DNA of 64,000 nt. It comes from Candidatus Iainarchaeum sp. Its GTDB lineage: Archaea; Iainarchaeota; Iainarchaeia; Iainarchaeales; DTGL01. The position numbers and the translations under genes are program-made. The notes under the pieces were generated by a model, which was given only the letters and a program-made list of their open reading frames with translations, had not been told where the DNA came from and searched no databases. The stretch's first letter is position 1, and every line of letters begins with the position of its first letter. The stretch is taken from the NCBI GenBank assembly GCA_026413945.1, contig JAOAJX010000006.1:20519-84518 (forward strand), given 5' to 3'. This document shows positions 1-64,000 of this stretch, one piece after another.

Positions 1-1
1 A

Positions 2-3000
2 GACCGTGAGAAGCTCGAGAATCCAACCATAATAATACCAATAGATGCTAATAAAGGTGAAGCGGCAAAGGTGCCTGTTGCTGATGAAAAGTTTAACATT
101 TCTGAAGCAATACATCTCACAAATGACTGGATTTCAGGCCCTTATGCCTTTGGTCTTGTTCTTACAGATACGTTGCGTGTTGGTAGATGCAACAACCTTG
201 AAGATAAAAACATACCTTGCCCGGTGGTTGATAAGCAGCTAACTCTAAGAAATTCTGGTGAGGGCATAGTTAGCGACTTTAAACCTCTTACTGACATTCT
301 AGCCATTAAGGGCAAAAAGCCAGAAGATTTTACAGAAGAGGAATACAAGGAAATAAGGGAAAAACTTGGCCTGCCGGAAGATGCTCAAGATGAATTAGAG
401 ATGCGGATTGCTGCAAGCGATTTTAATGAAATAAATATTCAGGCTTATAAAAGAGCTCAAGGCAAGATGATACCTAACTCAATATTAACTTATACTTTCA
501 ATGCGTATGGGCAAACAACCTGTAATAGCTCAGACTGTACAATAACAATATACTCGCTTTTTGACAAGTACTATAACAATTGGTTTTCCATGGAGATGAC
601 ATTTTCCACTTTCGGGCCGACTCTTGTTGGCCAAGCAAGAAAGCTATTTCAACACCTCGGTGTAAGCAAAACATTTCTTTTTAGGCTATCAGAAACAGAA
701 CTTGCAGACAGATTAAGGCGGAGCCTTTACAATTCGGATGCACTTTTTGGGAGGCGTCTTAGGGCAAGAATGAAGATGCGCGCCCAACAATACCCTGAAG
801 TAGCAAAATTTACAAAAGAACTCACAGAAGGAAAAGGTTGGACTTCGGGTTATGAGCTTCTTACAAACCCATCAATACCGCGAACAGTCTCAAGTGACTG
901 GCTCGGCGCAGGCGGATGGATGAGCAAAATAGATGATCCTATTGTGAAGCGAGAGCTTTATAGGCAGGCAAAAGATATTGAAAAATTCACCAAAACACAA
1001 AGGGCTTTTTTAAGGGAGGCCAAGGAAAACTATCTCAAGGCTGCAAAGAGTGGCTTAGGCTCACCACAAGAAATGGCAGCCAGGGTTGAATATGGAAAGA
1101 CGATAAGTGAAGCAATGCTTGATTACACAGATACACTAAGTTTAGATGTACCGGGTTGGTTTTCAAAATATTCGCCAGTAGGCTTATATACACAGAACAT
1201 AAAAGGGGTAGGTGATGTATCACCTGCTTGGATTGCTGGTGATTCTGCGTATATGTATGATATGCTAAAAAAATATTCAATAGATGGTCACTTTGGTGGT
1301 GGTTGGCCCGGTAACGCATATCATACTGAAGGAAAAAACTTAGTGCTTTATAGGTTAGTTCCTGAAGAGGCTAAAATAAAAGATATAACATTCGACGAGT
1401 TACAAAAAGGTTGGTTTAAGTATGAAGGCTTCTTTGTCCAGACAGACTCTGGCGTATTGCTACCGGTAAATGAAACAAGCCTAAACACACTTAAAACCCA
1501 GATGACAGGAGCTAAGCCGCTATTCTCATTAAATGAGGTGAAAAAGAAACCAACTGGTAGGTTAACCCCAGAAGACTTCGCAACTAAACTTATGGAAACA
1601 AAAAATACTTTACAGTTAGAAATCTTTGCTCCGGAAAGTGCAGAAAAAATAACACAGATCCTACAAGCAAGGGGTTTCGAGCTAAGGCGTTATTCTAGCT
1701 TACTTGATAGGGCAATCGCTTATCAAGATAACTTTATACATAATTATATGAGGCCAGCTGGTGGACTTAAATGGACTGCCCTCTTTAACATGTATTGGGT
1801 TGGGAAGCGCGGCCTTAATCAGAAGTTTGCCTCAGCATATATGCTGCCAGATACATGGCGTGAGGTGCGTTGGCCTCTTGGCCAAGGTGAAATTTATGAT
1901 GATGCCTTTATTGACTTTTTCTCACACGAAGGATCTGATCAAGGAGATATGTTCAGGCGCCTTATGAGTTTAATGCCTTGGGAGTGGCTAATGCTAAATA
2001 CATTTGAGAAGTTCGAACCTGTAAAAAATATGTACGAACGCCTTACTGGGAGCAATGTAAGGACAAGTGTTGAAAATCTGGCTATATATGCAACAACGCC
2101 GCAGGATTGCACAAATTGTGGCATACTCATGCGCTCAGGCATGGATTATAGGTATTATTTCACAAACTTTTATTCTGGCAGAAAAATTGATTCATACATT
2201 CTTGAGGACGCTGTTTCAGAGAATGTAAAAAACTGGGGTTCAACGCTTATAATGTTCTCTCGCCACACAGATCTTGAAGGCAAAGAAAAGAATGTGAGTG
2301 GAAGCTCGAGGATAAGCCTGGAAGAAGCGGTAAAGAAGAAGAAAACATGCGCAGATGCTGTCGAAGAGGCAACAATGGGCATTTCAAAGTATATTGGAAT
2401 AGGCACATTATTTAAGCCACACACCATAGGTGGTGCCCTAGCTTTAACCGATTCTTTAGGCTATGCGCTCTTTGGATTTGGTGCCGTTTTCGGAACTTTG
2501 GCACAGCAGCTTGTAATAGCTCCAAAACTTCAGGATTGCGTTGATGTTGATGGCGGCTATTATACGCACATATTTGTGCCCGCTAAAAAAGAGGATAAAG
2601 GCAAGGCAGCAAGCCAGCTTTCTGCTGAAACCGCAATGAATAGCATCAGGTCATTTGTTGATTCCCTTACCTCTATGTTTAAATCAAATTCAAATTCATA
2701 TACAGCAAAAGCGGCAACAGAGCTTGATGAGAAAGTAAAAAAGTTCACAAGCGGGGCAAAACAAGACAACATTGTACAGGCAAATGTGCACCTTGAAGGC
2801 CCAACTACGGGAATACTCCAAGGTGAAGAGCTTTTTTCCTTTTGGTTTAAGGGCGAGTCAACACCAACAACATACAAAACAGAGGGACAAAAAGTGATTG
2901 CTTCAGATAATAACCGAGCAATCATTGTGGACTTCAAGAACGGAAGAATTCTCTTAGTGGATCAGAATGGCAACATTTTAGATGTTATAACTGAAAACGA

Positions 3001-4294
3001 TGTGCCTTCTCGCCTGATTTCTACAAACACAGATATACCTGCTGAAGAGATTCCAAAGCGCTATACGCTTGTAGGTTTGCCAGACTCAAATGACCCAATG
3101 TTTGAGATGAACATAGACTCTGAGCTTATTGTGCTCATCCCTGAAATTTCCGAATGCATATTGAAAGGCATAGAGTATCAAAGCGGCTTGGAATACAAAC
3201 AAGCAGACTTAAAGCGCCTTAATCTTACTGATGTCTTTGGAAAAGTGCTTGCAATCACTACAGACACGCACACGATAAAGGCAGTAGCGGAGCAAAAAAG
3301 GATTGTCGCTGAGGGAATGCCAAGAACAATGGTTGAAAGCCAAAATGCAAAAGCAATAGTTCTTGCAAACAGGGAAACAAAAATTAAAGATGGCAAAGAG
3401 GAGTATGTTGGCTTATTTGAGTCTGTGCAGTTTGAAAATGGTGTAATACTTTACAAGCCAGACACTCACGAGCTCATTATTTGGCTTAAAAGAAACAAGC
3501 AGGCAGAGCTCTCGGGTAATGATGTGGGTGGAATTAAGCTAAGCCCTGCGCAAGTTGTTGACCCTGAAACAAATTGCCCTGTGCCAGCAGTATCATTACA
3601 AGCAATTCCAAAGGAAACTGAAGGCATAGGCGCTTACCGTGTTGAGCAGTTCAATAAATCATTAGCTGCCTCTGGGCCTTTCAATGTATTGGAAACACCA
3701 ACAAGAAGATTTGTGTTCTTCGCAAAATACGAGCCAGATGGCAAATGCTCGGGCCTAGAATGCTGCAAGAATTACATAAGGGTTATAAACAAGGAAACTG
3801 GAGAAGTTTATGAGGCGCCCATTGAAACATTCCAGGTAAGACCTGATGGCATATACATAAAGGATGGAAAAGGTAACGAGCACAATATAAAGATCACCGC
3901 AGATGATGGAAAACCTATGCTTCAATATAATAACTATCCGCCGGAGCCACTTACAAGTGCACAAGGCCCAAACGGCTCATTTTGGTATGATCCAACTGCA
4001 AACAAATGGTATGCAGAAAATGCACAGCTTTTGCCATTGCTTGAAGCATTTAGGGCCGGAGCCTTGACTCAAGCTGGTGCAGGCGGAGTCGTAACAAAGG
4101 CAGGTGACAATATTTTGAATGTATCAGGCCTTGGCTCATCAGGTGGCTTCAATCTACCATCTTTGCCAGAAGACGTGGTTTTTCTAGTAGTTTACCTTTC
4201 TTTGTTACTTACTACAATAACCACAACACGTACCTTTTTAAGTAGAAATAGCAAAAAAAACTTCTCAATGCAAAAGCAAAAAGATTTTAAATAA
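2..4294 (+). CDS. Large hypothetical membrane/surface protein, 5'-truncated (>1430 aa), with C-terminal TM helix and basic tail
   Basis: The frame is open from base 2 (DREKLENPTIIIPIDANKGEAAKV...), so the true start lies upstream of the window, not at GTG 71. Internal Gly-rich hydrophobic segment (TIGGALALTDSLGYALFGFGAVFGTLAQQLV), Cys pairs, and C-terminus LPSLPE-hydrophobic helix-RNSKK...KQKDFK. Confidence 0.8.
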   Translation, partial: DREKLENPTIIIPIDANKGEAAKVPVADEKFNISEAIHLTNDWISGPYAFGLVLTDTLRVGRCNNLEDKNIPCPVVDKQLTLRNSGEGIVSDFKPLTDILAIKGKKPEDFTEEEYKEIREKLGLPEDAQDELEMRIAASDFNEINIQAYKRAQGKMIPNSILTYTFNAYGQTTCNSSDCTITIYSLFDKYYNNWFSMEMTFSTFGPTLVGQARKLFQHLGVSKTFLFRLSETELADRLRRSLYNSDALFGRRLRARMKMRAQQYPEVAKFTKELTEGKGWTSGYELLTNPSIPRTVSSDWLGAGGWMSKIDDPIVKRELYRQAKDIEKFTKTQRAFLREAKENYLKAAKSGLGSPQEMAARVEYGKTISEAMLDYTDTLSLDVPGWFSKYSPVGLYTQNIKGVGDVSPAWIAGDSAYMYDMLKKYSIDGHFGGGWPGNAYHTEGKNLVLYRLVPEEAKIKDITFDELQKGWFKYEGFFVQTDSGVLLPVNETSLNTLKTQMTGAKPLFSLNEVKKKPTGRLTPEDFATKLMETKNTLQLEIFAPESAEKITQILQARGFELRRYSSLLDRAIAYQDNFIHNYMRPAGGLKWTALFNMYWVGKRGLNQKFASAYMLPDTWREVRWPLGQGEIYDDAFIDFFSHEGSDQGDMFRRLMSLMPWEWLMLNTFEKFEPVKNMYERLTGSNVRTSVENLAIYATTPQDCTNCGILMRSGMDYRYYFTNFYSGRKIDSYILEDAVSENVKNWGSTLIMFSRHTDLEGKEKNVSGSSRISLEEAVKKKKTCADAVEEATMGISKYIGIGTLFKPHTIGGALALTDSLGYALFGFGAVFGTLAQQLVIAPKLQDCVDVDGGYYTHIFVPAKKEDKGKAASQLSAETAMNSIRSFVDSLTSMFKSNSNSYTAKAATELDEKVKKFTSGAKQDNIVQANVHLEGPTTGILQGEELFSFWFKGESTPTTYKTEGQKVIASDNNRAIIVDFKNGRILLVDQNGNILDVITENDVPSRLISTNTDIPAEEIPKRYTLVGLPDSNDPMFEMNIDSELIVLIPEISECILKGIEYQSGLEYKQADLKRLNLTDVFGKVLAITTDTHTIKAVAEQKRIVAEGMPRTMVESQNAKAIVLANRETKIKDGKEEYVGLFESVQFENGVILYKPDTHELIIWLKRNKQAELSGNDVGGIKLSPAQVVDPETNCPVPAVSLQAIPKETEGIGAYRVEQFNKSLAASGPFNVLETPTRRFVFFAKYEPDGKCSGLECCKNYIRVINKETGEVYEAPIETFQVRPDGIYIKDGKGNEHNIKITADDGKPMLQYNNYPPEPLTSAQGPNGSFWYDPTANKWYAENAQLLPLLEAFRAGALTQAGAGGVVTKAGDNILNVSGLGSSGGFNLPSLPEDVVFLVVYLSLLLTTITTTRTFLSRNSKKNFSMQKQKDFK

Positions 4295-4335
4295 TAAAAT
4301 GTTAAAATAATACACAAAACTTAAAAGGTGCTAAG

Positions 4336-5874
4336 ATGCCTAGCAAAGTTGCAGATAATATAGTACCACAGAATGTAAAGCATCAGGGGATATATGATCT
4401 CACTGAAGATGACTTAAAGAAGCTTGATGAGACACAAACTGAGCGCATAATGAAATCCCTTGGGCAAGCAAAAGAACCTTTGAGAAAAAATATGAAATAT
4501 ATTTTAGGTGTAATTGTTGCCATTTTTCTGATTTTTGTTGCCTATCTTATAAATGAGAATTTTCTTTTTGGCTCATACAGAGACCTTACAATTCAAGTGA
4601 AAGACCTTGAAAAACAAAGCATAAGCGAAAATATAGTCACTATAAAGGATATGTCGGGAAAGTCCGTCTTTGAAAAAAGCGGCGAAAGCACATACATTGC
4701 AAGAATACAAAAGGGCAAGTATGTTGTTTCTGTAAGTGCGACAAACTACAAGAAAGCGTCAAAGAATATTGAAATTGACAACTCAAAAACAATTGAAATA
4801 TATTTGGAAAAGGATAGTGGTGTCAAGATAGACTCAATATCGTTCCCTACAACGCTTTATATTGGACAGAATTTTATTTTAGATATCAAATTGAAAAATT
4901 ATACAGTAACGAACGAAACTTTATTGCTTTCATTTGGAAATGACTTAAATCTCTTCAACTGCCGTTTGGCTGAAATAATGGTGCCTGCAAACACTACACA
5001 AGATATATCTGTTCTGTGCGAGATTCCAGAAAACATTAAGTTAAAGTATGACTGCGAACAAAAAAAGGCAAAAGTTGGAATAAAATATACTAATGAAACC
5101 GCTGAAAAGCAATTTAGTCTTTGTATAAAGCCAACAATCTCTATGAGTGAAATTAGTTTCACAATAGATCCGGTAACAAAACCAAACGAAAGGAAAGATA
5201 TAGGCATAAAAAACCAAAGCCCGTTTCATGTAAAGGACCTTACTCTTGGCATAGAAATAACTTCTTCGAAAGAGAATAAAGTTGAAGATATTCTTAAGTG
5301 GTTCGCATTTGGAAATGTTATAACAGATCCGAGAAACAAGAGAACAATTATTGAGATACAACCAAAGTCAACCATAAATGAGCCATTGGAAGTAAGCGTA
5401 CCTCTCACGGCAAAAGCTGAAACAATATATGGGAATATTGTATTAGATGCTCCTTACCTTAAGGAGCCTGTTAAGTCAAAGCTTACGCTTGCAATAAAGC
5501 GTACTCCACGTTTAGCATTTAAAGCAAACCTAACGGTTTCAAGGACAGTAATAGTTTACAGAAATGACCTTCCCACAGAGATAACAGTTAAAGTACAAAT
5601 AACTAATAGTGGAGACTTGCCAATAAAAAATATAGATATTAAAGTTGATAACCCGCAAGAATGCACAACACAATGGCTTAGGCCTCTTGATGTGCTTTCG
5701 CTTGACTCTGTTGAGCCACAAAAAGTTGGCTATATAACACTCATAGCTTCAGCGCCAGCAGATGCTACAAAAAACACAACGAAAAGATGTATAATAAGCA
5801 TGACCTACGAAGACACCATTAAAGGTACAATAGAAACAGAAAATGTGGGGGTCGTTGAAGTAGTAAAAGGATAA
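4336..5874 (+). CDS. Membrane-anchored protein with carboxypeptidase-regulatory/PEGA-like and CARDB/Ig-like beta domains
   Basis: TM helix (YILGVIVAIFLIFVAYLI) followed by DLTIQVKD...GKYVVSVSATNYKKAS and ITVKVQITNSGDLPIKNI patterns. SD-like AAGGTG upstream. Confidence 0.7.
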   Translation: MPSKVADNIVPQNVKHQGIYDLTEDDLKKLDETQTERIMKSLGQAKEPLRKNMKYILGVIVAIFLIFVAYLINENFLFGSYRDLTIQVKDLEKQSISENIVTIKDMSGKSVFEKSGESTYIARIQKGKYVVSVSATNYKKASKNIEIDNSKTIEIYLEKDSGVKIDSISFPTTLYIGQNFILDIKLKNYTVTNETLLLSFGNDLNLFNCRLAEIMVPANTTQDISVLCEIPENIKLKYDCEQKKAKVGIKYTNETAEKQFSLCIKPTISMSEISFTIDPVTKPNERKDIGIKNQSPFHVKDLTLGIEITSSKENKVEDILKWFAFGNVITDPRNKRTIIEIQPKSTINEPLEVSVPLTAKAETIYGNIVLDAPYLKEPVKSKLTLAIKRTPRLAFKANLTVSRTVIVYRNDLPTEITVKVQITNSGDLPIKNIDIKVDNPQECTTQWLRPLDVLSLDSVEPQKVGYITLIASAPADATKNTTKRCIISMTYEDTIKGTIETENVGVVEVVKG

Positions 5875-5898
5875 TTCTTTTTTGTTGAGGGTGGTTTT

Positions 5899-6651
5899 TT
5901 GATAAGTATTGTGGAAAAGCAAGAAACAGACTTTAGTGGTTACACGTTAATAGAAGGATTCCCAGGTTTGGGGCTTATTGGAACAATAACCGCAAATTAC
6001 TTAGTGGAAAAGTTATCTTTTGAGAAATATGCACATATAGAAGCAGATTTCTTCCTGCCAGTTGTTAGGGTCCATAAAGGTTGGCCTAGGCATCCATCAA
6101 TGATTTATGTTAATCATGAGCTTAAGCTACTTGTTGTATATTCGGAACAGATAATACCAAAAACATCAGTTTTTGAGGTTGCCAAAGCAATTGCTGATTG
6201 GGCAAAAAAAAGGAACATAGCAAGAGTTATATCTTTGGAGGGCATATACACTCAAAACACTGAGCAGAACAATTCAGAGGCTAATGATGTTTATGGGATA
6301 GCTTGCAATGAAAAAGCAAAAGAGGAGCTCCTTAAGCATAGTGTAAAGCTAGTCGAAGAAGGAATAACTAGCGGTGTAAGTTCAATTCTTATGCTTGAAC
6401 TCACAAAAAGCAATGACATTATAAGCTATTGCCTTCTTGGCAAAGTATCTGTCATAGAAGACTACCATTCGGCAGCAATATGCTTAAATAAGCTCGCTCA
6501 GATTCTTGGGATTAAAATTGACACGCAACCACTTTTAAAGGAGGCAAAGCGCATGGAAGCCACACTCTCAAAACACATCAGAGATATGAAGAAAGTGCAG
6601 GACAGTGTGCAGAGATTTGAAGAAAGCGGCAACCCAATGATGTATACTTAA
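5899..6651 (+). CDS. PAC2-family proteasome assembly chaperone (PbaA/PbaB-like)
   Basis: LIEGFPGLGLIGTITANYLVEKL N-terminal motif, VISLEG, GITSGVSSILM, LGIKIDTQPLLKEAKRME, and C-terminal MYT (HbYX). TTG start after GAGGGTGG. Confidence 0.9.
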   Translation: MISIVEKQETDFSGYTLIEGFPGLGLIGTITANYLVEKLSFEKYAHIEADFFLPVVRVHKGWPRHPSMIYVNHELKLLVVYSEQIIPKTSVFEVAKAIADWAKKRNIARVISLEGIYTQNTEQNNSEANDVYGIACNEKAKEELLKHSVKLVEEGITSGVSSILMLELTKSNDIISYCLLGKVSVIEDYHSAAICLNKLAQILGIKIDTQPLLKEAKRMEATLSKHIRDMKKVQDSVQRFEESGNPMMYT

Positions 6652-6672
6652 ATTTTTAAAGTTTCTTTTAGT

Positions 6673-7209
6673 TTAGCCAGAGTAGAGATAATAAAGCACT
6701 CCAACTAAAATTGGCTCCATGAAAAAAAGGAACAGGGCGAAAAATATTAATGTGCTAATATAAGTTGAAATAAAAAGTGCAACTTTTTTATTGAATTTCT
6801 TTCCTTCCAAAGCTCTTGCGATAAAGCTAGCCATAAAAACGAATGGCATGGAAAGTAGTGCGAAAAAAATAGATGTGATGAAAACTTTAAACATTGAGTT
6901 AGTCGCAGATAAAAATTTCTCGGAGAGTTCTGGCCTTAGCTCAGCTGGAATTTCACCTAGCTGCTCGCGTGGCAAAGAGATTATATAAGGAAAAATATAG
7001 GCCAAAGAAACAGCAATAAGCGAGAACAAAAAGGCAACTAGAAGGGCGCTTTGAAACCATGAAATCCTTAATCGCTTCTGGAGTTTAACCTGAATGTATT
7101 TGCCAAAAATAGCCAATAAAAAGAACAAAATTGCGAATGGCAAACTACCCTTTAGCAGATCTAATATAGATAAAAGCAGTGCTAAGATATTATCAAAAAA
7201 TCCCGACAT
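6673..7209 (-). CDS. Hypothetical integral membrane protein (about 4-5 TM)
   Basis: 178 aa with several hydrophobic helices; fills the gap between neighbouring genes. Confidence 0.75.
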   Translation of the reverse strand: MSGFFDNILALLLSILDLLKGSLPFAILFFLLAIFGKYIQVKLQKRLRISWFQSALLVAFLFSLIAVSLAYIFPYIISLPREQLGEIPAELRPELSEKFLSATNSMFKVFITSIFFALLSMPFVFMASFIARALEGKKFNKKVALFISTYISTLIFFALFLFFMEPILVGVLYYLYSG

Positions 7210-7268
7210 TTGATTAATTAAAACAAAAACATATATAAATAGGTTTTGCTTTTATATTAAAGGGTAGG

Positions 7269-7949
7269 ATGGACAAAACAGAATTTACAACATACCATGT
7301 TATTCAACATATAGACTTAAGCTCAATCCCGAGAAGAAAAAGAAGGTTTTTTAGAAATAAAAATCGCATAATAACTGCAGTATCTAAGCATATAGCCAAC
7401 ATGCCTGATGTAAGGGAAGCCGAAAAACAGCGCATAATACAAGAGCTTAGGGAAAAGCTTGAACACCTTGCAAAAGAGGAACTTATTCTTCTTTCAGAGA
7501 GAATATTTGATCAGATGAGCAAAGAAGAAGCAGAAAAGATTGTCGAAAAGAGCATAAGGGAGAAAAGAAAGGGCACTGAGCAGCTTACGAAAGCAGATAT
7601 AGAGGAAATAGTCAACAGCATATATGAGCATATAAAAGAATCTAAACGCAACGAGGTTATTGAAAAACAAAAAGAAGAAACAAATAAGGAAAAAGAATTG
7701 AAGAAAGTAAAAGAGCGCTTATCTTCGCTGAAAAAAGAGCCTGAAAAAGAAGTGATGCAACCAAAGCAACGAATTCAGGAAAGCAAGAATATACCTAGCG
7801 ATGATGAAATATTGGCTGAACTTAAAAAAAGTTCTTTTGATGACGAGCTAAGTGAAAGTGATCTCTCATTAGGTGATAAAGAAAAGGATGAATCATTGTT
7901 CAGGGAGCTTGAGGAACTTACAAGTGAAGAGAAGAAGAAGAAAAAGTAA
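7269..7949 (+). CDS. Hypothetical highly charged, helical cytoplasmic protein
   Basis: 226 aa, E/K-rich, with an acidic region followed by a poly-Lys tail. Confidence 0.7.
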   Translation: MDKTEFTTYHVIQHIDLSSIPRRKRRFFRNKNRIITAVSKHIANMPDVREAEKQRIIQELREKLEHLAKEELILLSERIFDQMSKEEAEKIVEKSIREKRKGTEQLTKADIEEIVNSIYEHIKESKRNEVIEKQKEETNKEKELKKVKERLSSLKKEPEKEVMQPKQRIQESKNIPSDDEILAELKKSSFDDELSESDLSLGDKEKDESLFRELEELTSEEKKKKK

Positions 7950-7952
7950 TTG

Positions 7953-8711
7953 TTAAATATCATTTATTCTTGTACAATTAAGGCTGTTTGGACCTATTAA
8001 GCTCTCATTTTCTACTCCAGGTAGCATTCCTGCTGAATGCCACATTATAAGGCCGGTGAATATGACTACGCTCTTACTTTCTCTACCGCTGTAAGAAGGA
8101 ACAAAGCGCTTGAAAAGAAGCGTAATAACCCTTGTGCTTGTGGAATTTGGTGCATGTTTGAGAACAAGGTTTAAGGCGCGATTAAGCTTTAATTTTGGCT
8201 CGCAAAAGTATTCCAAGCGCTCTACGTTTTGTGGCCCCTTTATATCGTTTATTTTCATATAGACAAAAACAAAGCGATCTGTTTGATTTCCAGTTGGATT
8301 TCCTGTTGGTTCAGGTGCATAATCTGCTGGGGTCCAAAAATATAAGATATAGTCATAGTTTACTGCTCTCGGGGACATTATTTTGTCAAGGACCCTCTTT
8401 GCAAGAATTTTTGTATCATTTGCTATTGTTCCTGTGTTTGCATAATCCTCTTTCATCTTTGTGAGAAGCCAATCAACCTCATCTGCTGTTTCTAACTCGT
8501 CTGATGTGAAACGCGGTATGCTTGAATTAAGCATTGCACGCAATGCAGAAGATGCATAATCTTCATTGAAGTACTTATGAATGTTTATTTCAACGCCACG
8601 GCCGTACGAAAACGAAATATAAGCCATTCCAGCAGCAAGTGTCGCAACAATTACTAGCATAAAAAGTGCATCTGTTATTGAAGCCTGTGCCTTTTCACAT
8701 TTCATTCCCAT
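7953..8711 (-). CDS. Pilin-like protein with class III signal peptide
   Basis: MKCEKA|QASITDALFMLVIVATLAAG: basic leader, A|Q cleavage site and hydrophobic helix. Last gene of a tightly packed minus-strand operon. Confidence 0.75.
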   Translation of the reverse strand: MGMKCEKAQASITDALFMLVIVATLAAGMAYISFSYGRGVEINIHKYFNEDYASSALRAMLNSSIPRFTSDELETADEVDWLLTKMKEDYANTGTIANDTKILAKRVLDKIMSPRAVNYDYILYFWTPADYAPEPTGNPTGNQTDRFVFVYMKINDIKGPQNVERLEYFCEPKLKLNRALNLVLKHAPNSTSTRVITLLFKRFVPSYSGRESKSVVIFTGLIMWHSAGMLPGVENESLIGPNSLNCTRINDI

Positions 8712-9205
8712 ACCACCACTACCAAAAGCATTGGTTTTGTTATTGGTTTTCTCAGCGCACTATTATCTTTATAAGATACAGGCACCATGTGGACTATAAC
8801 ACGGCTGTTTAGCTTAAGCTTTTGTTCTATCTCAAGTGGGCAAGAAAAAAAGTTACCGTCTTGTGAAAATATTCTTTTACCTTCGTTCACGAAAGCATAT
8901 ATATCTATGTGCTCAAATGGTTGATTAAGGTCTACAATACCAGCCCTAAAATTATAGCCACGAGGATTAAGGCCATAGCAGATACTCTCAAATTCAGCAT
9001 AATCATCTATTTCACGATCACTCTTAAGAAAGCTGGCAATGCTCATTGCATTAGAAGTTAAGCTAAAATTGGCAGATGTTTGCCTGTATATTGTATGGGC
9101 GCTATAGAAAGATGCAAAGAAAATAAGCAATGCAAATATCAGTGGAACCAGGCTTGGTAGGTCATCACCAATTGGACCAATATAGCCAGCAGCTCTTTTA
9201 AACAA
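8702..9205 (-). CDS. Pilin-like protein (class III-type leader)
   Basis: MFKRAAG|YIGPIGDDLPSLVPLIFALLIFF, then a Cys-containing globular part ending LLVVVVWE. Overlaps the next gene. Confidence 0.65.
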   Translation of the reverse strand: MFKRAAGYIGPIGDDLPSLVPLIFALLIFFASFYSAHTIYRQTSANFSLTSNAMSIASFLKSDREIDDYAEFESICYGLNPRGYNFRAGIVDLNQPFEHIDIYAFVNEGKRIFSQDGNFFSCPLEIEQKLKLNSRVIVHMVPVSYKDNSALRKPITKPMLLVVVVWE

Positions 9206-9886
9206 TTAAACCCCCCAGCATGTTGGAGCATCCCTGCTTATGCAGTCAGCAATGTTAACATTGAAGCAGTTGCTCAAATCTTTTCTTTTCCTGTACAAGT
9301 AGCAGCCGACTAACTGTTTGTTTTGCTCGCAAATGCCTTTGGCAGTAGTTGAACACGGTATCAGATAAAGATATGGTTTGCCCTTATAAATCTCATGAAC
9401 CACAGTAAGTTGATCCATCGTTATTGGTGCAGATCTAACATCAAGCACTGTTCTTTCTGTAGGACACAAAAGCGCTTCCTTTTGGTCATATGAAAATATT
9501 TGTATATCTGAGTTTAGGTCAAGCTGCGAAGAGCTCACTACTGTTGGATTACCACGCTTCTTTAGGTAATCGTTGCGTTCAATAATTGCAATTATAAGGT
9601 GCTGTTTGCCTGAAGTTAAAGATGTCTCTTTTCTCAATTCTACTACATAATAAAAGTCCATAAGGTTGTAAAAAGAGTACTTCCGTCTAAAAGCAATCTC
9701 TTGTGAATCGCAAAGGGCTTTTTGGCTCACCACACGAGAGATTGTTTCGGCAGAGCTGCTTGCAATATTTTTAGAGATGTCATAAAGCAACGTTGACCTA
9801 AATGAAAACGCAAATCCAACAATTATTGCAAATAAGGCAATTGCAAGTATTAAAAGATTGATTTTGCTCAGCGTAAATTCCATCAT
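9206..9886 (-). CDS. Pilin-like/minor pilin protein without an obvious cleavable leader
   Basis: N-terminal hydrophobic helix MEFTLSKINLLILAIALFAIIVGF, Cys-rich C-terminus, inside the pilin operon. An in-frame TAG a few codons upstream rules out a longer leader. Confidence 0.6.
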   Translation of the reverse strand: MMEFTLSKINLLILAIALFAIIVGFAFSFRSTLLYDISKNIASSSAETISRVVSQKALCDSQEIAFRRKYSFYNLMDFYYVVELRKETSLTSGKQHLIIAIIERNDYLKKRGNPTVVSSSQLDLNSDIQIFSYDQKEALLCPTERTVLDVRSAPITMDQLTVVHEIYKGKPYLYLIPCSTTAKGICEQNKQLVGCYLYRKRKDLSNCFNVNIADCISRDAPTCWGV

Positions 9887-9890
9887 AAAA

Positions 9891-10442
9891 TCACTTTTTG
9901 TAATATGCGCAAACTATTGGAAATGTCTGCCTCGGGGGTGTTTCGTTGACCAAATCATAGTGACCTATTGGCATGTTATCGCGAAGATCTATTAGCGTGT
10001 AACCTTCGGAAGACCTGTCTGGACAATTATCAAGCGTTGTTGGGAAGTAAACCTGCACTGCAGTTTTAAGGCAAAATCGCTCAACAAAATCTTTGCTGTC
10101 AAACAAAATGAAAAGGCATGCAGGAGTTGCTATATCACATGCGGAAGCACATATTACTTCATCAGTTGTAGAGACAACTTTTATCCTCTGGTTTCTATAG
10201 CACGATGGTGGGTTAAAGTAAAGCTTTGACCGGCTTCTTAATTCAGAGACGTTTTCAAGCTCAGAGCGAAATTTTTCAATGCTTGCCCTTAAGCGATTTT
10301 TGCAATCCTGATTAAGCATATCGCTCATTACCATAAAACCAATGTAGAGGACGAAACCCATTATTATCACAGCAATTAAAACCTCAAAAGGCGCAGATTC
10401 TTGCGCCTTTTCATGCATTCTGCTTTTAACCGTAGATATCAT
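9891..10442 (-). CDS. Cys-rich pilin-like protein with class III signal peptide
   Basis: Start reassigned to ATG 10442 (overlaps the upstream TGA as ATGA) or ATG 10418: MISTVKSRMHEKA|QESAPFEVLIAVIIMGFVLYIG. The ORF-track extension to 10610 is out-of-frame overlap with the small pilin. Confidence 0.75.
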   Translation of the reverse strand: MISTVKSRMHEKAQESAPFEVLIAVIIMGFVLYIGFMVMSDMLNQDCKNRLRASIEKFRSELENVSELRSRSKLYFNPPSCYRNQRIKVVSTTDEVICASACDIATPACLFILFDSKDFVERFCLKTAVQVYFPTTLDNCPDRSSEGYTLIDLRDNMPIGHYDLVNETPPRQTFPIVCAYYKK

Positions 10443-10606
10443 GAAGTCACACTCTTTGTTGTTTTTGTCACTATCTTTTGGGTATTTTGGTACATTGGTT
10501 TTATAATATATATAATGAGAAGCGCAACAATTGCAAACACAAGGATTAAGTAAACTGCAGACCAATCGCCTTGGGCCTTTTCTTCTGGCAAGATGCCTTT
10601 TTTCAA
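10439..10606 (-). CDS. Small 55-aa Flp-sized pilin-like protein (not in ORF track)
   Basis: TTG start after GGTGGTGTGA. Translation MKKGILPEEKA|QGDWSAVYLILVFAIVALLIIYIIKPMYQNTQKIVTKTTKSVTS*; its stop overlaps the next ATG. Confidence 0.8.
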   Translation of the reverse strand: MKKGILPEEKAQGDWSAVYLILVFAIVALLIIYIIKPMYQNTQKIVTKTTKSVTS

Positions 10607-10716
10607 TCACACCACCATTAAATTAGAATATGCTTTGGACTATATAAAGTTTTTCAATTTAGTTAAATTTAATAATAAGTTAAAATATCAATCCTAAAGA
10701 AGAGGCGTGAATTAAA
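10607..10716. promoter_or_regulatory. Divergent promoter region between the pilin operon (-) and the ATPase operon (+)
   Basis: AT-rich 110-bp gap with TATA-like TATATAAA (10641) and TTTAATAA (about 10668); SD-like GAGGCGTGA before 10717. Confidence 0.55.
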
Positions 10717-12996
10717 ATGAAGATTGGCGGTTTTAAAGTAGGGGAATATGCATTTAAGGAAGAGGGCAAAAAAAAGCATCTTGTATTTGATTGTGCCTCA
10801 TGTGTTTATCATGCATCAATATCCGATGACCGCGTTTGCATGTATCATGTGCTTTATGCACTCAATGAGATAGATGCAGATGTAATTGTACTTTCCGAGG
10901 TTTATGAGAGGATATATGATGAAAAGCAAACCCTTATTTTGAAAGAAATTGTAAAGCTTATTCAAAAGTTCTCGATGGAGGCGCCTTGGTCATACAATAA
11001 CCTTGTCAATCCGCAATACCTTAAGGATGAAGGCGTTGTAAGTGCAAGACATAAAATGATTGTAACTATAACTCATGACCTAATAGCATATGATCCACTC
11101 GGTGCCTACTTTGCATGTCTGCGTGAAATTAACAGGGAAAAGGAAACGTTCTCTAGCAGCGGCCCTGATTACAAAGCAGGTTCTGCTATTTACCTCAAGA
11201 CACTGCTTTACATTAAAAGTGCATTTGAGGAATGCGAACTAATAAAGCAGACAAAGAAGTTTTTAACTGAGCTCAAGGAGATGCCTGAATTTAAGGAAAT
11301 TTATAGGGCTTTGTTTGAAGCGCAAATAAAGCCGGCCTTTATCGGATCGCGTCTTGTTTTTAGAGAAGAAGAAGGCATGGAGCTTCTCGATGAGTATTTG
11401 GTTAAGAATAGCACAGTCCAGATATTTAGCCATCCAAACCAGACACAAAATCTTTACTTCATAAATCCCCCCGAATATACTTTGAGCCCAGAAAAATATT
11501 TCGTACTTAGCAAGGCAAAAGAGATTGTCTCTGGCTATACGCCGGGCAAGGCATCACTGAGCACAGTTGCAAAATCGAGGGAGTATTTTGAGCGTTTATA
11601 TAGAAGCACTATAATGGAAATAGCACAACAGCATAACATCTCGCTAAACAAAAAAGAAATTGTTGAACTCAGCGAAATTGTTGCAAGATACAGCGTTGGT
11701 TATGGCATACTTGAAATACTTCTAAGCGACAGGAAGCTCACAGACATCTACCTTGACTCCCCAATAGGCCAGACGCCGCTCTATGTTATGCACTCTGATT
11801 TTGATCAGTGCCTTACAAATGTCCTTTATACAGAAAGGGAAGCATCTGCGCTTATCACAAAGCTCAGAGCTATGAGCGCAAGGCCTTTTGATGAAGTACA
11901 TCCAGTGCTTGATTTTGACCTACCTGAGCTCGAGACTAGGGTAGCAGCTATAGGACCGCCACTTGCACCAGATGGCGTTGCTTTTGCATTCCGCCTACAT
12001 AAAATAACGCCTTGGACATTGCCTCAATTCATAGATGTAAAATACCTAAATCCTTTGGCTGCTGGATTTATTTCATTCTTAATAGATAATCAAGCAACAA
12101 TGCTTGTAACTGGTTCAAGAGGCTCTGGCAAGACATCTTTGCTTAGTGCATGCATCCTTGAAATTCCTAAGAACACAAGGATTATTGTGCAAGAGGACAC
12201 GCTTGAAATACCCGTAGAATACATGAAAAAAGTTGGTTTTAACATACAGCGCCTAAAAACAAGATCGCCCATAAGTGTGTCAAAAACTGAAGTTGAGGTT
12301 GAACCAGAGGAAGCGCTTAGGACTGCCCTGCGCTTGGGCAACAGCGCGCTTGTCATAGGAGAGGTGCGTTCAAAAGAAGCAAGAACATTATACGAAGCGA
12401 TGCGCATAGGTGCCGCAGGCAATGTTGTAATTGGCACAATACATGCTGACTCAGCCTATGCTGTTTGGGATCGTGTTGTTAATGACCTTGAAGTTCCCAC
12501 CACTTCTTTCAAGGCAACAGATATAGTTGTTACGGCACGCCCAATAAGGTTTTATGGCTCATTAAAAAGTAACAGACGGGTTGTTGAGATAACAGAAATA
12601 AGGAAGCATTGGATTGAGGAACCTGCAAGAGAAGGCGGCCTTTTAGATCTGATGAGATATTCTGCAAAAGAAGATAATCTTGAGCTTTTGGAGGACAATC
12701 TTAAAGAGTCTGAGCTTTTTGATAAAATCTCGAGAATATCTGGACAAACCCTTGAAGAGATGTGGAAAGATATAAGAATGCGTGCAGAGTCAAAGCGCTA
12801 CCTAGTAGAAATGAAAAACAAGCATGATATACCTGAGTTATTAGAAGCTGACACTGCATCAATGGCAAATGACAAGCTTATGCTTCTGAGGGAAAAACAA
12901 ATCAGAGAGTTTGGCAAAGTAAACTATGATGAAATTCTTGAGCAGTGGAAGAAATGGCTAAATGATAAAATAATACCAAGGCTTATAAAGAAATGA
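10717..12996 (+). CDS. Type II/IV secretion system ATPase (VirB11/TadA/FlaI family)
   Basis: Walker A GSRGSGKT, Asp box QEDTLEI, ALRTALR, Walker B LVIGEVR, His box GTIHADSA. Long N-terminal domain with CxxC...C. Confidence 0.95.
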   Translation: MKIGGFKVGEYAFKEEGKKKHLVFDCASCVYHASISDDRVCMYHVLYALNEIDADVIVLSEVYERIYDEKQTLILKEIVKLIQKFSMEAPWSYNNLVNPQYLKDEGVVSARHKMIVTITHDLIAYDPLGAYFACLREINREKETFSSSGPDYKAGSAIYLKTLLYIKSAFEECELIKQTKKFLTELKEMPEFKEIYRALFEAQIKPAFIGSRLVFREEEGMELLDEYLVKNSTVQIFSHPNQTQNLYFINPPEYTLSPEKYFVLSKAKEIVSGYTPGKASLSTVAKSREYFERLYRSTIMEIAQQHNISLNKKEIVELSEIVARYSVGYGILEILLSDRKLTDIYLDSPIGQTPLYVMHSDFDQCLTNVLYTEREASALITKLRAMSARPFDEVHPVLDFDLPELETRVAAIGPPLAPDGVAFAFRLHKITPWTLPQFIDVKYLNPLAAGFISFLIDNQATMLVTGSRGSGKTSLLSACILEIPKNTRIIVQEDTLEIPVEYMKKVGFNIQRLKTRSPISVSKTEVEVEPEEALRTALRLGNSALVIGEVRSKEARTLYEAMRIGAAGNVVIGTIHADSAYAVWDRVVNDLEVPTTSFKATDIVVTARPIRFYGSLKSNRRVVEITEIRKHWIEEPAREGGLLDLMRYSAKEDNLELLEDNLKESELFDKISRISGQTLEEMWKDIRMRAESKRYLVEMKNKHDIPELLEADTASMANDKLMLLREKQIREFGKVNYDEILEQWKKWLNDKIIPRLIKK

Positions 12997-13008
12997 AGTC
13001 GTGGTTAT

Positions 13009-15366
13009 ATGCCTGAAAGAGCGAAAAAAAGCACTGGTTACACAATAGGTCAGCTTTACAAAGGCATTGTTGTAGAGCGCGGCTTACCTGAAGAAGGTGA
13101 AAGCAAGCTGATGAAAAAAAAGATGCCAAGGTATGTGCGGTTCTGCAAGAGAGTTGCAAGAATGGTGCCTGCGATGGGCGGGCAGAAAAAATTTCCAGAG
13201 GAGCACAACAATGCAATTGAATTTCTTGGCTGGGATCTTAGACCAGAAGAGTTTTCAGCAGCAGTCAACTTCATTGCACTAATTCTTGTTTTTTTAGCTT
13301 TCGCTATTTGGCTTGTAGTTGTATCTAGCCCAATTGCCAAAGCGCTTTCGACAGTGCCTTACAGTGCGTATGCATTGCTTGCTATGCTTGTGGTTGCCGC
13401 ACTTTCAGTAGCAAATTATATTTACCGTTATCCAATATCAGCTGCACAGGCAGAACAGAAAAAAGCCCTTGGGTATATACCTGAGATTGTAGGTTACATG
13501 ATAATGTCAATGAAGTTAACACCAAATCTTGAAAAAGCGGTTGAGTTTTCTGCAGACCACGGAAGGGGCAAAATAGCTGAAGAGTTTAAGAAGCTCACAT
13601 GGGATATAAGCACTGGAATATATACAACCATAACTGAGGGGCTTGACAGAGTTGCATACAGATGGGGCTCTTATGCGCCGGAATTCAAGCGTGCACTAGT
13701 TAGGATAAGGGCATCAGTGCTTGAGGACACTGAAGCAAAAAGGGATGCGGTGCTAAACAAAACCATGGATGAGCTTCTTGCCACCATTAAAGAAAAAATG
13801 GATGCTTATGCAAGAAGCTTAAGGCAGCCTGCTGTTGTGCTTTTTTTTGTGGGTGTGCTTTTGCCACTTATCCTCATGATAATACTGCCTATTGGTTCAG
13901 TATTCAGCGGCTTGCCACTTGCAAATCCTCTCGTAATAATTGCTTTGTACAATGTAGCAATACCTCTTGGGTTGATTTATTTTTCATTAGGGATTTTAAA
14001 GCAGCGACCGCCTACACAAGAAGCACCAGAGATACCCGATGATTATCCAGGATTACCACCAAAAAATAAAATTAGGTTTGGAAATAATTATATTGACATC
14101 TTCTTGTTGGTTGGAATTGTTGCTTTTATTGGCATAATTGCTTCTTATTATTTTCATCAGGAAGGCTTTCCCCCAAAAAGCATGCTTAGGTCAGAGTATG
14201 GCGAAAAACCTTCTCAAATTATAAGAGCTGACCGCACTGAAAAAGAGGTACTTGAAAGAAGTGGTTACCCAGAAGATTATTTTGATATACCTAATGGTGT
14301 GCTTTATAAGCAATATTTGAGCAGTTATTCAGAAAGTAGTAGCGCTGACATAGAGAAAAAGGCAGAAAATAAGGTTTTATTTGAAAAAAAAATATTCTTT
14401 ATGACAAAAGAAAATGATATAACGCCCTACAATCTCTGGTTTGGGCTTATATTAACTTTTTCCATCTGTCTTTTCATCGTTTTATATTATCCGGCGAAAT
14501 ACAAAAGAAAGATACAGCTTGAAATATCAGCCATGGAAAGCGAATTTAAAGATGCACTTTATATTATGGCTTCACGTCTCGGAGAAAACAGGCCAATGGA
14601 AGAAGTGCTCAAGCAAACTATTGATTTTTTACCTAACGCAGTAATAAGCAAACAAGTGTTTTCAAAAACAATTGATAACATCACTCTTCTTGGAATGCCT
14701 TTGGACAGCGCTGTTTTTGATCAAAAGTTTGGCTCTGTTGCAAGGATACCCTCTGAAGTTATAAAAACCGGGATGCGCCTTGTAGTAGATGCTTCAACCT
14801 TGGGCACGAGTATTGCTGCAAGAACATTGGCATCTTTGTCTATACAGCTTGATAACACTGAAAAGGTTGCAAAAGCGCTGAAGGAAATGATTGATGAGAT
14901 AACAGTAACAATGCGCACCATGGCAGTAATAATAGCCCCTGTTGTCTTGGGCATAACAACGGCACTTTTCAAGATAGTTGTGCTTACGATGGCTAGCATA
15001 TCACAAAGCTTAGAAGGAAGCAGCTTAGGTGGACTATCTGGAAACATACCAACTGTGGGGACAAGTGGAAGATATGGAAACCTTGGTGCTTTAACTGAAT
15101 CATTTGCAAAGGTAAGTGTAAGCAGCTTTGTAAAACCGGAAGCACTAGCACATATTGCTGATCCGCTGCAATTCATCATCATAAGCGGAATATATGTATT
15201 TCAAATTGTTGCTATAATCCTATACTTTGTAACAATGCTTGAAGAGCGAAATAAGCTTCTTCTCAGACTGAACATCGCAAAGTATCTTCCACTTGCTTTG
15301 GCAATATACATTGCGACAGTCATGGGCACCAACGTGCTTCTTGAAACGATGACAAGCGGAGTGTAA
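13009..15366 (+). CDS. Type II secretion F / TadB-TadC fused (FlaJ-like) membrane platform protein
   Basis: Two repeated cytoplasmic-domain plus TM modules (PEIVGYMIMSMKLTPNLEKAVEF and EFKDALYIMASRLGENRPMEEVL); directly downstream of the ATPase. Confidence 0.85.
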   Translation: MPERAKKSTGYTIGQLYKGIVVERGLPEEGESKLMKKKMPRYVRFCKRVARMVPAMGGQKKFPEEHNNAIEFLGWDLRPEEFSAAVNFIALILVFLAFAIWLVVVSSPIAKALSTVPYSAYALLAMLVVAALSVANYIYRYPISAAQAEQKKALGYIPEIVGYMIMSMKLTPNLEKAVEFSADHGRGKIAEEFKKLTWDISTGIYTTITEGLDRVAYRWGSYAPEFKRALVRIRASVLEDTEAKRDAVLNKTMDELLATIKEKMDAYARSLRQPAVVLFFVGVLLPLILMIILPIGSVFSGLPLANPLVIIALYNVAIPLGLIYFSLGILKQRPPTQEAPEIPDDYPGLPPKNKIRFGNNYIDIFLLVGIVAFIGIIASYYFHQEGFPPKSMLRSEYGEKPSQIIRADRTEKEVLERSGYPEDYFDIPNGVLYKQYLSSYSESSSADIEKKAENKVLFEKKIFFMTKENDITPYNLWFGLILTFSICLFIVLYYPAKYKRKIQLEISAMESEFKDALYIMASRLGENRPMEEVLKQTIDFLPNAVISKQVFSKTIDNITLLGMPLDSAVFDQKFGSVARIPSEVIKTGMRLVVDASTLGTSIAARTLASLSIQLDNTEKVAKALKEMIDEITVTMRTMAVIIAPVVLGITTALFKIVVLTMASISQSLEGSSLGGLSGNIPTVGTSGRYGNLGALTESFAKVSVSSFVKPEALAHIADPLQFIIISGIYVFQIVAIILYFVTMLEERNKLLLRLNIAKYLPLALAIYIATVMGTNVLLETMTSGV

Positions 15367-15371
15367 CTGCA

Positions 15372-15818
15372 ATGATGAACAAAGGTTATTTTTGGCCTTT
15401 TAGGTTGTTGATTGCAACAATATTTGCGCTTGCGATGCTCACAATAATAATTTCTGCTTTGGAGTACTTCAAAAATGTGGAAAGATCAACAAGCTACGAG
15501 AGGTTTGAAAACGGCTTCAAAAATGCGCTATATGCTGCAAGCAGCGATCCAAGTTATGGCTTGGCAAAAGAGAAAAACATCACAATTGTTGGAATAATAA
15601 CAGCAGGCCAATTTTCAGAAAAATACAAAATACCCTCAGAATGCATAGAGTTTCAGGCAATAAGCGGCATGCTAATAAAGCTCTCAGAAAACAAGCGAAG
15701 GGTTATCATTGAGAAGGAAATAACGATTGATGTTTATTTCCATTGCATACGATACAACGTTGGAGAATGCGAAATAAAATGCTACATATCCTTTGGCAAA
15801 GCGCCAAAAATTGGTTAA
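15372..15818 (+). CDS. Pilin-like protein with class III signal peptide
   Basis: MMNKG|YFWPFRLLIATIFALAMLTII and a C-terminal Cys cluster; resembles the next gene. Confidence 0.75.
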   Translation: MMNKGYFWPFRLLIATIFALAMLTIIISALEYFKNVERSTSYERFENGFKNALYAASSDPSYGLAKEKNITIVGIITAGQFSEKYKIPSECIEFQAISGMLIKLSENKRRVIIEKEITIDVYFHCIRYNVGECEIKCYISFGKAPKIG

Positions 15819-15836
15819 AGGTTACATTGGCTATAC

Positions 15837-15892
15837 AAAAGGTTTAAATATAAGAAATAGTATTCTTATGAAATATAACTCGTGAGGTGAGG
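15837..15892 (+). promoter_or_regulatory. BRE/TATA promoter and strong SD for the pilin gene at 15895
   Basis: AAAAGG-TTTAAATA (TATA at 15843-15850) and GAGGTGAGG at 15884-15892. Confidence 0.6.
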
Positions 15893-15894
15893 AT

Positions 15895-16497
15895 ATGATG
15901 CGTATGAATTCAAAAGGGCAGGCTTTCTCAACATTCCAGCTGCTTATATCTGCAATAATTGCGCTGGCTATACTTGTGATCCTGCTTTCCGTGCTAGGAA
16001 TAATTCCAAATCTTTTCAATATATCCCAGAATCCAGTGGATGCGATGGTTGACAAGATAAAAGATGCGAGGAACAAGCCAGCCGTGCCAGTACAAGGCGG
16101 TAAGGTAAATTTCACAAAGGACAACAGAACTGTTACAACTGAAAGCATAGCAAGTGTAAGTGGTGTTGGTCTTGAAAAAGAACAAATATGCTTAAGCCCG
16201 GGCCAATTTATGGGCCAAGCAGAAATAATCAGCAAAGGCCAAGATGGTTCAAAAGAGAAGCAATGGACTGTAGTAGAGGATGGTTCAAGGATAACTTACA
16301 ATAAGGACAATGTGCAGACAACATTTACAGTTATTTGCCATTCTTCAGCGACAAGGCTCAAGACTTACATTGAAGAGGATCTTCCAGAGATAAAGGTAGA
16401 GTGGATGGACAGCGGCTCTTTTAAGTGCAAGTGCCTTGATAATGAGCAATTCAAGGAGCAGCCATGTTGCCTAATAGTGCTTAAATACTCTAGCTAA
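15895..16497 (+). CDS. Pilin-like protein with class III signal peptide (candidate major pilin)
   Basis: MNSKG|QAFSTFQLLISAIIALAILVILL, Cys-rich C-terminus, own promoter and strong SD. Confidence 0.8.
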   Translation: MMRMNSKGQAFSTFQLLISAIIALAILVILLSVLGIIPNLFNISQNPVDAMVDKIKDARNKPAVPVQGGKVNFTKDNRTVTTESIASVSGVGLEKEQICLSPGQFMGQAEIISKGQDGSKEKQWTVVEDGSRITYNKDNVQTTFTVICHSSATRLKTYIEEDLPEIKVEWMDSGSFKCKCLDNEQFKEQPCCLIVLKYSS

Positions 16498-16510
16498 AAG
16501 GCTATGAAAG

Positions 16511-17161
16511 ATGGCCAAAAAAAGCGCATCTAAGAAAAAAAGCCCCAATACTTTTATAGGACACTCTTGGCAAAGATTTAGCAAACAGAGCTTGAAGAAA
16601 GAGCTTTTGGCATCAGCAAAGTTTCTAATTTTTTTTCTGATTTCTTTTTCCATTATTTTCATTATTTTTTCTTTTCTGCCAATAGAAATTTTCGAATTTT
16701 TCACAGCAAAGATATCTGCAGCAATTCTCGAAGCCGTGGGCTATTCTACCAAAATAATAACCGATGAACCCGTAAAGATTATTGTGAACTCTAAACACAC
16801 GATTGAGATAAGCTACCTATGCACAGGAATTATTGAAACTATCGTGGTTGTAAGTGCGGTTGCAGCATCACTTGGAATAAGTCTCAAGAAAAGGCTCATT
16901 GGTGCTTTGGCAGGAGCTATTTTTGTGAATGTGCTTAATATATTAAGGATAATTGTAACAATCGTTGCAATATCGAATCTGAAAGATATTGGCTTTGTGG
17001 ATTTTATACATAATGTGCTTTTCAGGGCAACTCTTTTTGTGGGCATCGCTGTTTATTATGCTGTCTGGTTTTTTGCCTCAACAAGAAGCTTTAATCCAAT
17101 AGCACGTTTTAAGCTATGGCTTTTCCCTAAAATAAATTGTAGAAGAAACAAAAAACAATAA
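16511..17161 (+). CDS. Exosortase/archaeosortase family membrane transpeptidase
   Basis: Multi-TM protein with the family catalytic triad in the expected spacing: EISYLCTG (Cys), LNILRI (Arg), FIHNVL (His). Confidence 0.9.
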   Translation: MAKKSASKKKSPNTFIGHSWQRFSKQSLKKELLASAKFLIFFLISFSIIFIIFSFLPIEIFEFFTAKISAAILEAVGYSTKIITDEPVKIIVNSKHTIEISYLCTGIIETIVVVSAVAASLGISLKKRLIGALAGAIFVNVLNILRIIVTIVAISNLKDIGFVDFIHNVLFRATLFVGIAVYYAVWFFASTRSFNPIARFKLWLFPKINCRRNKKQ

Positions 17162-17231
17162 TTATATTAATAACAATAGCATTTCTTATTCATAAATCAG
17201 TATCTGGAATAAATATCTGGGGCGTAAAAGG

Positions 17232-20200
17232 ATGTTAACAGATAAGCTCGGCTCTATTTACGCAGGCATAGAGGAGAAATGGTTTGAGCTGCTTAAAGCA
17301 CTGCAGGAAAAAGGCATTCCTGCGTATAGCTATGCTGAGTTCTTAGAAAGCAGGGGCATACCATCTTTGCCTTTTACAATAGCCATCATAATACTCCTTC
17401 TTGTAATTTTGTTTTCATTTTCTTTTGGGGGCGCATACACGGATGTGAGCTTAACTGTTACAATAAGGGATGATCAGGGGCAATCGCTAAGTGATGTCAA
17501 GCTCGAATTATATAATGACGATGGGCAAACACTTAAAAGTGAAACTGTGCAAAGTGGTTACAAGATTGAACTTAAAAGAGTTAAGATTGGCTCAACCATA
17601 ACAGCATCTGCTTCAAAATCTGGTTACAGAAGTGCTTCGGCCGAAAAAGAGATAAATTCCAAAACCGCAACTATAAGCATAACACTTAAGAGAGAGGCAA
17701 GGCTTGTTTCTGCAAAAGTCCGGCTCATCGATGAGCTTACCTCAACCTTGATCAGAGATGCGAGGTGCGAAGTTTCTTTTGATAAGAATACATTAGGCAT
17801 TACTAGAGACTATGATGGCTTGTTTTTGGTAAATGTGCCACAGAAAACAGATGTGGTGCTAAAATGCACAGCTAATGGCTATGAAGACCTTCAGGAAGCA
17901 ATGCGATTTGATGACGGTGAAATCAAAGTAGTAAAGTTGAAGCCAAAATCGGTTGATGTTAATTTAAGCACTCTACTGATAAGCGTATATGACGAGGAAA
18001 CAAAGCAGCTTATAAAAGGGACAAGCATTCGCATTATAAACTCATCAACAGGCGTCACGATAACAGACATTAATTCACAGAGCGGCGATTATACTGAAAA
18101 GATAAAGATAAACACCCAGGTTAGGATAATTGTAGAAAAAGCAGGTTATATGAGCTATGTTGAAGATTTCACCATAAGAACCGCAGAGGTTGTTAAGAAA
18201 ATATACTTAAAAAAAGGCGGTGCACAACTTATAGTAAATGTTACCTCAAAGGATGGCATTGTGCAAGTAAATGCTGATGTTTCGCTTTTTGACTCAAACT
18301 TCCAACTCGTTTCTGCAAAAAAAACTGCCGTTTTAGGGAATGCTGCTTTTGATGGTATTGATCCAAACAGGGATTATTATTTTAATGCATTCAAAGAAGG
18401 TTTTCTGCCGGCTTATGGAAGAATAAGTGCAGGGACCAAAAGCTTGGATATTAAACTTGAAAAGCCAACAGCACAAAATTCTGCATTGGTGAAAATAACA
18501 GTTAGGAACAGCTCAGGCAATATTACAAACAATGCAGCGCTGAAATATTATCGCATTATAAATGCATTCAAGATTCCTCTTGGCATTCCTGTGAGAAAAA
18601 CAGGGCTTACAGGCACAATTATAGAAACCCTTCCAGAGGGTACATTCCTTATAGCTGCCGAGACTGAAGTAGAGTATGGTGAAAAGGAAATAACAGTGAT
18701 GGCAGGCATCGACCAACAGGTTGACATAAACATGTCAAGAAAGCCAAACTTTGTTGAGCTTCGATTAATTGATGGGAATGGAATGCCTTTGAAGGGAGAA
18801 GTTATTGTAAAGAGCAAAAGCGGAAAGACACTTTTTGCTGGAAATGTAAATGGGGGCGCGATTTTTGACAGTGAGATGAATGAAAGCTTTTTGGTGAGCG
18901 TGAAAACGCCTGATGGCAAAACATTTGAGCAGGAAGTAAGGGTTGGCGCAAACAATGTTGCTGAAGTCCGATTAGGGGCTGATAAAAAGGAACTAACAGA
19001 TGGTGTCAAGCCCATAATAGAGTTTGCTGGAGTTTTTGATTCTGGAGGAAAAAGCATTGAAGGAGTTACGGCTGGGGAGTTTGCTTGGCTGCGTTTCAAT
19101 GTCAGTTTTCCCCAGGGTGAGAAAACAGGCATACATATAAGGGTTGGGCCTGATAGCATTGCGTCTGCCGATGCCCAAGAGATTGGAATTTTTGGTTTTG
19201 ATGGAAATGCAAGCAGCTTTGTGTATGGCAAAAGCTATCAGGCACCTTTAGGTGAACAAAAGGATCTTGCAAGCAAAGGTGCAGCGAATGAGAGAAACAA
19301 ATGGCTTGAGCTTTACTTTAACAAAGCACCATCGCAAACAGCAGTAAGCATAAAGGTAAAAACAGATAATATAAGCAGAGAAAAAGACTTTGAAGTACAC
19401 TACAGAGCTTGGAGCGAAATAGGTACAAAAGTATTCAGAGACCCTGCAGACAGCGTGCTTGGAAATGAGAAAACAAGCAATGCAAAGCAAGCGCTTTATG
19501 CTGAAACAAAGATTGCAAGAGTAAAGGTATTTGAAGGAAAAGCAAGCTGCTCTGAAGAACTCTGCATAGCTCTTGCTTTAATAGACTCAAACAATGTGAA
19601 GGTTAAAGAAGATGGTTTCTCTGCAGTTGAGGGTCAAACATATGCTCTAGAAATCTCTGTAAATTCTGGCAAAAAGATGAGTGCTGAAATTGTAGTAAGA
19701 AGCGAAAACTCAAATGTATTGCTTTCAGAGCTTACCGAAGATGTGTTGTCCTTTAGCCCGAAGGGAGAATTTTCAAAGACTGAGTTAAGGGGCTCCTTAA
19801 AACTCGAGGCAAATTCTTCAAAAATTGTAAGGGCTTACTTCAAAGGCAAGTCAGCCGGTACAGCAACGCTTGAGGCCCTTGTTAGGAGCGGAGACCTGAA
19901 CGCAAATAAAAAGATAAGTTTCAATGTAACTGGAAGCAAAGAAATGCTTGCTGAAATTTATAAGAAAGGTGAAATAAAGGCAGGTGAAAAGCTAAGAGTT
20001 ACCTTAAGGGATTCTGAAACAAAGGATCCCATCACAAATGCTTTTGTTTCAATAACAAGGGAAGGTGAGGTGCTTTTAAGCACTACTGGAAACAACACAA
20101 ATGAAAACGGTGCAAATGGCATTTATGTCTTGGGTATAGATAAGCTAAGCCCGGGAAAGTATGTGCTGACAGCTAAGGCAGTTGGTTACAAAGATGCTTC

Positions 20201-23200
20201 TTTCCCAATAGTAATTTCAGCAGAAAAGTTACTTTCAATAGAACCACAATTAGAAATAATGCTAAATAAGGGCGAGAAACAAAGAAGCGCAAAGCTGAAG
20301 CTTACAAATGGCTCATTTGATGTTATAGATAAGCTTGGTTATGAAGTAAAAGGCCTAAGCGGGGATACAAGCGATTTTAACATCATAGTTGCTCTGCCTC
20401 CAAAAATAGATGTCAGCAGAACCATTGATATTGAAGTGGTTGCCATATATAAAGGAGATGTTGAGAAAAGAGCATATGCTGAATTTGAACTTATTGTTAG
20501 TGGATCTGAAAACCCAGTAGTAACTGCAAAAAGCAAAATAAAGGTTTCATACAATAAAGAGATTCCACCAGAGTGCATTGAGATTGACAAAAGTGAGGCT
20601 GAGATGCATTTCTCAGGAATTGCTGGCTCAGCTGAAGTCTTGCCTTTGACAATAACATACAAAAATGAAGCCTTTTGCAATAAGCCGCTTACATTCACGC
20701 CCAAGATGAAAAGCGATGATGATAAGCTTGTGCTAAGTGCACAGCCCTTCACCATAGTGCCTGGTGAAAATAAGACTATTGAGCTGAAAATAACAAACAA
20801 TGCAGAAAGAGTGGGTGTGTTTGAGCAAAAAGTAGAAGCTACGGTATTCCTAGAAGCACCCGAGGTTACGAAAAGCATTAGCTTGGGGATATTATTTACA
20901 GATCCTGCTTATGCGCTCCAGACGAATGATAACATACCGATATTCATGAGTTTTGATGTTGCAAAAGGCAGCTTTAGCGGAACAGCACCTTTGTTTGCGA
21001 AGAACTTTGGCAAAAAGGTTATTGAAAATATAAGGTGGAGCGTTAAGCCACCACAGCAGATTGAAATTTATATAACTTCTACAACCGGCAGTGGTAGTGG
21101 ACAGCCACAGAACATTCCCAACCAGCAAATGCCTGGAATGCAAAATTTCATGCAAGCACCAAACACGCCTTACATACAAGGAAACCCTTCAATGGCCGGA
21201 ACCCAGTTTGCTGTAACCCTTGCTCCAGGCGAAGAAATGGAACCAAAAACAGTATTGGCAACAAGCACTGCAGCTAACCTCACAAGAGGGCCTCACAAGG
21301 GCGAGATAATACTGACTGGAACTGTCGATGGCAAGCAGTTCCAAAAAGTAGTTTCGATATGGGTATTTGTTTCAACAGCACAATGCATAAAAGTTGCCCC
21401 AGCTGATGAGCTTTACTTCTCAAGTGAGGATTCATCTCAGGGTGTAATAGCAAAGAAGATAACAATAAAGAACGAATGCGGAGAAGTAGCCAGGAACTTT
21501 ATCCTAAAGCCCCAAAACCTTGGAAACAACACTTTGAGCATAACACTTCTTGGCAATAAGGACTTTTTGTATCCTGATGAAAGTGCACAAGCACAAATAG
21601 TTCTTACAAAGCGCGGTGATTACTTCAATGCTCAAAGGCCTGATAACATAATTGTTAGTGTTTTCCTAGTAAATAGCCAGAAATTTGTTGATTCTAATCC
21701 CTTGCCTGTGCTTATTGAAGTAGGAAAGAAGCCAGATGTATCTGCTGGTCCAGTTTATAAAGAAGTGCAAATACCTGTTTGCGGCGAAACATCTTCAGTT
21801 AAAAAATCAGTCCAGTTCCCTGTAATGAGTGCAGATATTGGCTGTGATTCTGGCTACTGCGACGCAGTGCAGCTTTCTGGCTATATTGTGGAGCGCATAA
21901 AAGGTGTGATGCAAAAAGTTGACAAAGTGCTGCAGCAAAACGATTTGGTGAGCAGCTATGCTATGTGCAGCCAGTTGGAAGGCTTCTGCAGCTTTTCTGC
22001 AATGGGCATAGTGCCTGAAGTTTACACAGTTTATATGAGAAATGATTCTTTTGGAAAAGAAGTTCTGCAAAGAAGGGTTGAAAGCTCAAAGGAGTTTGCA
22101 ACATTTGTAACAGAATATTTCCAAGGCGATGTTAGTGAGATAGTAAAGAGCGCAACTGGTTTCACAACAAGCAAAATATTCATGACAAAGCCTCTTGTTG
22201 GCTGCGGTCGCTATAAGATATCAATACAAGGCGCTGTGCAGAATATTCAAGGGCGTTTGTCAAGAGAAAACTACTTTATACTTGTAAAAATTGTTGAAGA
22301 TAGGAAAGTTACGCCTGAGTGCATGATGCGTATCCAAAACATTGCAAATTTCTTACCATTAGATCGTGGGCTTGCTGCTGACAAACATTATAATACCTGG
22401 CTCGGAACAACCGAGGGTTTGGATGCCACACGTAAAGCAGCTGAGCTTTTTGCACAAAAGCTTTTTGATGATAAGAGCAGAGTTAATGTTGCATATCACA
22501 CGAATAAGCTTAAAGTTATTCTCGGTGAAATACCTGAAAGCGGCATTGCAAAGATTTCAATGAACCAGGTATCGCAACAGCAGGCACAGCCTGCAACCCT
22601 TGGCGTTACAATAAATAAGCTTTATGTTACGCTTGACGAAAAGATGCAGGATGAAATGATTGCAAAAGCATCTGAAGCGCTTAAGCAACTCATGGAGGGC
22701 TCATTTACTGTTGAGGGCTGCATAACAAAGGATGACTCTGCACTTGTAATATCAAAGCTCGAGCACACCGGCGACCTTGACATTGAGAAAGCATCAGACA
22801 CAATTGAACTTTACTATAGTATGCCTATGTGCGTTGATATGAACGTAGTTAGCACAGTTCTTGAGCCGGTGGTGCTAAAAACAAGCTTTGCTTCGATGAA
22901 AGACAATGAAAAAGCAGGTATTCAGGATGTTTGGATTGAAGTCGATGGCAAGAGAATTTCAGAGTACTCTGAAAGGCAGGAGGGGACGCCAATCACACTT
23001 GAAAAAGAGGGTGGAGAAGAAAGCAAAAAGTTTAAGAAAAGCTTTAAACTATGCGTAAAGGCAAATGATGCTTACTTTGAGCTTGCTGCAGGCAAGAAGA
23101 TTGGTGTGAAAGCCAGAAGCGTTATATTTGCAACTAAGGAGATGCGCTCATGGAAGGAAGTAACACTTGAGCTTTGTGGGATACACCCATATAAGCTAAT

Positions 23201-25310
23201 TCAAAAGATGTCTAATGAAAAAGTAGAGCCTGGCAAAAGCAAGGTTTTTTATGCAACGGTTGGCTGGAAAGGCGAGCCAAATGAGATTGACTTTGCTGCT
23301 ACAACTAGGGGTTTGACTGCAAGCGATCGCTTGAAAAGAGCACAAGAGCTCATGGAAGATGTTGGCAAAGGCGGCCGCATTGATGATTCGCCAATAGGCC
23401 AGAAAATATTGGGCCTGAAAAGGCAGGGTTATGGGCTTTATTTCGGTGCTTGCTTAGCCGTATCTTTCATCTGCCATGTAGTTACAGGTTTAGATCCTCT
23501 TGGCATTAGGGCTCTAATAAATGCCATGATCGACTGTTTGCCTGCAACAATAGGGGGGCTTTTTGGCACTACAAAAGCGGGGCAGGGGTTCCAAAAAGCT
23601 TTAAACGATGCTTGGGAAAAGGTTAAATCAAATCTTAGATGGTTCTATGCGCCATGGAGCAGCGGAAAGGCAACTCCAAATACAGAAGCGGGGCTTTATG
23701 GGCAAGCAATGGATGAATTCTGGGATAATGCAGTGCCTGCTGCAATATTGGGCTTTGAGGCAGATTGGCTTGCAACAGAATTGCGCTCTTATGTTTACTC
23801 AAGAGGTTGGGCAAACAAGACAATAGGTAGCACCGAAGCCATAGATACAATTGCTGAACAGATGGCAAAAGATGCAACACAAAAGTTTACCTCAAAGTAT
23901 CTAAAAGGTGTTACGACGGCAGCATCGGATGATTTTATTAATGCTTTTACCCCTCAGTTACAGAGTTCATTACAAGAAAGCATTTCAAGCACATTAAGAA
24001 AAAACAGCAGCATGACATTTGGAAAACTTATTCAAGATAAAGCGGTTATGCAAAGCATGTGGCAAAAGGCAACGTCGGATGAGAAAATAAAAACGCTTGT
24101 TTACAGCAAAGGGTTTGGCCGCGGAGCAGAAATAGAAAAACTTATTAGCAGCCACGCTGAAGATTTCCTTAGAAAAAGCGTTGATCCTAAAGATATAAAA
24201 GAAATTTTTGGCTCAAGCTCTGTCAGCCAAGAAGATCTCGCAAAGGCAATTGTAGATCAGATAGATAGCGCTGGATACAAAACATATGGAGTTAGGTTAA
24301 CAAAGGATGTGCGAAAAGGTCTAATTAGTTCAGCAAAAAAGGGTATTAGCAAGGGTCATATTTATGCAGATAGTATAGAGGGACAAGTGAATAATGCCTT
24401 AAAACACATACATATGGATAGAAGTAATGAGCTCATGCAAATTTATGGGCAAAATGTACTTGACAATCTTGATGATGTAATGGCCCAACCAAAGCAGCCC
24501 GGGGCTTTTAAGAGAATGATTGAGGCAATGAAAACAAGGAGCTTTTGGGCACGCTTGGCAAAAAGCATTGCCTGTGGCGCTGTTTCAAATGCTGCAGGAT
24601 ATGCTGCTTATTCAAGCCATGTAAAAGGCGGGATTGAAGAACTTATGGACAAGGGGTATATTCCAGAGGCGGGAGTCAGCGTTGGAGATCCTTCAAAGCT
24701 TATCAGCGGCTACACAGGCCCTAAACTTATGAAAAATAGGACTTACAAGATAACAATAAGCAAGGATGATTACGGAAACATAAGCTACAATCTTGAGCTT
24801 GTGGATACAGAAAAAGAAATAGAAGAAATGCGCGCTGCCATAAGCAAAAACCCTTCTGCACTGTGGCGCGAAGATTGTAAAGAGTACCGTGAAAAAGGCC
24901 TTTCTGAAATGGTCGGTTGCTTGGCACCAAAAACAGGTGATTACATAAAGCCAGAAGAGGTTGTCGCTTACTACAAAAACAGCGGCTTTATAAGGGAAGC
25001 TTCAATACAATTCAATGTGCACGAAGCGCTGATAATGGCTGCGCTTACAACAAGATTTGAAAACTTCGAGCCGTGCCCTGTAAACCAGAAATGGTACGAA
25101 GGCGAAGACAGTGAAAGAAAGCTCACCATAAAATGCGTAGCAATGCACATAAGTGAGAAGCTTGCAGCAAATCAGGATAATATAAGGTCTGCATTTGAAG
25201 TCCTTAGCAAAGAAAGGTCTGCTGATAAAGCAAGAGCCTACGCGATGGATGTCGAAGCTAAATACAGGATGTGGAAAACATACGACACATGCAAAGGAGA
25301 AGGGGGCTAA
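17232..25310 (+). CDS. Giant membrane-anchored surface protein A (2692 aa), carboxypeptidase-regulatory-like/Ig repeats, conserved core, C-terminal helical and SLT-like extension
   Basis: N-terminal signal anchor, repeated VxxxD..G.P....V / A.K.GY beta modules, and core motifs KWLELYF, RDPADSVLG, LYAET, GYCDAVQ. Confidence 0.85.
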   Translation: MLTDKLGSIYAGIEEKWFELLKALQEKGIPAYSYAEFLESRGIPSLPFTIAIIILLLVILFSFSFGGAYTDVSLTVTIRDDQGQSLSDVKLELYNDDGQTLKSETVQSGYKIELKRVKIGSTITASASKSGYRSASAEKEINSKTATISITLKREARLVSAKVRLIDELTSTLIRDARCEVSFDKNTLGITRDYDGLFLVNVPQKTDVVLKCTANGYEDLQEAMRFDDGEIKVVKLKPKSVDVNLSTLLISVYDEETKQLIKGTSIRIINSSTGVTITDINSQSGDYTEKIKINTQVRIIVEKAGYMSYVEDFTIRTAEVVKKIYLKKGGAQLIVNVTSKDGIVQVNADVSLFDSNFQLVSAKKTAVLGNAAFDGIDPNRDYYFNAFKEGFLPAYGRISAGTKSLDIKLEKPTAQNSALVKITVRNSSGNITNNAALKYYRIINAFKIPLGIPVRKTGLTGTIIETLPEGTFLIAAETEVEYGEKEITVMAGIDQQVDINMSRKPNFVELRLIDGNGMPLKGEVIVKSKSGKTLFAGNVNGGAIFDSEMNESFLVSVKTPDGKTFEQEVRVGANNVAEVRLGADKKELTDGVKPIIEFAGVFDSGGKSIEGVTAGEFAWLRFNVSFPQGEKTGIHIRVGPDSIASADAQEIGIFGFDGNASSFVYGKSYQAPLGEQKDLASKGAANERNKWLELYFNKAPSQTAVSIKVKTDNISREKDFEVHYRAWSEIGTKVFRDPADSVLGNEKTSNAKQALYAETKIARVKVFEGKASCSEELCIALALIDSNNVKVKEDGFSAVEGQTYALEISVNSGKKMSAEIVVRSENSNVLLSELTEDVLSFSPKGEFSKTELRGSLKLEANSSKIVRAYFKGKSAGTATLEALVRSGDLNANKKISFNVTGSKEMLAEIYKKGEIKAGEKLRVTLRDSETKDPITNAFVSITREGEVLLSTTGNNTNENGANGIYVLGIDKLSPGKYVLTAKAVGYKDASFPIVISAEKLLSIEPQLEIMLNKGEKQRSAKLKLTNGSFDVIDKLGYEVKGLSGDTSDFNIIVALPPKIDVSRTIDIEVVAIYKGDVEKRAYAEFELIVSGSENPVVTAKSKIKVSYNKEIPPECIEIDKSEAEMHFSGIAGSAEVLPLTITYKNEAFCNKPLTFTPKMKSDDDKLVLSAQPFTIVPGENKTIELKITNNAERVGVFEQKVEATVFLEAPEVTKSISLGILFTDPAYALQTNDNIPIFMSFDVAKGSFSGTAPLFAKNFGKKVIENIRWSVKPPQQIEIYITSTTGSGSGQPQNIPNQQMPGMQNFMQAPNTPYIQGNPSMAGTQFAVTLAPGEEMEPKTVLATSTAANLTRGPHKGEIILTGTVDGKQFQKVVSIWVFVSTAQCIKVAPADELYFSSEDSSQGVIAKKITIKNECGEVARNFILKPQNLGNNTLSITLLGNKDFLYPDESAQAQIVLTKRGDYFNAQRPDNIIVSVFLVNSQKFVDSNPLPVLIEVGKKPDVSAGPVYKEVQIPVCGETSSVKKSVQFPVMSADIGCDSGYCDAVQLSGYIVERIKGVMQKVDKVLQQNDLVSSYAMCSQLEGFCSFSAMGIVPEVYTVYMRNDSFGKEVLQRRVESSKEFATFVTEYFQGDVSEIVKSATGFTTSKIFMTKPLVGCGRYKISIQGAVQNIQGRLSRENYFILVKIVEDRKVTPECMMRIQNIANFLPLDRGLAADKHYNTWLGTTEGLDATRKAAELFAQKLFDDKSRVNVAYHTNKLKVILGEIPESGIAKISMNQVSQQQAQPATLGVTINKLYVTLDEKMQDEMIAKASEALKQLMEGSFTVEGCITKDDSALVISKLEHTGDLDIEKASDTIELYYSMPMCVDMNVVSTVLEPVVLKTSFASMKDNEKAGIQDVWIEVDGKRISEYSERQEGTPITLEKEGGEESKKFKKSFKLCVKANDAYFELAAGKKIGVKARSVIFATKEMRSWKEVTLELCGIHPYKLIQKMSNEKVEPGKSKVFYATVGWKGEPNEIDFAATTRGLTASDRLKRAQELMEDVGKGGRIDDSPIGQKILGLKRQGYGLYFGACLAVSFICHVVTGLDPLGIRALINAMIDCLPATIGGLFGTTKAGQGFQKALNDAWEKVKSNLRWFYAPWSSGKATPNTEAGLYGQAMDEFWDNAVPAAILGFEADWLATELRSYVYSRGWANKTIGSTEAIDTIAEQMAKDATQKFTSKYLKGVTTAASDDFINAFTPQLQSSLQESISSTLRKNSSMTFGKLIQDKAVMQSMWQKATSDEKIKTLVYSKGFGRGAEIEKLISSHAEDFLRKSVDPKDIKEIFGSSSVSQEDLAKAIVDQIDSAGYKTYGVRLTKDVRKGLISSAKKGISKGHIYADSIEGQVNNALKHIHMDRSNELMQIYGQNVLDNLDDVMAQPKQPGAFKRMIEAMKTRSFWARLAKSIACGAVSNAAGYAAYSSHVKGGIEELMDKGYIPEAGVSVGDPSKLISGYTGPKLMKNRTYKITISKDDYGNISYNLELVDTEKEIEEMRAAISKNPSALWREDCKEYREKGLSEMVGCLAPKTGDYIKPEEVVAYYKNSGFIREASIQFNVHEALIMAALTTRFENFEPCPVNQKWYEGEDSERKLTIKCVAMHISEKLAANQDNIRSAFEVLSKERSADKARAYAMDVEAKYRMWKTYDTCKGEGG

Positions 25311-25315
25311 TTTAA

Positions 25316-27007
25316 GTGAAAGTCCGTGGTTTTAATCTGTTTACAGCACTACTCGCAATGATAATTGTCGTAACAAGCTCCATGCTTGTGCTAATAATGA
25401 TACAAAATGAAAGAAACGCGAACACCATTGTCGAAAATGCAACAAGTGATGCTAGGCTTGAAGCGGTTATAAGGACAATGCGCACAGATGTGCTCAATTC
25501 TTTCAACCATTATGTTAGGGAAGAAATAGAGTACTACACAAGCATGAATCCCATTCCAATAGAAGATCTCTCTGTTTGGGAGGATTGGGATACACTCATA
25601 AGGTATTTTATACACGGTTACTTTGGACGTAGTGGTTCACCCATGTTTGCATCACAGATAGCAAACAGCATGCCAGAAATGATAAGAAGCTACCGCGAAA
25701 CCCTAACTTATGAAGCACGTTACAAAGTTGAAGTTGTCGGCGACGATGAAAAGTTAAAGGATGCAATACTTGAGCTAATACTTGTATCAGCAGAAGAAGA
25801 TGATTTCATTGAGGTAATTCAATGTGATGGCACACCGCAGGGCTGCCCCATTGGAAGCTTTTATATTAATCTTAGAATAACAAAGCTGAGCAATGAAAAA
25901 TATGAAAGCTTGCCAAGGATTGTGGTGCAAGACCTTGTAACAAAAAAAGAGATTAGGGAAATAATACTTCCAAAGGCAGACCTAAAGATGTATGTCCCAT
26001 CACGGCTTTTTAAGGCAATGGCTTATACGAGATATTTTATGCATACTGACTTAACTAATGTAAATTCTTCTAATGATTATGGTTATTTATCTCCAAGAAT
26101 ACACAATGAGATTGATTCAATGGCTTTAGGCATCTGTGACTATGGATTTTGCAAACCTCGGGAAAATCCATACTTTCCACCAACTGCAAGGTTTATTGAG
26201 GACAAAGGATGTCCCAATAGCGGCAGAAATCAGTTAGATAAAGTAATTGGGAATTTTAGAGGCCATTCTTTTGTCTATAACCCATCAGATGGTGCTGATT
26301 TAAGAGAATCTCTTGAGAAGCTTGTAAAGATGCGCATATGCGATCTTTCTGCAAAGCATGTTGCACCTTTAAGCACAGATAAATTCACAGTTGCGAAGGG
26401 GCCTTCTGTGGAAGGCGTTGATTGCTATGTTACGTTTGATAGGGTTTCAGCAACTGCTACATCTGCGAAAAAAGTAGAATATTCTTTGCCGGGCCTTACT
26501 TTACCAGGCATAATGCCACCCCAAGAGCCAAACAATCCAAGTGCATGTCCCTTCAATTTCAACTTACCACAAAACCGAAATTTGGGGTACTACATAGAAG
26601 GAAGCAAAATTAAGTGGCCGTCAGAGAAAACAATTAGCGTCCATCAAGACGTTTGTAGTGCACTTTTAGCTACTGTGCCAGGCCTTGAACAAAAGCTAAG
26701 GTTTTGTGGTGTTCAAAATTGGAGTTGTTGTGCAGAGATTGCTGAAGCTACCTTTGTAGTTACTTTTATAGAAGGCGATGCAAACTATAAGGTAAACAAG
26801 AACAGGAATGTGAGATTTATGTTCCAGATTCCTGACATGAGCTACACGCCATTTAATCCAAATTACACTTCTGGATCAGTGCTTGGAACGCTTGGTTGTG
26901 CTTTAGAGCATCAGCCGAGATTACAAAGCTGCAACCCAGATCAATGGACTTGCCAAACATATGAGTATCAGGGCAATGTATATGGCTGCTATCCAAAAGT
27001 GCCATAA
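25316..27007 (+). CDS. Large Cys-rich pilin-like protein with class III signal peptide (563 aa)
   Basis: GTG start, MKVRG|FNLFTALLAMIIVVTSSMLVLIM, many Cys residues in the C-terminal two thirds. Confidence 0.75.
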   Translation: MKVRGFNLFTALLAMIIVVTSSMLVLIMIQNERNANTIVENATSDARLEAVIRTMRTDVLNSFNHYVREEIEYYTSMNPIPIEDLSVWEDWDTLIRYFIHGYFGRSGSPMFASQIANSMPEMIRSYRETLTYEARYKVEVVGDDEKLKDAILELILVSAEEDDFIEVIQCDGTPQGCPIGSFYINLRITKLSNEKYESLPRIVVQDLVTKKEIREIILPKADLKMYVPSRLFKAMAYTRYFMHTDLTNVNSSNDYGYLSPRIHNEIDSMALGICDYGFCKPRENPYFPPTARFIEDKGCPNSGRNQLDKVIGNFRGHSFVYNPSDGADLRESLEKLVKMRICDLSAKHVAPLSTDKFTVAKGPSVEGVDCYVTFDRVSATATSAKKVEYSLPGLTLPGIMPPQEPNNPSACPFNFNLPQNRNLGYYIEGSKIKWPSEKTISVHQDVCSALLATVPGLEQKLRFCGVQNWSCCAEIAEATFVVTFIEGDANYKVNKNRNVRFMFQIPDMSYTPFNPNYTSGSVLGTLGCALEHQPRLQSCNPDQWTCQTYEYQGNVYGCYPKVP

Positions 27008-27117
27008 ACAGAATATTAAAGGACATTTTAATGCATTTAAATTAAAGATAAGATTAATAAATCACAAATAACTATATAGATACCAAAAAAGCCATTAAAG
27101 ATAGGCGGTTGGTTTAA

Positions 27118-30100
27118 ATGCCATTTACTGAAGCGCTCAAGGAAAAGTGGGAGAATTTTAAGTTTTGGCTTGAGGAACACAACATCCCAATACCTTTATT
27201 TTTTATATTAGTTATTTTAGCGATAGTTGCGCTTGCGTATTTTTTAATAACCATGTTTTTACCTACAGAAGAAGTATATTATTCTCTTAAAATAACTGTT
27301 TTGGATAGGCAAAATCAGCCCATAAGCAACGCTACTGTCACAATTAAAAGCGAGTTTTTTAAGGAAAAGACAGAGAAAACAGATTCTAGGGGCAGAGCAT
27401 CTTTTGAACTGCCAGCAAAGAAAGAATTTACAGCAATAGCAACCTATCAAGAGAAATCTGCTTCGCTAAAAATGTCTCTTGAAAGTGACAGGGAAGAAAA
27501 AATTGTGCTTCCAATTGAAATCGTTACTTATGCTGATAAAAAAGTAATATTTTACAAAGGTGAAACTTCTGAGAAGGCAACCGAGATAAAAGATTTTTCA
27601 GCATATTGCTCAAAAGCTGAGTGGAACAAAAACCTTTTGGCTTCTGGCGGTGAGGCCACTCTTGAAAAAATACCAAGTGACTGCGGAACATTAACATTGC
27701 GCATCGGAAGTGAGATATATACAACAACAGACGTAAGTGCAAGGCCTTTTGAGGTCAGGGTTAAAAGCATTGCAACCAAAGGCAGCATTCTTGCAATAAT
27801 AAAAAGCTTAGAAACTGGGCTTGCTGTAGGTGCTGGTGAAGTAAGTGTTTCCCTAATCAATGAATTTGGAATTACTATAGAGGGCCCTCTACCAAGTAGT
27901 GCCGCTGGCTCTGTTACTTTTACTGATATTGAACCTGGCAAGTATGCTGTAAGCGTCTCTGGGGCTGGAAAATATAAAAGCACAACAAGTGAATACAAAG
28001 AACTAAAGGGCGCGGGACAAGTAATATTTGATGTCAGTTTACAGCCTGCTGAAAAGGTTTATAACATAAAAGTGCGAGTATCTGACACAAAAAGCCAACC
28101 AGTAAAGGCAATGCTCGAACTCAGAGATCTTTCAAACAATATCATAGTGCAAAGCAGATATGCTGATGACAAAGGCGAATACACATTCAAAGTTGATGAG
28201 AACAAAAGCTATAACCTTATAGTGAAAGTCGGCGAATGGGTTGAAAATTTCAATGTGAGGCCTAGCGAATCTTTTTACGATATAACATATGATGAATCAA
28301 AGCTCAGTAAATGCGCAACATTATTTGTTTATGTGAAAGACTCTGAAGAAAAGGCACTTGAAAAAGCAAAAGTGGAAATCTTCAAAAAGAGCAATGAATC
28401 TGCTGGTCTACAATGCTCTACAGGTGCAGACGGCAAATGTGAATTTTACAACCTGCCAGAGGGCCTTTACTATGCCAAAGCATCTTTTGCAAATTATCCG
28501 CCTGTGCAAAGCGGAATTTTTGAGGCAAAAGCAAACATGCAGAAGCCGATTGAAGTTGTAATTAAAATAGAGATTCCTAAAGCTCAATTCGAGTTTGTTG
28601 TTTATGGAGAAAACGATGAAAGATTGCAATCAGTAAACATAACTGCTTATGACTCTGCCTCAAGCAATATTCTGGGAGAAAGTAAAACTGATACAAACGG
28701 GGTTGGTAAAATTTCAGTTCTTGCAGGCCTGAAGCCATACTTTGTTATAGACGCAGAAGATAGTGATTACCTACCTTATATAACAATGCCAATGAGCGCA
28801 ATTTTCGGCATTAAAACAACTAGGGAGATAAGATTAGTAAGAGGAAAAACACTGAAAATAATTTTTGACGGCCTTAAATCGCAAGATGGTAATGCGGAAA
28901 AAACACTAAGTGCTGGTAGTGCCTATAATGCAAAATTCAGACTGATTGTACCAAATAAAGGTTATACTAGTGCGGGCATTTTTGTTATTTCCGGCAATGA
29001 CATTTCTGGTAAAACAAACTTGATGGAAGAAGACACAACCTATCTCGGTGGCATAAAAACCTCTGCAACGAGAATCTCGCGCGGAACCTCTTATACGCCA
29101 CCGACAGGAACAGCCACAGACCTTGAAAGTGCTACAAATGAAAATGCTAAATGGGTTGAGATGGAATGGTCACTATCAAGGTTGGGCGTAAGTGGTGGTG
29201 TGTTTGAGGCAGAGGTTGAGTATTTTGTAAAGGAAGGAATTTCTGCTGGTGAGTTAGCAAAGATTGGTTATAGAGGATATGCGCAAGCAGATAGTGTAGA
29301 CAGAGATCCTAAAGACAATATCTTGGGAAATAAGAAAAATTCACCTGAAAAGCATGCACTGTATGCTGCAACATATAGCTTAGTTTATTCAGTGGGCGAA
29401 ACAAACCTTTGTGATGGCAAGTTCTGCAAGAGCTTTTCCATAGAAGATATTCAAAGAAGAACCAAAAGCTTTGTAACAGATACCTATTCTGCACAGCTTA
29501 ATAGCAACTACCGCCTTAGCTTTGTGATTAATAGGCAGGCCGGATCTTCAGGCAATGCAACACTTAGAATATTTGATGAGCAGCGCGCATTTAGCTATGG
29601 TAAATATGAGGTTATAATCCCTGATGGTTCTGAACAAAAAGGAACTGCGGAAAAGGAGCTATTGGTAAATTTGGGCTCATTTAGGCAAAATTCATCAGTA
29701 TCGGGAACGCTGCAGTTTTCTACTTTGAAGGAAGGGGATATTCCTTTAAAAATTCTTATAGAAGACGCATCTGGAATTGTATTTGAGCATGTGATAACAA
29801 TAAAGGTAGCGCCTGCAAGAGAACTTTCTTTAGATGTTGTGCCAAAAATACTTATAGCTTTGGTAGATAATGAGGTGCTCTTTAGGTTTACAGATAAAAA
29901 TACTGGTGAACCAGAAAGCAATGTTTCAGTTACGCTTTATCTCGATGATAAGATCATTGCTTCGGGAATTACAGATTACGATGGAGTTTTACCATACAAA
30001 ATTGAATCACCCTCTGCTGGCTCTGTTTTAAAAGTCGTTGGTAGAAAGACCGGCTTTAGAAAGTTGGTTCAGGAAATCAAAATAGAATCTAGCGCTTTAA

Positions 30101-33100
30101 AATTAACCCCGCCAACTCTTGACTTGGAGCTGCAACCAGAAAGTCGTGAAGAAGCAGAGCTTATTTTTAGAATTGAAAACCAAGCGCCTTTCAAGTTGAA
30201 AATTGGTGCAATAAGTATTGATGGCCTAGAAGATCTTGTAGTTGTGGGTGATATCTCTTCGTATATTGGTAAAGAAATTGCTCCGAGCAAAAGTTTAGAC
30301 GTAAAACTCAAGGCCAAATTAAGTGATAAAGGTAAAAATATAGATGTAACAAAAGAGCTTTTGGGTGCAATATCTGTCACCACTGAAAGTTCATCACCAG
30401 CCAAGGAATGGACCGGATCTATTGAGCTAAGGGTGAGAATAAAGCTTGGCTCAGCACTTGACAGCATAAAGTGCTTAGCTGTTGAGCCATCATCTTGGGA
30501 AATAAAAAGTTATGGCGAACAGAAAAAGCTTACCTTAACAATAAAAAATAACTGCACAGTCCAGGGCATACCTGTGCCACTCAAGGAATTAAATGCTAAG
30601 GTTAGATGGCTTGGTGAGAGCGCAATTGGCAACTTCCAAATAAGTGGAGACGATCTCGAAACAACAGAAATTGAAACACAATGGACAACAATAAGTGATT
30701 CATTGGCTAAAAGTGAAGAGCGGGAATTCATTTTGTTCTTTAATCCAAGCGCTCAACTGACAAGTGCGAATGCTCAGCCAAAGATAGAGTTCTCAGCAAA
30801 TTATTATTCAGATAAAGGCATAGATAAGCCGAAAGCAACTATGAACATAAGCATAAGCGTAAATAATTTGCTCAAATGTTTGCAGATCGTAAGGCCTCAG
30901 GGCATAGAGCTTAAGACTTGTGGCTTTGACACGGGATGGGGTCTTAATACAAAATACTTTGACAGAGATCCTTACGAGGCAGCGCAGCAACAGCAGTATT
31001 TCGCATGGCCCACTGTGCAGTATATACCACCGTGGCAGACATCAGCACAAGGGCAAAGCACCCAATGGAAATGCACATCAGATAGCGCTGACATAATCAT
31101 AGATAATTCTTGCGCCCAGGACGTTGATATAACTGTGCAGGCCGATTCTGGTCTTATTGCAAAGCCAACATCTTTGAAGGTAAATGCAAACTCATCGAAA
31201 AGCTTCAAAATTGAGCCAGCTACAGCTAAAGGCCAATTTAATGTTAAAGTCCTTGCAAAGTTTAGTTCATCAAGCAAAAGAGCTGAAGAAATAGACAACT
31301 TTGCTGTCAAGGTTGTAAGACATGATGAAATGCTAGAGGAATGTTTGCCAATAATAGAGCCAAGGACTTTAAGAGCTAACTTTCTTGGCTGGCAGCACAC
31401 AGTTGCAAAGATATATAACAAGTGTTACCACCTCGGTTATGCTTTAAGCCAGCTTAAGCTTAGCAACATACATTGTTATTCACCTTCAAGCAAAGGCACA
31501 TCGCTTGAGGGACCATGCCCAATGATAAAAAATATGGTAATTGCAAATACTGAAACAAAAAAGGTTTCAGAAAGAGAAGAATGGGAAATTATGGAAGTGC
31601 ACCTATGGTTTGATCCCAGCATAAAGGAAGTCAACCCAATTGACTTTGAAGGATCTGCTGAAGAAGTAATAGGTAACATAAGGGTCATAGCAACAGACCA
31701 GTATATGGCTGCTGTATCACCGGGAATAATTTCGGTTCCAATGAAAGTACCAATGTTGGGAGAAAAGTACTTCCCGGTAAGCGTCACATTTGAGAATCCC
31801 CTTGCATGGCTTGGCCTTTTAGGTGGCCTTTTAAATAAAGGCTCAGACAAGCTCGAGCCAGCACAATGCATAAACCCAAATGCATTAATAGTTCCAGAGC
31901 CACTCACAGACGATCACTTTGTTGATGATTTGTTTATATGGAAGGAAAGCCCGCCTGTGACTGAGTTAGTGCTACCATATGCTAGATCAAACGAAGAAGT
32001 TAATCCATCTGGTGAAGGTGGAAGGGCTTTTTGTGGGAAGGACGACTATATAAGCAACGTTGGCTTTAACTCATGGGAAGACCCTAAGTCGGGTGTGCGC
32101 CTTTACTTTGAGCTCACAAACGACAAGCATCATATTGTAATGAAAGTAGACAGAAGTAAAATGATAACTGAGTGCGCGAGGATAAATATTGAGCTTCCAA
32201 TCAAGGTAACAAGAGTTTACTACAAAAAAGGCACACAAGAAGTAAAGCTTAAAGTATCTGTAAATGTATTGAACAAAGGAATTTCACAGCTTTCAGATGG
32301 TTGTGAAAACAGGGCTGCTAGGCTCAACGTCATGCCTAGCTGGGGCGTAATAAAGCCATGTGATGGCGAGGATAAATATGAGAAGTATGGCTTTGACCGG
32401 CTTCTGTTTACATGGCGTACGGATGATATAACTACAAAAACTTGCGAACCTGAACCAAAAGGTGATGGTTATTTCTGCGATGGTGCGCAGTTTGTAATGC
32501 AGACTGCAGCCAAAATAAGAAAGATAAACCAAAGGGTAAGTGAGATAAATACAAGGTTGCCAGCTGAATATCAGGCAGCTGTTTCTGTAATAGGCAAGAG
32601 TCCAGAATTAGTGCAAGAAATAAATTCATCTGAAGGGAAACTATATAAGATTTTCAAGTCGCAGTTCATACTGCGTGACGATGTCTCAAACAGCAGTGCA
32701 CTTGTTTTTGTTTCCAAAGAAGGCCTTTTGCTAGGCCAACCGCCATTGCCTCAAGAAGCTTGCAGTGCATCACACATAGAGACTACTCTTAGTAACATAA
32801 TAAAGGCACCTCAAAATGAGCTCGGTGCGATAGACGCAATGAATATTTCATTCGCACAATTCGAAGCCCTTTTAGCAAAATGCTATGGTAATGACATTGG
32901 TATGGGAAATGCGGTTGCTTTAACTTCAAAGGAAATCGATTATATTTCTGATGTTCAAAACATATGGAGCAACATTAGGAAAGTAGCAGATGAGATAAAG
33001 CTTCCGAGACAAAATGCATATGCTCTTACATTTTCAGAATATCTTACCATACACGAACAATTAACCGCTGGAGTAAAAGCAAACATTGTTCAGAAAAACA

Positions 33101-34437
33101 GAAGTGCACCCATAACCGTAAACATTGGTCAAACTTCCATAACTGCTACGGAACAAGAATGGACAAAGTTCCTATTAGAATATAGCAAACGCACCACTTT
33201 TATGCTTGTAGTTATGAATAAGCCAGGCCTTTCTCAAGCAATGGAAGAATATATAAGAATAAGAGCTCAAGACATCCTCGGTAAAACAGAGGAAGAAAGC
33301 CTTATAGCAAGTGCAGAAGCATATCTCAAAACAGATAACCTAAGCCGCGCACTTATAGAAGACCTCGACAAAGGAAACGAAACACTCAAAATGCTTGGTC
33401 TCAAAGTTGATCAGCTTGAATTCAAACGCTACGAAGATATTAATTTTAAAGATGAAATTTCCCAGAAAAGGACAGAATGTGGCGTAGTTTCTGGCAAATA
33501 TTTTTACAGAATTGAGCCGAAGATTGCTATTGATTATGCAAGCAACCCGCCAAAGATAATTGTTATGCAATACATTGTAAAGCTAGCACTTACAGAATCA
33601 CTCGAAGCCATTGACAAAAGAAAAGGAACTAAGTTTTCAGAAAATCCTCTGATGTATATGTCATTTGATGGAGAAATAGGTAAAGAAAGTGTTGGTGCAA
33701 ACTACGGTGTTGGTATAACACTAGCAGGTGCAGTACCTTCTGAGCTGTTCTATAATGAACACGGCGAACGCATTTATCCGAGAAAGCCGGGCGTCGCGCC
33801 ATTGTCATTCTCCTATAATGGGAAATTTGAAAAGAGCAGGACTGGTGTTTTAGTTAGCATAGACCTTAAGTCAAAAAAGATGGAGTATATACCAAGCTAT
33901 CCTTTTATGCTGAGAATTATCTCGAAAAATGAAGGTCAAAATGTGGTATATTACAGATTGAGCAATAGAGAATATTATGGGGATATCAAGGAGCTTTTCG
34001 TTTGGCACCAGCCAAGTGAATCAAATACTGAAGGCACTGAAGCAAAGCCTTTTAGTGTCGACAGCTTTGGTATGCAAGAGCCAGATAGCTTTTGCTCTGG
34101 TTGGTCACAAAAAACAGAGGCAGCAAAGCTTATTATCGGACAAGGTGCTTGGTTTGCCATGAGCTATGTTCCTTCAAGGGCCGCAAATGAATACCTCAAG
34201 CTTGAGCTTATTTGTGCAAAAAATCCCGTTGTTTTAAGCACAGTCACTTACGAAGGCCAAGAGTACAGCACCTCTGAAAGCCGTGGAGTCGAAGGTGGCA
34301 CCGTAAGAATAATAGACACTGCAAGGCAGCCATCGCTTAAAGAATATATTGAGAAGATTGAAACAGGAGAGATATGCATAGAAAATATCAGCAGGACACA
34401 ACTAAAGCTAAGATGGAATCCAGCAATATTTGGGTAG
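27118..34437 (+). CDS. Giant membrane-anchored surface protein B (2439 aa)
   Basis: Signal anchor, carboxypeptidase-regulatory-like repeats, motifs KWVEMEW, RDPKDNILG, LYAAT, YFCDGAQ, YMSFDGEIG, and C-terminal ICI...RWNP. Confidence 0.85.
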   Translation: MPFTEALKEKWENFKFWLEEHNIPIPLFFILVILAIVALAYFLITMFLPTEEVYYSLKITVLDRQNQPISNATVTIKSEFFKEKTEKTDSRGRASFELPAKKEFTAIATYQEKSASLKMSLESDREEKIVLPIEIVTYADKKVIFYKGETSEKATEIKDFSAYCSKAEWNKNLLASGGEATLEKIPSDCGTLTLRIGSEIYTTTDVSARPFEVRVKSIATKGSILAIIKSLETGLAVGAGEVSVSLINEFGITIEGPLPSSAAGSVTFTDIEPGKYAVSVSGAGKYKSTTSEYKELKGAGQVIFDVSLQPAEKVYNIKVRVSDTKSQPVKAMLELRDLSNNIIVQSRYADDKGEYTFKVDENKSYNLIVKVGEWVENFNVRPSESFYDITYDESKLSKCATLFVYVKDSEEKALEKAKVEIFKKSNESAGLQCSTGADGKCEFYNLPEGLYYAKASFANYPPVQSGIFEAKANMQKPIEVVIKIEIPKAQFEFVVYGENDERLQSVNITAYDSASSNILGESKTDTNGVGKISVLAGLKPYFVIDAEDSDYLPYITMPMSAIFGIKTTREIRLVRGKTLKIIFDGLKSQDGNAEKTLSAGSAYNAKFRLIVPNKGYTSAGIFVISGNDISGKTNLMEEDTTYLGGIKTSATRISRGTSYTPPTGTATDLESATNENAKWVEMEWSLSRLGVSGGVFEAEVEYFVKEGISAGELAKIGYRGYAQADSVDRDPKDNILGNKKNSPEKHALYAATYSLVYSVGETNLCDGKFCKSFSIEDIQRRTKSFVTDTYSAQLNSNYRLSFVINRQAGSSGNATLRIFDEQRAFSYGKYEVIIPDGSEQKGTAEKELLVNLGSFRQNSSVSGTLQFSTLKEGDIPLKILIEDASGIVFEHVITIKVAPARELSLDVVPKILIALVDNEVLFRFTDKNTGEPESNVSVTLYLDDKIIASGITDYDGVLPYKIESPSAGSVLKVVGRKTGFRKLVQEIKIESSALKLTPPTLDLELQPESREEAELIFRIENQAPFKLKIGAISIDGLEDLVVVGDISSYIGKEIAPSKSLDVKLKAKLSDKGKNIDVTKELLGAISVTTESSSPAKEWTGSIELRVRIKLGSALDSIKCLAVEPSSWEIKSYGEQKKLTLTIKNNCTVQGIPVPLKELNAKVRWLGESAIGNFQISGDDLETTEIETQWTTISDSLAKSEEREFILFFNPSAQLTSANAQPKIEFSANYYSDKGIDKPKATMNISISVNNLLKCLQIVRPQGIELKTCGFDTGWGLNTKYFDRDPYEAAQQQQYFAWPTVQYIPPWQTSAQGQSTQWKCTSDSADIIIDNSCAQDVDITVQADSGLIAKPTSLKVNANSSKSFKIEPATAKGQFNVKVLAKFSSSSKRAEEIDNFAVKVVRHDEMLEECLPIIEPRTLRANFLGWQHTVAKIYNKCYHLGYALSQLKLSNIHCYSPSSKGTSLEGPCPMIKNMVIANTETKKVSEREEWEIMEVHLWFDPSIKEVNPIDFEGSAEEVIGNIRVIATDQYMAAVSPGIISVPMKVPMLGEKYFPVSVTFENPLAWLGLLGGLLNKGSDKLEPAQCINPNALIVPEPLTDDHFVDDLFIWKESPPVTELVLPYARSNEEVNPSGEGGRAFCGKDDYISNVGFNSWEDPKSGVRLYFELTNDKHHIVMKVDRSKMITECARINIELPIKVTRVYYKKGTQEVKLKVSVNVLNKGISQLSDGCENRAARLNVMPSWGVIKPCDGEDKYEKYGFDRLLFTWRTDDITTKTCEPEPKGDGYFCDGAQFVMQTAAKIRKINQRVSEINTRLPAEYQAAVSVIGKSPELVQEINSSEGKLYKIFKSQFILRDDVSNSSALVFVSKEGLLLGQPPLPQEACSASHIETTLSNIIKAPQNELGAIDAMNISFAQFEALLAKCYGNDIGMGNAVALTSKEIDYISDVQNIWSNIRKVADEIKLPRQNAYALTFSEYLTIHEQLTAGVKANIVQKNRSAPITVNIGQTSITATEQEWTKFLLEYSKRTTFMLVVMNKPGLSQAMEEYIRIRAQDILGKTEEESLIASAEAYLKTDNLSRALIEDLDKGNETLKMLGLKVDQLEFKRYEDINFKDEISQKRTECGVVSGKYFYRIEPKIAIDYASNPPKIIVMQYIVKLALTESLEAIDKRKGTKFSENPLMYMSFDGEIGKESVGANYGVGITLAGAVPSELFYNEHGERIYPRKPGVAPLSFSYNGKFEKSRTGVLVSIDLKSKKMEYIPSYPFMLRIISKNEGQNVVYYRLSNREYYGDIKELFVWHQPSESNTEGTEAKPFSVDSFGMQEPDSFCSGWSQKTEAAKLIIGQGAWFAMSYVPSRAANEYLKLELICAKNPVVLSTVTYEGQEYSTSESRGVEGGTVRIIDTARQPSLKEYIEKIETGEICIENISRTQLKLRWNPAIFG

Positions 34438-34511
34438 TGCGAATTATAAAAGCTTAGTCAATAAACAAAAAATATATTAATATTAGAGGCGTATTAAAGT
34501 TAGGGATATCT

Positions 34512-37500
34512 ATGGGAATAATGAGTTCTTTGCGTGAATTTTATTACCATTTAGAGGATCGCTACTATGAAGTAATAGACAAAATAAGCACTAAAATACC
34601 CATAAACAAATTAACAGATGCTATTGACAAAGTTTTTCCTTCATTTATTCTTTTTATAATACTTTTATTTGTACTTTTAGCAGCTTTAGTGCTTTTTTTA
34701 ATTCCATCCGTGGTAATTCCAAAAGATGTCGCATTAAATGTTTTTGTACAGTATCAAGACAGGTTTGGTGCAAAAAGACCTCTTGAGGGCGCAAAAATTG
34801 AGATAATCGTTGGTGAAAAGGTTCATAGGATAACAACATCAGAAAATGGAAAAATTCAGCCAATAATCCTCAAACCAAAAAGTGAAGTAATACTGCGCGT
34901 TTCAAAGGATGGTTTTAAGCCAAACCCGGCTGAGAAAAGCATAACGATGGAGGATGAAAATGCACAGGTAAGCTTTTTGCTTACAGAGATAATAAAGACA
35001 CAGAGCATTAGCTTCAAGATTATAGATGAAAATACAAAAAGCCCAATAGTGAAGCGCGTATCATTATCATTTGAGTGCTCAAACAAAAAAGCAAATCCGC
35101 CAAAAGCTGCTGAAAAATACACTGATTATAGCGGCAGTATCCAAATAGATGATGTTGAGATTGACTGCTTACCATTGCTAGTAACGGTAAATGCGCAGGA
35201 GTACGAAACAGCAGAAAATGTCAGTGTTAGAGATGGTACCACAATAGCTTTGAGGAAAGTTGTAGAGCTTAAGCCGGTAGAACAAAAGGGCAGGCTAATT
35301 GTAAATGTCACCTTTAGAGGTGAGTTGCCAGAAGAGAATATTATTGTTGATCTTGAAAAGGATACTGGTGCAGCCCCAATTTTTATGGAATCTGGAGTTA
35401 CTAGCAGTGGCCAAGTTGTTTTTGAAGTCTTGCCTGGTAAATACCGAGTAAGAACAAAGGCAACTGCAAATTATAGTGTTGCGGAATCACAATTTATAAA
35501 TGTTGGTGCAAACGAGAATAGGTCAATCAGCTTAGAAATTCAGAAGATAATAATTGGCAGTATAAAGATACAAGTTTTTGATAAAGACAACTCAAAGCCA
35601 TTAGCAAATGCCAGAGTAACATTAATTAAAGATAATACTCAGTTTGCATGCGCAGATACAAATGCTGAAGGCAGAGCTGATTTCCATCTATCCAAAGACG
35701 AAAATTTCTTGCTTGTCGTTGATCATCCTGATTACTGTGTTTATCGCCTTAGAGATGTGAGAAAATCGGATAGCATTCTTAGAATAGGCCTTGTAAAATA
35801 CACTCAAGATTGTGGCGGCTCCATATCAGTAAAGGTTATCGACTTTGAAAAGCGTGCCATTTCAGGTGCAAAGGTTGCTGCCTTTGATGAAAACGGTAGC
35901 AGCCTTGGGCTAAAAGAGTTGATAACAGACATAAACGGCATCGCGGTATTCAAAGGGTTTTATCTCGGAAGATACAAATTCTTCGCATATAAGGGCTTTG
36001 GAAGCAGCTGGAGCGATATTATTGAGTTCTCGCCAAGATTGGGCACTGAACATGAAGCAGTGATCGTATTAAGCATCCCTAAGGCAACTCTAAAACTGAA
36101 AGTAACTAATGATGGTGGTGAAGGCCTTCCATTTAGTGATGTTATTGTAAAAGATGCATACACTGATAAAGTAATAAAGGGGCCACTAAAAATTGAAAAT
36201 ATTGGTGGAGATATTGACATAAACATAGATGCCGGCTTTTCTTTCTATTTGTATATAAACAACCCAGATTACGCACCATACATAAGCGAAAGAATAGTGC
36301 TTAAGCCAGAAGAGCAGAGGCAAATGCATGTAAAGCTTGAGCCAAAGAGAATAAGTGGCGAAATAGCCATTGAATTCTTAGGCCTTTTTAAAGATGGGCA
36401 AAATGCTGTTGTGCTTGCAGCTGGAAAAGAATACATGGCAAAGTTTAAGGTTTCTGTCCCAGAATCTGCACAATATGATAAATTCGGGGTGCATCTACGA
36501 GTTGGAAAATACAATATAATGGAAAAAGACTTCTTGTTCATAAAAGAAATTTATGCTGGCGGAAACCCAAAAATTATTCGGGGCATTTCATATAGCCCAG
36601 AGCAAGGCATGGGTCATGATTTCAGTCTATTGAGCACTGAAAGTGCAAAATGGGTTAATCTTGAATGGACAAGATTGAGTGGTGGCACCATTTATGTTTA
36701 CGCAAAAGTTAAGGTAAAAGAATCCGCATCCTCTGAAGAGCTAAAAGTAATGTGGCGTGCTTGGGGCCTTAGAAAAGGTTTAATGGTAAGAGATCCTGAA
36801 GATATGGCTTTAGGCAATGCTATGAGCGATGCAGAGCTTTATGCGAAAACGTATGAGCGTATTTATAATGTAGGAGAAGAAAAGCTTTGCACAGATAAGT
36901 GGTGCACTGTTTTCAAAGCACTTGATATTGAGGAAAATGTTGCAACATATATTGATGGAAGCTATACTGCAAAAGTTGGAAAACCTTACAAGCTATACTT
37001 TAGTATAGCAAACAGTAGCAAATTTGAAACTGACACTTTTACAAATGTCAAGCTGAAGATATTTAATACTGAAAAAAACATAACCTTTGGAAACTACATT
37101 GTTTATGGAGAAACGGTTGTTAAAGGCAGTGCTAATGCAAATGAAACACCATACATTGAAGTGGGAAATATAAAGCCAAATAATGAAATTCATGGTGAGA
37201 TAGAATTTTCGCCAAAATCAGGCAAATTTGGAAGCATAAATTTACGCTTGCACGATCCAACAAAGCATGCGCACATATTCGAAGAAACCATTGCGGTTAG
37301 CATAATTGCGGCAAGAAACTTCACGATTGACTTTAAGGTTGGTGAAAGCTTTCAGTCAGAGGCGCCTCTGCTGCCAAGCGGTGTTGAGAATACAATTATT
37401 GCTAGAATAAGGGACAAACAATCTGGGCTAGAAGTGTCGGATGCTATAGTTAAGGTTAAGGACTCTACTGGCAACACTATAATACAAACCTTTACAGGCT

Positions 37501-40500
37501 CTTTAGGCCTTGCAGAAATAAAGCTTCCTTCGCTCATGCCAGATGAAAAATTAGTGCTTACTGCAGAAAAGCCAGATTATGAAGAAGCAAGGAAAGAAAT
37601 ACGCACTGATGGAAATGTTATTAATCTTGAGCCAGCAGAGATAGGCCTACAGCTTAATGTTTTCACAAAAAGGGAAGACAGCGTAGTTGTGAGAATCTTA
37701 AACAAAACAGCAATGACGCTCAAGCTTAGGGCAATTAAGCTTTCGGGAGAATTCTATGGAATAATTGACGAGCGGAAAGTTAGGGATTGGCTAGTTGGTG
37801 AATATGTAGGCAAGGAGATAGGGCCCAAAGGTAAGTTAGATATCGCACTAAAGGTTTCGCTAAGCGATTATGGAAAAACTATTAATGAAGTCAAGAACCT
37901 TGAGGGTCTGGTAACAGCAAGCGTCTCCACTTCCTCTGCCTATGGTCACGAGTGGCATGCTGATAGCAAAGTCAAAATCTCTGTTGGAATAGGCGGTGAA
38001 GTTGATGATCCTTCATGCCTTATTGCCAGCATAAAAGAATGGAAAGCAAAAACAAAAAGCAACGAGGTAAGCACTGATTTTTCTGTTAAAAACAACTGCA
38101 CTCTCGAAGGAAAGCCTATAGCACTCAAAAACTTAAGTGCAAAAATTGAGCTTAAAGGCAACCGGCTTGGAAGCTATTATGTGAAAATTGGCGACGTTGG
38201 CATAGAACTAAGCAACGCATACCCTAAAATATTGAAAGGAACTTTAAACCCAGAAGAAACTTTACCTGCCCTATTATCATTTGCTCCAGACGGTGGCATT
38301 GTCGGAACTGCAAAGGCAACTATTATAATAACTGCAGAACATTACACTAATAAAGGAAAGCAGACTTTGAGCACAAGCATAGAGACTGAAATAGAGATGA
38401 TAAGCTTAGAGAATTGTATAAGATATGATAAAAGTCTCATAAGGATAGTTGATCATAACAGTGCAACTTTGAAAATAGAAACTAAAGGTTGCAAGGTGCC
38501 AATTGACTTTATGCTTGATACTAAAATTGCGGTTTCTGAAAAAGAGTTTAACATGAAGGCTGATGATAATAAAGAATTAATAGTAATGCCTTCTCAGGAA
38601 GACATACCTGGACAGTATCCAATATATGTGATGGTAAAAAGTGCTAACGACAGCGAATATTCTTTCAACAAGCTTATAAGGGTAATTATAGAGCCCAAAG
38701 GCTGCTTAAAATTGAACCGCTATGAGTTTGACATATACGACGATGCAAATAACCCATATGATGGCTTTGATACTGCTCTTTTAATGAATGAATGCTATAA
38801 AAGGACTGAAAAGATAAGTATAAGCTATGATGAGCGTGACTGGTGGGAAGCAATAAAAACCGGCGCAGTATGGGGCCTTGTAGGTTTTGTCTATGGTGGC
38901 GTAAGGTCACTTGCAGCAGGCAAAACTTTCTTTGGCACAGAAAGGCCTTCTAATGTTTGCAGCAAAGCAGGCTATAAATACTGTGGAACTAAAAATCTAT
39001 GCAAAGATGAACGTGTAGTAGTAGTTAATAATGTAACATGCTGTGCATCCGAGTGCATAACAGAAGAAACAGGTCTTCATAAAGACATTTGCAGCAAAAA
39101 AGGGTATAATTACTGTGGCGCAGGCAATTGTGATTTAACACAAGGTAAAGAGACGGTAGTAGATGGGGTTGTATGCTGCACAGGTAAATGTAAAACAGGA
39201 ACTATTGAGAAACCTGAAAATATTTGCAAGTCGGCAGGCAAATATTTCTGCAAGACTGACGAAATATGCCCAGATGCAGCATACGTTGTTGTTGGTGATG
39301 TAACATGCTGTGGAAAACCATGTGCAAAAGGTCAGATTGCTAAGCCACCGATAACTCAGCCAACAACAGCAACTGTAAAACCACCTTCAGGACAAAAAAC
39401 AGACGAAGAACTATGTAAGGAATATTATCCAAATTCGCGCAAAATTACTTCTCAGGAAGAGTGTCACCCAAATTGTACATTTAGCAGACAAACTGCGGAA
39501 AGGTTAGTGAAATGTTGCAAGAATGACTGCACCGGCACAGAAAAGCCACCAACTGATGGTACAACAGAGGGGGGAAAGCCACCCTCTGAAACAGGCGCAC
39601 CTATTGAAGGACCAACCATACCAGATTGCTACAACACTGAGCTTGAATGTGCTGCAAAGGCATGGAAAAAGACAACTTTGCTTACTGGTGGTTGTGACTG
39701 CTATGCAGCAATAAATTGCATATATGACGAGTTTGGAAAGTGTTATAGGTTTGGGTATTGTAATAACAGCAAATGCACAACTCAAGGCACGACAGGCCCA
39801 AGTGAGCCCGTGGAAGGAGAATGTAAAATAGAGGGTTATTTCTGTAAAGGAACGGTAATGTATTGGAGAGATAGTTGCGGAAATGAAGGCATACAGATGG
39901 ACTGTGCAGAATCTGGTGCCATATGTGAAGCTGGAAATTGTGTATTACAGGAAGGTTGCAAACTTGAAGGTTACTTCTGTCAAGGAACTGTTTTACATTG
40001 GAAAGATAGCTGTGGTAATACGGGTGTTGAGAGAGACTGTGCAGATGCTGGAGGAATATGTCAGAATGGGAATTGTGTTGCTGCTGAAAGTGGTTGCCAG
40101 CGCATTGGTTACTTCTGTCAAGGAACTGTTTTACATTGGAAAGATAGCTGTGGTAATACGGGTGTTGAGAGAGACTGTGCAGATGCTGGAGGAATATGTC
40201 AGAATGGTAATTGTGTTGCTGCTGAAGGCAGCAGCAGTGGTACCACTCAACCGCCTTCAGGCGATGTTTGTATTGGTTGCCATGAAACATTGTCCAAATG
40301 CCAAAAAGCTAATGGTGCAGGCATCGCTAGGATATGTGATTGTGAGCTTGCTGTTACATGTGAATATGTGCCATCTTGTTCTGTAGCAACGCCGTGCTAC
40401 AGATTCAAGAGCTGTAACAACAGTTTTTGCTCTTTAGGTAGTAGTGGAAGAAAAATGAATGAGGAAGGTATGATAAGAAAGGTTGTCGCTGCCAATTCTT

Positions 40501-42992
40501 CACCAGGCTTTGCAATTGGCTTATTTAGCTTGGAAAGCATCACAAACATCTTTAAAGGAAATATAGACATTTTGGGAAGTTTGCTGAAGATTGATGATCC
40601 ATGGACTGGGGCATTGATTGGCTTTATAGCTGGCACACTATACACTTACTGGCAGCAGAGCCAAAATGTTGGCGTGCTCCAGATTCCTGTTGCTGTAAGA
40701 GACCTAAACATATTGGAATTAAAGCTTCTAATACAAAAAGGTCTTGAAGAAGAGATTGAAAACAAGATCATCGTGGAAAAGGGCAAAGCCAAGATTGAAA
40801 ACCCACCAGAAAAGCCATTGGGCATTGAGAAGATTGAAATTGTGTTCAAAAACAATGGCATAAAGCAAGAAGATATATACAAGCCAATATACCGCATACT
40901 AAAAGTGAATGGAAGCAAAATGGAATATCAGACTGACTACAATACAAAGAAAAAGAAAGATGCTGAGGCAATGAAGAAAATGGAGCCATCAGTGATTGGC
41001 AGCGAAGAGTATATACAGAAATTCCATCTGCAGTTCAATTCGTACAAGGCAAAACCAACCAAACCGGAAGTGAGACCTGAAGTAAGCTGCAAAGTTGGTG
41101 GTCTCATTGGCTCAACAGGGAAAGAAGCATTGCCAAAGATTAAGCTTTCATGGAACTGGAATGATATTGCAATTAATGAATGTGATGAAAGCGGAATCGG
41201 CAATTACTGCGATGCAACACAATTTAGCATAGAATTACTTAAGAAGTTAAAAAGAATTGACGAACTGCTCAGAGGCCAGAAATTAAAGTGCCCTTCGGCT
41301 GAAGGCATACTTAGTGAAAAAACACAGGAATTGGATAATCTTAAGTTGGACGTCGCAGTTACAAAAATAAGAGTTGAAAAAAGTGGATTTAATGCAACAG
41401 TTATTGGAACCATAGCAAGCAATAACAAGCAAGAGATGACAGTAAATGCATTTTTGTCTGTTTCCAAAGGTGGAAATACAATAAACTGCCCAGAAGGTGA
41501 AAAAGCAGTAAAGGTTATTGACAAAACCGAAGTAACATGCGTCTTTAACAACCTAGAAGAAGGCCTTTATGATGCTATGGTCAGGATAAGCCCTCAGCTA
41601 ACAACATGTAGTGGGTCATGCAAAAACGAAAATTTAGGCAATGACACTATAAGCACAAAGTTCGCTGTTGGCACAACAGCAGGGATATTTGAAAAATGTG
41701 AGCCATACAGTACTGAACGCCTCCCAGATTTTATAGCAGCAAACCCAAACAATGCAAGTCTTAAAGAAGCATTATCACTTACAAACTTCAACGCATACCT
41801 TATGCAAGATGGTTACACCTTGGACTTCAGAAAGGATTTCCATGAGTTCTCAGAAACTAAAGATTTCTTCAGCACCCCTTCTTGGTACAAAGGAGACATC
41901 GGCATAGGCAAGTATTTCTCAAGTGCAGCGCTCTTTGAATTTAAATCTCCATTCCTGAGACCTGAGTCAGGCTACCTACCAGCAGGCAAGTACAATGTTA
42001 GGATAAAAATTGATTATAATAATGGATCTTGGTGCTTGTTTGAAGGCACAATTCCAAATGCAAGAATAGAAGTAATTTTTGAGCGTTTAGATACGCCCGA
42101 TCCAGATTCTGTGTTTTATTATATGCCATTTAACGGTCTTGTTGGTGTTGATAGCCAAAACGGGCGGCAGGGCTATGGAATAAACTTCAGGCAAAAATCA
42201 GAGGAAACCATAAAAATAAATGAAGATGTGAAACAGCCAATAAGAACTACCACAATTGCAAACTCAATACCAATACCAAATGGCTGGGTTGAAGCCCGCG
42301 TTGTTAAGGATTTCAAAACATTGCATGGTGATACGCCTGGTGTTGTGCTCGAAATTGAAAAAAGCACAGCTGGCTTGAATATGGTATATAGCCCAAGTGT
42401 AGCCACACCGCTTTTGCTAAAAGTTAGTGGTGGTGAGAGAAAGAACGCTTATGCATTTTACCAGCTAACAATAAACAACAGACCACAGGAAGCCTCAAGT
42501 AGCTTGTTCTCATGGAGTGGCCTTGTAAAAGGCTGTAAGGACTTCACTGATGCTGAAGTTACAGAAGCATTTAACTACAGGCGTGATATACGCGGAGGTG
42601 TTGGCAAAACTCAATGTGCAGGCAGCTTTTCAACACATCAGTATGGCGTAGAGTGGTGCAACATTAAGAGGCAAGGAGATGTATTCCTGAAAACAATTCT
42701 ATTCACACCACAAGAGAGTGTAGCTTTGCTCGAAATTGTAAGCTCTTCCGACAAAGCAGTGTTCATAAGCCCAAAAGGCACTGGCAATCGCATAGAAACC
42801 GGTGGCATCGAAGGTGCAACAATTACATCTGTAGAGAAAATACTTAAGCTTGTGGAAGAGAAGAAAGTGTGTGTTGCCGGCCTTGGAAGCAATAGCAGGG
42901 CAACATTCTTCTGGAATCAGCAACAGCTTATAGATGCTGCATTTAAAAACACGATAGAAAGCATACCTTCACAATGCATAAAAAGTAGCTGA
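34512..42992 (+). CDS. Giant membrane-anchored surface protein C (2826 aa) with Cys-rich repeat insert
   Basis: Same architecture: KWVNLEW, RDPEDMALG, LYAKT, NYCDATQ, YYMPFNGLVG, VCV...FWNQ, plus a roughly 500-aa Cys-rich insert. Confidence 0.85.
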   Translation: MGIMSSLREFYYHLEDRYYEVIDKISTKIPINKLTDAIDKVFPSFILFIILLFVLLAALVLFLIPSVVIPKDVALNVFVQYQDRFGAKRPLEGAKIEIIVGEKVHRITTSENGKIQPIILKPKSEVILRVSKDGFKPNPAEKSITMEDENAQVSFLLTEIIKTQSISFKIIDENTKSPIVKRVSLSFECSNKKANPPKAAEKYTDYSGSIQIDDVEIDCLPLLVTVNAQEYETAENVSVRDGTTIALRKVVELKPVEQKGRLIVNVTFRGELPEENIIVDLEKDTGAAPIFMESGVTSSGQVVFEVLPGKYRVRTKATANYSVAESQFINVGANENRSISLEIQKIIIGSIKIQVFDKDNSKPLANARVTLIKDNTQFACADTNAEGRADFHLSKDENFLLVVDHPDYCVYRLRDVRKSDSILRIGLVKYTQDCGGSISVKVIDFEKRAISGAKVAAFDENGSSLGLKELITDINGIAVFKGFYLGRYKFFAYKGFGSSWSDIIEFSPRLGTEHEAVIVLSIPKATLKLKVTNDGGEGLPFSDVIVKDAYTDKVIKGPLKIENIGGDIDINIDAGFSFYLYINNPDYAPYISERIVLKPEEQRQMHVKLEPKRISGEIAIEFLGLFKDGQNAVVLAAGKEYMAKFKVSVPESAQYDKFGVHLRVGKYNIMEKDFLFIKEIYAGGNPKIIRGISYSPEQGMGHDFSLLSTESAKWVNLEWTRLSGGTIYVYAKVKVKESASSEELKVMWRAWGLRKGLMVRDPEDMALGNAMSDAELYAKTYERIYNVGEEKLCTDKWCTVFKALDIEENVATYIDGSYTAKVGKPYKLYFSIANSSKFETDTFTNVKLKIFNTEKNITFGNYIVYGETVVKGSANANETPYIEVGNIKPNNEIHGEIEFSPKSGKFGSINLRLHDPTKHAHIFEETIAVSIIAARNFTIDFKVGESFQSEAPLLPSGVENTIIARIRDKQSGLEVSDAIVKVKDSTGNTIIQTFTGSLGLAEIKLPSLMPDEKLVLTAEKPDYEEARKEIRTDGNVINLEPAEIGLQLNVFTKREDSVVVRILNKTAMTLKLRAIKLSGEFYGIIDERKVRDWLVGEYVGKEIGPKGKLDIALKVSLSDYGKTINEVKNLEGLVTASVSTSSAYGHEWHADSKVKISVGIGGEVDDPSCLIASIKEWKAKTKSNEVSTDFSVKNNCTLEGKPIALKNLSAKIELKGNRLGSYYVKIGDVGIELSNAYPKILKGTLNPEETLPALLSFAPDGGIVGTAKATIIITAEHYTNKGKQTLSTSIETEIEMISLENCIRYDKSLIRIVDHNSATLKIETKGCKVPIDFMLDTKIAVSEKEFNMKADDNKELIVMPSQEDIPGQYPIYVMVKSANDSEYSFNKLIRVIIEPKGCLKLNRYEFDIYDDANNPYDGFDTALLMNECYKRTEKISISYDERDWWEAIKTGAVWGLVGFVYGGVRSLAAGKTFFGTERPSNVCSKAGYKYCGTKNLCKDERVVVVNNVTCCASECITEETGLHKDICSKKGYNYCGAGNCDLTQGKETVVDGVVCCTGKCKTGTIEKPENICKSAGKYFCKTDEICPDAAYVVVGDVTCCGKPCAKGQIAKPPITQPTTATVKPPSGQKTDEELCKEYYPNSRKITSQEECHPNCTFSRQTAERLVKCCKNDCTGTEKPPTDGTTEGGKPPSETGAPIEGPTIPDCYNTELECAAKAWKKTTLLTGGCDCYAAINCIYDEFGKCYRFGYCNNSKCTTQGTTGPSEPVEGECKIEGYFCKGTVMYWRDSCGNEGIQMDCAESGAICEAGNCVLQEGCKLEGYFCQGTVLHWKDSCGNTGVERDCADAGGICQNGNCVAAESGCQRIGYFCQGTVLHWKDSCGNTGVERDCADAGGICQNGNCVAAEGSSSGTTQPPSGDVCIGCHETLSKCQKANGAGIARICDCELAVTCEYVPSCSVATPCYRFKSCNNSFCSLGSSGRKMNEEGMIRKVVAANSSPGFAIGLFSLESITNIFKGNIDILGSLLKIDDPWTGALIGFIAGTLYTYWQQSQNVGVLQIPVAVRDLNILELKLLIQKGLEEEIENKIIVEKGKAKIENPPEKPLGIEKIEIVFKNNGIKQEDIYKPIYRILKVNGSKMEYQTDYNTKKKKDAEAMKKMEPSVIGSEEYIQKFHLQFNSYKAKPTKPEVRPEVSCKVGGLIGSTGKEALPKIKLSWNWNDIAINECDESGIGNYCDATQFSIELLKKLKRIDELLRGQKLKCPSAEGILSEKTQELDNLKLDVAVTKIRVEKSGFNATVIGTIASNNKQEMTVNAFLSVSKGGNTINCPEGEKAVKVIDKTEVTCVFNNLEEGLYDAMVRISPQLTTCSGSCKNENLGNDTISTKFAVGTTAGIFEKCEPYSTERLPDFIAANPNNASLKEALSLTNFNAYLMQDGYTLDFRKDFHEFSETKDFFSTPSWYKGDIGIGKYFSSAALFEFKSPFLRPESGYLPAGKYNVRIKIDYNNGSWCLFEGTIPNARIEVIFERLDTPDPDSVFYYMPFNGLVGVDSQNGRQGYGINFRQKSEETIKINEDVKQPIRTTTIANSIPIPNGWVEARVVKDFKTLHGDTPGVVLEIEKSTAGLNMVYSPSVATPLLLKVSGGERKNAYAFYQLTINNRPQEASSSLFSWSGLVKGCKDFTDAEVTEAFNYRRDIRGGVGKTQCAGSFSTHQYGVEWCNIKRQGDVFLKTILFTPQESVALLEIVSSSDKAVFISPKGTGNRIETGGIEGATITSVEKILKLVEEKKVCVAGLGSNSRATFFWNQQQLIDAAFKNTIESIPSQCIKSS
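38955..39325 (+). repeat. Three tandem approx. 35-45-aa Cys-rich protein repeats (C.K.G..YC....C......VV..V.CC...C)
   Basis: VCSKAGYKYCG...VTCCASEC; ICSKKGYNYCG...VVCCTGKC; ICKSAGKYFCK...VTCCGKPC. Coordinates approximate. Confidence 0.8.
39834..40226 (+). repeat. Tandem coding repeat: two 120-bp copies (39969-40088 and 40107-40226, period 138 bp, one synonymous mismatch) plus a diverged copy from 39834
   Basis: Direct comparison of the DNA: GYFCQGTVLHWKDSCGNTGVERDCADAGGICQNGNCVAAE twice, differing only at GGG/GGT. Confidence 0.95.
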
Positions 42993-43015
42993 CGCAATTA
43001 CTAACAGGGATAGTT

Positions 43016-46000
43016 GTGGAAATCGAAGAAATTGAAGATGAGGAAAATATAATCTATAGGATAAAGGAACGTTACATCGCTTTTTGTGAAAAAAACAAAA
43101 TACCAAAAGCACTTCCTATTTTAGTTGCAATAATTCTTATTTTAGCATTAGCTTATATTCTTTTTTTTAGTGCAAATCCGCAGCCGAAGCCAAAAGAATT
43201 TAGCTTAATAGTATATTTTAGAGATGAAAAAGGTGCTCCGGTAAGCGGACTTGATGTTAATGTAACAATAAATGGTGAAAAGACACGCAGAAAAACAGAC
43301 AGCAAAGGAAAAATTTCTATTACCGTGGATGAAAACAGCAATGTAAAGATTTCGTTGAGAGAAACTCTTTACCTTGATGGTGAATGGACTTTCAAAATAA
43401 GCGAGGATACTGAAAGAACAATAACATTAAAGCTAAGGGAAAAGCCACTTGAGAAGATTATAGTTCGCTTTGAAACAAGCAAGGGGTCAACAAAAGGAAA
43501 ATATGTAAAAGTGACGCTTAGCTGCTCAAATAAGGCCATTAATCAATGGGATGAGTTTGATTCGGATAAGGATGGCATTATAGAAATTACATTGCCGCTT
43601 GATTGTGGTGAAGTCAAAGTTGAAAATGCAGAGCTTGAAAACCATTTATTTGAGCGCACATTTAAAAAGGGAAAGGACATTTTTGTGACATTTAAAGAAA
43701 TAGAGATACCCAAGGGAACATTGAGGGTAAAAATAGTAGATGATAAAAAAGAGCTTATACTTAACAAAAACATAACAGTCAGCATTGAAAGGGATGGTGA
43801 AAGAAAAAGCTCGTTTACACAAGGTTATGGAATAGTTGAATTTTCTAATCTTATGCCTGGAAGTTACAATGTTTATGCAGTTGACCCCGAGCAAAGCTAC
43901 TCTGCGTCAAATACAAATGCAATAGTCAAGGCTAATGAAACTACTGAAGTATTTTTGGCTTTGAGCAGAAACATCAGTGCGATGCTTCTCATAAGAACAA
44001 TTGATATGAAAACACTTGGTGCTATCGAAGGCGCAACAGCAAAGGTTATTAAAAATGGCAACACAATGGTCGAAGAGATAACAAAAGAAAATGGCATTGC
44101 TAGGGTACCTCTTTTCGATATGGGTTCTTATGTTATAGTTGTGAAAAGAGATGGTTATTTCCCAAAGAAGATTGACTTTAATGTTACATCAGCAAGCGAA
44201 TCTGTGACTATTGAGCTCGAAAGAATTACGGAAGAAAATATGGGCAGGACTTTTGTAAAAGTTGTTGATGAGGAAGGCATGGCTGTTAAAGACGCAAAAG
44301 TGATTTTCAAATATAAGGAAACTGGCGCAATTGTTGAACTGCAATCAAAACAAAATTACGCGCTTACAGACGAAAATGGCACAGCAGAATTTGTTCTTGG
44401 AGCCATAAATTCTGATGTTTATCCGTTTGCAATCAAGTACCCGGCTTTTGGTGGGTCGCCAGCGCAGGCAAAAAAGATAATTCCTGACGAGAACAATTAC
44501 TTTGAGGTTATCCTTAAGGTTGGTAAAAGCAAAATTAAAGTAATGGCCAAAGATTCCGAGGGAAAGCCTTTGAATGAGGCATACTTTGAAGTTTTCTCAT
44601 CATTTGACCATAATTCAGTAACAAAAGGAAAAATGTTGATAATTGACGGCATGACGGAATATGAAATTAAGGCAGCCCAAAGTGTCTATGTGGTGGTAAG
44701 CAAAGAGGGATATATCAAATATAAAAGCAGAATATTGCAGCTCTGGCCAAATGAGGAATATGAAATAAACGCTGTTTTGCTAAAAGAAGGCGAGGTTGCT
44801 AAGCCAAAAATTGAGTTTTTAGGTATTTTTGATGGAAATCTCGTTGCCTCTGCACTTAAAGCGGGCAGAACTTATGTTGTTAAGTTTAATGCCTATTTTC
44901 CTAAAGGTTCATCAAAGAATGGCTTTCACTTTAGAATTGGTGAAAACCAAGACGCTAACTTAGAACCGGCCTTTATAAAGTTTGTGAATGCAAAAGGTGC
45001 TAAAGTAAAGATTGGGCTCACGTATAGGCCGCCAAAATCAGAGAGCATAGAAGAGCTTGCACCCACAGGAGGGAAATGGGCTTCTATAGAGTGGGATTCA
45101 AATGAAACGGGCACATACGAGTTATATTTTGAAATTAAAATTAAGGAAAATGTGAAACCAAGGACAGTCATATTATTTTATTATAGAAGCTATGCTATTT
45201 TTGATAAGGCTGTGACAAGAGAGCCGTTTGATGAAGAGCTTGGTGAATTACTTAGCACTCAATCTAAAGATGGCCTTTACGCTAAAGCCCACAAGTTACA
45301 ATTTTATGAGGGTTCTGAGAGTGCCTGCAAAGAGCTATTTTGCATTTCTGGCTACTGGCTATATGACGCGCAAGAAGACATTTTCCTCAAGGAACCTTAT
45401 TCTGTGATGCTATTTGGTGACTATAACTTTTTGTTCGATATAATTAACAATTCGCAAAATGATTACAACAAAATAATTTTGATAGTAAAGAATACTATAA
45501 ACAACAGGCAAGATAATGCTTTGGCTTTTGAAAGCTTGGTTATTTCAATACCAGCTGGTCAAAAAGAGCTTAAGCCAAAAGATAACGAATTTAAGGAAGA
45601 AGTAATGCCTTTTTCATATAGTGAGCAGCTAAAAGGCAATGTGAAGTTCAAAGGCAGGATAGAAATAACTACGAACATAGCTGTTGAAATTGTTGCTGAT
45701 CGCTACGTTGTTTTTTCAAAAAGCATTCCTGTAAAAGTATACTCTGCTGGAAAGCTCGATGTTAACATTCAACCGAATGCCTTTTTGCCATTTGCAAGCC
45801 ATGACTTAAAAATAATGGTTAGAGATCAAAGCAAAAGCCCGATTAAAGGTGCTTTGGTTACTGTTCGAAGAACACACGATGATGGTACCGATGAGACCTT
45901 GCAAGAAATCACAGATAACAATGGGCTTGTTTCATTCAAAATAAAGGAGTCGTTTCCAAAAACCAAAATAGAGGTTCTCGTTGAAAAAATGGGCTATGCG

Positions 46001-49000
46001 CCTTTCAGATGGGAAAAAAGTGTTGATGGAAATATTGCGAAAATAACACCTGAAAGCATAAGTGTTAATCTCAATACTGATTCGAAAACCCAGGAAAAAA
46101 TAATTTTGAGTATTGAAAACAGAGTCGGCTCAGATTTGTTGGTTAAAAGTGCAAGGTTTACAGGGGGCTTCAATGGCATACTTGACGAAGCCTCGATGAA
46201 CGCCAACGCCACAACAATTGTTGGAAAAACTATAAAAACCAAAGACCAGCTTGACTTTGCCTTAAATTTTTTGCTTTCGCAAAATGCAGAAGATTTGATG
46301 CAAAGCAACGTAGATCTTAATGGCGCAATCGAGATAATAGTTTCAGTGCCAAGATTTGGAGCTGATTATGCCTTAGTGGTCCCTTTTAAAGCAAAAGTCT
46401 CTCTTGGTGGGCTCCCGGAAAATGCGCCTTGTATTTCTCTCTCTGGACCAAATGTGCCTGACTGGAGTGTTGCCACAATAAATGACACTGCAAGGACAGA
46501 AGTAAAAATATCAAATATTTGCATAAGCAACGGGAAGCCCATTGACCTTGAAAATTTGCAAGCAAAGCTTACATGGGCTTCAGGATCAAAAAAAGCAGGA
46601 AGTATTGAAATAAGCATAAATTCTCCTGATGGCTCAACTGTAACTAAAATACTCAAGCCTGGCATATGGACAAAATTATTTGATGGTTTTAAAAACGAGT
46701 TGAATTCTGGAACATATAATGCTGTTATAACATTCAAGCCTCTGCCAGACTATGCTGGAGAAACAGCAAGCTTTACAATTGAAATAGACGGCCAGACAAA
46801 AACAGACAAAGGCCTCGCTTTTGTAGGTTCTGATTCTAAAATAGAGGCGAAAATACTAATAATTGATCTCAAAGGATGCATAAAGTATCCAAAAGAAAAA
46901 ATAACCATAAAGCCAAACGAGAAAGAAGCAAAAATAAAAATAGATGCAAATGGCTGCAACACGAACATATCTGTATGGCTCTGTAAGGATGATCCAAAGT
47001 GCCGCGGTGGTACCGAAGAAGGCGGCATAACTTTGATACCTTATGAAGAGCTTAAGTTTACAAAAACAGAAACATCAAAAAGTGTTACAGTATATAGGGA
47101 GCAGATTGCTGGCCAATATGGCATAACAGTCCATGCAAAAGCACCGGATATGGATTATCAGCAAATAGGTACAATAGATGTTGTTGTTGAGCCAACAGAA
47201 AGAGAATACTTTAGCATGAGCAGATATGAGTTTACGCTAACTAATTCAACAAACTGGAAAGATTCCACAGACTTGATAAATAAAATGTGGGTTGAAGATG
47301 TAAACATAACTGCAAAGCTCTGCACAGCTTGCCAAAATCCGAAAAAGCTGCCAGATTATTGCATAATGAACAGAGCTCTTGAAAAATCAACATTGGACAA
47401 GCCAGACTGGTGGGTAAATGTAGCAATATCATTAGGTGTAGGATTAACAGCTGGTGCTGGATGTGCTATTGCTGCTGCCGAAGCAAAAATTGTAGACCCG
47501 ACAGCTTTGATAATAATAGCTGGTGCTTGCTTCCTTGGCTCAGCTCTAGCAACATATTTTACAATTTCTGGTGCAGAATGCGATGTTCAAATGGCCACAT
47601 ATCCTTTTATGGACTATGTTGTAAACTTACCTGACGATTTGAAAGGCCTTAAAGTAATGGGCAAACCTTATGACGTAAATTTAGGAAGTGATGAAAGAAG
47701 CAGCTATAAGAAAAGAGAGCAGATATTGCCAATAAGCTTCGAAAATAAGGGCAAAGATTCTTCGGACAAAAGTGGTTATGGCATACTAGAAATAAAAGCA
47801 ATCGAACACATTCATGGAGATCCAACACATACAAATCCTAAGATGGAAAGAAACAAAGCTGACTTTGGATTATTCAACGTTCCAGACACTGAAACTAAAG
47901 AATACTCGCAAAAAATCCACTTAAGGTTTATCACAAATGCAAACTTTAGCGAAAAGCTTACAAAGGCAGGGGCAGAAACAAAATCATGCAGCATCGGGAC
48001 AAAAAGCGGTTTTACTGGTGATGGGCTTGTTCCAAAAATAAAGCTCGATTGGAGTTGGAAAACAATTGAATGGAATTTTTGCGATGCTGACAATGAAAAC
48101 GCAGCATACTGCGATGCGGTGCAGCATAGCATAGCCCTTACAAAAAGGTTAAAAATGCTTGATGACTTTTTCAAGGCAAACAATTACTCATTTGAATGCC
48201 CTGCTCACCCTAAGAATAAGGCAACACAAAGTATAATTGATAGCACTAATGAAAAGGAATCTTCAAGGTCTGTCAGTATTGGAAAAGTTGGCGTTTCAAA
48301 AGTTGAGTATTCTGCAAACAATATCAGTTTAAGCGTTGTTTTAAGAGCAATGGTAGAAAACAAAACTGCAGATGAGCAAAGCACAAAGATAAAATTCTTG
48401 CTTAAAAACCAAGCTCTTGCAAAAGAGTGCGAAAAAGAAACTATTGTTGGCTCGAATTCGAGTGTAACGGTTGAGTGCTTATTTGAGAATTTGGTTGCTA
48501 ATGATGACCCGTATTTTGGTTCTGCTGCTGCTGTTGATTCTAGCAAAGGAAATGCTGATAAAAAAGCAGTTACTGTTGCTTTTGTACTCCAGAGCAAGAA
48601 TAGCGATTGTTGGTTGCCCTATTCCACTAGAAAGATTGAAGGTAAACCTGCTTTGCTTTATTTCATAGACAGAAATATAAGAAACTGGGGCAACTATGTA
48701 AATGTAAAAGAGATAAATTGGCCAGCTGGCTGGCCTGGCTCTAATGCCCAGGAAAAGATAGCATTCCTTGAGAAGCTTATTGAGTTCGATACATTGTTAG
48801 TAAGGGACGCATATCCTAATAGTTTGAAAAGCGATTTTGTAGAGCATTACACAAAGGAGACCTTTATGGATGTGCCAACATGGTTTAGTGGAAGCTCCGG
48901 CTTTAAAGAGTATTTCTTAGATAAAGACGCTATCGAATTTGAGACAGGTGACAGCACAAAGAAGCTTCCGGGGCCTGGCAAGTACAGAATTTTCCTTGAA

Positions 49001-49906
49001 ATTAACTTCAATAACAACTTTGCATTCTTCAGAGAAGGGAAAACAAACGCAAAAGTAAGAGTAAAGTATTCAAAAATATCCAGCCCAGAACCTGACTCCT
49101 TATTCTACTACTGGCCTATTGACGGCGAAGTTGGGCTTAAAACAGGGCGTAACGGGTATGGAAGCACATATGAGAATATCAATAAACCAATTATCATTGG
49201 ATCTTATGGTGGGAGAGAGCTTAAAACAGATTCGAAGAGCAGTAATGCTCTCGTGAAAGTTTCTACAAATATTGTCGATAAATTTGAGTATGTTAATACA
49301 GATCCTAAGACAAGAGGCAACCTCTTAAGCGCAAAAATTTCTGAAAATGGGCTTTCCATTAATTTTTCTCCTAACACGGCATCTTTTGTAATAATGAAGG
49401 TTTCAAACAATGAAGAAAACCCAATATATGCAAAATATCAACTCTTTAGTGGTGGGGCAAAGATCAATTGCGGTGACACATTAGCATATTGGGCTGGAAT
49501 TGGGAATTGCACTTCATTTTCTGGTGAGCCAATTAAAGAGATTAAAAACCAGCCTGATGAACATTTCGGGGAAAGCACTTATGGTTTACAGTGGCCAAAC
49601 AATGGCAAAGCAAGTAGCGTTTACCTAAGCACTATTTTATTTGTACCATCTAATAAGGAGTTTGAATTGCGTTCAGCATCTAGAAATGTCATTTTCTTGG
49701 ACAAGGAGCTTAGCCAAAATGCATCTTACAACCTGAAATCAACTCATAGCCATGCGGTACGCTCAATAGACGAACTATTAAACATGATGAAGCAGGGGCT
49801 TCTTTGTGTTTCTGCTGAAAGTAATGAGATGCAAATATGGTGGAACCCTGAAAGCACTGATTACAGCACAGCAGCTGAAATACTTTCAAAAAGGGGCTGT
49901 AGCTAG
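43016..49906 (+). CDS. Giant membrane-anchored surface protein D (2296 aa)
   Basis: Same architecture: KWASIEW, REPFDEELG, LYAKA, AYCDAVQ, YYWPIDGEVG, LCV...WWNP, and an internal hydrophobic hairpin. Confidence 0.85.
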   Translation: MEIEEIEDEENIIYRIKERYIAFCEKNKIPKALPILVAIILILALAYILFFSANPQPKPKEFSLIVYFRDEKGAPVSGLDVNVTINGEKTRRKTDSKGKISITVDENSNVKISLRETLYLDGEWTFKISEDTERTITLKLREKPLEKIIVRFETSKGSTKGKYVKVTLSCSNKAINQWDEFDSDKDGIIEITLPLDCGEVKVENAELENHLFERTFKKGKDIFVTFKEIEIPKGTLRVKIVDDKKELILNKNITVSIERDGERKSSFTQGYGIVEFSNLMPGSYNVYAVDPEQSYSASNTNAIVKANETTEVFLALSRNISAMLLIRTIDMKTLGAIEGATAKVIKNGNTMVEEITKENGIARVPLFDMGSYVIVVKRDGYFPKKIDFNVTSASESVTIELERITEENMGRTFVKVVDEEGMAVKDAKVIFKYKETGAIVELQSKQNYALTDENGTAEFVLGAINSDVYPFAIKYPAFGGSPAQAKKIIPDENNYFEVILKVGKSKIKVMAKDSEGKPLNEAYFEVFSSFDHNSVTKGKMLIIDGMTEYEIKAAQSVYVVVSKEGYIKYKSRILQLWPNEEYEINAVLLKEGEVAKPKIEFLGIFDGNLVASALKAGRTYVVKFNAYFPKGSSKNGFHFRIGENQDANLEPAFIKFVNAKGAKVKIGLTYRPPKSESIEELAPTGGKWASIEWDSNETGTYELYFEIKIKENVKPRTVILFYYRSYAIFDKAVTREPFDEELGELLSTQSKDGLYAKAHKLQFYEGSESACKELFCISGYWLYDAQEDIFLKEPYSVMLFGDYNFLFDIINNSQNDYNKIILIVKNTINNRQDNALAFESLVISIPAGQKELKPKDNEFKEEVMPFSYSEQLKGNVKFKGRIEITTNIAVEIVADRYVVFSKSIPVKVYSAGKLDVNIQPNAFLPFASHDLKIMVRDQSKSPIKGALVTVRRTHDDGTDETLQEITDNNGLVSFKIKESFPKTKIEVLVEKMGYAPFRWEKSVDGNIAKITPESISVNLNTDSKTQEKIILSIENRVGSDLLVKSARFTGGFNGILDEASMNANATTIVGKTIKTKDQLDFALNFLLSQNAEDLMQSNVDLNGAIEIIVSVPRFGADYALVVPFKAKVSLGGLPENAPCISLSGPNVPDWSVATINDTARTEVKISNICISNGKPIDLENLQAKLTWASGSKKAGSIEISINSPDGSTVTKILKPGIWTKLFDGFKNELNSGTYNAVITFKPLPDYAGETASFTIEIDGQTKTDKGLAFVGSDSKIEAKILIIDLKGCIKYPKEKITIKPNEKEAKIKIDANGCNTNISVWLCKDDPKCRGGTEEGGITLIPYEELKFTKTETSKSVTVYREQIAGQYGITVHAKAPDMDYQQIGTIDVVVEPTEREYFSMSRYEFTLTNSTNWKDSTDLINKMWVEDVNITAKLCTACQNPKKLPDYCIMNRALEKSTLDKPDWWVNVAISLGVGLTAGAGCAIAAAEAKIVDPTALIIIAGACFLGSALATYFTISGAECDVQMATYPFMDYVVNLPDDLKGLKVMGKPYDVNLGSDERSSYKKREQILPISFENKGKDSSDKSGYGILEIKAIEHIHGDPTHTNPKMERNKADFGLFNVPDTETKEYSQKIHLRFITNANFSEKLTKAGAETKSCSIGTKSGFTGDGLVPKIKLDWSWKTIEWNFCDADNENAAYCDAVQHSIALTKRLKMLDDFFKANNYSFECPAHPKNKATQSIIDSTNEKESSRSVSIGKVGVSKVEYSANNISLSVVLRAMVENKTADEQSTKIKFLLKNQALAKECEKETIVGSNSSVTVECLFENLVANDDPYFGSAAAVDSSKGNADKKAVTVAFVLQSKNSDCWLPYSTRKIEGKPALLYFIDRNIRNWGNYVNVKEINWPAGWPGSNAQEKIAFLEKLIEFDTLLVRDAYPNSLKSDFVEHYTKETFMDVPTWFSGSSGFKEYFLDKDAIEFETGDSTKKLPGPGKYRIFLEINFNNNFAFFREGKTNAKVRVKYSKISSPEPDSLFYYWPIDGEVGLKTGRNGYGSTYENINKPIIIGSYGGRELKTDSKSSNALVKVSTNIVDKFEYVNTDPKTRGNLLSAKISENGLSINFSPNTASFVIMKVSNNEENPIYAKYQLFSGGAKINCGDTLAYWAGIGNCTSFSGEPIKEIKNQPDEHFGESTYGLQWPNNGKASSVYLSTILFVPSNKEFELRSASRNVIFLDKELSQNASYNLKSTHSHAVRSIDELLNMMKQGLLCVSAESNEMQIWWNPESTDYSTAAEILSKRGCS

Positions 49907-49956
49907 GGACGCAAATTAATTTAAACAAAAAAAGCATTTTTATTAAAGGTGTAATA

Positions 49957-50373
49957 ATGCTTTGGCTTACTTTATTGAATATTTTGCTCTTTTGGGAAAT
50001 AATTTCAGATTTTATGCTGGTTCTTAAAATTTTTGCGATTATAACTATAATCTCTTTTGTTCTAAACCATGTGGAAAGCAAGCCGCTTGCCGCAATACTA
50101 ATAGTTGCGATATCTTGGTTTGTGGTATTTGAATGGTGGCAATTCTTTGGTGGAATATATCTCTTATATACGCTCATAACGCTAGGTATAAGCGGCATGC
50201 TTGTTGACTTCTTTTTCATTAGTGGTATGGCAGGAGATCGTACACCTCAGCAAGTAGCTGATGATAATTCACCGGTTAGCTCCTCATTGGACTTGGCCCA
50301 AAGAAAAGAAAGATTAGAGGCTGCAAGGCGCATACATGCAATGAAAAAAAGGCCCGGGGGTATGATGAGATGA
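49957..50373 (+). CDS. Small integral membrane protein
   Basis: About 3 hydrophobic helices and a basic tail; AAGGTG upstream; overlaps the next gene (ATGA). Confidence 0.75.
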   Translation: MLWLTLLNILLFWEIISDFMLVLKIFAIITIISFVLNHVESKPLAAILIVAISWFVVFEWWQFFGGIYLLYTLITLGISGMLVDFFFISGMAGDRTPQQVADDNSPVSSSLDLAQRKERLEAARRIHAMKKRPGGMMR

Positions 50374-50690
50374 GCCAGAGGGGAATTCACCTGATGGTGC
50401 TTATATTTGTAGCTCTTTTTGTATTGCTTCTGCTACCGCCGATAATAATGGCTATTTTTAAGCCAGCAGACTTGTTAATAAGGATACTGTTGACAATAAT
50501 GATATTTGCAACGGTTAGAAACATGCTTGGCTCAAATGCACTTACAATTGTAATAAGCAGCGTGTTAGTGTATATACTAGTCATAAAATATGCTCCAATA
50601 ACTGCTTCACTTTATATATTCTTTTTTGTGCTGTTAGCTTACAACTTTATAGCTGCTGTAATGTGGGGGCTTACAAGGTTGCCAAGGTAA
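50370..50690 (+). CDS. Small integral membrane protein
   Basis: 106 aa, almost wholly hydrophobic; translationally coupled to the previous gene. Confidence 0.75.
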   Translation: MSQRGIHLMVLIFVALFVLLLLPPIIMAIFKPADLLIRILLTIMIFATVRNMLGSNALTIVISSVLVYILVIKYAPITASLYIFFFVLLAYNFIAAVMWGLTRLPR

Positions 50691-50736
50691 TGCGCATAGA
50701 AAAACATTTAAATACAGAATCACTTTTCTAATATAC

Positions 50737-51192
50737 ATGGTTGAAGAAAGATTATCAGAATCGAGACCGATTAAAACATCTACGCTTTTGATGCAAATTA
50801 TGGAAGACGTGAAAGCACTAAACAGCGCAGTTTCACTTATTTCCCAAAAGATGAGGCACATTGCTAGAAATGAGAAAATACTTGGAAGAAACATAATCGT
50901 ACTAAACAAAAAGATAAAGGAAATTGCTGAAAGCGGTGCTAACCAAGCAATACCTGAAAGCTTGATAAAGAGAATTGAAGATATTGAAAAAAATTTGGAT
51001 GATACAAATAAAAAGATCGAGGAAATAAATGTTGTTGTGGCTCATTTACGCAAAGAGTTTGTAAGCCACGGCGAATTCAATGAGCTGAAGCAAATAGTAG
51101 ATGCTATAAACCCTTTAGAACTTGTAACAATAGATCAAGTAAAGGAAATTGTTGGTCAAAGCCAAAAAAAGAGTCAGTCAGTGGGTTTTTAG
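50737..51192 (+). CDS. Hypothetical coiled-coil protein
   Basis: Heptad-rich 151 aa with a C-terminal INPLELVT motif. Confidence 0.75.
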   Translation: MVEERLSESRPIKTSTLLMQIMEDVKALNSAVSLISQKMRHIARNEKILGRNIIVLNKKIKEIAESGANQAIPESLIKRIEDIEKNLDDTNKKIEEINVVVAHLRKEFVSHGEFNELKQIVDAINPLELVTIDQVKEIVGQSQKKSQSVGF

Positions 51193-52694
51193 TTTTCCTT
51201 CTTACAGCAGTCGCTTATACCGGGCCTTATAAGCGCCCTATAATTTTTCCTGTTTTCTATAACAACAGCTGCATCATTTCCTGATATTATGCCTATTGTG
51301 CTCAAAAAAAGCTTTGCAACATCGCTGTTGATGTCAACCTTATCACTAGCTTCAACAATAAGGCCGCAACCATACTTGGCCATTTCGACAAGATCAGCAG
51401 CAATTCTTTTGCTTGTATAGTTCGCCGAAAATCTTGGTATTGTCATATTGCTTGCTGTAAAGAAAACAATCCACCTTAGCTTGCTACTCTCTCCTTTGCT
51501 CTTGAAGTAAGTCTTTAGCGCGGCAGTTGTGGCCTGCAGAGAGAGTATGTCTTTTCTGAAATCATTGCTTTTAAAGAGCAGTATATTTGCTCTGCTAATT
51601 CCTCTAGCCCATTTTTTTGTTATGTCTTCTACAGGAGTATAATTTACAAAAAGACCTGGGTAGATACATTCTATAACTTCTATTATTCTTTGTGCCCCCC
51701 TCTTTACAAAAGGGGTTATCTTTGGAGTTTCTTCTATGTCTGCAATTCTCCTTTTCAGCTCTTCAATAGTTTTGAACCCGCCACGCTTGAAAGTCTCCAC
51801 TAATACTTGGCTTATAGTATTTTTGCCCAATCCAAAAAGCTCGATAAGAGCTTCTGGATCAACATATTCTATCTGGGCGTTTATTTCCAAACCGGAGCGG
51901 AAAACCTTTATTGGAAAACCAACTGGATCAAGCTCAACTTTGTATTTTGCTAGCTCATCAAATCTTTTGTTTGGATTATTCAAGCCTCTAAAAGAGTCAG
52001 TCCAATCAACTATTATAAGTGGAAGATCTGACAGCATAGCGCTTTCAGCCAACACATGTAGAACATGTAACCTATCGCTTTCCTGACCGCCAAAAACGAC
52101 AGTTCTTTCAAAAAAGTCAAAAGGTTCCTTTACAGTTGTGTTTGCTTTTGTTATACCAAGATGTATTTCGCCATGGGTAACCTCTATTATCTCTGCACTA
52201 TGGCCTCTTTTTGCGATTGGTGCAAAAATTAGATTTATGAGTGGCATAGAATAGAAAGCTGATTTGGTTTCGTTGTCACAATTATTGAGTTCAGTAAGAG
52301 TAACATCGTAAGCACTGCTAACTTTTAAAATCAGCTCTTTGAGTGTTTCGGTTCTCTTAACAAGCTCATCAAGTTTTTGTGAGATTCTTATTTCATCATA
52401 GGGAATATACTCTACGCCAGAGTCGACTAGCACGAACTGATGAGATATATTCGATGAGCTAATGCTAAGTGTAATTGTTCTTTTTGGAAGATGTTTTAAA
52501 AAAGAAGTTACATCACCCTTTGCATGCAATACATGAAAAACTTCAAGAAGAACTGCCTTTGTACTCTCGCCTTCTTTTTCGTGTATTATAGATAAAATTG
52601 TGTTCATGCTATTAGCCTTAACCTCATAGCTAAAGCCCTCTATTTCTCCGACGAGCAAATCAGACCAAGGACCTGCAGAAACCTTAATTTCCAT
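51189..52694 (-). CDS. HerA/VirB4/DUF87-like P-loop protein with degenerate Walker motifs
   Basis: IHLGITK strand, RTVVFGGQESDRLHVLHVLAE in the Walker A position, PLIIVDWTDSFRGL (IIDPxGEY-like), EMAKYGCGLIVEA (E.RKFG.G...TQ-like), and a terminal IRP. Confidence 0.65.
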   Translation of the reverse strand: MEIKVSAGPWSDLLVGEIEGFSYEVKANSMNTILSIIHEKEGESTKAVLLEVFHVLHAKGDVTSFLKHLPKRTITLSISSSNISHQFVLVDSGVEYIPYDEIRISQKLDELVKRTETLKELILKVSSAYDVTLTELNNCDNETKSAFYSMPLINLIFAPIAKRGHSAEIIEVTHGEIHLGITKANTTVKEPFDFFERTVVFGGQESDRLHVLHVLAESAMLSDLPLIIVDWTDSFRGLNNPNKRFDELAKYKVELDPVGFPIKVFRSGLEINAQIEYVDPEALIELFGLGKNTISQVLVETFKRGGFKTIEELKRRIADIEETPKITPFVKRGAQRIIEVIECIYPGLFVNYTPVEDITKKWARGISRANILLFKSNDFRKDILSLQATTAALKTYFKSKGESSKLRWIVFFTASNMTIPRFSANYTSKRIAADLVEMAKYGCGLIVEASDKVDINSDVAKLFLSTIGIISGNDAAVVIENRKNYRALIRPGISDCCKKEN

Positions 52695-52818
52695 TAACCC
52701 ACCATATAGATAAAATTTTTAAAAGATTTAAAGCTTTCTGTATGCTTTTAGCAAACTATATTCTCTAAACAAATAGGATTAACTTTTTAAACCGTAAATG
52801 CATTATATTTAGCGCCGA

Positions 52819-53469
52819 TTGGTGGTGTCTTTTGTGGATGAGACTATACTTATAGAAACTATAAAGAGAATGAAGGACTCTGGCCTTGAAGATGATGTAA
52901 TATTAGATACATTAGAAGACGTTGGCATAAGCAGGGAAAGAGGCAAAATACTTATTGAAAAGTCCTCGGGAAAAACTACATTAGCGGGTGCAATAGAAAA
53001 AAAGGATCAACCCATAAAAAAACCTTTAACTGTGCAGGCAGAGAAAGAGGTTAGTGAGAACAAAGATGAATTTGTGGCAGAGGGAACTGAAAGCGAAATT
53101 GGCTCATTGCTTGAGTCTGCGGAGCCGGATTATATAGAAACTGAAGAGAAAGAGATAACAACAGCTGAAAGAATAATGGGTAAGATAGATGACACAAAGC
53201 TCGAGCACGATTTGCATCACACGACACTGCAAGCGGCAGTAGTTCAACAAACAGGAATGATTGAAGATCTGCATAAAACAGTTGGAGAAGCAGTAAACAA
53301 AAAACCGGAATGCCCAAAGACTATGAGCGAGCAAGTTACAAAAATGCAATCAGATATTGAGAAAATAAAGGAAGACATTGATGCACTAAAAGGCGACATT
53401 GCCGCAATGAAGGAGCTTATGGAAAAAGTGCTTGAGTCAACAAAAAAAGTTCTTTTAAGAATGTCTTAG
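52819..53469 (+). CDS. Hypothetical protein with small helical N-domain, acidic linker and C-terminal coiled coil
   Basis: ETIKRMKDSGLEDDVILDTLEDVGIS, then heptads at the C-terminus. Start codon uncertain. Confidence 0.7.
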   Translation: MVVSFVDETILIETIKRMKDSGLEDDVILDTLEDVGISRERGKILIEKSSGKTTLAGAIEKKDQPIKKPLTVQAEKEVSENKDEFVAEGTESEIGSLLESAEPDYIETEEKEITTAERIMGKIDDTKLEHDLHHTTLQAAVVQQTGMIEDLHKTVGEAVNKKPECPKTMSEQVTKMQSDIEKIKEDIDALKGDIAAMKELMEKVLESTKKVLLRMS

Positions 53470-53490
53470 GTTTGCACCAATATAAGAATT

Positions 53491-53877
53491 TTATTTAAAA
53501 ATTGCTGAAAATTTTGAAGATAAGTTTTTTGCGGTCTTTCCAAGCTTAGCTTTTATTTCTTTTGATGATTCGCCTATTGACCATCGCCCATCCTCGTTGA
53601 ATACTTGCTCACCAGCCTTCCTTCCAACCTCTTTAACCATTTCTGAAACTGCTTCTTCTGGATATGATGTTTGCGCCTTTGCAACCTCTTGAAGTTCCTT
53701 CTTTGCTACAGAAGCTGACTTTGATGCTCCTTTTTTGGCAAAGTCATATGCTTTTTTGGTGAGAGAAAGCAAAAGATATGAGAAAGCAGCCAGTGAGAAA
53801 AAAAAACCCATAAAAACTTGTTTTTGCCAAAAAAAGAAAAGCGCTATGAATATAAGCACAAAAAAAACTTCAAGCAT
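53491..53877 (-). CDS. Hypothetical membrane protein (2 TM plus helical tail)
   Basis: N-terminal hydrophobic hairpin; in an operon with the two upstream genes. Confidence 0.7.
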   Translation of the reverse strand: MLEVFFVLIFIALFFFWQKQVFMGFFFSLAAFSYLLLSLTKKAYDFAKKGASKSASVAKKELQEVAKAQTSYPEEAVSEMVKEVGRKAGEQVFNEDGRWSIGESSKEIKAKLGKTAKNLSSKFSAIFK

Positions 53878-53881
53878 GTTA

Positions 53882-54196
53882 TTATCCCATGCCTATTTCT
53901 TCTTGCCCATATGCACCAAAACCAATATCTGGAGAAAGTTCAGTCCTACTCTCCTTTTTAAAGCTAAGCACCAATGCTAGCACTATGAGGCAAATTGCAA
54001 TGACTAACCAAAGGTCTTTAAGCATGTCTCTTGCCATGTAGGTTAAAACTAGGGCCAGTAGAATTACTGCTGTTGTTGAAAAAGATCTGGAAGTAAGGAT
54101 CATCACCATAAATATGCCAAAAACTATCCAAAGCTGCCCATATTGCATAAAAAGCATCATAAGGACAATTGAAACCGCAATCATTAGAGTATCCAT
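53882..54196 (-). CDS. Small integral membrane protein
   Basis: 104 aa, hydrophobic; AGGTGAG SD upstream. Confidence 0.75.
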   Translation of the reverse strand: MDTLMIAVSIVLMMLFMQYGQLWIVFGIFMVMILTSRSFSTTAVILLALVLTYMARDMLKDLWLVIAICLIVLALVLSFKKESRTELSPDIGFGAYGQEEIGMG

Positions 54197-54204
54197 TTGC
54201 TCAC

Positions 54205-54489
54205 CTAATCTTTCAGAAATTCTGGCTTTTTGCTTCCAGCTGGGATTTTTTCAAACATGCCACTGAAAAGAGTTTGGATTAGGAAAAGAATGACAGGTAT
54301 AAGTATAAGTTCGGGGTATTTTACGAAAGTAAGATAGACAACTAAGGTTGTAAGCACGGCTGCAATCTTTGCTGACCCAAGTTGTTTTTTGAACCAGCCA
54401 AATATCCATATAGTGTAAACTATGCAGAGAACAACCCAAAGATTTGTTACGAAGTCATTTCTGCCAAAGATAGTATCAAGCACATCCAT
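54205..54489 (-). CDS. Small integral membrane protein
   Basis: Likely start ATG 54489 (MDVLDTIFG...); resembles 49957 and 50370 (W.KKQLGSAKIAAVL...VYLTFVKY). Confidence 0.7.
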   Translation of the reverse strand: MDVLDTIFGRNDFVTNLWVVLCIVYTIWIFGWFKKQLGSAKIAAVLTTLVVYLTFVKYPELILIPVILFLIQTLFSGMFEKIPAGSKKPEFLKD

Positions 54490-54627
54490 GAAATAATATT
54501 GTTGTTTCCACAATAAAATCCTTTCTTTGACAAGCAATAGTGTTTTTAGGTAAAAATAGCCATAGTTTTGGAACAGGGCTTAATGAAAAGAATATAATAA
54601 TAGCTTTCCTTTTTTTATAAGAGATTT

Positions 54628-57060
54628 ATGAAAAAAGAAGTTGCTCTTCTGTTAGATGTCGATTACACGAAAGAAGGCAAGTCACAAATTGTGCTTTTTT
54701 TTAAAGCGAAGAAAGAAAAATTAATGCTTTTTGTGCCGAATTATTTGCCATATTTGTACATAACAAACGATGAAAATCCTAAAGAAATAATAAAAAAAAT
54801 ACTTGAAGCAGACTTAAACGGCGTTAAGGCTGCAAATGCTATCTGCGTTGAAAAAAAACTCTTTGGCTCTGAAGAAAAAACAAATGCAATAATGGTTTTC
54901 TTTAACTCAACAAAGGAGCTAAAAGATGCGCGTGAAGCAATAAAGAGTCTGGGGCTAAATGTGCACAAACATGAATTTGACATTCCTTTTGTAAAAAGGT
55001 TTCTACTAGACTCTAGCTTAGAGATTTTCTCCTATTATGAAATAGAATATGATGAAAAGACAAGGGAGATAAAAAAATTTAACAAAACCAGCAATCTTTA
55101 CGAGCCATTTGAAATTAAAATAGGTGCTCTTGACATTGAGACATATTCACCAGAAAGGTTTTCCGATCCTTCGAAGGACCCAATAATTATGGCATCTTAT
55201 GTGGATAAAGATGAAAGGGTCGTCCTTTGCACAGAAAAGATAAACGTCAATTATGCTACAAAAGTCAAAGATGAGAAGGAATTAGTTGAAAAGATTGTTG
55301 AAAAGATAAAATCAAAGGATTTGGATTTGGTTGTAACATACAATGGCGACAATTTTGATTTGCCTTATCTCAAGGTCCGTGCCACAAAGCTCAAAACAAG
55401 GTTTGATGTTGGTATTGATGGCTCTGAGCCAGTCACTGTGAAAAAAACACGAGAATCTGCAACAAAGATAAGGGGAAGGCCTCATATTGATTCTTATCAG
55501 TTATTGCGCATCTTAACGCGCTTAGGAGTTGTGAACCTTATAAAAATGGATTTGGAAAGTGTGAGCAAAGCACTTTTTAATGAGCAAAAGGAAAAAATAC
55601 CTGCCGAAGAGATAAATAAGATTTGGAATAGCAAAAAAGGGTTGGAAAGGTTGGCAGAATACAATCTTTTGGACTCTGAAGTTGCGTACAGAATTGCCGA
55701 CAGGTATCTACCACTTTTCATAGAACTCGGAAAACTTGTACATTATACGCTTTTTGATGTGACTAGAAGCTCGAGCTCGCAGCTTGTAGAAGCTTTGCTT
55801 AGTACAGAGGCATCAAAAGAAGATATGCTTATACCAAATAAACCCAGTGACAAGCAAGTTAGGGAGAGGATAATGCAAAGCTATCAAGGTGGCTTTGTGT
55901 ATGAACCGGTGCCAGGACTGCATGAAAATATTGCAGTGCTTGACTTTACAAGCTTGCATCCAACAATCATAATATCGCACAATGTAAGCCCTGACTCATT
56001 AAATTGTGAACATAAAGAGTGCATTGAAAAGAATTCAAGTCCAATAAAATATTGGTTTTGCACCAAAAAGAAGGGTTTTTTGCCAAAGGTTATACAGCGC
56101 TTATTTGAAGAAAGAGTTGCTATAAAGAAATCTCTAAAGAAATTGCAAAAAGGAAGCAAGGAGTACACGCTTGCTGATGCAAGACAGCACTCTCTAAAGA
56201 TAATACTTAATTCATTTTACGGTACGCTTGGCTATGCAAGGTTCAGATGGTACAGCAAAGAGTGTGCTGCAGCAGTTACTGCATGGAGTCGCGAGTATGT
56301 CAAAATGGTCGCAGAAGAAGCCAAAAAAGCGGGTTTTCAGATATTATATGGAGATACGGATAGCACATTTATAAAAATTCCTTATGACAAAAAAAAGGAA
56401 GAGGTGCTCGCATTTGTTGAGTATATAAATTCAAAATTGCCCGGAGTTATGAACCTTGAGTTAGAGGGCTTTTATAGAAGAGGTATCTTTGTAACTAAAA
56501 AATCAGAAACAACACAAGCTGCAAAAAAGAAATATGCTTTGATAAGCGAGGATGGTACTCTTAAGATTGTCGGCTTTGAATATGTGCGCCGCGATTGGGC
56601 CAATATTGCAAAGGAAACACAACGTATGGTTATAAAAGCTATATTGGAAGATGGCTCACCAGAGAAAGCAATTGCGATAGTAAAGCAAAAGATACAGGAG
56701 TTACGCGATGGCAAAACAAAGAAGAGCGACCTTATTATATACTCACAAATAAAAAAGGACATAAATGCATATGAAAGTGTTGGGCCTCATGTTGCTGCTG
56801 CAAAAAAGGCTATTATGCAAGGGCGTGATTTAGGTGAAAGCTCAGTTGTTGGCTATATAATAACAAAATGTGGTAAAAGCATAAGCGACAAAGCCCAACT
56901 CGCAGAGTATGTAAACGAAGGAAACTATGATGCCGAATACTATATAAAAAATCAGATCATACCTTCGGTTATAAAAATAATTAGCGAGTTTGGTTATAGT
57001 GAAGAAGATCTTGTTGCAGGTGGTAAGCAGGTGAGTTTAGGTTATTTTAGCAAAGGGTGA
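54628..57060 (+). CDS. polB: Family B DNA polymerase (archaeal PolB3-type)
   Basis: ExoI DIETY, ExoII YNGDNFDLPYL, ExoIII YNLLDS, motif A DFTSLHPTII, motif B KIILNSFYG, motif C YGDTDS, KKKYAL, VRRDW, and PIP box QVSLGYF. Confidence 0.97.
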   Translation: MKKEVALLLDVDYTKEGKSQIVLFFKAKKEKLMLFVPNYLPYLYITNDENPKEIIKKILEADLNGVKAANAICVEKKLFGSEEKTNAIMVFFNSTKELKDAREAIKSLGLNVHKHEFDIPFVKRFLLDSSLEIFSYYEIEYDEKTREIKKFNKTSNLYEPFEIKIGALDIETYSPERFSDPSKDPIIMASYVDKDERVVLCTEKINVNYATKVKDEKELVEKIVEKIKSKDLDLVVTYNGDNFDLPYLKVRATKLKTRFDVGIDGSEPVTVKKTRESATKIRGRPHIDSYQLLRILTRLGVVNLIKMDLESVSKALFNEQKEKIPAEEINKIWNSKKGLERLAEYNLLDSEVAYRIADRYLPLFIELGKLVHYTLFDVTRSSSSQLVEALLSTEASKEDMLIPNKPSDKQVRERIMQSYQGGFVYEPVPGLHENIAVLDFTSLHPTIIISHNVSPDSLNCEHKECIEKNSSPIKYWFCTKKKGFLPKVIQRLFEERVAIKKSLKKLQKGSKEYTLADARQHSLKIILNSFYGTLGYARFRWYSKECAAAVTAWSREYVKMVAEEAKKAGFQILYGDTDSTFIKIPYDKKKEEVLAFVEYINSKLPGVMNLELEGFYRRGIFVTKKSETTQAAKKKYALISEDGTLKIVGFEYVRRDWANIAKETQRMVIKAILEDGSPEKAIAIVKQKIQELRDGKTKKSDLIIYSQIKKDINAYESVGPHVAAAKKAIMQGRDLGESSVVGYIITKCGKSISDKAQLAEYVNEGNYDAEYYIKNQIIPSVIKIISEFGYSEEDLVAGGKQVSLGYFSKG

Positions 57061-57064
57061 TTTT

Positions 57065-57991
57065 TTGGAAAAAGAAATATCTGCAAAGTATGTGACTGCT
57101 GGTCTCATACTTTCCGAAGCAAAAAATTTTGCAAAAAAGATTTTAGTGCCTGGTGCTGATATTTTTGAGTGTGCTGAGAAAATAGAGGAGTTCATTTTAA
57201 AGAAAGGTGGTAAACCGGCTTTTCCAGTAAATCTTAGCTTCAACGAGAACGCTGCACACCAAACGCCCGATTGGAATGAAAAAATTGTTCTGCGGAAGGA
57301 TGATGTTCTCAAAGTTGATATTGGCGTACACATAGAAGGCTATATTGCTGACTGTGCTTTTACTGTAAACTATTCGGAAAAATATGGGAAACTTATAGAA
57401 GCTGCTGAGCAGGCTCTTAGCAATGCTTTTTCTATCTTACCCAATAACCCAACAATTGGTGAGATTGGTGGTCGTATAGAAAAAATAATTCTGGAAATGG
57501 GCTTTAAACCAGTTGATAATCTAACAGGCCATGGTCTTGAACAGTACTTGCAACATGCGCCCCCAAGCATACCAAATATAGAAAATAGAAGCAAAGCCAG
57601 ACTTGAAAATGGCAGAGCTTATGCAATAGAGCCATTTGTAAGCACTGGTGATGGCCATGTGAGAGAAGGTGCAAAAGCAAATATATTCTGTCTTCAAGAG
57701 ATAAAGGCAATAAGGAATGTCCATTCGAGAAAGATTCTTGGCCATGTGGTTGAAAACTATAAAACACTCCCATTTGCAGAAAGATGGCTTCAAAGGGAGC
57801 TAAAAATGAGCAATTTTGAGTTGAAGGTCGGATTGAAGCAACTAATGCATGAGAAAATAATAAAAGCATATCCAATACTCCACGATTTGCATGGTTCTTA
57901 TGTTGCGCAAGCAGAGAATAGCTTTATAAAGATGGAAAAGCAAATTATTCCTTTAGTGGTTGAAAATGATGGAAAAGCTAAAGGCACATAA
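57065..57991 (+). CDS. map: Methionine aminopeptidase, type II
   Basis: PAFPVNLS.NE.AAH, KVDIGVHIEGYIADCAFT, NLTGHGL, AIEPF, LPFAERWL insert. Confidence 0.95.
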   Translation: MEKEISAKYVTAGLILSEAKNFAKKILVPGADIFECAEKIEEFILKKGGKPAFPVNLSFNENAAHQTPDWNEKIVLRKDDVLKVDIGVHIEGYIADCAFTVNYSEKYGKLIEAAEQALSNAFSILPNNPTIGEIGGRIEKIILEMGFKPVDNLTGHGLEQYLQHAPPSIPNIENRSKARLENGRAYAIEPFVSTGDGHVREGAKANIFCLQEIKAIRNVHSRKILGHVVENYKTLPFAERWLQRELKMSNFELKVGLKQLMHEKIIKAYPILHDLHGSYVAQAENSFIKMEKQIIPLVVENDGKAKGT

Positions 57992-58910
57992 GCTTGAGAT
58001 CATTGCTCTCGGGATATCGTTTGCATCTATTTTTCTTTCAATGTTTTTTCTTAATTTGAGTGGCTTTAATTTGGGGTTGTTTTTGCTGTTTGACCTCTAT
58101 TCCATGAAAGACATTTTCTTTTCACCTATGCTTTGGCTTTTTGTAATTTTTTTCAGTATTGGCAATAGCATTTTTATTTATCTCTTTCACTCTAAGAGAA
58201 ATAATATATCATTGGCCTTAAGTGTGCTATCTTCTGCTTCAGCTTTATTTTGCAGCTTTTTTATTTTCCCAAATTTGAGACAACTTGTCTTTATAGTGCC
58301 TTTTTATGTCATTGGTCTTGCGCTATGCAAAGAGATTTTTTTGGCAAGGAACAACGAACTAAAGAGATTTAAAAATATAAGGGCAGCAAGCACAGCCCTT
58401 GGAAAAATGTTTTTGGTTCTCTCAATAGGTCTATTTTTTTGCGGCTTTATGGCAGTTACGCCTGAAAAAGAAAAGTATGCTGAAAGGTTTGAGCAAACAT
58501 TTTTAAAGTCTTTTATGAAACTTGTACTCGGCAGTGTCAGCGATGCTGTAGTTGAAGAAAAAAGGGGGCTTGTAAGAGAAATAATTGATTCAAATGAGTT
58601 TAGAGCAATGGAGATTGTTAATAACGAGGCAAACAAGGAATTTTCAAGATATATGAGAAATCTTGCACAAGACATACATTCGCAAAAATATCGCAAGGAC
58701 GCTATAAAAGAAGTTGAAAGAGTTATTGAAAGCAAAGATTTTCTTGAAAAGGCTTCTGATCATATGCCTTTAAAGAAATTTACAAGAAGTATGAGTCACA
58801 TAATTTTGCCATTTAATGCTGCATTTATTTTCTGGGTTTTCGCACAGCTGTTTATAATATTACCTTGTGCCCTGCTTTCTACACTCTTCATAAAGATTAG
58901 TTGGGAATGA
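57966..58910 (+). CDS. Hypothetical multi-pass membrane protein
   Basis: About 6 TM helices with a charged soluble loop; ATG at 57966 is preferred over TTG 57960. Confidence 0.75.
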   Translation: MMEKLKAHKLEIIALGISFASIFLSMFFLNLSGFNLGLFLLFDLYSMKDIFFSPMLWLFVIFFSIGNSIFIYLFHSKRNNISLALSVLSSASALFCSFFIFPNLRQLVFIVPFYVIGLALCKEIFLARNNELKRFKNIRAASTALGKMFLVLSIGLFFCGFMAVTPEKEKYAERFEQTFLKSFMKLVLGSVSDAVVEEKRGLVREIIDSNEFRAMEIVNNEANKEFSRYMRNLAQDIHSQKYRKDAIKEVERVIESKDFLEKASDHMPLKKFTRSMSHIILPFNAAFIFWVFAQLFIILPCALLSTLFIKISWE

Positions 58911-58978
58911 AAGATCAGCTCTTTAAATCAACTAAACTGGACACTATTAAATTGCTTTCTGCTGAAATAATACTTTAA

Positions 58979-59050
58979 GACCCTGTGGTGTAGTGGACAG
59001 CATAGCAGCCTGCGGAGCTGCTGACCCGGGTTCAAGTCCCGGCAGGGTCA
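58979..59050 (+). tRNA. tRNA-Arg(GCG)
   Basis: Acceptor GACCCTG/CAGGGTC, anticodon arm GCAGC-CTGCGGA-GCTGC, T-loop TTCAAGT. Confidence 0.93.
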
Positions 59051-59056
59051 TACAAA

Positions 59057-59377
59057 TTAACAAGGAACTTTTTCAGGATTTGGATTTGTCTCATTGGCAG
59101 GAGTCCAGCATACGCAGTTTTTACAGATTCCTATGCACTTAAAATCTCCTCCGCTGCACGATGCTCCAGGCGGACACAGGCCTGTTTTTATGCCTATGCA
59201 TTCGCAGCTTTTCTGCTGACCACCATAGGCAAACCAATGGCCACACTCGAAGCCAATTGGAATGTATGGCAAAATAAAAACCGCAAAGGCAACTATAGCC
59301 AAAAGCACTATGCCAATAACAACATAGCTTTTTTTCGAGAAAAAAGATATCTTCTGTTTTTTCTCTTTATTTTCCAT
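59057..59377 (-). CDS. Small membrane-anchored Cys-rich protein
   Basis: Basic N-terminus, TM helix, then about 10 Cys in about 60 aa; GAGGTG SD upstream. Confidence 0.75.
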   Translation of the reverse strand: MENKEKKQKISFFSKKSYVVIGIVLLAIVAFAVFILPYIPIGFECGHWFAYGGQQKSCECIGIKTGLCPPGASCSGGDFKCIGICKNCVCWTPANETNPNPEKVPC

Positions 59378-59472
59378 TTGTTCACCTCAAAGTTTTTGAT
59401 ATATATATATATCCCTTATATAAAAAACTTTTGCATCTGGAAAATATTAGAAAGGTTTTAAGAACTATTTAA

Positions 59473-59556
59473 GCAGGAGTGCCCGAGTGGTCTAAGGGGC
59501 AGCGTTCAGGGCGCTGTGGCTTAGTGCCTTCGGCGGTTCGAATCCGCCCTCCTGCA
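59473..59556 (+). tRNA. tRNA-Leu(CAG)
   Basis: Acceptor GCAGGAG/CTCCTGC, anticodon arm CAGCG-TTCAGGG-CGCTG, long variable arm, T-loop TTCGAAT. Confidence 0.93.
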
Positions 59557-59727
59557 AACAAAAGCACAAATAAAACAATTAAAAAGTGTTGCTATACAAA
59601 TGTTATATTATGAGCTTCAAAGGCGATTTACTTCATCTACGCTAGTTCTGTTTTCTATAGCGGAAGCTCTTGCGATTGTAACTTTCCAACATATTACAAA
59701 TTTTTGCAAAAATACCTAATTAAATAT

Positions 59728-59799
59728 GGCTGCGGTGGTGTAACGGTAGCATACGGGCCTGTGGAGCCCTTGGTTTGGGTTCGAATCCCAGCCGCGGCC
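59728..59799 (+). tRNA. tRNA-His(GTG) with genome-encoded G-1
   Basis: G-GCTGCGG/CCGCGGC-C, anticodon loop CTGTGGA, T-loop TTCGAAT. Confidence 0.93.
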
Positions 59800-59810
59800 T
59801 TTTAGGTGTT

Positions 59811-61073
59811 ATGATGGCCTTTGAAACGGTTCGTGGAATGCGAGATCTTCCGCCGGAACTTGCACGAAAAAAACAAAAAATTGAAGAGATCTGCAAACAA
59901 ACTTTCGAGCGCTATGGCTTTGAACCATTAGATACGCCAATTGTTGAGAGCTTAGAACTTCTCACAAAAAAGGGAAGTGCTGGAGAAGCAATTGAGAATG
60001 AAATATATGCTTTTGAAGACAAAGGAGGAAGAAAACTCGGGCTTAGGTTTGACCTCACTGTGCCGCTTGCAAGGTTCGTTGCTTCTTCAAGGTCTTTACA
60101 AATTCCTTTCAAGCGATACCAGATAGGTAAGGTTTACCGCTATGACAGGCCCCAGGCAAAACGCTATCGCGAATTTACTCAGGCGGACGCAGATATAATT
60201 GGAGTTAGCTCCGTATTGGCTGAGCTTGAGTTAATATCTTTGAGCTATGATATAATTAAAGAGCTCAGAATAGAAGCAAAGCTTGCCTTGAACTCAAGAA
60301 AGCTACTTGAAAGCATCGCAATCGCATCTGGCGTTAAAAGAGATCAGTTAAGCGACTGTTTTAGGATAATAGACAAAGTTAGCAAGGTTGGTTGGGACGA
60401 AATTGAGAAAGAGCTGTGCTCTAAAAAAATAAGACCTGACATTTTGGATATTATTAAAAGAAATGATTTGGAATATGCAAAAAAAGTCATTTTAAGTTCA
60501 GAGCAATGTGACAATGGCTTAGAGCGTCTAAATGATTTATTGAGATATGTTAAGATTATTGGTCTATCTGATTTTGTTAATGTTGATCTTTCACTTGCAA
60601 GAGGCCTTGATTATTACACAGATATTGTAATGGAAATAAAAAGTCTTGATGGCACAAGCATTGGCGGTGGTGGAAGATACGATGGGCTTATTGAAAAGTA
60701 TGGTGGCAAAAGTACATATGCTACTGGAATTTCATTTGGAATTGACAGGATGCTTGACACTATTTTTGATAAAATAATCTCAAAAGAAACCATGGTAAAA
60801 GCATTTGTAGCGGTAGTAAGAAATGAAGATTTTGACGAAGCACTGAAAGTAGTAACAAAATTAAGATCTATGGGTATGAATGCTGAGTTTGACCTGATGC
60901 ATAGGAACATATCAAAAAACCTAGAATATGCTTCAAGAAAAGGCATACCTTACTTTATTATCATAGGCCCTAAAGAGCTTAGCGAAAGAAAAGTTAAGCT
61001 AAGGGATATGAAAACTGGTAAGGAACGCTATTTTAATCTCAGTGATATTGAAAAGATTAAGGAAACATTATAA
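59811..61073 (+). CDS. hisS: Histidyl-tRNA synthetase
   Basis: VRGMRD, LRFDLTVPLAR, VYRYDRPQAKRYREFTQAD, LARGLDYYT, IGGGGRYDGL, GISFGIDR and an anticodon-binding domain. Start at ATG 59811 or 59814 after AGGTG. Confidence 0.97.
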   Translation: MMAFETVRGMRDLPPELARKKQKIEEICKQTFERYGFEPLDTPIVESLELLTKKGSAGEAIENEIYAFEDKGGRKLGLRFDLTVPLARFVASSRSLQIPFKRYQIGKVYRYDRPQAKRYREFTQADADIIGVSSVLAELELISLSYDIIKELRIEAKLALNSRKLLESIAIASGVKRDQLSDCFRIIDKVSKVGWDEIEKELCSKKIRPDILDIIKRNDLEYAKKVILSSEQCDNGLERLNDLLRYVKIIGLSDFVNVDLSLARGLDYYTDIVMEIKSLDGTSIGGGGRYDGLIEKYGGKSTYATGISFGIDRMLDTIFDKIISKETMVKAFVAVVRNEDFDEALKVVTKLRSMGMNAEFDLMHRNISKNLEYASRKGIPYFIIIGPKELSERKVKLRDMKTGKERYFNLSDIEKIKETL

Positions 61074-61120
61074 ATAATTCTCACAAAAGTAGTATTGTAA
61101 ATAGAAAAAATGTTTAGATT

Positions 61121-61195
61121 GCCCCGGTAGCTTTAGTCAGCAAGAGCGCCACACTGGTAATGTGGAGGTCGCGGGTGCAAATCCCGCCCGGGGCT
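61121..61195 (+). tRNA. tRNA-Thr(GGT)
   Basis: Acceptor GCCCCGG/CCGGGGC, anticodon arm CCACA-CTGGTAA-TGTGG; atypical T-loop TGCAAAT. Confidence 0.9.
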
Positions 61196-61281
61196 TCAAT
61201 AAAGCATTTTTAATAAATTCTTGTTTTGCACAAGTTTTGCACAAATCAGATTTAAAAATCTAATTGTGCTAATCTATAGTT

Positions 61282-61563
61282 ATGGCTCTTGGCAGCTATC
61301 TCAAAGTTGTTAAAGCCCAAAAAGAAGCTCAAAAACCTGCTTCATCACCACTTTCTTCAGAAGTTTATACTCCAAAACCAGATCAAGGTATTGGTTCCGG
61401 TATGCTAGTTGACACAAAAGAAAATGTAGAAGCTTGGAAAACCTGCCAGCATTTGAAAGTAAAGGACAACGAGCCATATTGCAGCTATTTTGTGGCAAAA
61501 TGCGGTATGGATAGATGCAACAAAAGGTTTTTGAGCATTACTAAAAAAATCCCAAAACTGTAA
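61282..61563 (+). CDS. Small hypothetical protein with four-Cys (possible metal-binding) C-terminus
   Basis: CQHL...YCSYFVAKCGMDRC. Confidence 0.65.
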   Translation: MALGSYLKVVKAQKEAQKPASSPLSSEVYTPKPDQGIGSGMLVDTKENVEAWKTCQHLKVKDNEPYCSYFVAKCGMDRCNKRFLSITKKIPKL

Positions 61564-61581
61564 TATATTATTTATCTTATT

Positions 61582-62217
61582 CTAATTGTCCTTTCCTTCC
61601 ATCTGTTGTATCTCGCCCAAATTAAGCTTAAGCTTCGGCTTTCTCTTTAGAGCGTATACTGTAAGGATTGTTCCTAATATCAAACAGGAGGTTGCCAACA
61701 ATAACGTGATTGGTTCACGGCTGATTTTAAAGCTGCTTTCAGCAGCATGACTTTGCGCCTCAGAAGAATGTGATTGTTGACCTTCAGTATATTCGTATCT
61801 TTTGGTTAATTGTGGGACTTCTGAGTCAACACTTTTCATTATGCTTTCATCTTTGATCTGAATTTGAGGCAGATTAAAGAAGTATAAAAAAAATTGCAGG
61901 AAAGCCAATACTAATAAAATTCCTGCAAGCAAAAGCACTACGCGCCTACTTTTGTCAAAAAACATTGTCCCTTTGTTGGTTAAGCGATAATAGACCCATT
62001 TAGGGGCATAGTTGCTTTCAACTCTCTCTACTAATTTGGCTTCTTCTAGCTTTCTTATATGCTCATGTATCGTTGATTTTGAGCAGTTAAGCCGCTTTGC
62101 TATCTCAGACACAGTGTATTTGCGTCCTGAAAGAAGCTTTAGTATTTCTACACGCGTATCCGATGAAAGAGCTTTTAGCTGTTCATTGTCTATAACAAGT
62201 TCTTGTTGCTCTTCCAT
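61582..62217 (-). CDS. ArsR-type winged-helix transcription regulator with two TM helices
   Basis: LKALSSDTRVEILKLL...TVSEIAKRLNCSKSTIHEHIRKLEEAKLVER...YYRLT, followed by TM-loop-TM. Confidence 0.88.
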   Translation of the reverse strand: MEEQQELVIDNEQLKALSSDTRVEILKLLSGRKYTVSEIAKRLNCSKSTIHEHIRKLEEAKLVERVESNYAPKWVYYRLTNKGTMFFDKSRRVVLLLAGILLVLAFLQFFLYFFNLPQIQIKDESIMKSVDSEVPQLTKRYEYTEGQQSHSSEAQSHAAESSFKISREPITLLLATSCLILGTILTVYALKRKPKLKLNLGEIQQMEGKDN

Positions 62218-62318
62218 AAAAAAAACTTAAAAAAAACCATTTAAATTGTTTTCTTTTTTGTTCGCCACAAAAGAGGCCTTTTATTCAAAAAGTAAAGATT
62301 AAAAACAGATTAAAGAAT

Positions 62319-63020
62319 ATGTATGCAGAGAGTATGCTTGAAGAAGAGGTAATTGAAGCTTTGGTTTCCAAACTGTTGCGTAATGATCTAAGTATTGCGA
62401 TTGGCACTGGCGAGCATGGTGAAAAGTTCCTTAAGCAGATTGCAATAAAAGCGATTGAAAACGACTTTAAAGTAAGAATAATTCCCACATCTTTAAAACT
62501 TGCTGCAATATGTGCTTCCTTTAAGCTTCCGATTGAGTCGATAAATAGAAGTGAGGTTGACCTTGCAATAGAGTTTGCCAGCGTGGTGGATACGCAATTC
62601 AATTACATTAAGCGCGAAACAACCTCTCTTATAAGAGATAAGATGATTGCACAGAGCGCTGCCGAGCTCGTGGTTGTCTGCGAGGACACAAAATATGTAA
62701 AACGTTTGCATGGGATAATTCCATTTGAAGTTGATGCATTTGGTGCTGAAAGGAGCCTAATTCAGCTTGATGAGTACGGAAGGGCTAGCTTTAGGTTGGG
62801 TCCGAAAGGGGAACGCTTCTTTACTGAAAGCGGAAACAACATAATAGATGTGCATTTTGACCAAATATACTCGCTGGAGGACTTAGAATACAGCACGAAG
62901 AACATTCCAGGGGTAATAGAAACCGGCTTATTTTTAGGTTATGCTGATCGTGTGCTTTTGCACAATGGCAAAATAAAGATGCTTAGCAGGATTATAAAGC
63001 TAGAGGAGCAAATTGAATAA
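62319..63020 (+). CDS. rpiA: Ribose-5-phosphate isomerase A homolog with degenerate active-site motifs
   Basis: IAIGTG, IPTS, IPFEV, FTESGNNIID, IPGVIETGLF match the RpiA fold; the DGADE and KGGG motifs are altered. Confidence 0.8.
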   Translation: MYAESMLEEEVIEALVSKLLRNDLSIAIGTGEHGEKFLKQIAIKAIENDFKVRIIPTSLKLAAICASFKLPIESINRSEVDLAIEFASVVDTQFNYIKRETTSLIRDKMIAQSAAELVVVCEDTKYVKRLHGIIPFEVDAFGAERSLIQLDEYGRASFRLGPKGERFFTESGNNIIDVHFDQIYSLEDLEYSTKNIPGVIETGLFLGYADRVLLHNGKIKMLSRIIKLEEQIE

Positions 63021-63065
63021 AACTATAATTATTAAAACAATTTTCTGGGCCTAATTCTAATGTAA

Positions 63066-63138
63066 GCCAGAGTAGCTCAGCGGTTAGAGCGTTCGACTCA
63101 TAATCGAAAGGTCGCGGGTCCGACTCCCGCCTCTGGCA
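63066..63138 (+). tRNA. tRNA with CAT anticodon, probably elongator tRNA-Met
   Basis: Acceptor GCCAGAG/CTCTGGC, anticodon arm TTCGA-CTCATAA-TCGAA; lacks the initiator A1-T72 pair and the GGG/CCC anticodon stem; no intron. Ile2 identity is not fully excluded. Confidence 0.85.
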
Positions 63139-63202
63139 AAATTAGTTATTTTTTCACGGAATAAAGCGTTAAATAAAAGATTTTTTTTAATCTTTGTTTA
63201 CC

Positions 63203-63216
63203 GAAAGGTATAAATA
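63203..63216 (+). promoter_or_regulatory. BRE/TATA promoter for the 63267 ORF
   Basis: GAAAGG-TATAAATA about 50 bp upstream of the ATG, with an AGGTGG SD. Confidence 0.55.
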
Positions 63217-63266
63217 TAGGTAAATTAAACTAATATTATAAAAAAACTCTTCAGGTGGTTATTTTT

Positions 63267-64000
63267 ATGATAAAGAAAAGCTTTTATCTTTTTTTAATTT
63301 TGTCTGTGTTTTTTTCTCCTAAATATTTAAATGCACAATCGGATTCAGCAGTAGGTTATACTGAGCTTAGCTTAGTTTTTATATCTTCAGCTTGTAGTAT
63401 TAACAGAGAACAATTTTCACCAGTTGTAAAAGATTATGAGGGAAAAATCTTCAATTACTTCCGATTACCTCCACAGGTTACAAGTCAAGGAATTATAAGG
63501 TCAGATGAAAATGAATTTGGGCAAGCAACAAGAATAGTTGTTGGAATGGAAGTTTCATTGGGAAGCGCTGACTCTGGTTATAAAATAAACTTTCTCAAAA
63601 ATGATGTTCCTGTTGAGAAGGCACCAAGTCACCTTACCTTAGCTTACGGAATTGCTGTTGAGCCACCAACAGGCGAAGATCAGCCACAACCAGGTAAACA
63701 GCCACAGCCTAGGAAAAACGAGTGGATAAATGAGGGTGGTAAAATAGGTTCGCCGCCAATGATAAATGTTTCTAAGGAGTTTATTTCAAAGCTTTGTGAT
63801 AAAGGCCAAAGCAAGTATTGGCACTCGGCTTATTACTGTGGTGACAAATATTGTACAATAAAGCAAACTAAACCGTATCTTACAACAATGGGAATAAGCG
63901 AATGCAGAGTATTTCCTCATAAAAAATTCGAAACGGAAGTCAAGAAGGTAACCTCCATACCTGATGTTTATATGGCAAGCAATGGCTATGAAGCCCATGT
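63267..64000 (+). CDS. Secreted hypothetical protein, 3'-truncated (not in ORF track)
   Basis: Manual translation is open to the window end: MIKKSFYLFLILSVFFSPKYLNA|QSDSAVGY... Sec-type signal peptide, PQ-rich linker, several Cys. Confidence 0.8.
   Translation, partial: MIKKSFYLFLILSVFFSPKYLNAQSDSAVGYTELSLVFISSACSINREQFSPVVKDYEGKIFNYFRLPPQVTSQGIIRSDENEFGQATRIVVGMEVSLGSADSGYKINFLKNDVPVEKAPSHLTLAYGIAVEPPTGEDQPQPGKQPQPRKNEWINEGGKIGSPPMINVSKEFISKLCDKGQSKYWHSAYYCGDKYCTIKQTKPYLTTMGISECRVFPHKKFETEVKKVTSIPDVYMASNGYEAH

Follow-up and report, generated by a model that had tools for sequence, protein, structure and literature searches.

Gene content of the locus

The window (the whole stretch of 64,000 nucleotides analysed here) belongs to an Iainarchaeota (Diapherotrites, DPANN) assembly of 0.95 Mb (948,649 bases in 21 contigs), the nearest relatives of which are Iainarchaeum MAGs. 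It carries the following genes, with positions counted from its first letter.

1..4294, + strand: g0, S-layer-like secreted protein, 1525 aa (full gene G000:C18:20235-24812, beginning 284 bases before the window)
6673..7209, - strand: tm178, polytopic membrane protein, preceding g0 in relatives
7953..8711, - strand: pA, pilin-like, 252 aa; N-terminus K-A-Q then ASITDALFMLVIV
8702..9205, - strand: pB, N-anchored membrane protein, 167 aa; conserved juxtamembrane motif GPIGDDLPSLIP
9206..9886, - strand: pC, pilin-like, 226 aa; very short leader, then GF/TLSKLNLLIL
9891..10443, - strand: pD, pilin-like, probably 183 aa; N-terminus K-A-Q then ESAPFEVLIAVII
10717..12996, + strand: type IV filament ATPase, 759 aa; T2SSE, with a clade-specific N-domain of ~290 aa
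13009..15366, + strand: FlaJ/TadC-like platform protein, 785 aa; one T2SSF domain, residues 172-294
15372..15818, + strand: pE, pilin-like, 148 aa; orthologues have KGQ then F.PF.LLI
15895..16497, + strand: pF, pilin-like, 200 aa; K-G-Q then AFSTFQLLISAIIALAIL; candidate major pilin
16511..17161, + strand: minimal exosortase/archaeosortase-family protein, 216 aa; PF09721 and TIGR04178 signature
17232..25310, + strand: G1 giant, 2692 aa; N-module, membrane helix, prealbumin/Ig-like domains, long unassigned region
25316..27007, + strand: M563, prepilin-like, 563 aa; starts R-G-F, NLFTALL
27118..34437, + strand: G2 giant, 2439 aa
34512..42992, + strand: G3 giant, 2826 aa; 88 cysteines
43016..49906, + strand: G4 giant, 2296 aa; last ~700 aa homologous to the end of G3
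49957..50690, + strand: tm138 and tm106, small polytopic membrane proteins following G4
50737..51192, + strand: cc151, coiled-coil protein, loosely linked
51189..52694, - strand: x501, HerA/FtsK-fold protein with degenerate P-loop, 501 aa, loosely linked
52819..53469, + strand: cc216, coiled-coil protein, loosely linked
53491..54537, - strand: tm128, tm104 and tm110, small membrane proteins, inverted here

The plus-strand genes from 10717 to 51192 are co-directional, with intergenic gaps of ≤111 bases. An earlier note, made from the sequence alone, had bounded the system at 7953-54489; the genes are there, but the left edge does not hold, as the cluster runs on through tm178 (6673-7209) to the 1525-aa protein ending at 4294. 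Measured between the first base of g0 (C18:20235) and the last of cc216 (window 53469), it spans 53.75 kb, or ~5.7% of the assembly. Upstream of the window, contig C18 carries a run of genes for nine more secreted proteins and for another filament system, and this region looks like a general "surface island". The comparison covered 11 relatives in depth and 20 further genomes around the ATPase.

A putative type IV filament machine distinct from the archaellum

The ATPase matched Pfam T2SSE (E = 1.8e-20), with GSGKTS at Walker A and legible Walker B and His-box motifs; it appears active, and its earlier assignment to the VirB11/TadA/FlaI family is borne out. The closest solved chains were an archaeal GspE-like protein (2oap), CpaF and FlaI. 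Models for FlaI, TadA and BasE all scored far below cut-off (FlaI 132 bits versus 550), in agreement with the earlier claim that this is not an archaellum, and none of the seven T2SSE ATPases in the source genome reached the FlaI cut-off. At E ≤ 1e-10 the query matched all 201 of 201 phylum genomes, paralogues counted in; the best 150 matches listed showed 47-100% identity, with full-length orthologues of 47-97% identity throughout the phylum sample. The N-domain was found in 223 proteins, the named carriers all being Diapherotrites, 'archaeon', Candidatus ainarchaeum sp. or Micrarchaeota (one).

The downstream protein had been described as a fused TadB/C platform. Its identity as a platform stands, with a T2SSF score of 25.2 bits for the whole protein (exactly the Pfam cut-off) and 26.8 bits for the N-terminal half alone. 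The fusion is not borne out: a single T2SSF domain is detectable, the C-terminal half had no Pfam match, and hhalign comparison of the two halves (27 orthologues) returned a probability of 0.4%. The platform gene adjoins that of the ATPase in 25 of 31 relatives (10/11 read in depth, 15/20 read around the ATPase), the f6 genomes being among those where it does not.

Where eight pilin-like genes had been reported, we counted seven, namely six small ones and the 563-aa prepilin-like M563. Assignments as pilin-like were made solely from N-terminal motifs. Four of the small proteins (pA, pD, pE and pF) have a KGQ-type, class-III-like N-terminus, and class-III-like N-termini are kept among orthologues; those of pA conserve [KR]GQA..TDA. 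The N-terminus of pB is atypical but conserved (GPIGDDLPSLIP, then a membrane helix), and the protein is not a typical prepilin. The open reading frame at 9891-10610 (pD) probably starts at ATG 10443, giving 183 aa, because its orthologues measure 186-198 aa and begin just before KGQESAPFELL. Searches of Pfam and NCBIfam found no family for pA, pB or pC, and pF matched neither a pilin family nor a PDB chain. The N-terminus of pF is the most conserved of the set; it has a paralogue at G000:C16:39186-39788 and is duplicated in G015 and G117. Major pilins often have a paralogue elsewhere in the genome. Three prepilin peptidase (Peptidase_A24) genes are present in the source genome, all of them outside the cluster.

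A minimal archaeosortase and its probable substrate

The sortase scored above cut-off with PF09721 (26.6 versus 25.7) and the TIGR04178 signature (35.1 versus 23), and every aligned orthologue keeps the Cys in LCTG, the Arg in N..RI and the His in H..LFR, confirming the Cys-Arg-His exosortase/archaeosortase recognised earlier. All named subfamily models fell below cut-off (ArtD 37.6 bits versus 125), leaving the generic family signature. Homologues were found in 73 of 81 phylum genomes. At E ≤ 1e-5 the query matched none of the four f32 genomes; short, divergent sortase copies adjoin the ATPase in the f32 genomes G017 and G117.

The S-layer-like g0 begins with a Sec-type signal peptide; its C-terminus consists of NLPSLPE followed by a membrane helix and a basic tail, an ending that it alone has among the 1584 open reading frames of the genome. 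The same ending was found in 7/7 order-level orthologues with a complete end, and variant forms of it in two class-level genomes. Known archaeosortase-type substrates carry a tripartite C-terminal signal, as parts of one account describe (PMC6098224). Since this C-terminal signal is unique to g0 and occurs on none of the giants, g0, which lay outside the region first delimited, is the probable sortase substrate rather than the giants. Orthologues of g0 (1450-1690 aa) neighbour the pilin operon in each of the 10 relatives read on that side, and those of tm178 directly upstream of g0 in G001, G002, G010, G015, G021, G060 and G028. Neither g0 (Pfam, NCBIfam) nor tm178 matched a family in our searches.

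Four giant paralogues and an embedded prepilin-like protein

The four giants total 30.8 kb and are paralogous by blastp (G2/G3/G4, E = 1e-43 to 1e-84; G1 more weakly, 1e-11 to 1e-17), so the four paralogues of 2.3-2.8 kaa and ~31 kb described earlier are confirmed at 2296-2826 aa. In the giant tree each forms a separate clade with one member per genome (support 100 for G1, 99 for G2, 97 for G3 with 8 rows, and 100 for G4 with 6 rows), and one-to-one orthology and gene order hold over many families. They share a previously unnamed N-terminal module of ~45 aa, whose profile gave 1139 matches among 1.84 billion cluster representatives (803 at E ≤ 1e-10), always N-terminal and mostly in proteins of 2000-3250 aa. 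The N-termini of the giants show no class III signal and no ordinary cleavable signal peptide, at their C-termini none of the four has a hydrophobic helix, basic tail or sorting signal, and we saw no feature in their sequences pointing to contact with either pilus motor or sortase. Export of the giants is supported by a split paralogue on contig C17, in which the giants' C-terminal domain follows a Sec signal peptide of the paralogue's own.

M563 lies between G1 and G2. In members of its family the leader is 4-9 residues long and is followed by [GA]/F[NT]LFTAL and a run of hydrophobic residues; a strict version of this pattern is present in 27 of 32 homologues. M563 was found in 70 of 81 phylum genomes and has no Pfam family; its Atlas matches were to Iainarchaeota clusters only. 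Small membrane proteins had been noted after the giants and were found at 49957-50690 and 53491-54537. Both tm138 and tm106 follow the last giant in G021, G014, G006 and G101, and one of the two does so in G002 and G001.

Conservation and separability of gene order

The earlier proposal had been staked on synteny of the giants and sortase with the ATPase and pilins in related genomes, and on this point it survives. The sortase adjoins the ATPase in 26 of the 30 relatives with sequence on that side (9/11 read in depth, 17/19 read upstream), with a G1-type giant next after it in most such genomes, and, among the nine order-level genomes examined in depth, eight keep the order G1, M563, G2, G3, G4. 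When coordinates were compared by hand, ATPase and sortase lay ≤13 kb apart in 42 of 44 genomes with both on one contig, and sortase and M563 ≤31 kb apart in 46 of 48. Despite rearrangements, the sortase is also found beside the ATPase in G004, from another order, and in f32 (G017, G117); in G017 both g0 and the sortase remain with the ATPase, and no giants are nearby. A divergent operon pair, as described earlier, is present in the window but is not general: most relatives have a single co-directional operon from the ATPase to pA, from which the sortase and giants diverge, and the inversion is specific to the genus and its near relatives.

The arrangement comes apart in two families, f6 (G006, G110, G061) and f22 (G101, G169), where ATPase, sortase and giants occupy separate places and the platform stays with its pilins, apart from all three. 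In G006 and G101, M563, the giants, tm138 and tm106 are contiguous though unlinked from the ATPase, and in G101 the sortase remains on the contig of G1. The conserved order also continues into housekeeping genes (PolB, M24 peptidase, PAC2, HisRS) and a second pilus ATPase; synteny alone is therefore weak evidence of function, and the neighbourhood may partly reflect slow rearrangement.

The HerA-like gene and right-hand small genes

The HerA/VirB4-like pseudo-ATPase that had been counted into the system is upheld as to its fold and degenerate P-loop, but not as to membership, being loosely linked. Searches with x501 gave no Pfam or NCBIfam match above threshold; its homologue P0010 (42% identity) matched HerA/DUF87 clusters in the ESM Atlas (features 0.94-0.95, structure TM 0.50-0.60), and GGQESDR occupies the Walker A position of x501, without GK[ST]. 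In two complete genomes x501 lies ~95 kb and >300 kb from the giants, and in a third on a separate contig. The coiled-coil gene cc151 flanks x501 in G002, G021, G015 and G004 and lies near the sortase in G006. In the source genome tm128, tm104 and tm110 are inverted jointly with cc151, x501 and cc216; in G021, tm106 is followed by tm110 and tm128, encoded on the same strand as the giants, and in G002, G004 and G101 by tm110, likewise on that strand.

A proposed modular cell-envelope cluster

We read the cluster as an archaeal pilus locus with surface-protein accessories, and consider it somewhat better than an even bet that it is a phylum-conserved cell-envelope cluster of three usually neighbouring, separable modules, with M563 linking the giants to the pilus. 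The first module would be a type IV filament machine of the adhesion-pilus type, comprising the ATPase, the FlaJ/TadC-like platform and six small proteins, with pF probably the fibre subunit, pA, pC, pD and pE minor pilins, and pB a membrane accessory; prepilins would be cleaved by one of the three peptidases encoded elsewhere and assembled by the ATPase-platform motor. In the second, the NLPSLPE/helix/basic tail of g0 would be cut and the protein re-anchored by the minimal archaeosortase, a pairing modelled by analogy on ArtA and its PGF-motif substrates. The third would consist of the four anciently diverged giants, M563 and two small membrane proteins. An N-terminal signal-anchor located after the ~45-aa module may fix each giant in the membrane, with ~2200-2750 aa of prealbumin/Ig-like repeats and conserved C-terminal region projecting outside the cell. 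The filament machinery would process M563 and insert it, and M563, as a large subunit serving as tip or adaptor, would connect the giants with the pilus; we infer this coupling because its prepilin signal is the one sequence-level link from the third module to the first. Such a surface might serve adhesion to surfaces or other cells. A small-genome archaeon devotes about 5% of its DNA to a phylum-conserved pilus/sortase/giant-protein surface cluster. Our literature searches found no description of a locus with this composition. Parts of it have parallels. In archaea, type IV pilus loci frequently encode an S-layer-like protein that has a C-terminal membrane helix, together with a large adhesin/minor pilin (described in part of PMC4858521), and in Omnitrophota bacteria a T2SS/T4P-like system and small genes with a class III signal lie ahead of the giant genes, according to portions of a preprint (bioRxiv 10.1101/2023.11.21.568195).

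The earlier note had proposed a single host-attachment, contact or penetration apparatus, in which pilus motor, sortase, giants and HerA-like protein form one machine at a cell-cell junction. The contiguity of the full set here, co-directional, and in most relatives, the prepilin-like gene embedded among the giants and the share of the assembly (about 5.7%) speak for it, as do analogues in sections of two papers: Saccharibacteria episymbiosis needs type IV pili (PMC9894109), and giant SPEARE proteins take up 4% of a Nanohaloarchaeota genome (PMC6642349). We nevertheless regard it as doubtful. Families f6 and f22 have the modules apart, which does not sustain a single dedicated machine; the HerA-like gene is distant from the giants in G014, G006 and G017; g0 is the better sortase substrate candidate; and the giants' one-to-one orthology and stable order are unlike those of fast-turnover host-range adhesins. 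The proposal also takes as its premise that the organism is host-attached, whereas a capability for autonomous growth has been inferred for Diapherotrites (in parts of PMC6642349 and PMC8561730). At the other extreme, pilus, S-layer protein with sortase, and giants could be three unrelated surface systems with neither a physical nor a functional link, neighbours only through slow gene-order change. The reach of the conserved order into PolB, M24, PAC2, HisRS and the second pilus ATPase, the separation of the modules in f6 and f22 with no apparent loss, and the "surface island"-like run upstream on C18 are all consistent with this. We think it unlikely, given that the sortase stays beside the ATPase in G004, G017 and G117 despite other rearrangements, that the prepilin-type protein is retained in the giants' block even after the block has moved, and that in Omnitrophota, too, giant genes came to be associated with a T2SS/T4P-like system, in the portions of the preprint cited above.

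Quite improbable, in our estimate, is a type II secretion-like piston, in which the small pilins would build a short pseudopilus, tipped by M563, instead of a long pilus; this would push the giants, and perhaps also g0, across the envelope or thread them through it. Many minor-pilin-like genes accompany one large tip-like prepilin, the giants have no ordinary cleavable signal peptides, and the neighbouring system in the Omnitrophota precedent is described, in those same portions, as a secretion system; on the other hand, the giants' N-terminal membrane helix would suffice as a Sec signal-anchor, pF has a paralogue elsewhere, as often seen with major pilins, and the evidence does not tell a short pseudopilus from a long pilus. 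Compared with the modular cluster that we favour, processing of the giants by the archaeosortase seems very improbable indeed, even though G1 comes immediately after the sortase gene here and in most relatives, the two share a contig in G101, and a PS[LF] motif resembling the PSLPE of g0 stands directly before the giants' membrane helix. All four giants lack a C-terminal hydrophobic helix and a basic tail, and in G017 the sortase keeps company with the ATPase and g0 and not with a giant. Moreover, the PS[LF] motif precedes an N-terminal anchor and would face the cytoplasm, opposite to the motif of known substrates as parts of PMC6098224 describe it.

Setting and gene order

The gene association that the earlier note had picked out is real and goes far beyond chance. 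Its best-supported description is an envelope cluster of three modules. The first would be a pilus machine. The second would comprise an S-layer-like protein, which bears a new sorting signal, and the minimal archaeosortase dedicated to it. The third would be a block of four giant N-anchored proteins, in which an embedded gene for a prepilin-like protein forms the genetic tie to the pilus system. The source assembly comprises 948,649 bases in 21 contigs at ~38% G+C, with the window at 20519-84518 of contig C18, and the homologues' public names are nearly all 'Candidatus Diapherotrites archaeon'. Archaeal housekeeping genes flank the cluster (PAC2, family B DNA polymerase, M24 peptidase, HisRS, ribose-5-phosphate isomerase and five tRNAs).

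Genes of the cluster (positions in the window unless a contig is named; tm and cc with a number, small membrane and coiled-coil proteins)
Contig C18 of the source genome G000, 20235-24812: g0, 1525 aa, with a Sec signal peptide; its 3' part opens the window
7953-10610, minus strand: four small genes, pA, pB, pC and pD
10717-51192, plus strand: fifteen successive genes with intergenic gaps of at most 111 bases, including, in this order, the ATPase (759 aa), the platform (785 aa), pE, pF, a 216-aa exosortase-family protein (the sortase), giant G1, the 563-aa prepilin-like protein M563, giants G2, G3 and G4, tm138, tm106 and cc151
After cc151: x501 (501 aa, minus strand), a second coiled-coil protein and three small membrane proteins; the DNA polymerase gene PolB ends the run

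Usual gene order in relatives (strand in brackets)
Left part: M24(-) PolB(-) cc151(+) x501(-) cc216(+) [tm128 tm110 tm106 tm138](-)
Middle: G4(-) G3(-) G2(-) M563(-) G1(-) sortase(-) <> ATPase(+) platform pE pF pD pC pB pA
Right end: tm178, a 1450-1690-aa protein (g0), PAC2, a second pilus ATPase

Inverting the ATPase-platform-pE-pF block once converts the usual order into that of the window. The divergent operon pair described in the earlier note is therefore a derived arrangement. The window also carries a second local inversion, from cc151 to tm110, and a member of the same genus (G046) has the window-type divergent arrangement too. A 273-base AT-rich stretch with TATA-like runs (10444-10716) separates the ATPase from the probable start of pD; as this is the junction made by the inversion, both promoters would lie there.

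Other features were seen at the margins. At 4336-5874, between g0 and PAC2, a 512-aa N-anchored protein gave weak PEGA and CarboxypepD_reg-like matches; it may be a lineage-specific insertion, since no orthologue appeared in any relative's locus that was read. Five tRNA genes are interspersed at 58979-63138 among HisRS, an ArsR-type regulator and ribose-5-phosphate isomerase. Left of the window, contig C18 (1-20234) encodes nine secreted proteins; in several of them a membrane helix and a basic tail are found at the C-terminus. A second filament system sits directly upstream of g0, with a 579-aa ATPase bearing a Cys-rich N-terminus and two separate TadB/TadC-like genes.

Conservation and linkage across relatives

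For eleven relatives, each from a different family, the comparison took in 40-80 kb around the ATPase; nine of them belong to the same taxonomic order and two to other orders of the class. For twenty further relatives it covered 20 kb around the ATPase start. Of the 11 genomes read in depth, 9 had the sortase adjoining the ATPase, as did 17 of the 19 others with sequence there (G133 had none), the exceptions being G006 and G110 of family f6 and G101 and G169 of family f22. When coordinates were compared by hand, ATPase and sortase lay within 13 kb of each other in 42 of 44 genomes carrying both on one contig, and sortase and M563 within 31 kb in 46 of 48, with G006 and G061 as the exceptions in both comparisons. 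In a sample of 81 phylum genomes at least 85% complete, matches were obtained in 73 with the sortase query and in 70 with that for M563. The earlier note had proposed one attachment machine at 7953-54489 and had made this depend on the giants and the sortase being syntenic with the ATPase and pilins in related genomes; such synteny was found, and the proposal survives on this point.

The cluster occupies roughly one-twentieth of the 0.95-Mb genome. Its retention across the phylum sample, where the motor protein keeps 47-97% identity, makes a central role in the biology of the cell very likely. No member of the Iainarchaeota is in culture.

Motor ATPase and platform

The ATPase belongs to the VirB11/GspE/FlaI family of secretion ATPases (PF00437, T2SSE, E 1.8e-20, 73.3 bits against a cut-off of 24.9), with Walker A, Walker B and His-box motifs legible in its translation, and its nearest solved structures are an archaeal GspE-like protein (2oap), CpaF and FlaI. 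It reached the cut-off of neither the FlaI/ArlI equivalog model NF058587 (132.4 bits, cut-off 550), the TadA/CpaF model TIGR03819 (132.1 bits, cut-off 373) nor the BasE NCBIfam model (67 bits, cut-off 1000). The shortfall against the FlaI/ArlI model bears out the earlier statement that the system is not an archaellum; no locus protein matched ArlH, ArlF/G or ArlCDE/X in Pfam or NCBIfam. Altogether seven T2SSE-family ATPases are encoded in the source genome, none of which attained the FlaI cut-off (best of the other six, 332 bits).

An N-domain of ~290 aa in the ATPase is clade-specific. The closest public relatives are MAGs titled Candidatus Iainarchaeum (97, 91 and 85% identity), and the best 150 matches listed show 47-100% identity across almost the full length. 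The ATPase query had matches in all 201 phylum genomes at E<=1e-10, paralogues counted. About 10 of 120 orthologues listed are 1260-1279 aa long and contain the intein domains PF14528 and PF14890; the pilus ATPase therefore hosts an intein in some lineages. At G135:C3:6278-7927, in another relative, the ATPase frame is open over 1259 aa.

The platform has one PF00482 (T2SSF) domain, scoring exactly at the 25.2-bit cut-off, or 26.8 bits with the N-half alone. A Pfam search with the C-half returned no family, no second T2SSF domain was detected, and an internal duplication was rejected, as profile comparison of the two halves gave it no support.

Pilin-like genes and prepilin peptidases

Alignment of orthologues from six relatives revealed a conserved [KR][GA]Q or GF motif followed by a hydrophobic stretch, a predicted class III signal, in pA, pC, pD, pE, pF and M563.

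N-terminal motifs of the pilin-like proteins
pA: class-III-like, [KR]GQ↓A.(I/V/L)TDA
pC: (M)LGF↓TLSKLNLLIL
pD: class-III-like, KGQ↓ESAPFELL
pE: class-III-like, KGQ↓F.PF.LLI
pF: class-III-like, KGQ↓AFS.FKLLIAAIVA
M563: [KR][GA]F↓NLFTAL

Of 32 database homologues of M563, 27 carry its motif by a strict pattern; two of the remaining five are N-terminally truncated. pB differs from the other small genes in having a conserved KGFLGPIGDDLPSLIP stretch ahead of its membrane helix. Judged by these N-terminal motifs, the eight pilin-like genes previously counted come down to seven at most. None of the pilin-like genes matched a pilin or archaellin family or a solved pilin in Pfam, NCBIfam or the PDB; the pF profile found nothing meaningful in the PDB, nor did pB and the small membrane proteins in NCBIfam. 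pF is a candidate for the major pilin subunit, because its N-terminus is the best conserved of the set and it has a paralogue on contig C16. The source genome encodes three prepilin peptidases (PF01478, above cut-off), all on contig C11 and none in the locus, and a loose class III pattern retrieves 17 candidates genome-wide.

An S-layer-like protein and a minimal archaeosortase

The 216-aa protein passes the generic exosortase/archaeosortase models (TIGR04178, 35.1 against 23; PF09721, 26.6 against 25.7). It remained below every cut-off among the named subfamilies, ArtA-ArtE and the exosortases, with ArtD as the best (37.6 against 125 bits) and XrtX, XrtG, XrtH, XrtM and XrtF far below theirs. 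A cysteine (LCTG), an arginine (N..RI) and a histidine (H..LFR) are invariant in the window protein and all aligned orthologues; going by the family motifs, we take these residues to be the family's putative catalytic triad. A general statement on that triad in the available text of PMC6098224 was also used for this assignment.

The C-terminus of g0 reads ...GGFNLPSLPEDVVFLVVYLSLLLTTITTTRTFLSRNSKK..., and the arrangement N(L/I)PSLPE, helix and basic tail recurs in all seven order-level orthologues with a complete end, with the variants LNLPLFPQEP in G004 and MSLPSLGEW in G017, both from outside the order. The genome has 1584 stop-to-stop ORFs of 100 aa or more, and g0 alone among them combines motif, helix and tail; no NCBIfam sorting-signal model matched its C-terminus. 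It follows the pilin operon in every relative with that side read, including G006, where it follows the pilins though the ATPase is elsewhere, and in G017 the sortase, ATPase, pilins and g0 are found together with no giant nearby.

According to the available text of PMC6098224, archaeosortase substrates are defined by a motif-helix-charged-tail layout, and g0, whose processing is predicted, has this cognate-substrate layout (motif, hydrophobic helix, charged tail). We paired the sortase with g0 because the motif is conserved and unique, the synteny is kept and the layout fits archaeosortase substrates. On these grounds g0, which lies outside the stretch assigned to the machine in the earlier note, is reasonably likely to be the sortase's substrate. 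The pair offers a candidate new sorting signal and, for a lineage with no described archaeosortase, a minimal one. Its resemblance to an S-layer protein is one of architecture (signal peptide, large ectodomain, C-terminal anchor).

A wider pattern, [LIVFM]PS[LF] directly before a hydrophobic stretch, was detected nine times among 2307 six-frame ORFs with a length of 80 aa or more. The carriers include G1, G3, a further giant on contig C17, pB and g0; the other four are two multi-pass membrane proteins and two antisense ORFs. The motif takes the form IPSFP or VPSF in the giants, DDLPSLIP in pB and NLPSLPE in g0.

Four giant proteins and their N-terminal module

The giants G1-G4 (2692, 2439, 2826 and 2296 aa) take up 3.2% of the genome and contain CarboxypepD_reg, Big_1, SpaA and MG-type domains within their first ~1000 residues. 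Segments of G3 past residue ~1100 matched no Pfam family and whole G3 had no match in the PDB, where a profile of the giants' C-terminal part gave a single match at E 1.6 and nothing else. In relatives, each giant had its own counterpart as best BLAST match. A FastTree phylogeny of 36 giants (first 1400 residues, labels by best BLAST hits) resolved clades for G1 (8 order-level entries, support 100), G2 (9, support 99), G3 (8, support 97) and G4 (6, support 100), each with one member per genome. The two giants of G004, from another order, branch at the base of G1, and two extra proteins of G006 sit on long branches where their placement is unsure. As judged from this tree, G1-G4 are four old orthologous lineages, and a recent tandem expansion was rejected.

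All giants share an N-terminal module (N-module) of ~45 aa, followed by one membrane helix, with the consensus MGL.D.LK.(F/L)YY.LEDKYY..LDKLD..(G)IPVYK.ID.(I/V)(D/E)..(I/V)PSF. A 72-position profile run against 1.84 billion cluster representatives retrieved 1139 of them at E<=1e-3 and 803 at 1e-10. The module lay at or near the N-terminus in all 150 matches listed, and complete proteins were mostly 2000-3250 aa long. Ten such proteins that we looked up, from Diapherotrites, 'archaeon' and once Micrarchaeota, were unnamed or called 'hypothetical protein' or 'carboxypeptidase regulatory-like domain-containing protein'. A new N-terminal module here marks more than 1000 clusters of giant proteins that are publicly annotated only by the last of these names.

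ESPR of autotransporters and YSIRK signals are conserved extra N-terminal segments before the export helix that are specific to very large surface proteins of bacteria. The N-module resembles them in being an extra segment ahead of a hydrophobic helix on giant proteins, with no sequence relation. A long-leader class III signal at the giants' N-terminus was considered and rejected, as G3 and G4 orthologues lack Gly or Ala before the hydrophobic stretch. A C-terminal hydrophobic helix is absent from all giants and from M563.

At 3568-13279 of contig C17 a fifth giant-type unit is split over two genes. The N-module and a G3-like N part are in the first (1685 aa), while the second (1549 aa) has a Sec signal peptide of its own and the G3-like C-terminal domain. 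The signal peptide on this copy argues that the C-terminal domain of the giants is exported. G3 (34512-42992) contains 88 cysteines, compared with 28-30 in the other three giants. Additional giants of 2100-2700 aa with little or no BLAST similarity to G1-G4 occur in the clusters of G010, G060, G023 and G006.

Three modules or one machine

Gene placement outside the common arrangement bears on how far these parts belong together. Along the complete genome G006 the parts are scattered, with the sortase at 73 kb, the giants' block at 233-276 kb, the platform, pilins and g0 at 339 kb, x501 at 584 kb and the ATPase at 709 kb; G110 and G061 show the same pattern. In G101 the ATPase with the platform, the sortase with the start of G1, and the remaining giants are on three separate contigs. 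In G014 a distance of ~95 kb separates x501 from the cluster, and in G017 it is on a different contig. The conserved gene order takes in housekeeping genes too. The scattering in f6 and f22, the distant x501 and the housekeeping genes all count against a single machine. On the other side, M563 stays within the giants' block with tm138 and tm106 in G006 and G101, and the sortase stays at the ATPase across taxonomic orders (G004, G017, G117); the retention of M563 in the moved block and of the sortase at the ATPase suggests that giants and filament system are linked.

This link could be taken further, with giants, M563 and pilus motor forming one organelle peculiar to Iainarchaeota, whose filament tip or base would bear a fixed hetero-complex of four fibrillar proteins of ~2500 aa. 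The N-module would then be a new targeting signal that hands the giants to the machinery, as class III signals do pilins, and the PS[LF] that giants, pB and g0 have in common would identify them as clients of one shared assembly site in the membrane. We regard such an organelle as improbable and prefer the cluster of three modules. The premise of host attachment is itself weakened by the capacity for autonomous growth inferred for Diapherotrites in the available text of Hamm et al. 2019 (PMC6642349) and Vazquez-Campos et al. 2021 (PMC8561730), both of which also report pilus genes in this group.

Relation to described systems

Our literature search found no description of a cluster of this make-up; the supplements of PMC13705601 and a figure of PMC6393860 may show such loci. 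The former, a 2026 survey of archaeal type IV filaments (T4F), states that ordered T4F loci are rare in DPANN, and 'sortase', 'giant' and 'Iainarchae' are absent from its main text as available. Makarova et al. 2019 (PMC6393860), in the text available, report loci from DPANN that encode an ATPase and TadC alongside 'specific surface proteins' and dark-matter pilins. Archaeal pilus loci with S-layer-like and large adhesin-like accessories are described in the available text of Makarova et al. 2016 (Makarova, Koonin and Albers; PMC4858521). Like the present locus, where the class III signals are predicted ones, these combine in a single locus a VirB11-family ATPase, a TadC/FlaJ-like platform, several proteins with class III signals, a large protein whose anchor is a single C-terminal helix and a large pilin-like or adhesin-like protein. 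In contrast, the present locus includes a sortase-family gene, a set of four orthologous giants (2.3-2.8 kaa) that bear an N-module of their own, and an ATPase with the clade-specific N-domain, in a lineage not covered there ('sortase' and 'Iainarchae' each occur 0 times in that text).

For the second module, the comparison is with ArtA and the PGF signal of the Haloferax volcanii S-layer glycoprotein as set out in the available text of PMC6098224: a polytopic Cys/Arg/His enzyme of the exosortase/archaeosortase family whose partner is a secreted surface protein ending in motif, hydrophobic helix and charged tail. Here, however, the motif is NLPSLPE instead of PGF and matches no NCBIfam model, the enzyme is minimal (216 aa, under every named subfamily cut-off), the genome holds one candidate substrate, and the sortase gene adjoins a pilus ATPase. 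The lineage is DPANN, whereas in that text archaeosortases are assigned to a part of the Euryarchaeota.

The nearest analogue of the gene association between giants and filament system is found in Omnitrophota, where a T2SS/T4P-like system and genes with class III signals lie ahead of the giant genes (bioRxiv 10.1101/2023.11.21.568195, text as available). Both cases place giant surface proteins by a conserved GspE/GspF-type system and small prepilin-like genes, phylum-wide and in small cells, a likeness of gene neighbourhood compared by description and not by sequence. Omnitrophota, unlike the present lineage, are bacteria with a secretin (gspD), and their giants are far larger and carry enzyme domains. 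The prepilin-like M563, which genetically links giant surface proteins to a pilus motor, echoes this independent case. SPEARE proteins of Nanohaloarchaeota (PMC6642349, text as available) are, as predicted for the giants here, very large, mostly extracytoplasmic, membrane-anchored DPANN proteins, taking up 4% of the genome there. They have protease, laminin-G and restriction-endonuclease domains and mostly a C-terminal anchor, whereas the giants studied here are N-terminally anchored, show only prealbumin/Ig-like domains as recognisable ones and form four fixed orthologues.

The HerA-fold protein x501

A profile of x501 had no matches in the PDB. For its homologue P0010 (42% identical), all ten best ESM Atlas feature matches were DUF87, HerA_C or TrwB clusters, with structural TM values of 0.50-0.60 to such clusters, and 3 of 11 x501 members gave weak DUF87 matches. 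From the homologue's Atlas entry and these matches we judged x501 to be a HerA/FtsK-fold protein. Its P-loop is degenerate, the Walker A position reading GGQESDRLH and lacking the Lys-Ser/Thr of G....GK[ST], and G202, R208 and H210 are invariant in 11 homologues.

Follow-up and report, generated by a model that had tools for sequence, protein, structure and literature searches.

Experimental work on archaeosortases is confined to haloarchaea, where ArtA acts on the S-layer glycoprotein of Haloferax (PMC6098224). The logic set out there is that a large surface protein, exported by the Sec pathway and carrying a tail made of a motif, a transmembrane (TM) segment and basic residues, is cut and then re-anchored (PMC6098224). 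In Haft's work, the signals of exosortases and archaeosortases have a motif that abuts the TM segment, and dedicated systems are recognized by enzyme and target being encoded in nearby genes (10.1101/2023.06.07.544157). The one-enzyme, one-target systems described there, JDVT-CTERM with MrtJ for example, provide the second point of comparison for the locus analyzed here. The sequence under study, referred to as the window, is a stretch of 64 kb on contig C18 of a 0.95-Mb genome (G000) that is 92% complete.

The 216-residue product of the gene of interest (the sortase; Table 1) is a member of the exosortase/archaeosortase family. It scores 35.1 bits against the superfamily model TIGR04178 (cut-off 23) and 26.6 bits against PF09721 (cut-off 25.7). 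A HMMER scan of 1.84 billion representative proteins returned 252 relatives at E-values up to 0.001, 103 of them at E-values up to 1e-10. The alignment combines the query, its two close homologues and the 62 best representatives less four short fragments (P0029, P0046, P0056 and P0058), which leaves 58. All 61 aligned sequences match TIGR04178. Cys104, the presumed nucleophile, is invariant in this alignment together with Arg146 and His167, so that the intact Cys/Arg/His triad of the original prediction holds across the aligned sequences; Asn143, Gly106 and Glu109 are likewise invariant.

The AlphaFold2 (AF2) model of the sortase (pLDDT 87.9, pTM 0.79) contains helices at residues 25–54, 58–75, 107–118, 125–156 and 160–191 and a three-stranded sheet at 80–100. 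Cys104 lies just before helix 107–118, and the model brings the three triad residues to the same ends of helices 107–118, 125–156 and 160–191. The N-terminus, a KKR loop (residues 126–128) and the C-terminus are all strongly basic. Based on the positive-inside rule, these basic segments would place the triad at the outer face of the membrane in a predicted arrangement of four membrane passes. Neither sequence search nor Foldseek returned a solved structure that resembles the sortase. With its invariant triad and four-helix core, the sortase is best read as a catalytically intact archaeosortase; its subfamily is unnamed.

By HMM scores, the sortase is placed outside ArtA and every other named subfamily. 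The ArtA model (TIGR04125) does not match it at E-values up to 1, and neither the pacearchaeosortase (NF033505) nor the heimdallarchaeosortase (NF045528) model gives a match. Six further models score below their curated cut-offs: ArtD (TIGR04175; 37.6 bits, cut-off 125), XrtX (NF046081; 35.8 bits, cut-off 170), XrtG (33 bits, cut-off 102.75), XrtH (32.7 bits, cut-off 86), XrtM (25.5 bits, cut-off 125) and XrtF (22.5 bits, cut-off 90). The first five are similarly compact, at about 150–190 residues, and give the best partial matches, which extend over most of its length, but the scores are far under the cut-offs. A similar picture is obtained with the 61 relatives. The ArtA model matches only four of them (best E 1.2e-4); NF033505 weakly matches 11 (best E 1.7e-7) and NF045528 five (best E 3.3e-5), and the best E-value to any named subfamily is 2.9e-14, for XrtX. 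ArtA–H, XrtX, XrtG, XrtH, XrtM, XrtF, pacearchaeosortase and heimdallarchaeosortase were all rejected as identities on these scores. The substrate side gives no match either: a search of the 92%-complete genome for PGF-CTERM (TIGR04126) returned zero hits at E-values up to 1. The combination that was to count against the original prediction, a housekeeping ArtA with PGF-CTERM substrates, was found in neither of its parts by these model searches.

The sortase is a near-universal core gene of its order within the Iainarchaeia (Diapherotrites, DPANN). Its clade is present in 112 of the 121 genomes sampled, including all 51 of high quality, and it extends to two further families of the class. The labels on close homologues read Candidatus Diapherotrites or Iainarchaeum, and one weak relative carries the label Micrarchaeota. 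The original prediction had proposed a system-specific subfamily. This stands insofar as no named subfamily fits by HMM; the gene is a core component of the order, not a rare extra. In the search listings, no paper pairs an archaeosortase with Diapherotrites or Iainarchaeota. One relative, the public metagenome representative P0142 (1,102 aa), has its sortase domain (residues ~14–184) fused, or read through, to a pilin-like protein that is large and Cys-rich and resembles the 563-aa protein of the window.

A second sortase-family gene is present in the same genome. Its product has 176 residues, is about 22% identical to the first, and is found in 108 of the 121 genomes. These C17-type paralogues form a clade of their own (SH-aLRT 95) in a tree that covers the two local paralogue clades. 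The second paralogue lies directly downstream of the gene for CDP-archaeol synthase (CarS). Ten of 11 related loci preserve this adjacency, a hint that the paralogue is connected with lipid anchoring.

The first sortase sits where a type IV pilus module meets a set of giant surface-protein genes. From the left end of the window, the gene order is ORF1, a 512-aa anchored protein, a PAC2-family gene, four minus-strand pilin-like genes, the ATPase T2SSE, the platform protein T2SSF, two further pilin-like genes, the sortase, giant A, a 563-aa pilin-like protein and giants B, C and D. Thirteen base pairs separate the stop codon of the 200-aa pilin-like gene from the start of the sortase, and giant A begins 70 bp after its end; this agrees with the placement originally described. 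The same surroundings recur in related loci. Of 15 that were retrieved with 10 close sequences as query, 13 contain a homologue of giant A, usually directly downstream of the sortase, 10 contain the ATPase, often divergent from the sortase, and three contain a homologue of ORF1; one contig of 5.7 kb shows none of the three. In two related MAGs (L011 and L014), the start of the sortase gene is overlapped by the gene for a protein of about 205 residues that has a signal peptide and a tail of N-P-[SI]-I-L-P, a TM segment and basic residues. The 512-aa protein encoded directly after ORF1 is built like the giants, with a cytoplasmic N-terminus and one TM segment, and gives weak CarboxypepD_reg/PEGA-like matches after it.

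Inspection of the C-termini found no motif/TM/basic tail on the pilin-like proteins, the 563-aa protein or the giants of the operon, as had been predicted, and an internal hydrophobic hairpin of the giants, read by eye, does not show this pattern. The 64-kb window also contains no prepilin peptidase, again in line with the prediction; the three Peptidase_A24 matches of the genome are all on contig C11.

Table 1. Positions of the genes, codons and motifs discussed in the text. Numbers without a prefix are positions in the window; prefixed numbers give contig (C, genome G000) or related locus (L).
Feature	Position	Strand	Basis or remark
ORF1, 1,525-aa secreted surface protein, candidate substrate	2..4294 in window	+	translation
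ORF1, full gene	G000:C18:20235-24812		5' end 284 nt upstream of window
ORF1 tail, signature motif NLPSLPE	4151..4171	+	translation
ORF1 tail, hydrophobic TM segment, 18 residues	4175..4228	+	translation
ORF1 tail, basic cytoplasmic part	4229..4291	+	translation
512-aa anchored protein	4336-5874
PAC2-family gene, synteny control	5899..6651	+	PF09754, 128.7 bits
Four pilin-like genes of the pilus module	7953..10610	-	N-terminal hydrophobic pilin-like segments; homologues syntenic in related loci
T2SSE pilus ATPase (759 aa) and T2SSF platform protein (785 aa)	10717..15366	+	PF00437, 73.3 bits; PF00482, 25.2 bits
Two pilin-like genes (148 aa, 200 aa), directly upstream of the sortase	15372..16497	+	ORFs, pilin-like features
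200-aa pilin-like gene	15895-16497
Archaeosortase gene, 216 aa, 'A1-type', unnamed subfamily	16511..17161	+	ORF with ATG start, HMM matches, AF2 model
Cys104 codon, presumed nucleophile	16820..16822	+	alignment, translation-checked coordinate
Arg146 codon	16946..16948	+	alignment, translation-checked coordinate
His167 codon	17009..17011	+	alignment, translation-checked coordinate
Giant A, 2,692 aa, most constant neighbour of the sortase	17232..25310	+	homologue in 13/15 related loci
N-terminal region of giant A with the leader	17232-17429
IPSLP motif directly before the N-terminal TM anchor of giant A	17358..17372	+	[IL]P[SA][LF]P in 13/13 orthologues
563-aa pilin-like protein and giants B, C, D	25316..49906	+	none with a C-terminal sorting tail
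Second sortase-family gene, 176 aa	C17:26321-26851 (L001:1273-1803)
Peptidase_A24 matches	C11:12443-12730, C11:68686-68997, C11:94281-94592
Class-A tail genes	C16:53320-55746, C16:109491-111797, C17:60968-62794, C17:63402-65318
Class-A tail genes	C14:37272-40850, C18:4165-4632, C18:5307-6980, C20:828-3995
Gene for ~205-aa protein	L011:80-706, L014:9283-9900

The original prediction saw no obvious substrate adjacent to the sortase. This is correct for the adjacent genes; ORF1, in the same window, carries the tripartite tail that such a substrate would have. The protein has a signal-like N-terminal segment and a single C-terminal TM segment, and its tail consists of the motif NLPSLPE, two spacer residues, a hydrophobic run of 18 residues and a basic end. 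The gene is single-copy and present in 115 of the 121 genomes of the order, including all 51 high-quality ones. Among 30 orthologous tails, 18 contain NLPSLPE exactly, 22 contain LPSLP and 29 fit a relaxed pattern. The spacer between motif and hydrophobic run is 0–5 residues long in those 29 orthologues, and the TM and basic parts vary. The sole tail of the 30 without the motif (L036) is from G014 (contig C87; 76% complete), which is also the one genome among those examined where no sortase-family gene was found. Variants of the motif persist in more distant members of the class as LPLFPQE, LPWWPEN and LPSLGE.

ORF1 has no match in Pfam, NCBIfam or Atlas. A model of its C-terminal 560 residues (pLDDT 81.7) is beta-rich up to a disordered linker, followed by the motif and the helix. 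Foldseek matches this model to beta-propellers, with TM-scores of 0.12 or less that do not suffice to assign a fold. The tail in the window matches none of the curated NCBIfam CTERM families, and 32 tails give single sporadic matches only, the best being Loki-CTERM with one of the 32 (E 0.0022). Conservation and model searches mark the ORF1 tail as a signal of the sorting type, whose class is not covered by any curated model. The suggestion that positions 4154–4294 hold a new target motif has therefore gained in substance, with a conserved tail, the relaxed motif in 29 of 30 orthologues and no curated model.

The explanation we favor, and to which we give even weight for and against, is that the sortase and ORF1 form a dedicated enzyme-target pair with a new NLPSLPE-type signal. 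ORF1 would be exported by Sec and stay anchored through its C-terminal helix, from which the basic tail reaches into the cytoplasm. The Cys104/Arg146/His167 site, at the outer membrane face, would then cleave at or beside NLPSLPE, which abuts the helix, and the sortase would transfer the new C-terminus of ORF1 to an acceptor. A membrane lipid, the acceptor demonstrated for ArtA, is the probable one. The pair would be part of a conserved surface-structure super-locus made up of the giants, the sortase, the pilus module and ORF1. The sequence data show family membership, the invariant triad, the build and conservation of the tail, and the distribution and linkage of the two genes. The outward-facing site, the cleavage, the acceptor and the pairing itself are inferred, the pairing from comparative genomics.

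How would such a pair compare with the described systems? With ArtA, the sortase shares the superfamily signature, the Cys/Arg/His set and, as proposed here, the cut-and-re-anchor logic described for it (PMC6098224). It differs in being much shorter and in lacking a match to the ArtA model; the proposed signal has NLPSLPE in place of PGF, PGF-CTERM finds no match in the genome, and the sortase appears to have one target where ArtA has many. The resemblance to the one-enzyme, one-target systems would lie in the single-copy target, the short motif abutting the TM segment and the shared neighbourhood (10.1101/2023.06.07.544157). The tripartite C-terminal domain of dedicated pairs, with its conserved motif abutting the TM segment, is found in ORF1. 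However, the JDVT-CTERM/MrtJ-type enzymes belong to another protease family and their genes are usually directly adjacent, whereas here the genes are typically 10–25 kb apart with the pilus module between them.

We asked how closely the sortase and ORF1 genes are linked. Both are present in 109 genomes, in 40 of them on one contig, and in 35 of these 40 the distance is below 25 kb, with a median of 16.8 kb. In the window neighbourhood it is about 12 kb. Genomes from other families of the class show it too (about 13 kb in G121 and about 12 kb in G122), and in the complete or near-complete genomes compared for the second paralogue (G016, G015 and G029), that gene is more than 170 kb from ORF1. 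The sortase and ORF1 are never adjacent; the immediate neighbours of the sortase are giant A and the ATPase. As a control, the PAC2 gene was followed in eight genomes compared by eye. It lies beside ORF1 in all eight, including three (G030, G098 and G055) in which the sortase is far off. Gene order in this region is thus conserved for unrelated genes as well, which weakens the argument from linkage. PAC2 keeps its place by ORF1 also in genomes whose pilus, sortase and giant genes have been relocated; most genomes also have a second, more distant PAC2 paralogue. In G002 and G034, the sortase, ORF1, the ATPase and giant A are all dispersed. Co-occurrence does not discriminate between the readings either, because both genes are near-universal.

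A first alternative, which we regard as unlikely, is that the sortase is a broad-specificity housekeeping enzyme for many C-terminally anchored proteins, partly overlapping with the second paralogue. Its substrates would include ORF1 and a second class of tails, of type '[AT][ASP]E', which we call class A. The genome encodes at least eight paralogous surface proteins of this kind (the eight in Table 1), all secreted, with an Ig-like module containing a Cys box towards the C-terminus, then an invariant Glu immediately ahead of the TM segment and a basic end; no NCBIfam CTERM model names these tails. A class-A-like tail is found 3.4 kb from the pilus-locus sortase in G058. In L007, L011 and L014, the gene immediately preceding the sortase encodes another secreted protein that ends in a TM tail, and four genomes that are 75–89% complete (G035, G064, G085 and G102) keep the ORF1 motif with only the other paralogue found. 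These three observations also count against a dedicated pairing with ORF1. Several observations oppose a broad role. Class-A tails were found in only 51 of the 121 genomes, compared with 112 for the sortase; all 10 genomes from the family to which the window belongs are among the 51. In five genomes (G118, G080, G092, G100 and G115), a class-A tail lies 3–5 kb from the CarS-linked paralogue. The separation of the two paralogues into distinct clades, with the C17-type branch support given above, also fits separate specificities. From these patterns, the two enzymes probably divide the labour, with class-A tails as the candidate targets of the CarS-linked paralogue.

The most constant neighbour of the sortase raises a second alternative. 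The leader of giant A is conserved and about 47 residues long, and it ends in [RKHN]-G-[IL]-P-[SA]-[LF]-P before the N-terminal anchor in all 13 orthologues. In the window, this leader is acidic and includes two [KR]-G-I-P repeats, with G-IPSLP as its last residues. Three of four further orthologues keep the motif; the one in G055 is without the second proline. A pattern derived from the ORF1 tails has only five matches in about 1,020 ORFs, and the two that are followed by a TM segment are ORF1 and giant A. With a relaxed pattern, a TM segment follows in two of 13 matches, against a background of 3.8%. The sortase might therefore act on the giants or the pilus, above all on giant A, by recognizing [IL]P[SA][LF]P and cleaving, releasing or coupling the giant during assembly. 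Consistent with this idea, and counting against the pairing with ORF1, giant A and the ATPase still border the sortase in G030, G098 and G055, where ORF1 is 121–197 kb away. Yet the motif precedes an N-terminal anchor. The Ig-like, Cys-rich bulk of giant A has to lie outside the cell, so that the motif is expected on the cytoplasmic side, whereas the triad of the sortase is predicted to face outward. No basic cluster follows the helix. A prepilin-type site of class III is likewise compatible with the conserved [RKHN]-G ahead of the motif, and the genome has three A24 peptidases; the leader could be an unusually long signal of this class. The sortase of G122 has no giant beside it, and the missing second proline in G055 also speaks against recognition. 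Since the motif appears to be on the wrong face and the glycine fits a prepilin-type site, we treat action on giant A as a competing explanation and consider it quite improbable.

The third alternative concerns ORF1 itself. Its tail could be a permanent anchor, or could be cut by the CarS-linked sortase, a rhomboid or an Rce1-like protease, with the target of the sortase elsewhere. The genome does encode a rhomboid and an Rce1-like protease, which weighs against the pairing, and the PAC2 control indicates that the linkage between sortase and ORF1 may be inherited synteny. The other candidate enzymes are, however, unlinked to ORF1, and a seven-residue motif that is conserved across the order beside a variable helix is hard to explain for a plain anchor. 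We think this alternative improbable, to the same degree as a role on giant A.

The two LP-type motifs also allow a combined scheme, which we hold to be very doubtful. The sortase would handle both the ORF1 tail and the anchor of giant A, and might for instance join the conserved 1,500-aa surface protein to the giant adhesin or to the pilus apparatus. One [IL]PS[LF]P element would then act as leaving group, with the other as incoming partner or as a further substrate. Class C sortases of Gram-positive pilus operons act on LPXTG pilins. If coupling did occur, the enzyme described here would be an archaeal, non-homologous counterpart of these pilus-specific sortases. The likeness is that of a Cys/Arg/His transpeptidase-type enzyme whose gene lies within an operon for pili or adhesins, together with a motif of the 'LP...' type. 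The differences are an unrelated fold and the fact that type IV pili are not sortase-assembled. Finally, we rejected the sortase as a substitute prepilin peptidase, and the role in pilin maturation once suggested for it is unnecessary, because three A24 homologues are encoded elsewhere in the genome and the active site is predicted to face outward.

DPANN archaea depend on the cell surface for contact with hosts and neighbours, and the biogenesis of their envelope is almost unknown. What is new here, on the sequence comparisons presented, is an archaeosortase clade that spans the order, has a new candidate signal and sits, unusually, among pilus and giant-protein genes; the superfamily as such was already known. 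The dedicated pairing we favor is offered for testing as a core sortase clade with a core surface protein of about 1,500 residues and a new NLPSLPE-type signal. A second pair is suggested by the CarS-linked sortase and the invariant-Glu tails. Both pairs would allow curated models to be built for annotating the genomes of the order. The arrangement also raises the question of why the sortase has been kept at the junction of the pilus and giant adhesin genes. If the pairing holds, ORF1 would be nominated as the likely main envelope protein of the lineage.

Follow-up and report, generated by a model that had tools for sequence, protein, structure and literature searches.

Four giant paralogous surface proteins of Candidatus Iainarchaeum, probably equipment for touching other cells

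Introduction

Why does a hot-spring archaeon with a tiny genome devote about 3% of its DNA to four giant surface proteins that are related and very old? The question arises from a window of 64,000 nucleotides, the whole stretch of DNA analysed here, from a Candidatus Iainarchaeum (DPANN) genome of 948,649 nt (about 0.95 Mb), of which the genes for the giants A, B, C and D occupy 30,771 nt (3.2%). We propose that the four giants probably form equipment for touching other cells.

Results

Four homologous giants with one order of motifs

Four open reading frames, all on the plus strand, were found at exactly the limits given by the original prediction (Table 1). The motifs that it had described as common to the four proteins, in the same order, were recovered by loose regular expressions and by a four-protein alignment of the core showing 28 invariant columns. 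Their content and order were borne out, but the dots of its patterns did not hold as exact spacings, as strict regular expressions matched nothing and relaxed ones matched. The motifs G.(S/T)Y, KW..(L/M/I).(W/F), R(D/E)P.(D/E)..LG, LYA and (Y/F)CD(A/G).Q occur once each per protein in identical order, and I.F.G...AG...F and C-x4-C are invariant columns of the alignment. YYMP/YYWP..G.VG was matched in C and D, the B version, YMSFDGEIG, being recognised by eye in the translation, and the terminal C(V/I)...WN is present in B, C and D.

BLASTP aligned B with C at E=3e-84 over 1036 aa, C with D at 6e-81 over 1490 aa and again at 8e-48 over 754 aa, B with D at 2e-43, and A with B, C or D at 7e-11 to 6e-17 in the core region; at the sequence level the likeness of the four is far above chance. 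Group profiles showed that residues 1 to ~1040 are common to all four giants and that B, C and D also have in common residues 1 to ~1300, the YCD.Q region and the terminal domain, residues ~1040-2692 of A (~1600 aa) being peculiar to the A type. As predicted, there is no obvious identity at the DNA level: within 17232-49906 a single direct repeat of at least 40 nt occurs, a 138-bp tandem array in C.

Table 1. Positions of the giants, their modules and neighbouring genes, counted from the first nucleotide of the window.
Feature	Position	Strand	Description
ORF near the window start	2-4294		C-terminal TM and basic tail
FlaI/TadA-type secretion ATPase	10717..12996	+	759 aa
TadC/FlaJ-type membrane platform	13009..15366	+	785 aa; Pfam T2SSF; orthologues adjoin the cluster in 5 other genomes
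Pilin-like protein	15372..15818	+	148 aa
Pilin-like protein	15895..16497	+	200 aa; N-terminus MMRMNSKGQAFSTFQLLISAIIALAIL; relatives in 4 other clusters
Archaeosortase/exosortase-family small membrane protein	16511..17161	+	216 aa; directly upstream of A
Giant A	17232..25310	+	2692 aa; leader and TM anchor, prealbumin-like repeats, core, YCDAVQ motif, A-only C-terminal half
Core of A	18960..19997	+	residues ~577-922; KW, RDP.D..LG, LYA, C-x4-C
YCD.Q region of A	21705..22061	+	equivalent across giants
E	25316..27007	+	563 aa; large Cys-rich type IV pilin-like protein; N-terminus VKVRG↓FNLFTALLAMIIVV, class III signal type
Giant B	27118..34437	+	2439 aa
Core of B	28804..29832	+	residues ~563-905
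C-terminal module of B	32035-34434	+	homologous to D module
YCD.Q region of B	32323-32667	+	equivalent across giants
Giant C	34512..42992	+	2826 aa; variable Cys-rich insert (88 Cys in all) between two Gly-rich hydrophobic segments
Core of C	36312..37346	+	residues ~601-945
138-bp tandem repeat in C	39819..40226	+	3 copies, last two 94-99% alike; codes for Cys-rich unit of C insert
C-terminal module of C	40803-42989	+	homologous to D module
YCD.Q region of C	41055-41387	+	equivalent across giants
Giant D	43016..49906	+	2296 aa; GTG start
Core of D	44738..45799	+	residues 575-928; stretch modelled, pLDDT 92.3
Gly/Ala-rich hydrophobic hairpin of D	47414..47545	+	residues ~1467-1510; in 14/16 D-type orthologues
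C-terminal module of D	47588..49903	+	residues 1525-2296
YCD.Q region of D	47957-48289	+	equivalent across giants

Each giant exhibits one strong N-terminal hydrophobic segment at ~27-64 (Kyte-Doolittle 2.8-3.6), kept in the orthologues and preceded by a leader of ~40-45 residues with the consensus LEDKYY..LD.LD.KGIPVYK..DPIDK.VPSF. This segment would act as a signal-anchor in the cell's own membrane, with the giants projecting outward. CarboxypepD_reg, Big_1, SpaA and MG-type beta-sandwich repeats were found by Pfam in all four, and Ig/Fn3 and MG-like folds were seen in both structure models (D core and D C-terminal module). In all four types 5-6 prealbumin-like units are detectable before the core and one after it, so that each giant, with 5-7 such units, carries the tandem Ig-like beta-sandwich stalk of a fibrillar adhesin. 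The common plan is thus about six prealbumin-like domains, the core, one more prealbumin-like domain and then Ig-like domains.

In 64/64 proteins the core begins between residues 559 and 648; its span in the four giants is ~580-930. The confident model of the D core predicts a double beta-sandwich, sandwich 1 being CnaA/CnaB-like and sandwich 2 macroglobulin/Ig-like. An isopeptide bond of the CnaA/CnaB kind would need a Lys-Asn/Asp pair and a catalytic Asp/Glu in bonding geometry; K113, D165, R150 and R161, numbered as in the first sequence of the model, hardly vary. Pfam and NCBIfam searches gave no match across the core, a PDB sequence profile search gave nothing significant, and no Pfam member of the CnaA/CnaB clan (including CLIPPER/DUF11) matched the full proteins at E up to 0.01. 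The family is therefore still unnamed, as had been proposed; a match of the core to a well-described family such as S-layer proteins, which would have spoken against this, did not appear.

An old set of paralogues

The core profile matched 40/41 relatives (23/23 among the high-quality ones) and 172/201 genomes across the phylum (56/58 in the high-quality subset), whereas 1.84 billion representative proteins yielded no more than 661 matches. Copies are mostly 4-6 per genome, in tandem, and just 4 in the own genome. The gene order A, E, B, C, D and similar sizes were kept in 15/15 fetched clusters.

In a core-domain tree of 64 proteins from 16 genomes and at least 13 families, the labels of gene position needed 3 changes, the minimum possible, compared to a mean of 35.6 for shuffled labels (0/200 shuffles as low as 3); support was 100 for the clade of position 1 (A type) and 94 for position 2. 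Since the copies cluster by gene position and not by genome, the duplications predate the order. This agrees with the original view of old, retained duplications and not recent antigenic copies, and the grouping by genome expected of a recent expansion did not occur.

The hetero-oligomer of the original view is plausible on indirect evidence: strict co-occurrence, an unchanging gene order and a domain register common to A, B, C and D. Co-occurrence and synteny are, however, also expected for independent adhesins held in one operon. It is unlikely, in our judgement, that the giants are four such fibrillar adhesins, for different ligands or surfaces, kept together for co-regulation only and with no mutual assembly. 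An anchor, a long tandem beta-sandwich stalk and differing distal ends are indeed fibrillar adhesin architecture, A is unlike B, C and D over its whole distal half, and some genomes have extra copies (5-8 core profile matches), the fifth copy of genome G027 being distant from the cluster. Against this, the four orthologous groups, their order and their register are fixed over at least 13 families, whereas adhesin repertoires usually differ in copy or repeat number among relatives, and the terminal module of B, C and D has been retained, not diversified.

Pilus-type neighbours

The locus reads archaeosortase-like gene, A, pilin-like E, B, C and D, often with an adjoining FlaI/TadC-type pilus operon. 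Relatives of E lie directly 3' of A in 11/15 other genomes by tblastn (12/16 with the own genome), and archaeosortase-like relatives lie upstream of A in 8/15 (9/16 with the own). Orthologues of the ATPase (60-71% identity) were found within 9.5 kb of A in 5/11 other genomes with a full upstream stretch, and the orthologous FlaI/TadC operon within 9.5 kb in 6/12 assessable genomes; the nearest ATPase paralogue in the own genome has 41% identity. Not every genome shows the FlaI/TadC linkage, and with 7 FlaI/TadA-type ATPases in the own genome, chance alone should bring about some such proximity.

A class III signal consists of a short charged leader, a small residue (G/A/S) at -1 and then a hydrophobic helix. 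Among the proteins considered, only E (VKVRG↓FNLFTAL; orthologues (K/R)(G/A)↓F(T/N)LFTAL) and the 200-aa ORF (NSKGQ↓AFSTFQLL) have it. These canonical pilin-type N-termini, the ATPase and platform orthologues beside the cluster and the 3 A24 prepilin peptidase genes of the own genome would suit giants that are themselves pilin-like, with a class III signal-type helix, A at least being cut by prepilin peptidase, and that the FlaI/TadC machine assembles, together with E and the small pilins, in or on a type IV filament. The motif [KR]G↓[IVL]P also precedes the anchor in all 15 readable of 16 A-type N-termini. We consider such giant pilins very unlikely: the leader is long for a class III signal, position -1 is V, I or F in C and D types and N in most B types whereas prepilin peptidases need a small residue there, no pilin family matched the giants, and none of the four carries a class III signal as described above. 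We know of no precedent for a filament with 250-300 kDa subunits.

The variable end of giant A

Murein hydrolases were found at the extreme C-terminus of 2/15 A orthologues scanned: Amidase_2 (1.3e-28) in G027, and NlpC/P60, Amidase_3 (1.2e-19) and Glucosaminidase in G030. Order-wide scans showed SLT or Amidase_2 in additional giant ORFs, and those of G023, G029, G045, G165 and G115 are A-type by profile (954-2350, against at most 335 for B/C/D profiles). The C-terminal half of the A type thus ends in murein hydrolase domains in at least 7 other genomes. Hydrolase-bearing A types are a minority (2/16 in an unbiased sample), and SLT matches were present in 4/18 A-type terminal segments, the own A not among them.

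The last 369 aa of the own A gave no Pfam match even at E up to 1, its terminal-domain profile found no lytic transglycosylase chain in PDB (best E 0.45, unrelated), and the domain does not combine a Pfam SLT match with the motifs ES, GLMQ and AYNGG. A relationship of the own A terminus to SLT was rejected, hhalign of non-SLT against SLT A termini giving a probability of 4.3%. The scans for SLT and Amidase_2 gave no match anywhere in the own genome.

These hydrolases also bear on a purely structural role, in which the giants would form a canopy or stalk layer, in place of the S-layer or in support of it, and take no part in cell contact. Their near-universal presence, their cost (3.2% of the genome), their fixed geometry and the adjoining archaeosortase-family gene (216 aa; Pfam Exosortase_EpsH; TIGR04178 35.1 bits vs cut-off 23) would be in keeping with it, and parts of PMC12617251 report that this family processes S-layer proteins in other archaea. 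We nonetheless regard it as improbable to a high degree. Murein hydrolases on A types would be useless in the archaeon's own envelope, and no known S-layer family of Pfam or NCBIfam matched the giants. The C-termini of 64/64 giants lack a terminal hydrophobic helix and so the signal of archaeosortase/exosortase substrates (PGF-CTERM and kin: motif, TM helix, basic tail), and the ORF at 2-4294 is a better S-layer candidate.

The C-terminal modules of B, C and D

The D module runs from a Cys-knotted YCDAVQ region through a helical hairpin and an Fn3/Ig domain to a ~430-aa alpha/beta terminal domain that ends in C..WWNP..C. Fold searches with the whole 772-residue model gave matches confined to the Fn3/Ig part. 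The C-terminal modules had no Pfam or PDB sequence match, and no known adhesive (ligand-binding) domain was recognised. Scans of 48 middle and 47 C-terminal segments from B, C and D types revealed no enzyme domain.

The conserved Gly/Ala-rich hairpins of C and D resemble fusion peptides and adjoin the helical hairpin. They lend themselves to a bolder reading, which we think quite unlikely: the quartet would be a cell-breaching machine, and Iainarchaeales would not be free-living but episymbionts or predators, with bacteria as the partners of many lineages. A would reach the partner first, its amidase, SLT or NlpC/P60 modules, where present, would open the murein, and the hairpins of C and D would insert into the partner membrane and help to build a cytoplasmic bridge. 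Such a bridge is seen in other DPANN. Were the hairpin to lie in the cell's own membrane instead, the ectodomain 60-1465 would form an arch anchored at both ends, with the core at its apex (midpoint ~residue 760) and ~six domains per arm.

Discussion

Taken together, we lean towards reading the quartet as an Iainarchaeota-restricted family of giant cell-surface proteins whose ancient, non-redundant paralogues would work as one cell-contact apparatus with A as effector arm. The distal end of A would meet the partner's wall, which may be bacterial murein in the hydrolase-bearing lineages; B, C and D would be structural or binding arms, and the pilin-like E, the small pilins, the FlaI/TadC pair and the archaeosortase-like protein may help to assemble or anchor the apparatus. 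The sub-model that we prefer, tentatively, is a lateral hetero-oligomer with the stalks in register. Passages of PMC10936187 describe Iainarchaeota as possibly free-living, which counts against a role in cell contact.

Comparison with known systems

Fibrillar adhesins of bacteria and archaea have stalks of CnaA/CnaB-like, CLIPPER/DUF11, Big and macroglobulin-type domains. The giants differ from them by a core that has no DUF11/CLIPPER or Cna Pfam match and is single per protein and fixed in place, not repeated, by a repeat number fixed across an order, by four orthologous paralogues in one order, and in that no known adhesive domain was recognised. Like fibrillar adhesins they have a cell-surface anchor, N-terminal in the topology proposed here.

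According to the relevant sections of Makarova et al. 2016 (PMC4858521), archaeal type IV pilus loci encode large putative adhesins or S-layer-like proteins. These resemble the giants in being large secreted or membrane proteins with many conserved cysteine residues, beside FlaI/TadC-type genes and minor pilins, but as described in those sections they are far smaller, single-copy and of other families (e.g. DUF2341). The term DPANN has 0 occurrences in that census.

Parts of PMC8204110 and PMC10936187 deal with large murein-transglycosylase proteins in Woesearchaeota and Pacearchaeota, for which attachment to bacterial walls is proposed. Some A types likewise are large DPANN proteins ending in wall-degrading domains (SLT, amidase, NlpC/P60, glucosaminidase). 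The hydrolases found here are, however, lineage-specific additions to the tip of a single paralogue out of four, the own A has none, and the scaffold (leader, core, YCD.Q module) belongs to a different, unnamed family.

The SPEARE proteins of Nanohaloarchaeota contain serine protease, laminin-G and cytoplasmic restriction-endonuclease domains and are mostly anchored near the C-terminus, as the pertinent part of PMC6642349 states. The anchor of the giants is N-terminal, serine protease, laminin-G and type III restriction-enzyme domains were absent from the Pfam matches of A-D at E up to 0.01, and there is no sign of common ancestry. The two sets are nevertheless alike in being giant, mostly extracytoplasmic, membrane-anchored DPANN proteins. 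The same part of PMC6642349 presents SPEARE proteins as thought to mediate host interaction, with FlaI, FlaJ and pilin proteins co-expressed in the system, and their four genes take up 4% of one genome, a share close to the 3.2% of the giants.

Results

Homology of the four giant proteins

Pairwise BLASTP alignment of the four giant ORFs, A, B, C and D, confirmed that they are homologous, with E values of 3e-84 for B and C over 1036 aa, of 6e-81 for C and D over 1490 aa, with a second alignment at 8e-48 in the last 754 aa, and of 2e-43 for B and D; A aligned with B, C and D (7e-11 to 6e-17) only in the core, the double beta-sandwich region common to the four proteins, where their alignment showed 28 invariant columns. 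With profiles built from orthologues, residues 1 to ~1040 were common to all four, and B, C and D had in common residues 1 to ~1300 together with the YCD.Q region and their terminal domain. A gave a marginal match to the YCD.Q profile (8.5e-4), apart from which its residues ~1040-2692 are unique to it. The ordered motifs proposed to define the family (KW, RDP, LYA, YCD.Q and others) were each found in relaxed form, one time per protein and in the order given, but their strict spacings were not matched by regular expressions; for the YYMP/YYWP motif, only C and D gave a match, the form in B being YMSFDGEIG by eye in the translation.

Features of the cluster and its surroundings (window coordinates)
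Feature	Position	Strand	Size	Description
A	17232-25310	+	2692 aa	giant; ORF and translation
E	25316-27007	+	563 aa	between A and B; pilin-type N-terminus
B	27118-34437	+	2439 aa	giant; ORF and translation
C	34512-42992	+	2826 aa	giant; ORF and translation
D	43016-49906	+	2296 aa	giant; ORF and translation
Tandem repeat in C	39819-40226		138 bp, 3 copies	Cys-rich unit in variable insert
Exosortase/archaeosortase-family protein			216 aa	directly upstream of A; Pfam, TIGR04178 signature above cut-off
Two pilin-like ORFs				upstream of archaeosortase-like gene
TadC/FlaJ-type platform and FlaI/TadA-type ATPase				upstream of archaeosortase-like gene, beside pilin-like ORFs
ORF open at 5' end	2-4294	+	1430+ aa	no family match
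Anchored ORF	4336-5874	+	512 aa	N-terminal anchor, weak CarboxypepD_reg/PEGA-like unit
ORF downstream of D	51189-52694	-	501 aa	no family match
ORF downstream of D	52819-53469	+	216 aa	no family match

The G+C content was 37-42% across the window, with no compositional break. As predicted, no obvious DNA-level identity was seen between the genes, the sole DNA-level repeat being a tandem array within C that encodes a 46-aa unit (…GYFCQGTVLHWKDSCGNTGVERDCADAGGICQNGNCV…). Its last two copies are alike at 94% in gapless register (repeat search) or 99% (TRF), and the array appears to be a recent local expansion within an otherwise ancient gene.

Gene order, age and distribution

The window was compared with clusters of 15 further genomes, from at least 13 families in all. 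By ORF size, the gene order was identical in every cluster: A (2630-3444 aa), E (~400-590 aa), B (2357-2669 aa), C (2150-3253 aa) and D (2249-2691 aa), with the core starting at residue 559-648 in 64 of 64 core-bearing giants. The maximum likelihood tree of the core (quick search, 64 rows, 303 columns, two further ORFs of at least 2000 aa without core being left out) sorted the proteins by gene position; the paralogues did not group by genome, which places the duplications before the radiation of the order, in keeping with the old age given to them in the original prediction. A separate clade was obtained for positions 1 (support 100), 2 (94) and 3 (57) but not for position 4, which was paraphyletic at unsupported nodes. 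The position labels required 3 changes on the tree, the minimum possible, compared to a mean of 35.6 after shuffling (0 of 200 shuffles as low). The quartet is a vertically inherited module of ~30 kb. A lateral hetero-oligomer of A-D is attractive because of this fixed register and strict co-inheritance, and we regard it as plausible, though somewhat less likely than not.

In two genomes, giant ORFs without core, of 2058 and 2398 aa, were present just upstream of the quartet (L068 of genome G037, L080 of genome G022); they represent giant proteins of another kind in this neighbourhood.

The source organism is a DPANN archaeon of the phylum Iainarchaeota, from a sequencing run labelled hot-springs metagenome. 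Its assembly has 948,649 bp in 21 contigs (92% complete), of which A-D together take up 30,771 nt (3.2%), and the core profile matched it in exactly four places. Among the relatives, 40 of 41 genomes were matched (28 of 29 families and all 23 high-quality genomes), the single one without a match being 74% complete, and in a phylum-wide sample matches were found in 172 of 201 genomes and 56 of the 58 high-quality ones. The typical genome showed 4-6 core matches, in neighbouring open frames of 2200-3400 aa. Fewer copies (1-3 matches) were detectable in sister orders, and the A type looks ancestral, as the A profile gave the highest score for each of the three that were fetched. A search of 1.84 billion representative proteins gave 661 core matches at E up to 0.001; in the 150 of them listed, the core lay near residue 600 or the entries were shorter, likely partial, with another offset. 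The word-based homologue search returned 8 proteins only, for which any source-given name was 'hypothetical protein', as for one C homologue from 'Candidatus Diapherotrites archaeon'. Given its occurrence in almost all genomes of the order that are reasonably complete, at a cost of ~3% of a 1-Mb genome, the quartet is a strong candidate for the main interface between the organism and its surroundings.

Domain architecture

A conserved leader of ~45 residues (LEDKYY..LD.LD.KGIPVYK..DPIDK.VPSF) opens the giants of every type and genome, in shortened form in B and D of the window, and a strong hydrophobic helix follows it in each type. Every type then has 5-6 prealbumin/CarboxypepD_reg-like units before the core (iterated profile, Pfam) and one after it, at residues ~930-1030 (iterated profile). 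The core, modelled as D 575-928 from the 64-sequence alignment, was all-beta with two sandwiches (pLDDT 92.3). None of the families in Pfam, NCBIfam or PDB sequences covered it, as the description of an unnamed family had implied, and Foldseek retrieved only generic tandem-Ig adhesins (TM ~0.27). Residues K113, W114, R150, R161, P163, D165, Y181, C197 and C202, in the numbering of the model's first sequence, are nearly invariant and may form a cross-link or binding site. A-D are thus four ancient, orthologously conserved, N-terminally anchored giants of beta-sandwich stalk build.

Four parts were predicted in the C-terminal module, modelled as D 1525-2296 from 47 sequences (pLDDT 88.3, pTM 0.76): a Cys-knotted region whose last residues are YCDAVQ, a helical hairpin, one Fn3/Ig domain, and a terminal domain of alpha/beta type and ~430 aa with a C..WWNP..C motif at its end. 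Fold searches with the whole model (Foldseek/PDB, VIA wide, BFVD) matched the Fn3/Ig part only or gave TM <= 0.15. The C-terminal half of A had no usable match in the ESM Atlas, and PDB sequence searches with profiles A2 (the core), A3 and A8 gave none that was significant. The complex prediction of the four YCD.Q/helix regions, made on the idea of a four-helix bundle, scored 0.00 in a run of the complex alone, in which the partner's own fold was uncertain, and it counts neither for nor against a complex. The density of N-glycosylation sequons did not separate the giants from cytoplasmic proteins.

The N-terminal part of the 512-aa protein resembles A residues 50-156 (E=5e-4), and it seems to be a small protein related to the stalk of the giants.

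An internal hydrophobic stretch of ~45 residues was present ~200 residues before the YCD motif in 14 of 16 D-type orthologues, its Gly/Ala-rich part being followed by a strongly hydrophobic one, as in a hairpin. The C types showed two weaker Gly-rich segments on either side of the variable Cys-rich insert, A types a weak hydrophobic segment near residue 2070 (6 of 16), and B types were essentially without one (1 of 16). If the hairpin lies in the cell's own membrane, the ectodomain would be an arch with the core at its midpoint (~residue 760); if it enters a partner's membrane, it would be fusion-peptide-like.

Murein hydrolases on A types

We scanned the A-specific halves of 15 orthologues and found murein hydrolases at the extreme C-terminus of the two longest, Amidase_2 (1.3e-28) in G027, and NlpC/P60, Amidase_3 (1.2e-19) and Glucosaminidase (7e-10) in G030. 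Across 171 genomes of the order, Amidase_2 occurred in 5 (7 matches, 4 of them within frames of 2321-3447 aa) and SLT in 55, in frames that include 2731, 2904, 2735, 3466, 2922 and 2321 aa. Five hydrolase-bearing giants (G023, G029, G045, G165, G115) were A-type by profile, scoring 954-2350 compared to at most 335 with the other profiles. One paralogue thus carries, always at its C-terminal end, at least four different kinds of murein-cleaving domain in at least 7 genomes of six families, and no enzyme domain was detected in 48 middle and 47 C-terminal segments of B, C and D types. Different hydrolases were gained at the A tip by several lineages independently. Since murein-cleaving domains sit on the distal end of A, and since these archaea, to our knowledge, lack murein themselves, this end must, it would seem, meet bacterial walls in the hydrolase-bearing lineages.

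In the window's own A, no murein hydrolase domain was detected by Pfam or PDB profile search. A degenerate SLT in its terminal domain, which a MAFFT alignment had made look suggestive, was rejected after hhalign gave 4.3% and PDB profile search and Pfam nothing. In the A type of G027 (L060), a cupredoxin/plastocyanin-like domain is also inserted within the A-specific half (segment residues 873-953), and Cupredoxin_1 matched 1 of the 47 C-terminal segments of B, C and D types.

Gene neighbourhood

E has an N-terminus of canonical pilin type. By tblastn against the 15 fetched clusters, E directly follows A in 11 and the archaeosortase-like gene precedes A in 8. In 5 of the 11 clusters whose upstream stretch is complete, orthologues of the ATPase and platform are found no more than 9.5 kb away, usually in divergent orientation, at 60-71% identity compared to 41% for the closest paralogue in the window's own genome. 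This genome has 7 FlaI-like (FlaI/PilB-type) ATPase loci and 3 A24 prepilin peptidase genes, and therefore the linkage of the quartet to the ATPase/platform operon is real but not exclusive. It is improbable that A-D are themselves giant pilin-like subunits of a type IV filament. The conserved cluster joins giants with three unnamed conserved modules to pilin-type and sortase-type genes.

For a genome of 0.95 Mb, such numbers of ATPase loci and peptidases are unusually high and show how much is invested in type IV filament systems. No E relative was detectable after A in G027, G030, G035 and G037 (L060, L072, L096, L068), two of which, G027 and G030, are exactly those whose A has a hydrolase-bearing C-terminal extension.

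The ORF open at its 5' end terminates in a hydrophobic helix and a basic tail (...LPSLPEDVVFLVVYLSLLLTTITTTRTFLSRNSKK). From its sequence, this protein is a better candidate archaeosortase substrate than the giants, and a better candidate S-layer protein; we give little credence to A-D as a structural envelope layer. A relative with 59% identity was located next to the cluster of G003 (tblastn), and just upstream of its cluster G008 has a 1434-aa ORF, which tblastn did not match to this one. The region just beyond D contains relatives of the 501-aa ORF in 7 and of the 216-aa ORF in 10 of the 15 clusters, so the conserved neighbourhood extends past D.

Discussion

We know of no cultured member of the Iainarchaeota (Diapherotrites), which may be free-living or host-dependent. 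The interest of the quartet for DPANN biology is that their lifestyle can be approached through it. We lean towards A-D being one co-functioning apparatus for contact with other cells, in which A would serve as effector arm. The independent additions of hydrolases to the same tip point to bacterial cell walls as target, a concrete and testable clue to which partners these archaea have. Three unnamed modules are defined here, namely the N-terminal leader, the double sandwich of the core and the YCD.Q-to-terminal module; they are usable as annotation profiles, and the four orthologous groups could be used as order-level markers.

Functionally, the giants come closest to the fibrillar adhesins: they have the stalk and anchor of this class, and no known adhesive domain was found in them. 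That A-D work as independent adhesins is rather unlikely, and we retain the co-functioning contact apparatus as the preferred reading. In the literature on giant or large proteins, pili and adhesins of Iainarchaeota, Diapherotrites and DPANN, main texts being covered, we found no description of the family. Large Cys-rich putative adhesins were described in archaeal type IV pilus loci (Makarova et al. 2016, PMC4858521), and in the available part of that work the family of the giants is not among them. The SPEARE proteins of Nanohaloarchaeota (PMC6642349), as well as the large murein-transglycosylase proteins found in Woesearchaeota and Pacearchaeota (PMC8204110), are the nearest DPANN precedents; as far as the accessible portions of the two sources go, neither group has a domain in common with the conserved scaffold of the giants.

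Follow-up and report, generated by a model that had tools for sequence, protein, structure and literature searches.

The turn between two hydrophobic helices is an insertion hot spot in a family of giant archaeal envelope proteins. The helical element to which this turn belongs seems closer to a second membrane tether, or clasp, than to a means of moving cargo across a host membrane. Two of the proteins, giants C and D, are encoded next to each other in the window, the 64,000-nucleotide stretch of Candidatus Iainarchaeum sp. DNA that was analysed (contig JAOAJX010000006.1, positions 20,519 to 84,518). They come from a tiny archaeon of the phylum Iainarchaeota (DPANN) and belong to a large and previously undescribed family of giant envelope proteins with an N-terminal anchor; their features are listed in Table 1.

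Table 1. Features of giants C and D and of the variable site, in window positions. KD19 is the best Kyte-Doolittle mean over 19 residues.
Feature	Position (nt)	Strand	Residues (aa)	Description
Giant C	34512..42992	+	2826 in all	Paralogue directly upstream of D; long-insert (C-type) form
C Asp-Trp-Trp	38838	+	1443	Same tripeptide as in D
C helix 1	38841..38915	+	1444-1468	Amphipathic, aromatic/Gly-rich, not transmembrane-grade
C insert	38916..40598	+	~560 in all	Cys-rich modules and Pro/Thr-rich linkers
Recent tandem duplication in C insert	39969..40226	+		Tandem Repeats Finder: 138-nt unit, 1.9 copies, 99% identical
C helix 2	40599..40661	+	2030-2050	Gly/aromatic-rich, not transmembrane-grade; motif starts at aa 2028, nt 40593
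Giant D	43016..49906	+	2296 in all	ORF; N-terminally anchored envelope protein; short-hairpin (D-type) form
D N-terminal membrane anchor	43112..43168	+	33-51	KD19 3.03
D last beta-sandwich domain upstream of site	46883..47326	+	1290-1437	From AF2; within flank HMM U
D Asp-Trp-Trp entry motif	47405..47413	+	1464-1466
D helix 1	47414..47479	+	1467-1488	Gly/Ala-rich, uncharged
D turn	47480..47503	+	8 in all	Point where relatives carry inserts
D helix 2	47504..47560	+	1497-1515	Transmembrane-grade, hydrophobic, uncharged
D C-terminal head	47561..49903	+		Beta-rich domains, conserved Cys; no Pfam family

The two giants are colinear by BLASTP on either side of the site (residues 12-1413 of C with 14-1413 of D, and 2108-2804 with 1571-2279), and the flank HMMs match both proteins. 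The equivalence of the flanks proposed by an earlier, sequence-only reading of this DNA is thus one of homology. A survey of the family returned 532 cluster representatives matching the last 997 aa of D and 73 genome loci, essentially all from Iainarchaeota. Of 91 complete-looking relatives, 83 have an N-terminal anchor comparable to that of D, and they keep it irrespective of what the site looks like. In 29 of the 69 related loci with giants, a C-like ORF immediately precedes a D-like one, and genomes retain, side by side, paralogues that differ in site state. PAC2, a family B polymerase and an archaeosortase-family gene, together with the Iainarchaeota relatives, mark the organism as an archaeon, and the giants neighbour a type IV pilus-like ATPase and platform. 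Both C and D end in polar sequence and are without the C-terminal archaeosortase tripartite signal (motif, transmembrane helix and basic tail). Such a signal does occur at the end of a 5′-open ORF at positions 2-4294.

In D, the compact hydrophobic hairpin after Asp-Trp-Trp is present essentially where the sequence-only reading had put it, although its distance from the anchor is about 1415 residues rather than about 1450. The KD19 values are 1.85 for helix 1 and 2.02 for helix 2, with hydrophobic moments of 0.16 and 0.40. The N-terminal anchor aside, these helices are the only segments of D with a KD19 of at least 1.6. D therefore has the makings of a two-pass anchor, namely two segments of about 19 residues at KD ≥ 1.6 joined by a short 8-residue turn. 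When D was shuffled with its anchor removed, one window of KD19 ≥ 1.85 arose in 1062 of 2000 shuffles, and two such windows no more than 60 residues apart in just 17 of 2000. The motif [GAS]xxx[GAS]xxx[GAS] occurs four times, with overlaps, in helix 1 and once in helix 2. The description “glycine-zipper hairpin” is borne out in part, by these small-xxx-small repeats, but the hairpin of D has no match to a Gly-zipper Pfam model.

The Pfam domains of D (CarboxypepD_reg, Big_1 and MG4) are all confined to the N-terminal 1000 aa. A search of the last 897 aa against Pfam gave nothing at E ≤ 1 except two weak rows at chance level, and neither Pfam nor NCBIfam has a family for the 800-aa C-terminal head, nor did the PDB yield a convincing match to its fold. 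This head carries invariant and near-invariant Cys in the family alignment. The AF2 model of residues 1290-2296 has a mean pLDDT of 86.2 and a pTM of 0.80, and Foldseek returned only generic Ig/MG matches to it, with a TM-score of about 0.1. Strands run throughout model residues 1-148 (block pLDDT 80-96). The only place where pLDDT falls below 50 over at least three residues is the hairpin (model residues 178-231), which is left unpacked and is not set on the protein body. Helix 1 corresponds to model residues 176-199, in blocks at pLDDT 31-51, and helix 2 to 206-221, at pLDDT 31-39.

The equivalent element of C is of another kind. Helix 1 has a KD19 of 1.22 and a moment of 1.27, while helix 2 has a KD19 of 0.81 and a KD15 of 1.17. 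With these values and about 560 residues between them, the two helices do not amount to a two-pass anchor. Three [GAS]xxx[GAS]xxx[GAS] motifs are present in helix 1 and none in residues 2001-2040, a scan that reached only the start of helix 2. The view that the helices are separated by more than 500 aa of mostly Cys-rich repeats was right as to length and composition, with 60 Cys (11%) in 548 of the ~560 inter-helix residues, but clean repeats make up only part of the insert: three modules after helix 1 and three of 46 residues, two of which are 99% identical at the DNA level. The insert has no Pfam hit and no PDB sequence hit. AF2 gives its modules a pLDDT of 56-89 and its linkers values below 50. 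Helix 1 is modelled at residues 155-179 with pLDDT 74-83 and helix 2 at 741-761 with pLDDT of about 80. Among C-type proteins the insert is much less conserved than either helix: helix 1 is nearly constant in orthologues that share 40-86% identity over the aligned segment, helix 2 is conserved too, and in nine parsed C-type proteins the insert measures 179 to 745 aa and is 9.4-10.8% Cys.

The claim of a variable insertion site is confirmed across the family. In 105 relatives with well-anchored flanks, 12 to 865 residues separate the two conserved flanks, and in two more the spacing reaches about 1000. The inserts are mostly unrelated to one another, as 59 long ones fall into 6 small BLAST clusters and 26 singletons, and a tree of the downstream domain requires at least 18 changes among four length classes. 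The hydrophobic pair is seen again at the equivalent site in relatives, many of which also share the aromatic-rich entry. It is wholly absent in 7 of 105, where Trp-rich linkers of 12-33 residues occupy the site. A Cys at the downstream junction is kept in 94 of 105. The cargo is extracellular in type, consisting of disulfide-style Cys modules and, in one of 21 long-insert proteins scanned, an fn3 domain (P0161, 27.2 bits against a cut-off of 25). Several relatives carry Thr/Ser/Asn-rich inserts and some Ala/Gln/Thr-rich ones.

Hydrophobicity falls as the insert grows. Spearman's rho against insert length (n = 98) comes to −0.74 in the case of helix 2 and −0.61 in that of helix 1. Among 51 relatives with spans of 40-135 aa, helix 2 reaches a KD19 of 1.6 in 47 (median 2.23), and values up to 3.15 occur. 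Helix 1 is marginal, reaching 1.6 in 23 of the 51, and both helices do so in 23; the median hydrophobic moments of these short forms are 0.46 and 0.54. With inserts of 240-450 aa (n = 28) the median KD19 values are 1.04 and 1.22, and with longer ones (n = 14) about 0.3. Outside the N-terminus and the site, a segment of KD19 ≥ 1.9 was found in none of the 105 relatives. Charge was compared in 50 short-span members: K+R amounts to 8.8 per 100 aa in the upstream flank and 3.7 in the charge-poor turn stretch, while the 15 residues downstream of the hairpin contain 21.3 D+E and 3.2 K+R per 100 aa.

Segments of this hydrophobicity are integrated by the Sec translocon, and a long hydrophobic stretch that has a turn at its centre goes into the membrane as a helical hairpin. 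The explanation preferred here, tentatively and at somewhat short of an even chance, is that the short-form hairpin is a Sec-integrated second tether in the cell’s own membrane with a permissive turn. Between the last Ig-like domain of the stalk and the beta-rich head at the C-terminus there would be an element for membrane contact, specific to the lineage and quick to evolve. Its short form, as in D, would be an uncharged helical hairpin of 45-70 residues. Its helix 2 appears hydrophobic enough for capture by the Sec translocon, and so the hairpin is most likely integrated in, or at least dipped into, the producer’s membrane. Both large flanks would then lie outside with the turn at the inner side; the acidic, K/R-poor sequence downstream fits an outside position for the end of helix 2. 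The turn would be structurally permissive, and would therefore collect insertions. Where it has come to hold large extracellular-type modules, as in C, the helices would have lost transmembrane-grade hydrophobicity and everything would be exported. The two conserved Gly/aromatic helices of C would probably form a paired neck, or a clasp lying on the surface, and the cargo would be outside together with everything else in the protein. An exported loop is favoured by the fall in hydrophobicity with insert length, since a cytoplasmic loop would not require it. The head must be on the stalk side in all members, given the hairpin-less relatives, the sub-transmembrane helices of long-insert forms and the invariant Cys of the head.

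Several observations count against such a tether. Helix 1 is marginal and rough free-energy sums are positive. The positive-inside signature is absent from the turn, leaving its cytoplasmic position putative. The pLDDT of about 80 of both C helices is compatible with packing on protein rather than lipid. A second tether also looks redundant, as the anchor is so widely kept and the hairpin can be lost, and a turn facing the cytoplasm would have had to change topology, several times over, to become an exported insert.

It is unlikely that the hairpin is instead buried in protein and never contacts lipid, its helices forming the core around which the giants oligomerise into a lattice or complex (homo- or C-D hetero-oligomers). 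The conserved C-to-D gene order, the keeping together of paralogues with different site states, the small-xxx-small motifs favouring tight helix-helix packing, and the conserved, well-modelled helices of C would all suit it. Soluble bundles, however, usually have one polar face, whereas the uniformly hydrophobic, low-moment helices of D and the other short forms typify lipid exposure, and the element is missing from some relatives altogether. That the site has no specific role is quite unlikely. It would then be a tolerated linker between domains, with drifting length and composition and with hydrophobic stretches as by-products. Extreme variability in length and sequence, complete loss of the hairpin in the seven relatives and the recent repeat duplication in the C insert speak for this reading. 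Drift sits poorly with the hydrophobic or aromatic character retained in 47 of 51 short forms, the conservation of the C-type helices relative to their insert, the junction Cys and the rarity of the two-window pattern in shuffles.

A further reading, rather unlikely and limited to short forms, is insertion in trans. Here the stalk would hold the head off the cell and the exposed hairpin would enter another cell’s membrane from outside, so as to attach to it, form a pore or bring about fusion, much as fusion peptides and the hairpins of toxins do. The turn is short and uncharged, as expected for passage through a bilayer, helix 1 shares its richness in Gly and Ala with viral fusion peptides, the hairpin is unpacked in the AF2 model, and the Trp-rich linkers of hairpin-less forms are another membrane-interface signature. 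The phylum belongs to DPANN, and the pilus-like ATPase and platform adjoin the family. A helix 2 with KD19 up to 3.15, however, should be trapped in the producer’s membrane during Sec export. The AF2 model has no shielding helical bundle around the hairpin, and loss or weakening of the element has occurred many times. The phylum has no established host, and according to a review (PMC6349945) Ca. Iainarchaeum andersonii may be capable of independent life, yet it encodes three family paralogues. The sequence-only reading had gone further, with insertion into the host’s membrane displaying loop cargo on its far side. This does not agree with the helices of cargo-bearing forms, C included, which are below transmembrane grade, nor with the extracellular type of that cargo (about 10% Cys in C-type inserts, a single CxxC in the insert of giant C and the one fn3 domain). 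It is improbable that a trans-acting, fusion-peptide-like hairpin in D-type proteins and a fast-diversifying, disulfide-rich recognition module in C-type proteins, at the same structural position, constitute a phylum-wide Iainarchaeota apparatus for cell-cell contact or fusion served by the neighbouring pilus-type ATPase and platform.

Among known systems, Sec-inserted helical hairpins and re-entrant anchors occur in polytopic or monotopic membrane proteins. The short forms resemble them in the hydrophobic stretch of 45-70 residues, the turn at its middle, made of Pro, Gly or small residues, and the presumed placing of both flanks on the same side. They differ in that the turn lacks the positive-inside signature, the hairpin stands between two very large exported regions, and homologues switch among transmembrane-grade, weak and absent states.

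Inserting hairpins are also known from toxins and translocators, such as colicin pore domains, the diphtheria toxin T domain and type III translocators, and from viral fusion peptides. The likeness is that of an uncharged hydrophobic hairpin, or a Gly/Ala-rich segment, in an otherwise soluble extracellular protein, and the Trp-rich variants of the site recall membrane-proximal regions. The flanks of the giants, in contrast, are beta-sandwiches with no helical bundle to shield the hairpin, and the proteins are presumably exported by Sec through the producer’s own membrane. There is no relation in sequence, Diphtheria_T having appeared for a single homologue piece and with an E-value of 1.9. In class I viral fusion machinery the fusion peptide is followed by heptad-repeat coiled coils and is primed by proteolysis; helix 1, being Gly/Ala-rich, and the inserts rich in Ala, Gln and Thr that some relatives have bear no more than a resemblance to it.

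The glycine-zipper Pfam models considered were PF05433, PF13488 and PF13441 (Rick_17kDa_Anti or “glycine zipper 2TM”, Gly-zipper_Omp and Gly-zipper_YMGG). A 72-aa hairpin piece of D gave no Gly-zipper row up to an E-value of 10 and matched GNVR alone, at E = 0.14; the last 897 aa of D gave no Gly-zipper row at E ≤ 1. Of eight homologue pieces, one exceeded the Pfam cut-off (Gly-zipper_Omp, 30.3 bits against 25) and three had sub-threshold rows; two pieces besides the Gly-zipper_Omp match gave weaker glycine-zipper hits. The bacterial lipoprotein SlyB is reported to have a “glycine zipper 2TM” domain (bioRxiv 10.64898/2026.06.08.730324). Like the hairpin of the giants, such domains have two short Gly/Ala-rich helices, a tight turn and, presumably in the giants too, a seat in the membrane. 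Unlike these small bacterial outer-membrane lipoproteins, the carrier here is a 2296-aa archaeal envelope giant with an N-terminal anchor; across the family, helix 2 is usually of a plain aliphatic transmembrane type, and inserts as long as about 1000 residues occupy the turn. A last comparison is with other giant proteins on the surface of DPANN archaea and of ultrasmall bacteria. No relation to the present family appeared among the papers listed, and the likeness is one of very large size, richness in Ig-like domains, small genomes and a supposed role as mediators of surface contact.

The mid-chain site of giants C and D, neighbouring paralogous envelope proteins anchored at their N-termini, lies between the last Ig-like stalk domain and the C-terminal head and is the fastest-evolving part of the giant protein. 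The sequence-only reading had proposed that the flanks of this site are homologous in the two proteins, that both carry a hydrophobic hairpin there, and that the hairpin of C is parted by mostly Cys-rich repeats. The flanks are indeed shared, as BLASTP aligns the two proteins colinearly before and after the site and HMMs made from the flanks of D match C. The hairpin holds for D, in which an Asp-Trp-Trp motif leads into a Gly/Ala-rich, uncharged helix 1 (best Kyte-Doolittle 19-residue mean, KD19, 1.85), an 8-residue turn and helix 2 (KD19 2.02). When D was shuffled, two non-overlapping windows with KD19 of at least 1.85 fell within 60 residues in 17 of 2000 shuffles and a single window was found in 1062 of 2000; such a pair is unlikely to arise by chance. 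In C, by contrast, the helices are weak (KD19 1.22 and 0.81), helix 1 is amphipathic (hydrophobic moment 1.27), and helix 2 begins approximately 560 residues beyond it. The insert is Cys-rich as proposed, with 60 Cys in 548 counted residues of the approximately 560, but clean repeats occupy only part of it. A tandem duplication with a 138-nt unit within the insert (1.9 copies, 99% identical) shows that the number of module copies is still changing.

Positions of the giant genes, the elements of the site and the neighbouring genes
Feature	Position (nt)	Strand	Details
5′-open ORF	2-4294	+	1430 aa
FlaI/TadA-like ATPase	10717-12996		upstream of giants
T2SSF-like platform protein, weak match	13009-15366		upstream of giants
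Exosortase/archaeosortase-family protein	16511-17161	+	directly upstream of giant A
Giant A	17232-25310	+	
Giant A, pre-anchor cytoplasmic stretch	17232-17420		
Giant A, hydrophobic segment pair	~23430-23570		aa 2066-2112
Giant B	27118-34437	+	
Giant B, pre-anchor cytoplasmic stretch	27118-27280		
Giant C	34512-42992	+	2826 aa
Giant C, pre-anchor cytoplasmic stretch	34512-34710		
Giant C, Asp-Trp-Trp	38838		aa 1443
Giant C, helix 1			aa 1444-1468
Giant C, tandem duplication	39969-40226		
Giant C, helix 2	near 40600		aa 2030-2050
Giant D	43016-49906	+	2296 aa
Giant D, pre-anchor cytoplasmic stretch	43016-43170		
Giant D, Asp-Trp-Trp	47405		aa 1464-1466
Giant D, helix 1			aa 1467-1488
Giant D, helix 2			aa 1497-1515
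Giant D, His-rich motif	47800-47900		
Small multi-pass membrane ORF	49957-50373		between D and the three downstream genes
Small multi-pass membrane ORF	50370-50690		between D and the three downstream genes
First gene downstream of D	50737-51192	+	
Second gene downstream of D	51189-52694	-	
Third gene downstream of D	52819-53469	+	
Five tRNA genes	58979-63138		among housekeeping genes
tRNA-His	59728-59800		
His-tRNA synthetase ORF, listed TTG start	59775		

The window has a G+C content of 35-42%, comes from a small archaeon and includes genes for PAC2, a family B DNA polymerase and His-tRNA synthetase. The four giant ORFs are arranged head to tail. Each giant begins with a short cytoplasmic stretch followed by a single strong hydrophobic anchor, and the N-terminal halves contain CarboxypepD_reg, Big_1, SpaA and macroglobulin-type Ig-like domains. 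The C-terminal 800 or so residues match no Pfam or NCBIfam family. The C/D site is absent from giants A and B, whose corresponding regions the flank HMMs did not match significantly; giant A has a hydrophobic segment pair of its own (KD19 up to 1.89) that is not homologous to the site. All four pre-anchor stretches are acidic and aromatic and end in an Ile-Pro-type motif; they may be a shared signal that directs the giants to the ATPase and platform protein encoded nearby. The exosortase/archaeosortase gene exceeds the cut-offs of TIGR04178 (35.1 bits versus 23) and of Pfam Exosortase_EpsH (26.6 versus 25.7). A sorting-type C-terminus (motif, helix and basic tail) was found in none of the four giants. 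The 5′-open ORF has a C-terminal motif, a hydrophobic helix and a basic tail, and thus looks like a candidate sorting-signal substrate. Two of the three genes downstream of D are coiled-coil-like; the three match no Pfam family above cut-off, with a single weak sub-threshold SlyX match, and they adjoin D-type genes again in 27, 29 and 38 of the 73 related loci. The tRNA genes are Arg-GCG, Leu-CAG, His-GTG, Thr-GGT and Met-CAT; as tRNA-His overlaps the listed start of the His-tRNA synthetase ORF, the true start is probably further downstream.

The last 997 residues of D match 532 cluster representatives (50% identity) at E ≤ 0.001, 222 of them at E ≤ 1e-30. Of 201 candidate stretches in species-representative genomes, 198 proved to be true matches, and 73 loci were kept. 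These are labelled Iainarchaeum or Diapherotrites (29), "archaeon" (42) or otherwise (2), the last being bins named Chloroflexi bacterium and Thaumarchaeota archaeon (L032 and L040), which are probably mis-binned contigs given the otherwise uniform distribution. The family is phylum-wide. It is also undescribed: it has no name, its head belongs to no Pfam family, and the literature titles and abstracts searched hold no description of it. Each C-D pair occupies approximately 15 kb of a genome of about 1 Mb, and in 29 of the 69 giant-bearing loci the ORF directly upstream of a D-like ORF is C-like. In the usual arrangement (loci L003-L073), a C-like gene, whose insert is long and whose helices are weak, precedes a D-like gene, whose hairpin is short and transmembrane-grade; in some genomes a third paralogue comes next, its insert having some 285-295 residues and 6 Cys. 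Paralogues with different site states often occur within a single genome, e.g., Ca. Iainarchaeum andersonii (L028), with spans of 252, 70 and 295 residues between the conserved flanks.

The two flank HMMs were run over 161 proteins, consisting of the best 150 of the 532 representatives, further hits, and C and D. Both flanks were found in 132, and 105 were well anchored, meaning that the downstream match starts at model position 15 or earlier; C-type proteins, without the first 30-50 positions, drop out. Spans in the well-anchored relatives range from 12 to 865 residues, and reach approximately 1000 in two further relatives, P0161 and P0162. The hairpin is missing in 7 of the 105, replaced by Trp-rich linkers of 12-33 residues or by one Gly-rich hydrophobic stretch of some 30 residues with a central Pro; P0088, with a 38-residue linker, fits neither description. 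In the 98 proteins with a span of at least 40 residues, the helices become less hydrophobic as the span lengthens (Spearman rho: helix 2, -0.74; helix 1, -0.61).

Helix hydrophobicity by span class in 98 relatives
Span (aa)	n	Median KD19, helix 1	Median KD19, helix 2	Helix 2 ≥ 1.6	Both ≥ 1.6
40-135	51	1.55	2.23	47	23
135-240	5	1.34	1.78	3	0
240-450	28	1.04	1.22	5	2
≥ 450	14	0.30	0.27	0	0

Long forms are not clearly more amphipathic than short ones (median moments 0.64/0.49 versus 0.46/0.54), and helix 1 of C is the sole value standing out. The hairpin does not substitute for the N-terminal anchor, which is kept in 83 of 91 relatives; in the other eight, the gene calls appear truncated. A Cys-x(2-3)-Cys motif is seen at the start of helix 2 in 14 of the 51 short-span relatives, in 13 of them with Pro (P0009, P0010, P0018, P0023, P0027, P0034, P0047, P0060, P0066, P0073, P0084, P0085 and P0087) and in P0012 without it. 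In 94 of the 105 relatives, the downstream junction has an additional Cys.

The 59 long inserts are mostly unrelated to one another in sequence, forming 6 BLAST clusters of 2-11 members and 26 singletons under low-complexity filtering that may hide some homology. A FastTree phylogeny of 101 downstream domains, which excludes C-type proteins and has four flagged long-branch joins, requires 18 changes among four length classes, the possible minimum being 3 and the mean over shuffles 41. Its well-supported branches force at least five changes to or from "long" and six for "none". The span range, the unrelated inserts and the repeated changes on the tree together bear out the earlier view of a variable insertion site.

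The insert contents are of an extracellular type as judged by composition and domains, and no cytoplasmic domain was recognisable among them. Twelve C-type orthologues were found besides C. In the nine proteins parsed, C among them, both helices are almost unchanged, while the insert varies from 179 to 745 residues at 9.4-10.8% Cys, which makes it a case of copy-number variation of Cys modules. The single CxxC pair in the C insert argues for disulfide knots and against zinc ribbons. This insert has no Pfam family at E ≤ 1, and its only matches among PDB sequences are three antibody chains at chance level (E 0.19-0.81). The density of N-glycosylation sequons is uninformative (0.91 in the insert versus 0.83 in the rest of C per 100 aa). 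Among the 21 long-insert proteins that were scanned, only P0161 showed an fn3 domain within its insert (27.2 bits versus a cut-off of 25); a first impression of a Big_2 domain in the same insert was unconfirmed by Pfam. The remaining classes are rich in Ala/Gln/Ser/Thr with 5-9 Cys, or in Thr/Ser/Asn.

The AF2 model of D aa 1290-2296 (55 aligned sequences) has a mean pLDDT of 86.2 and a pTM of 0.80. The hairpin, model residues 178-231, is the only place where pLDDT stays below 50 over three or more residues (block means 31-39), with helices predicted at 176-199 and 206-221. The model of C aa 1290-2489 (34 sequences) is weaker (mean pLDDT 70.1, pTM 0.38), with values of 74-83 for helix 1, about 80 for helix 2, 56-89 for the Cys modules and below 50 for linkers. 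Foldseek searches of the PDB with both models returned nothing beyond generic beta-sandwiches of the Ig-like, PapD-like and macroglobulin types (query TM-scores ~0.05-0.11). A 76-aa hairpin piece of D scored at best 0.79 in the ESM Atlas, against glycine reductase selenoprotein A clusters, and was rejected as below the 0.9 lead level. A His-x-His-Gly-Asp-Pro-x-His type motif lies some 100 residues after helix 2 of D; it is conserved in D-type heads, absent from C, and could be a metal site.

As hairpin-less members exist and the head has invariant Cys residues, head and stalk must lie on the same side of the membrane in every member. This excludes a single membrane pass at the site, so the element crosses the membrane twice, dips in or stays out. 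A strongly acidic stretch (21.3 D+E and 3.2 K+R per 100 aa) makes up the first 15 residues beyond helix 2 in 50 short-span members, as is expected outside the cell. The turn of these members is almost uncharged (3.7 K+R per 100 aa) and thus offers no positive-inside signal.

Segments with such hydrophobicity are predicted to be captured by the Sec translocon. Together with a helix 2 that is transmembrane-grade and uniformly hydrophobic, and with AF2 finding no protein partner, this favours, tentatively, a D-type hairpin that becomes integrated into the producer's own membrane, or dips into it, during Sec export. There it would form a second tether near the head, with a turn that tolerates insertions. 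That the hairpin is instead buried in an oligomer of giants is rather unlikely. A four-copy complex prediction of the D hairpin (residues 160-232 of alignment A1) scored 0.01 against a mark of 0.42, which is no answer and weighs neither for nor against this reading. It is quite unlikely that the site is a drifting linker without a specific role, set beside the conserved helices of the C-type proteins and the hydrophobic pair of D.

Entry of the hairpin into another cell's membrane is unlikely. The further step, in which the hairpin carries loop cargo across that second membrane, finds no support, given that helices flanking a cargo are too weak, that the cargo itself looks extracellular and that no host has been established for the phylum Iainarchaeota (PMC6349945). 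Under own-membrane tethering, the inverse relation between length and hydrophobicity would follow because selection for transmembrane-grade helices would be relaxed or reversed once an exported module sits in the turn. Helices with cargo would then survive as a conserved Gly/aromatic pair, maybe as a neck or surface clasp.

Three states alternate at the site: a transmembrane-grade hairpin, weak Gly-rich helices bearing large display modules, or no element at all. This switching gives a concrete, testable handle on envelope building or cell contact in uncultured archaea, and the site illustrates how, in nature, the turn of a membrane hairpin serves as an insertion platform. A hairpin that entered the membrane of a partner would represent a new type of archaeal contact device; as a second tether only, it would provide a useful annotation for an unknown envelope protein family. 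The element is related to toxin and translocator hairpins in neither sequence nor fold. It works most like the glycine-zipper two-helix membrane domains and Sec-inserted helical hairpins. In D it does not pass the profile test of the Pfam glycine-zipper families, and its context is quite different.
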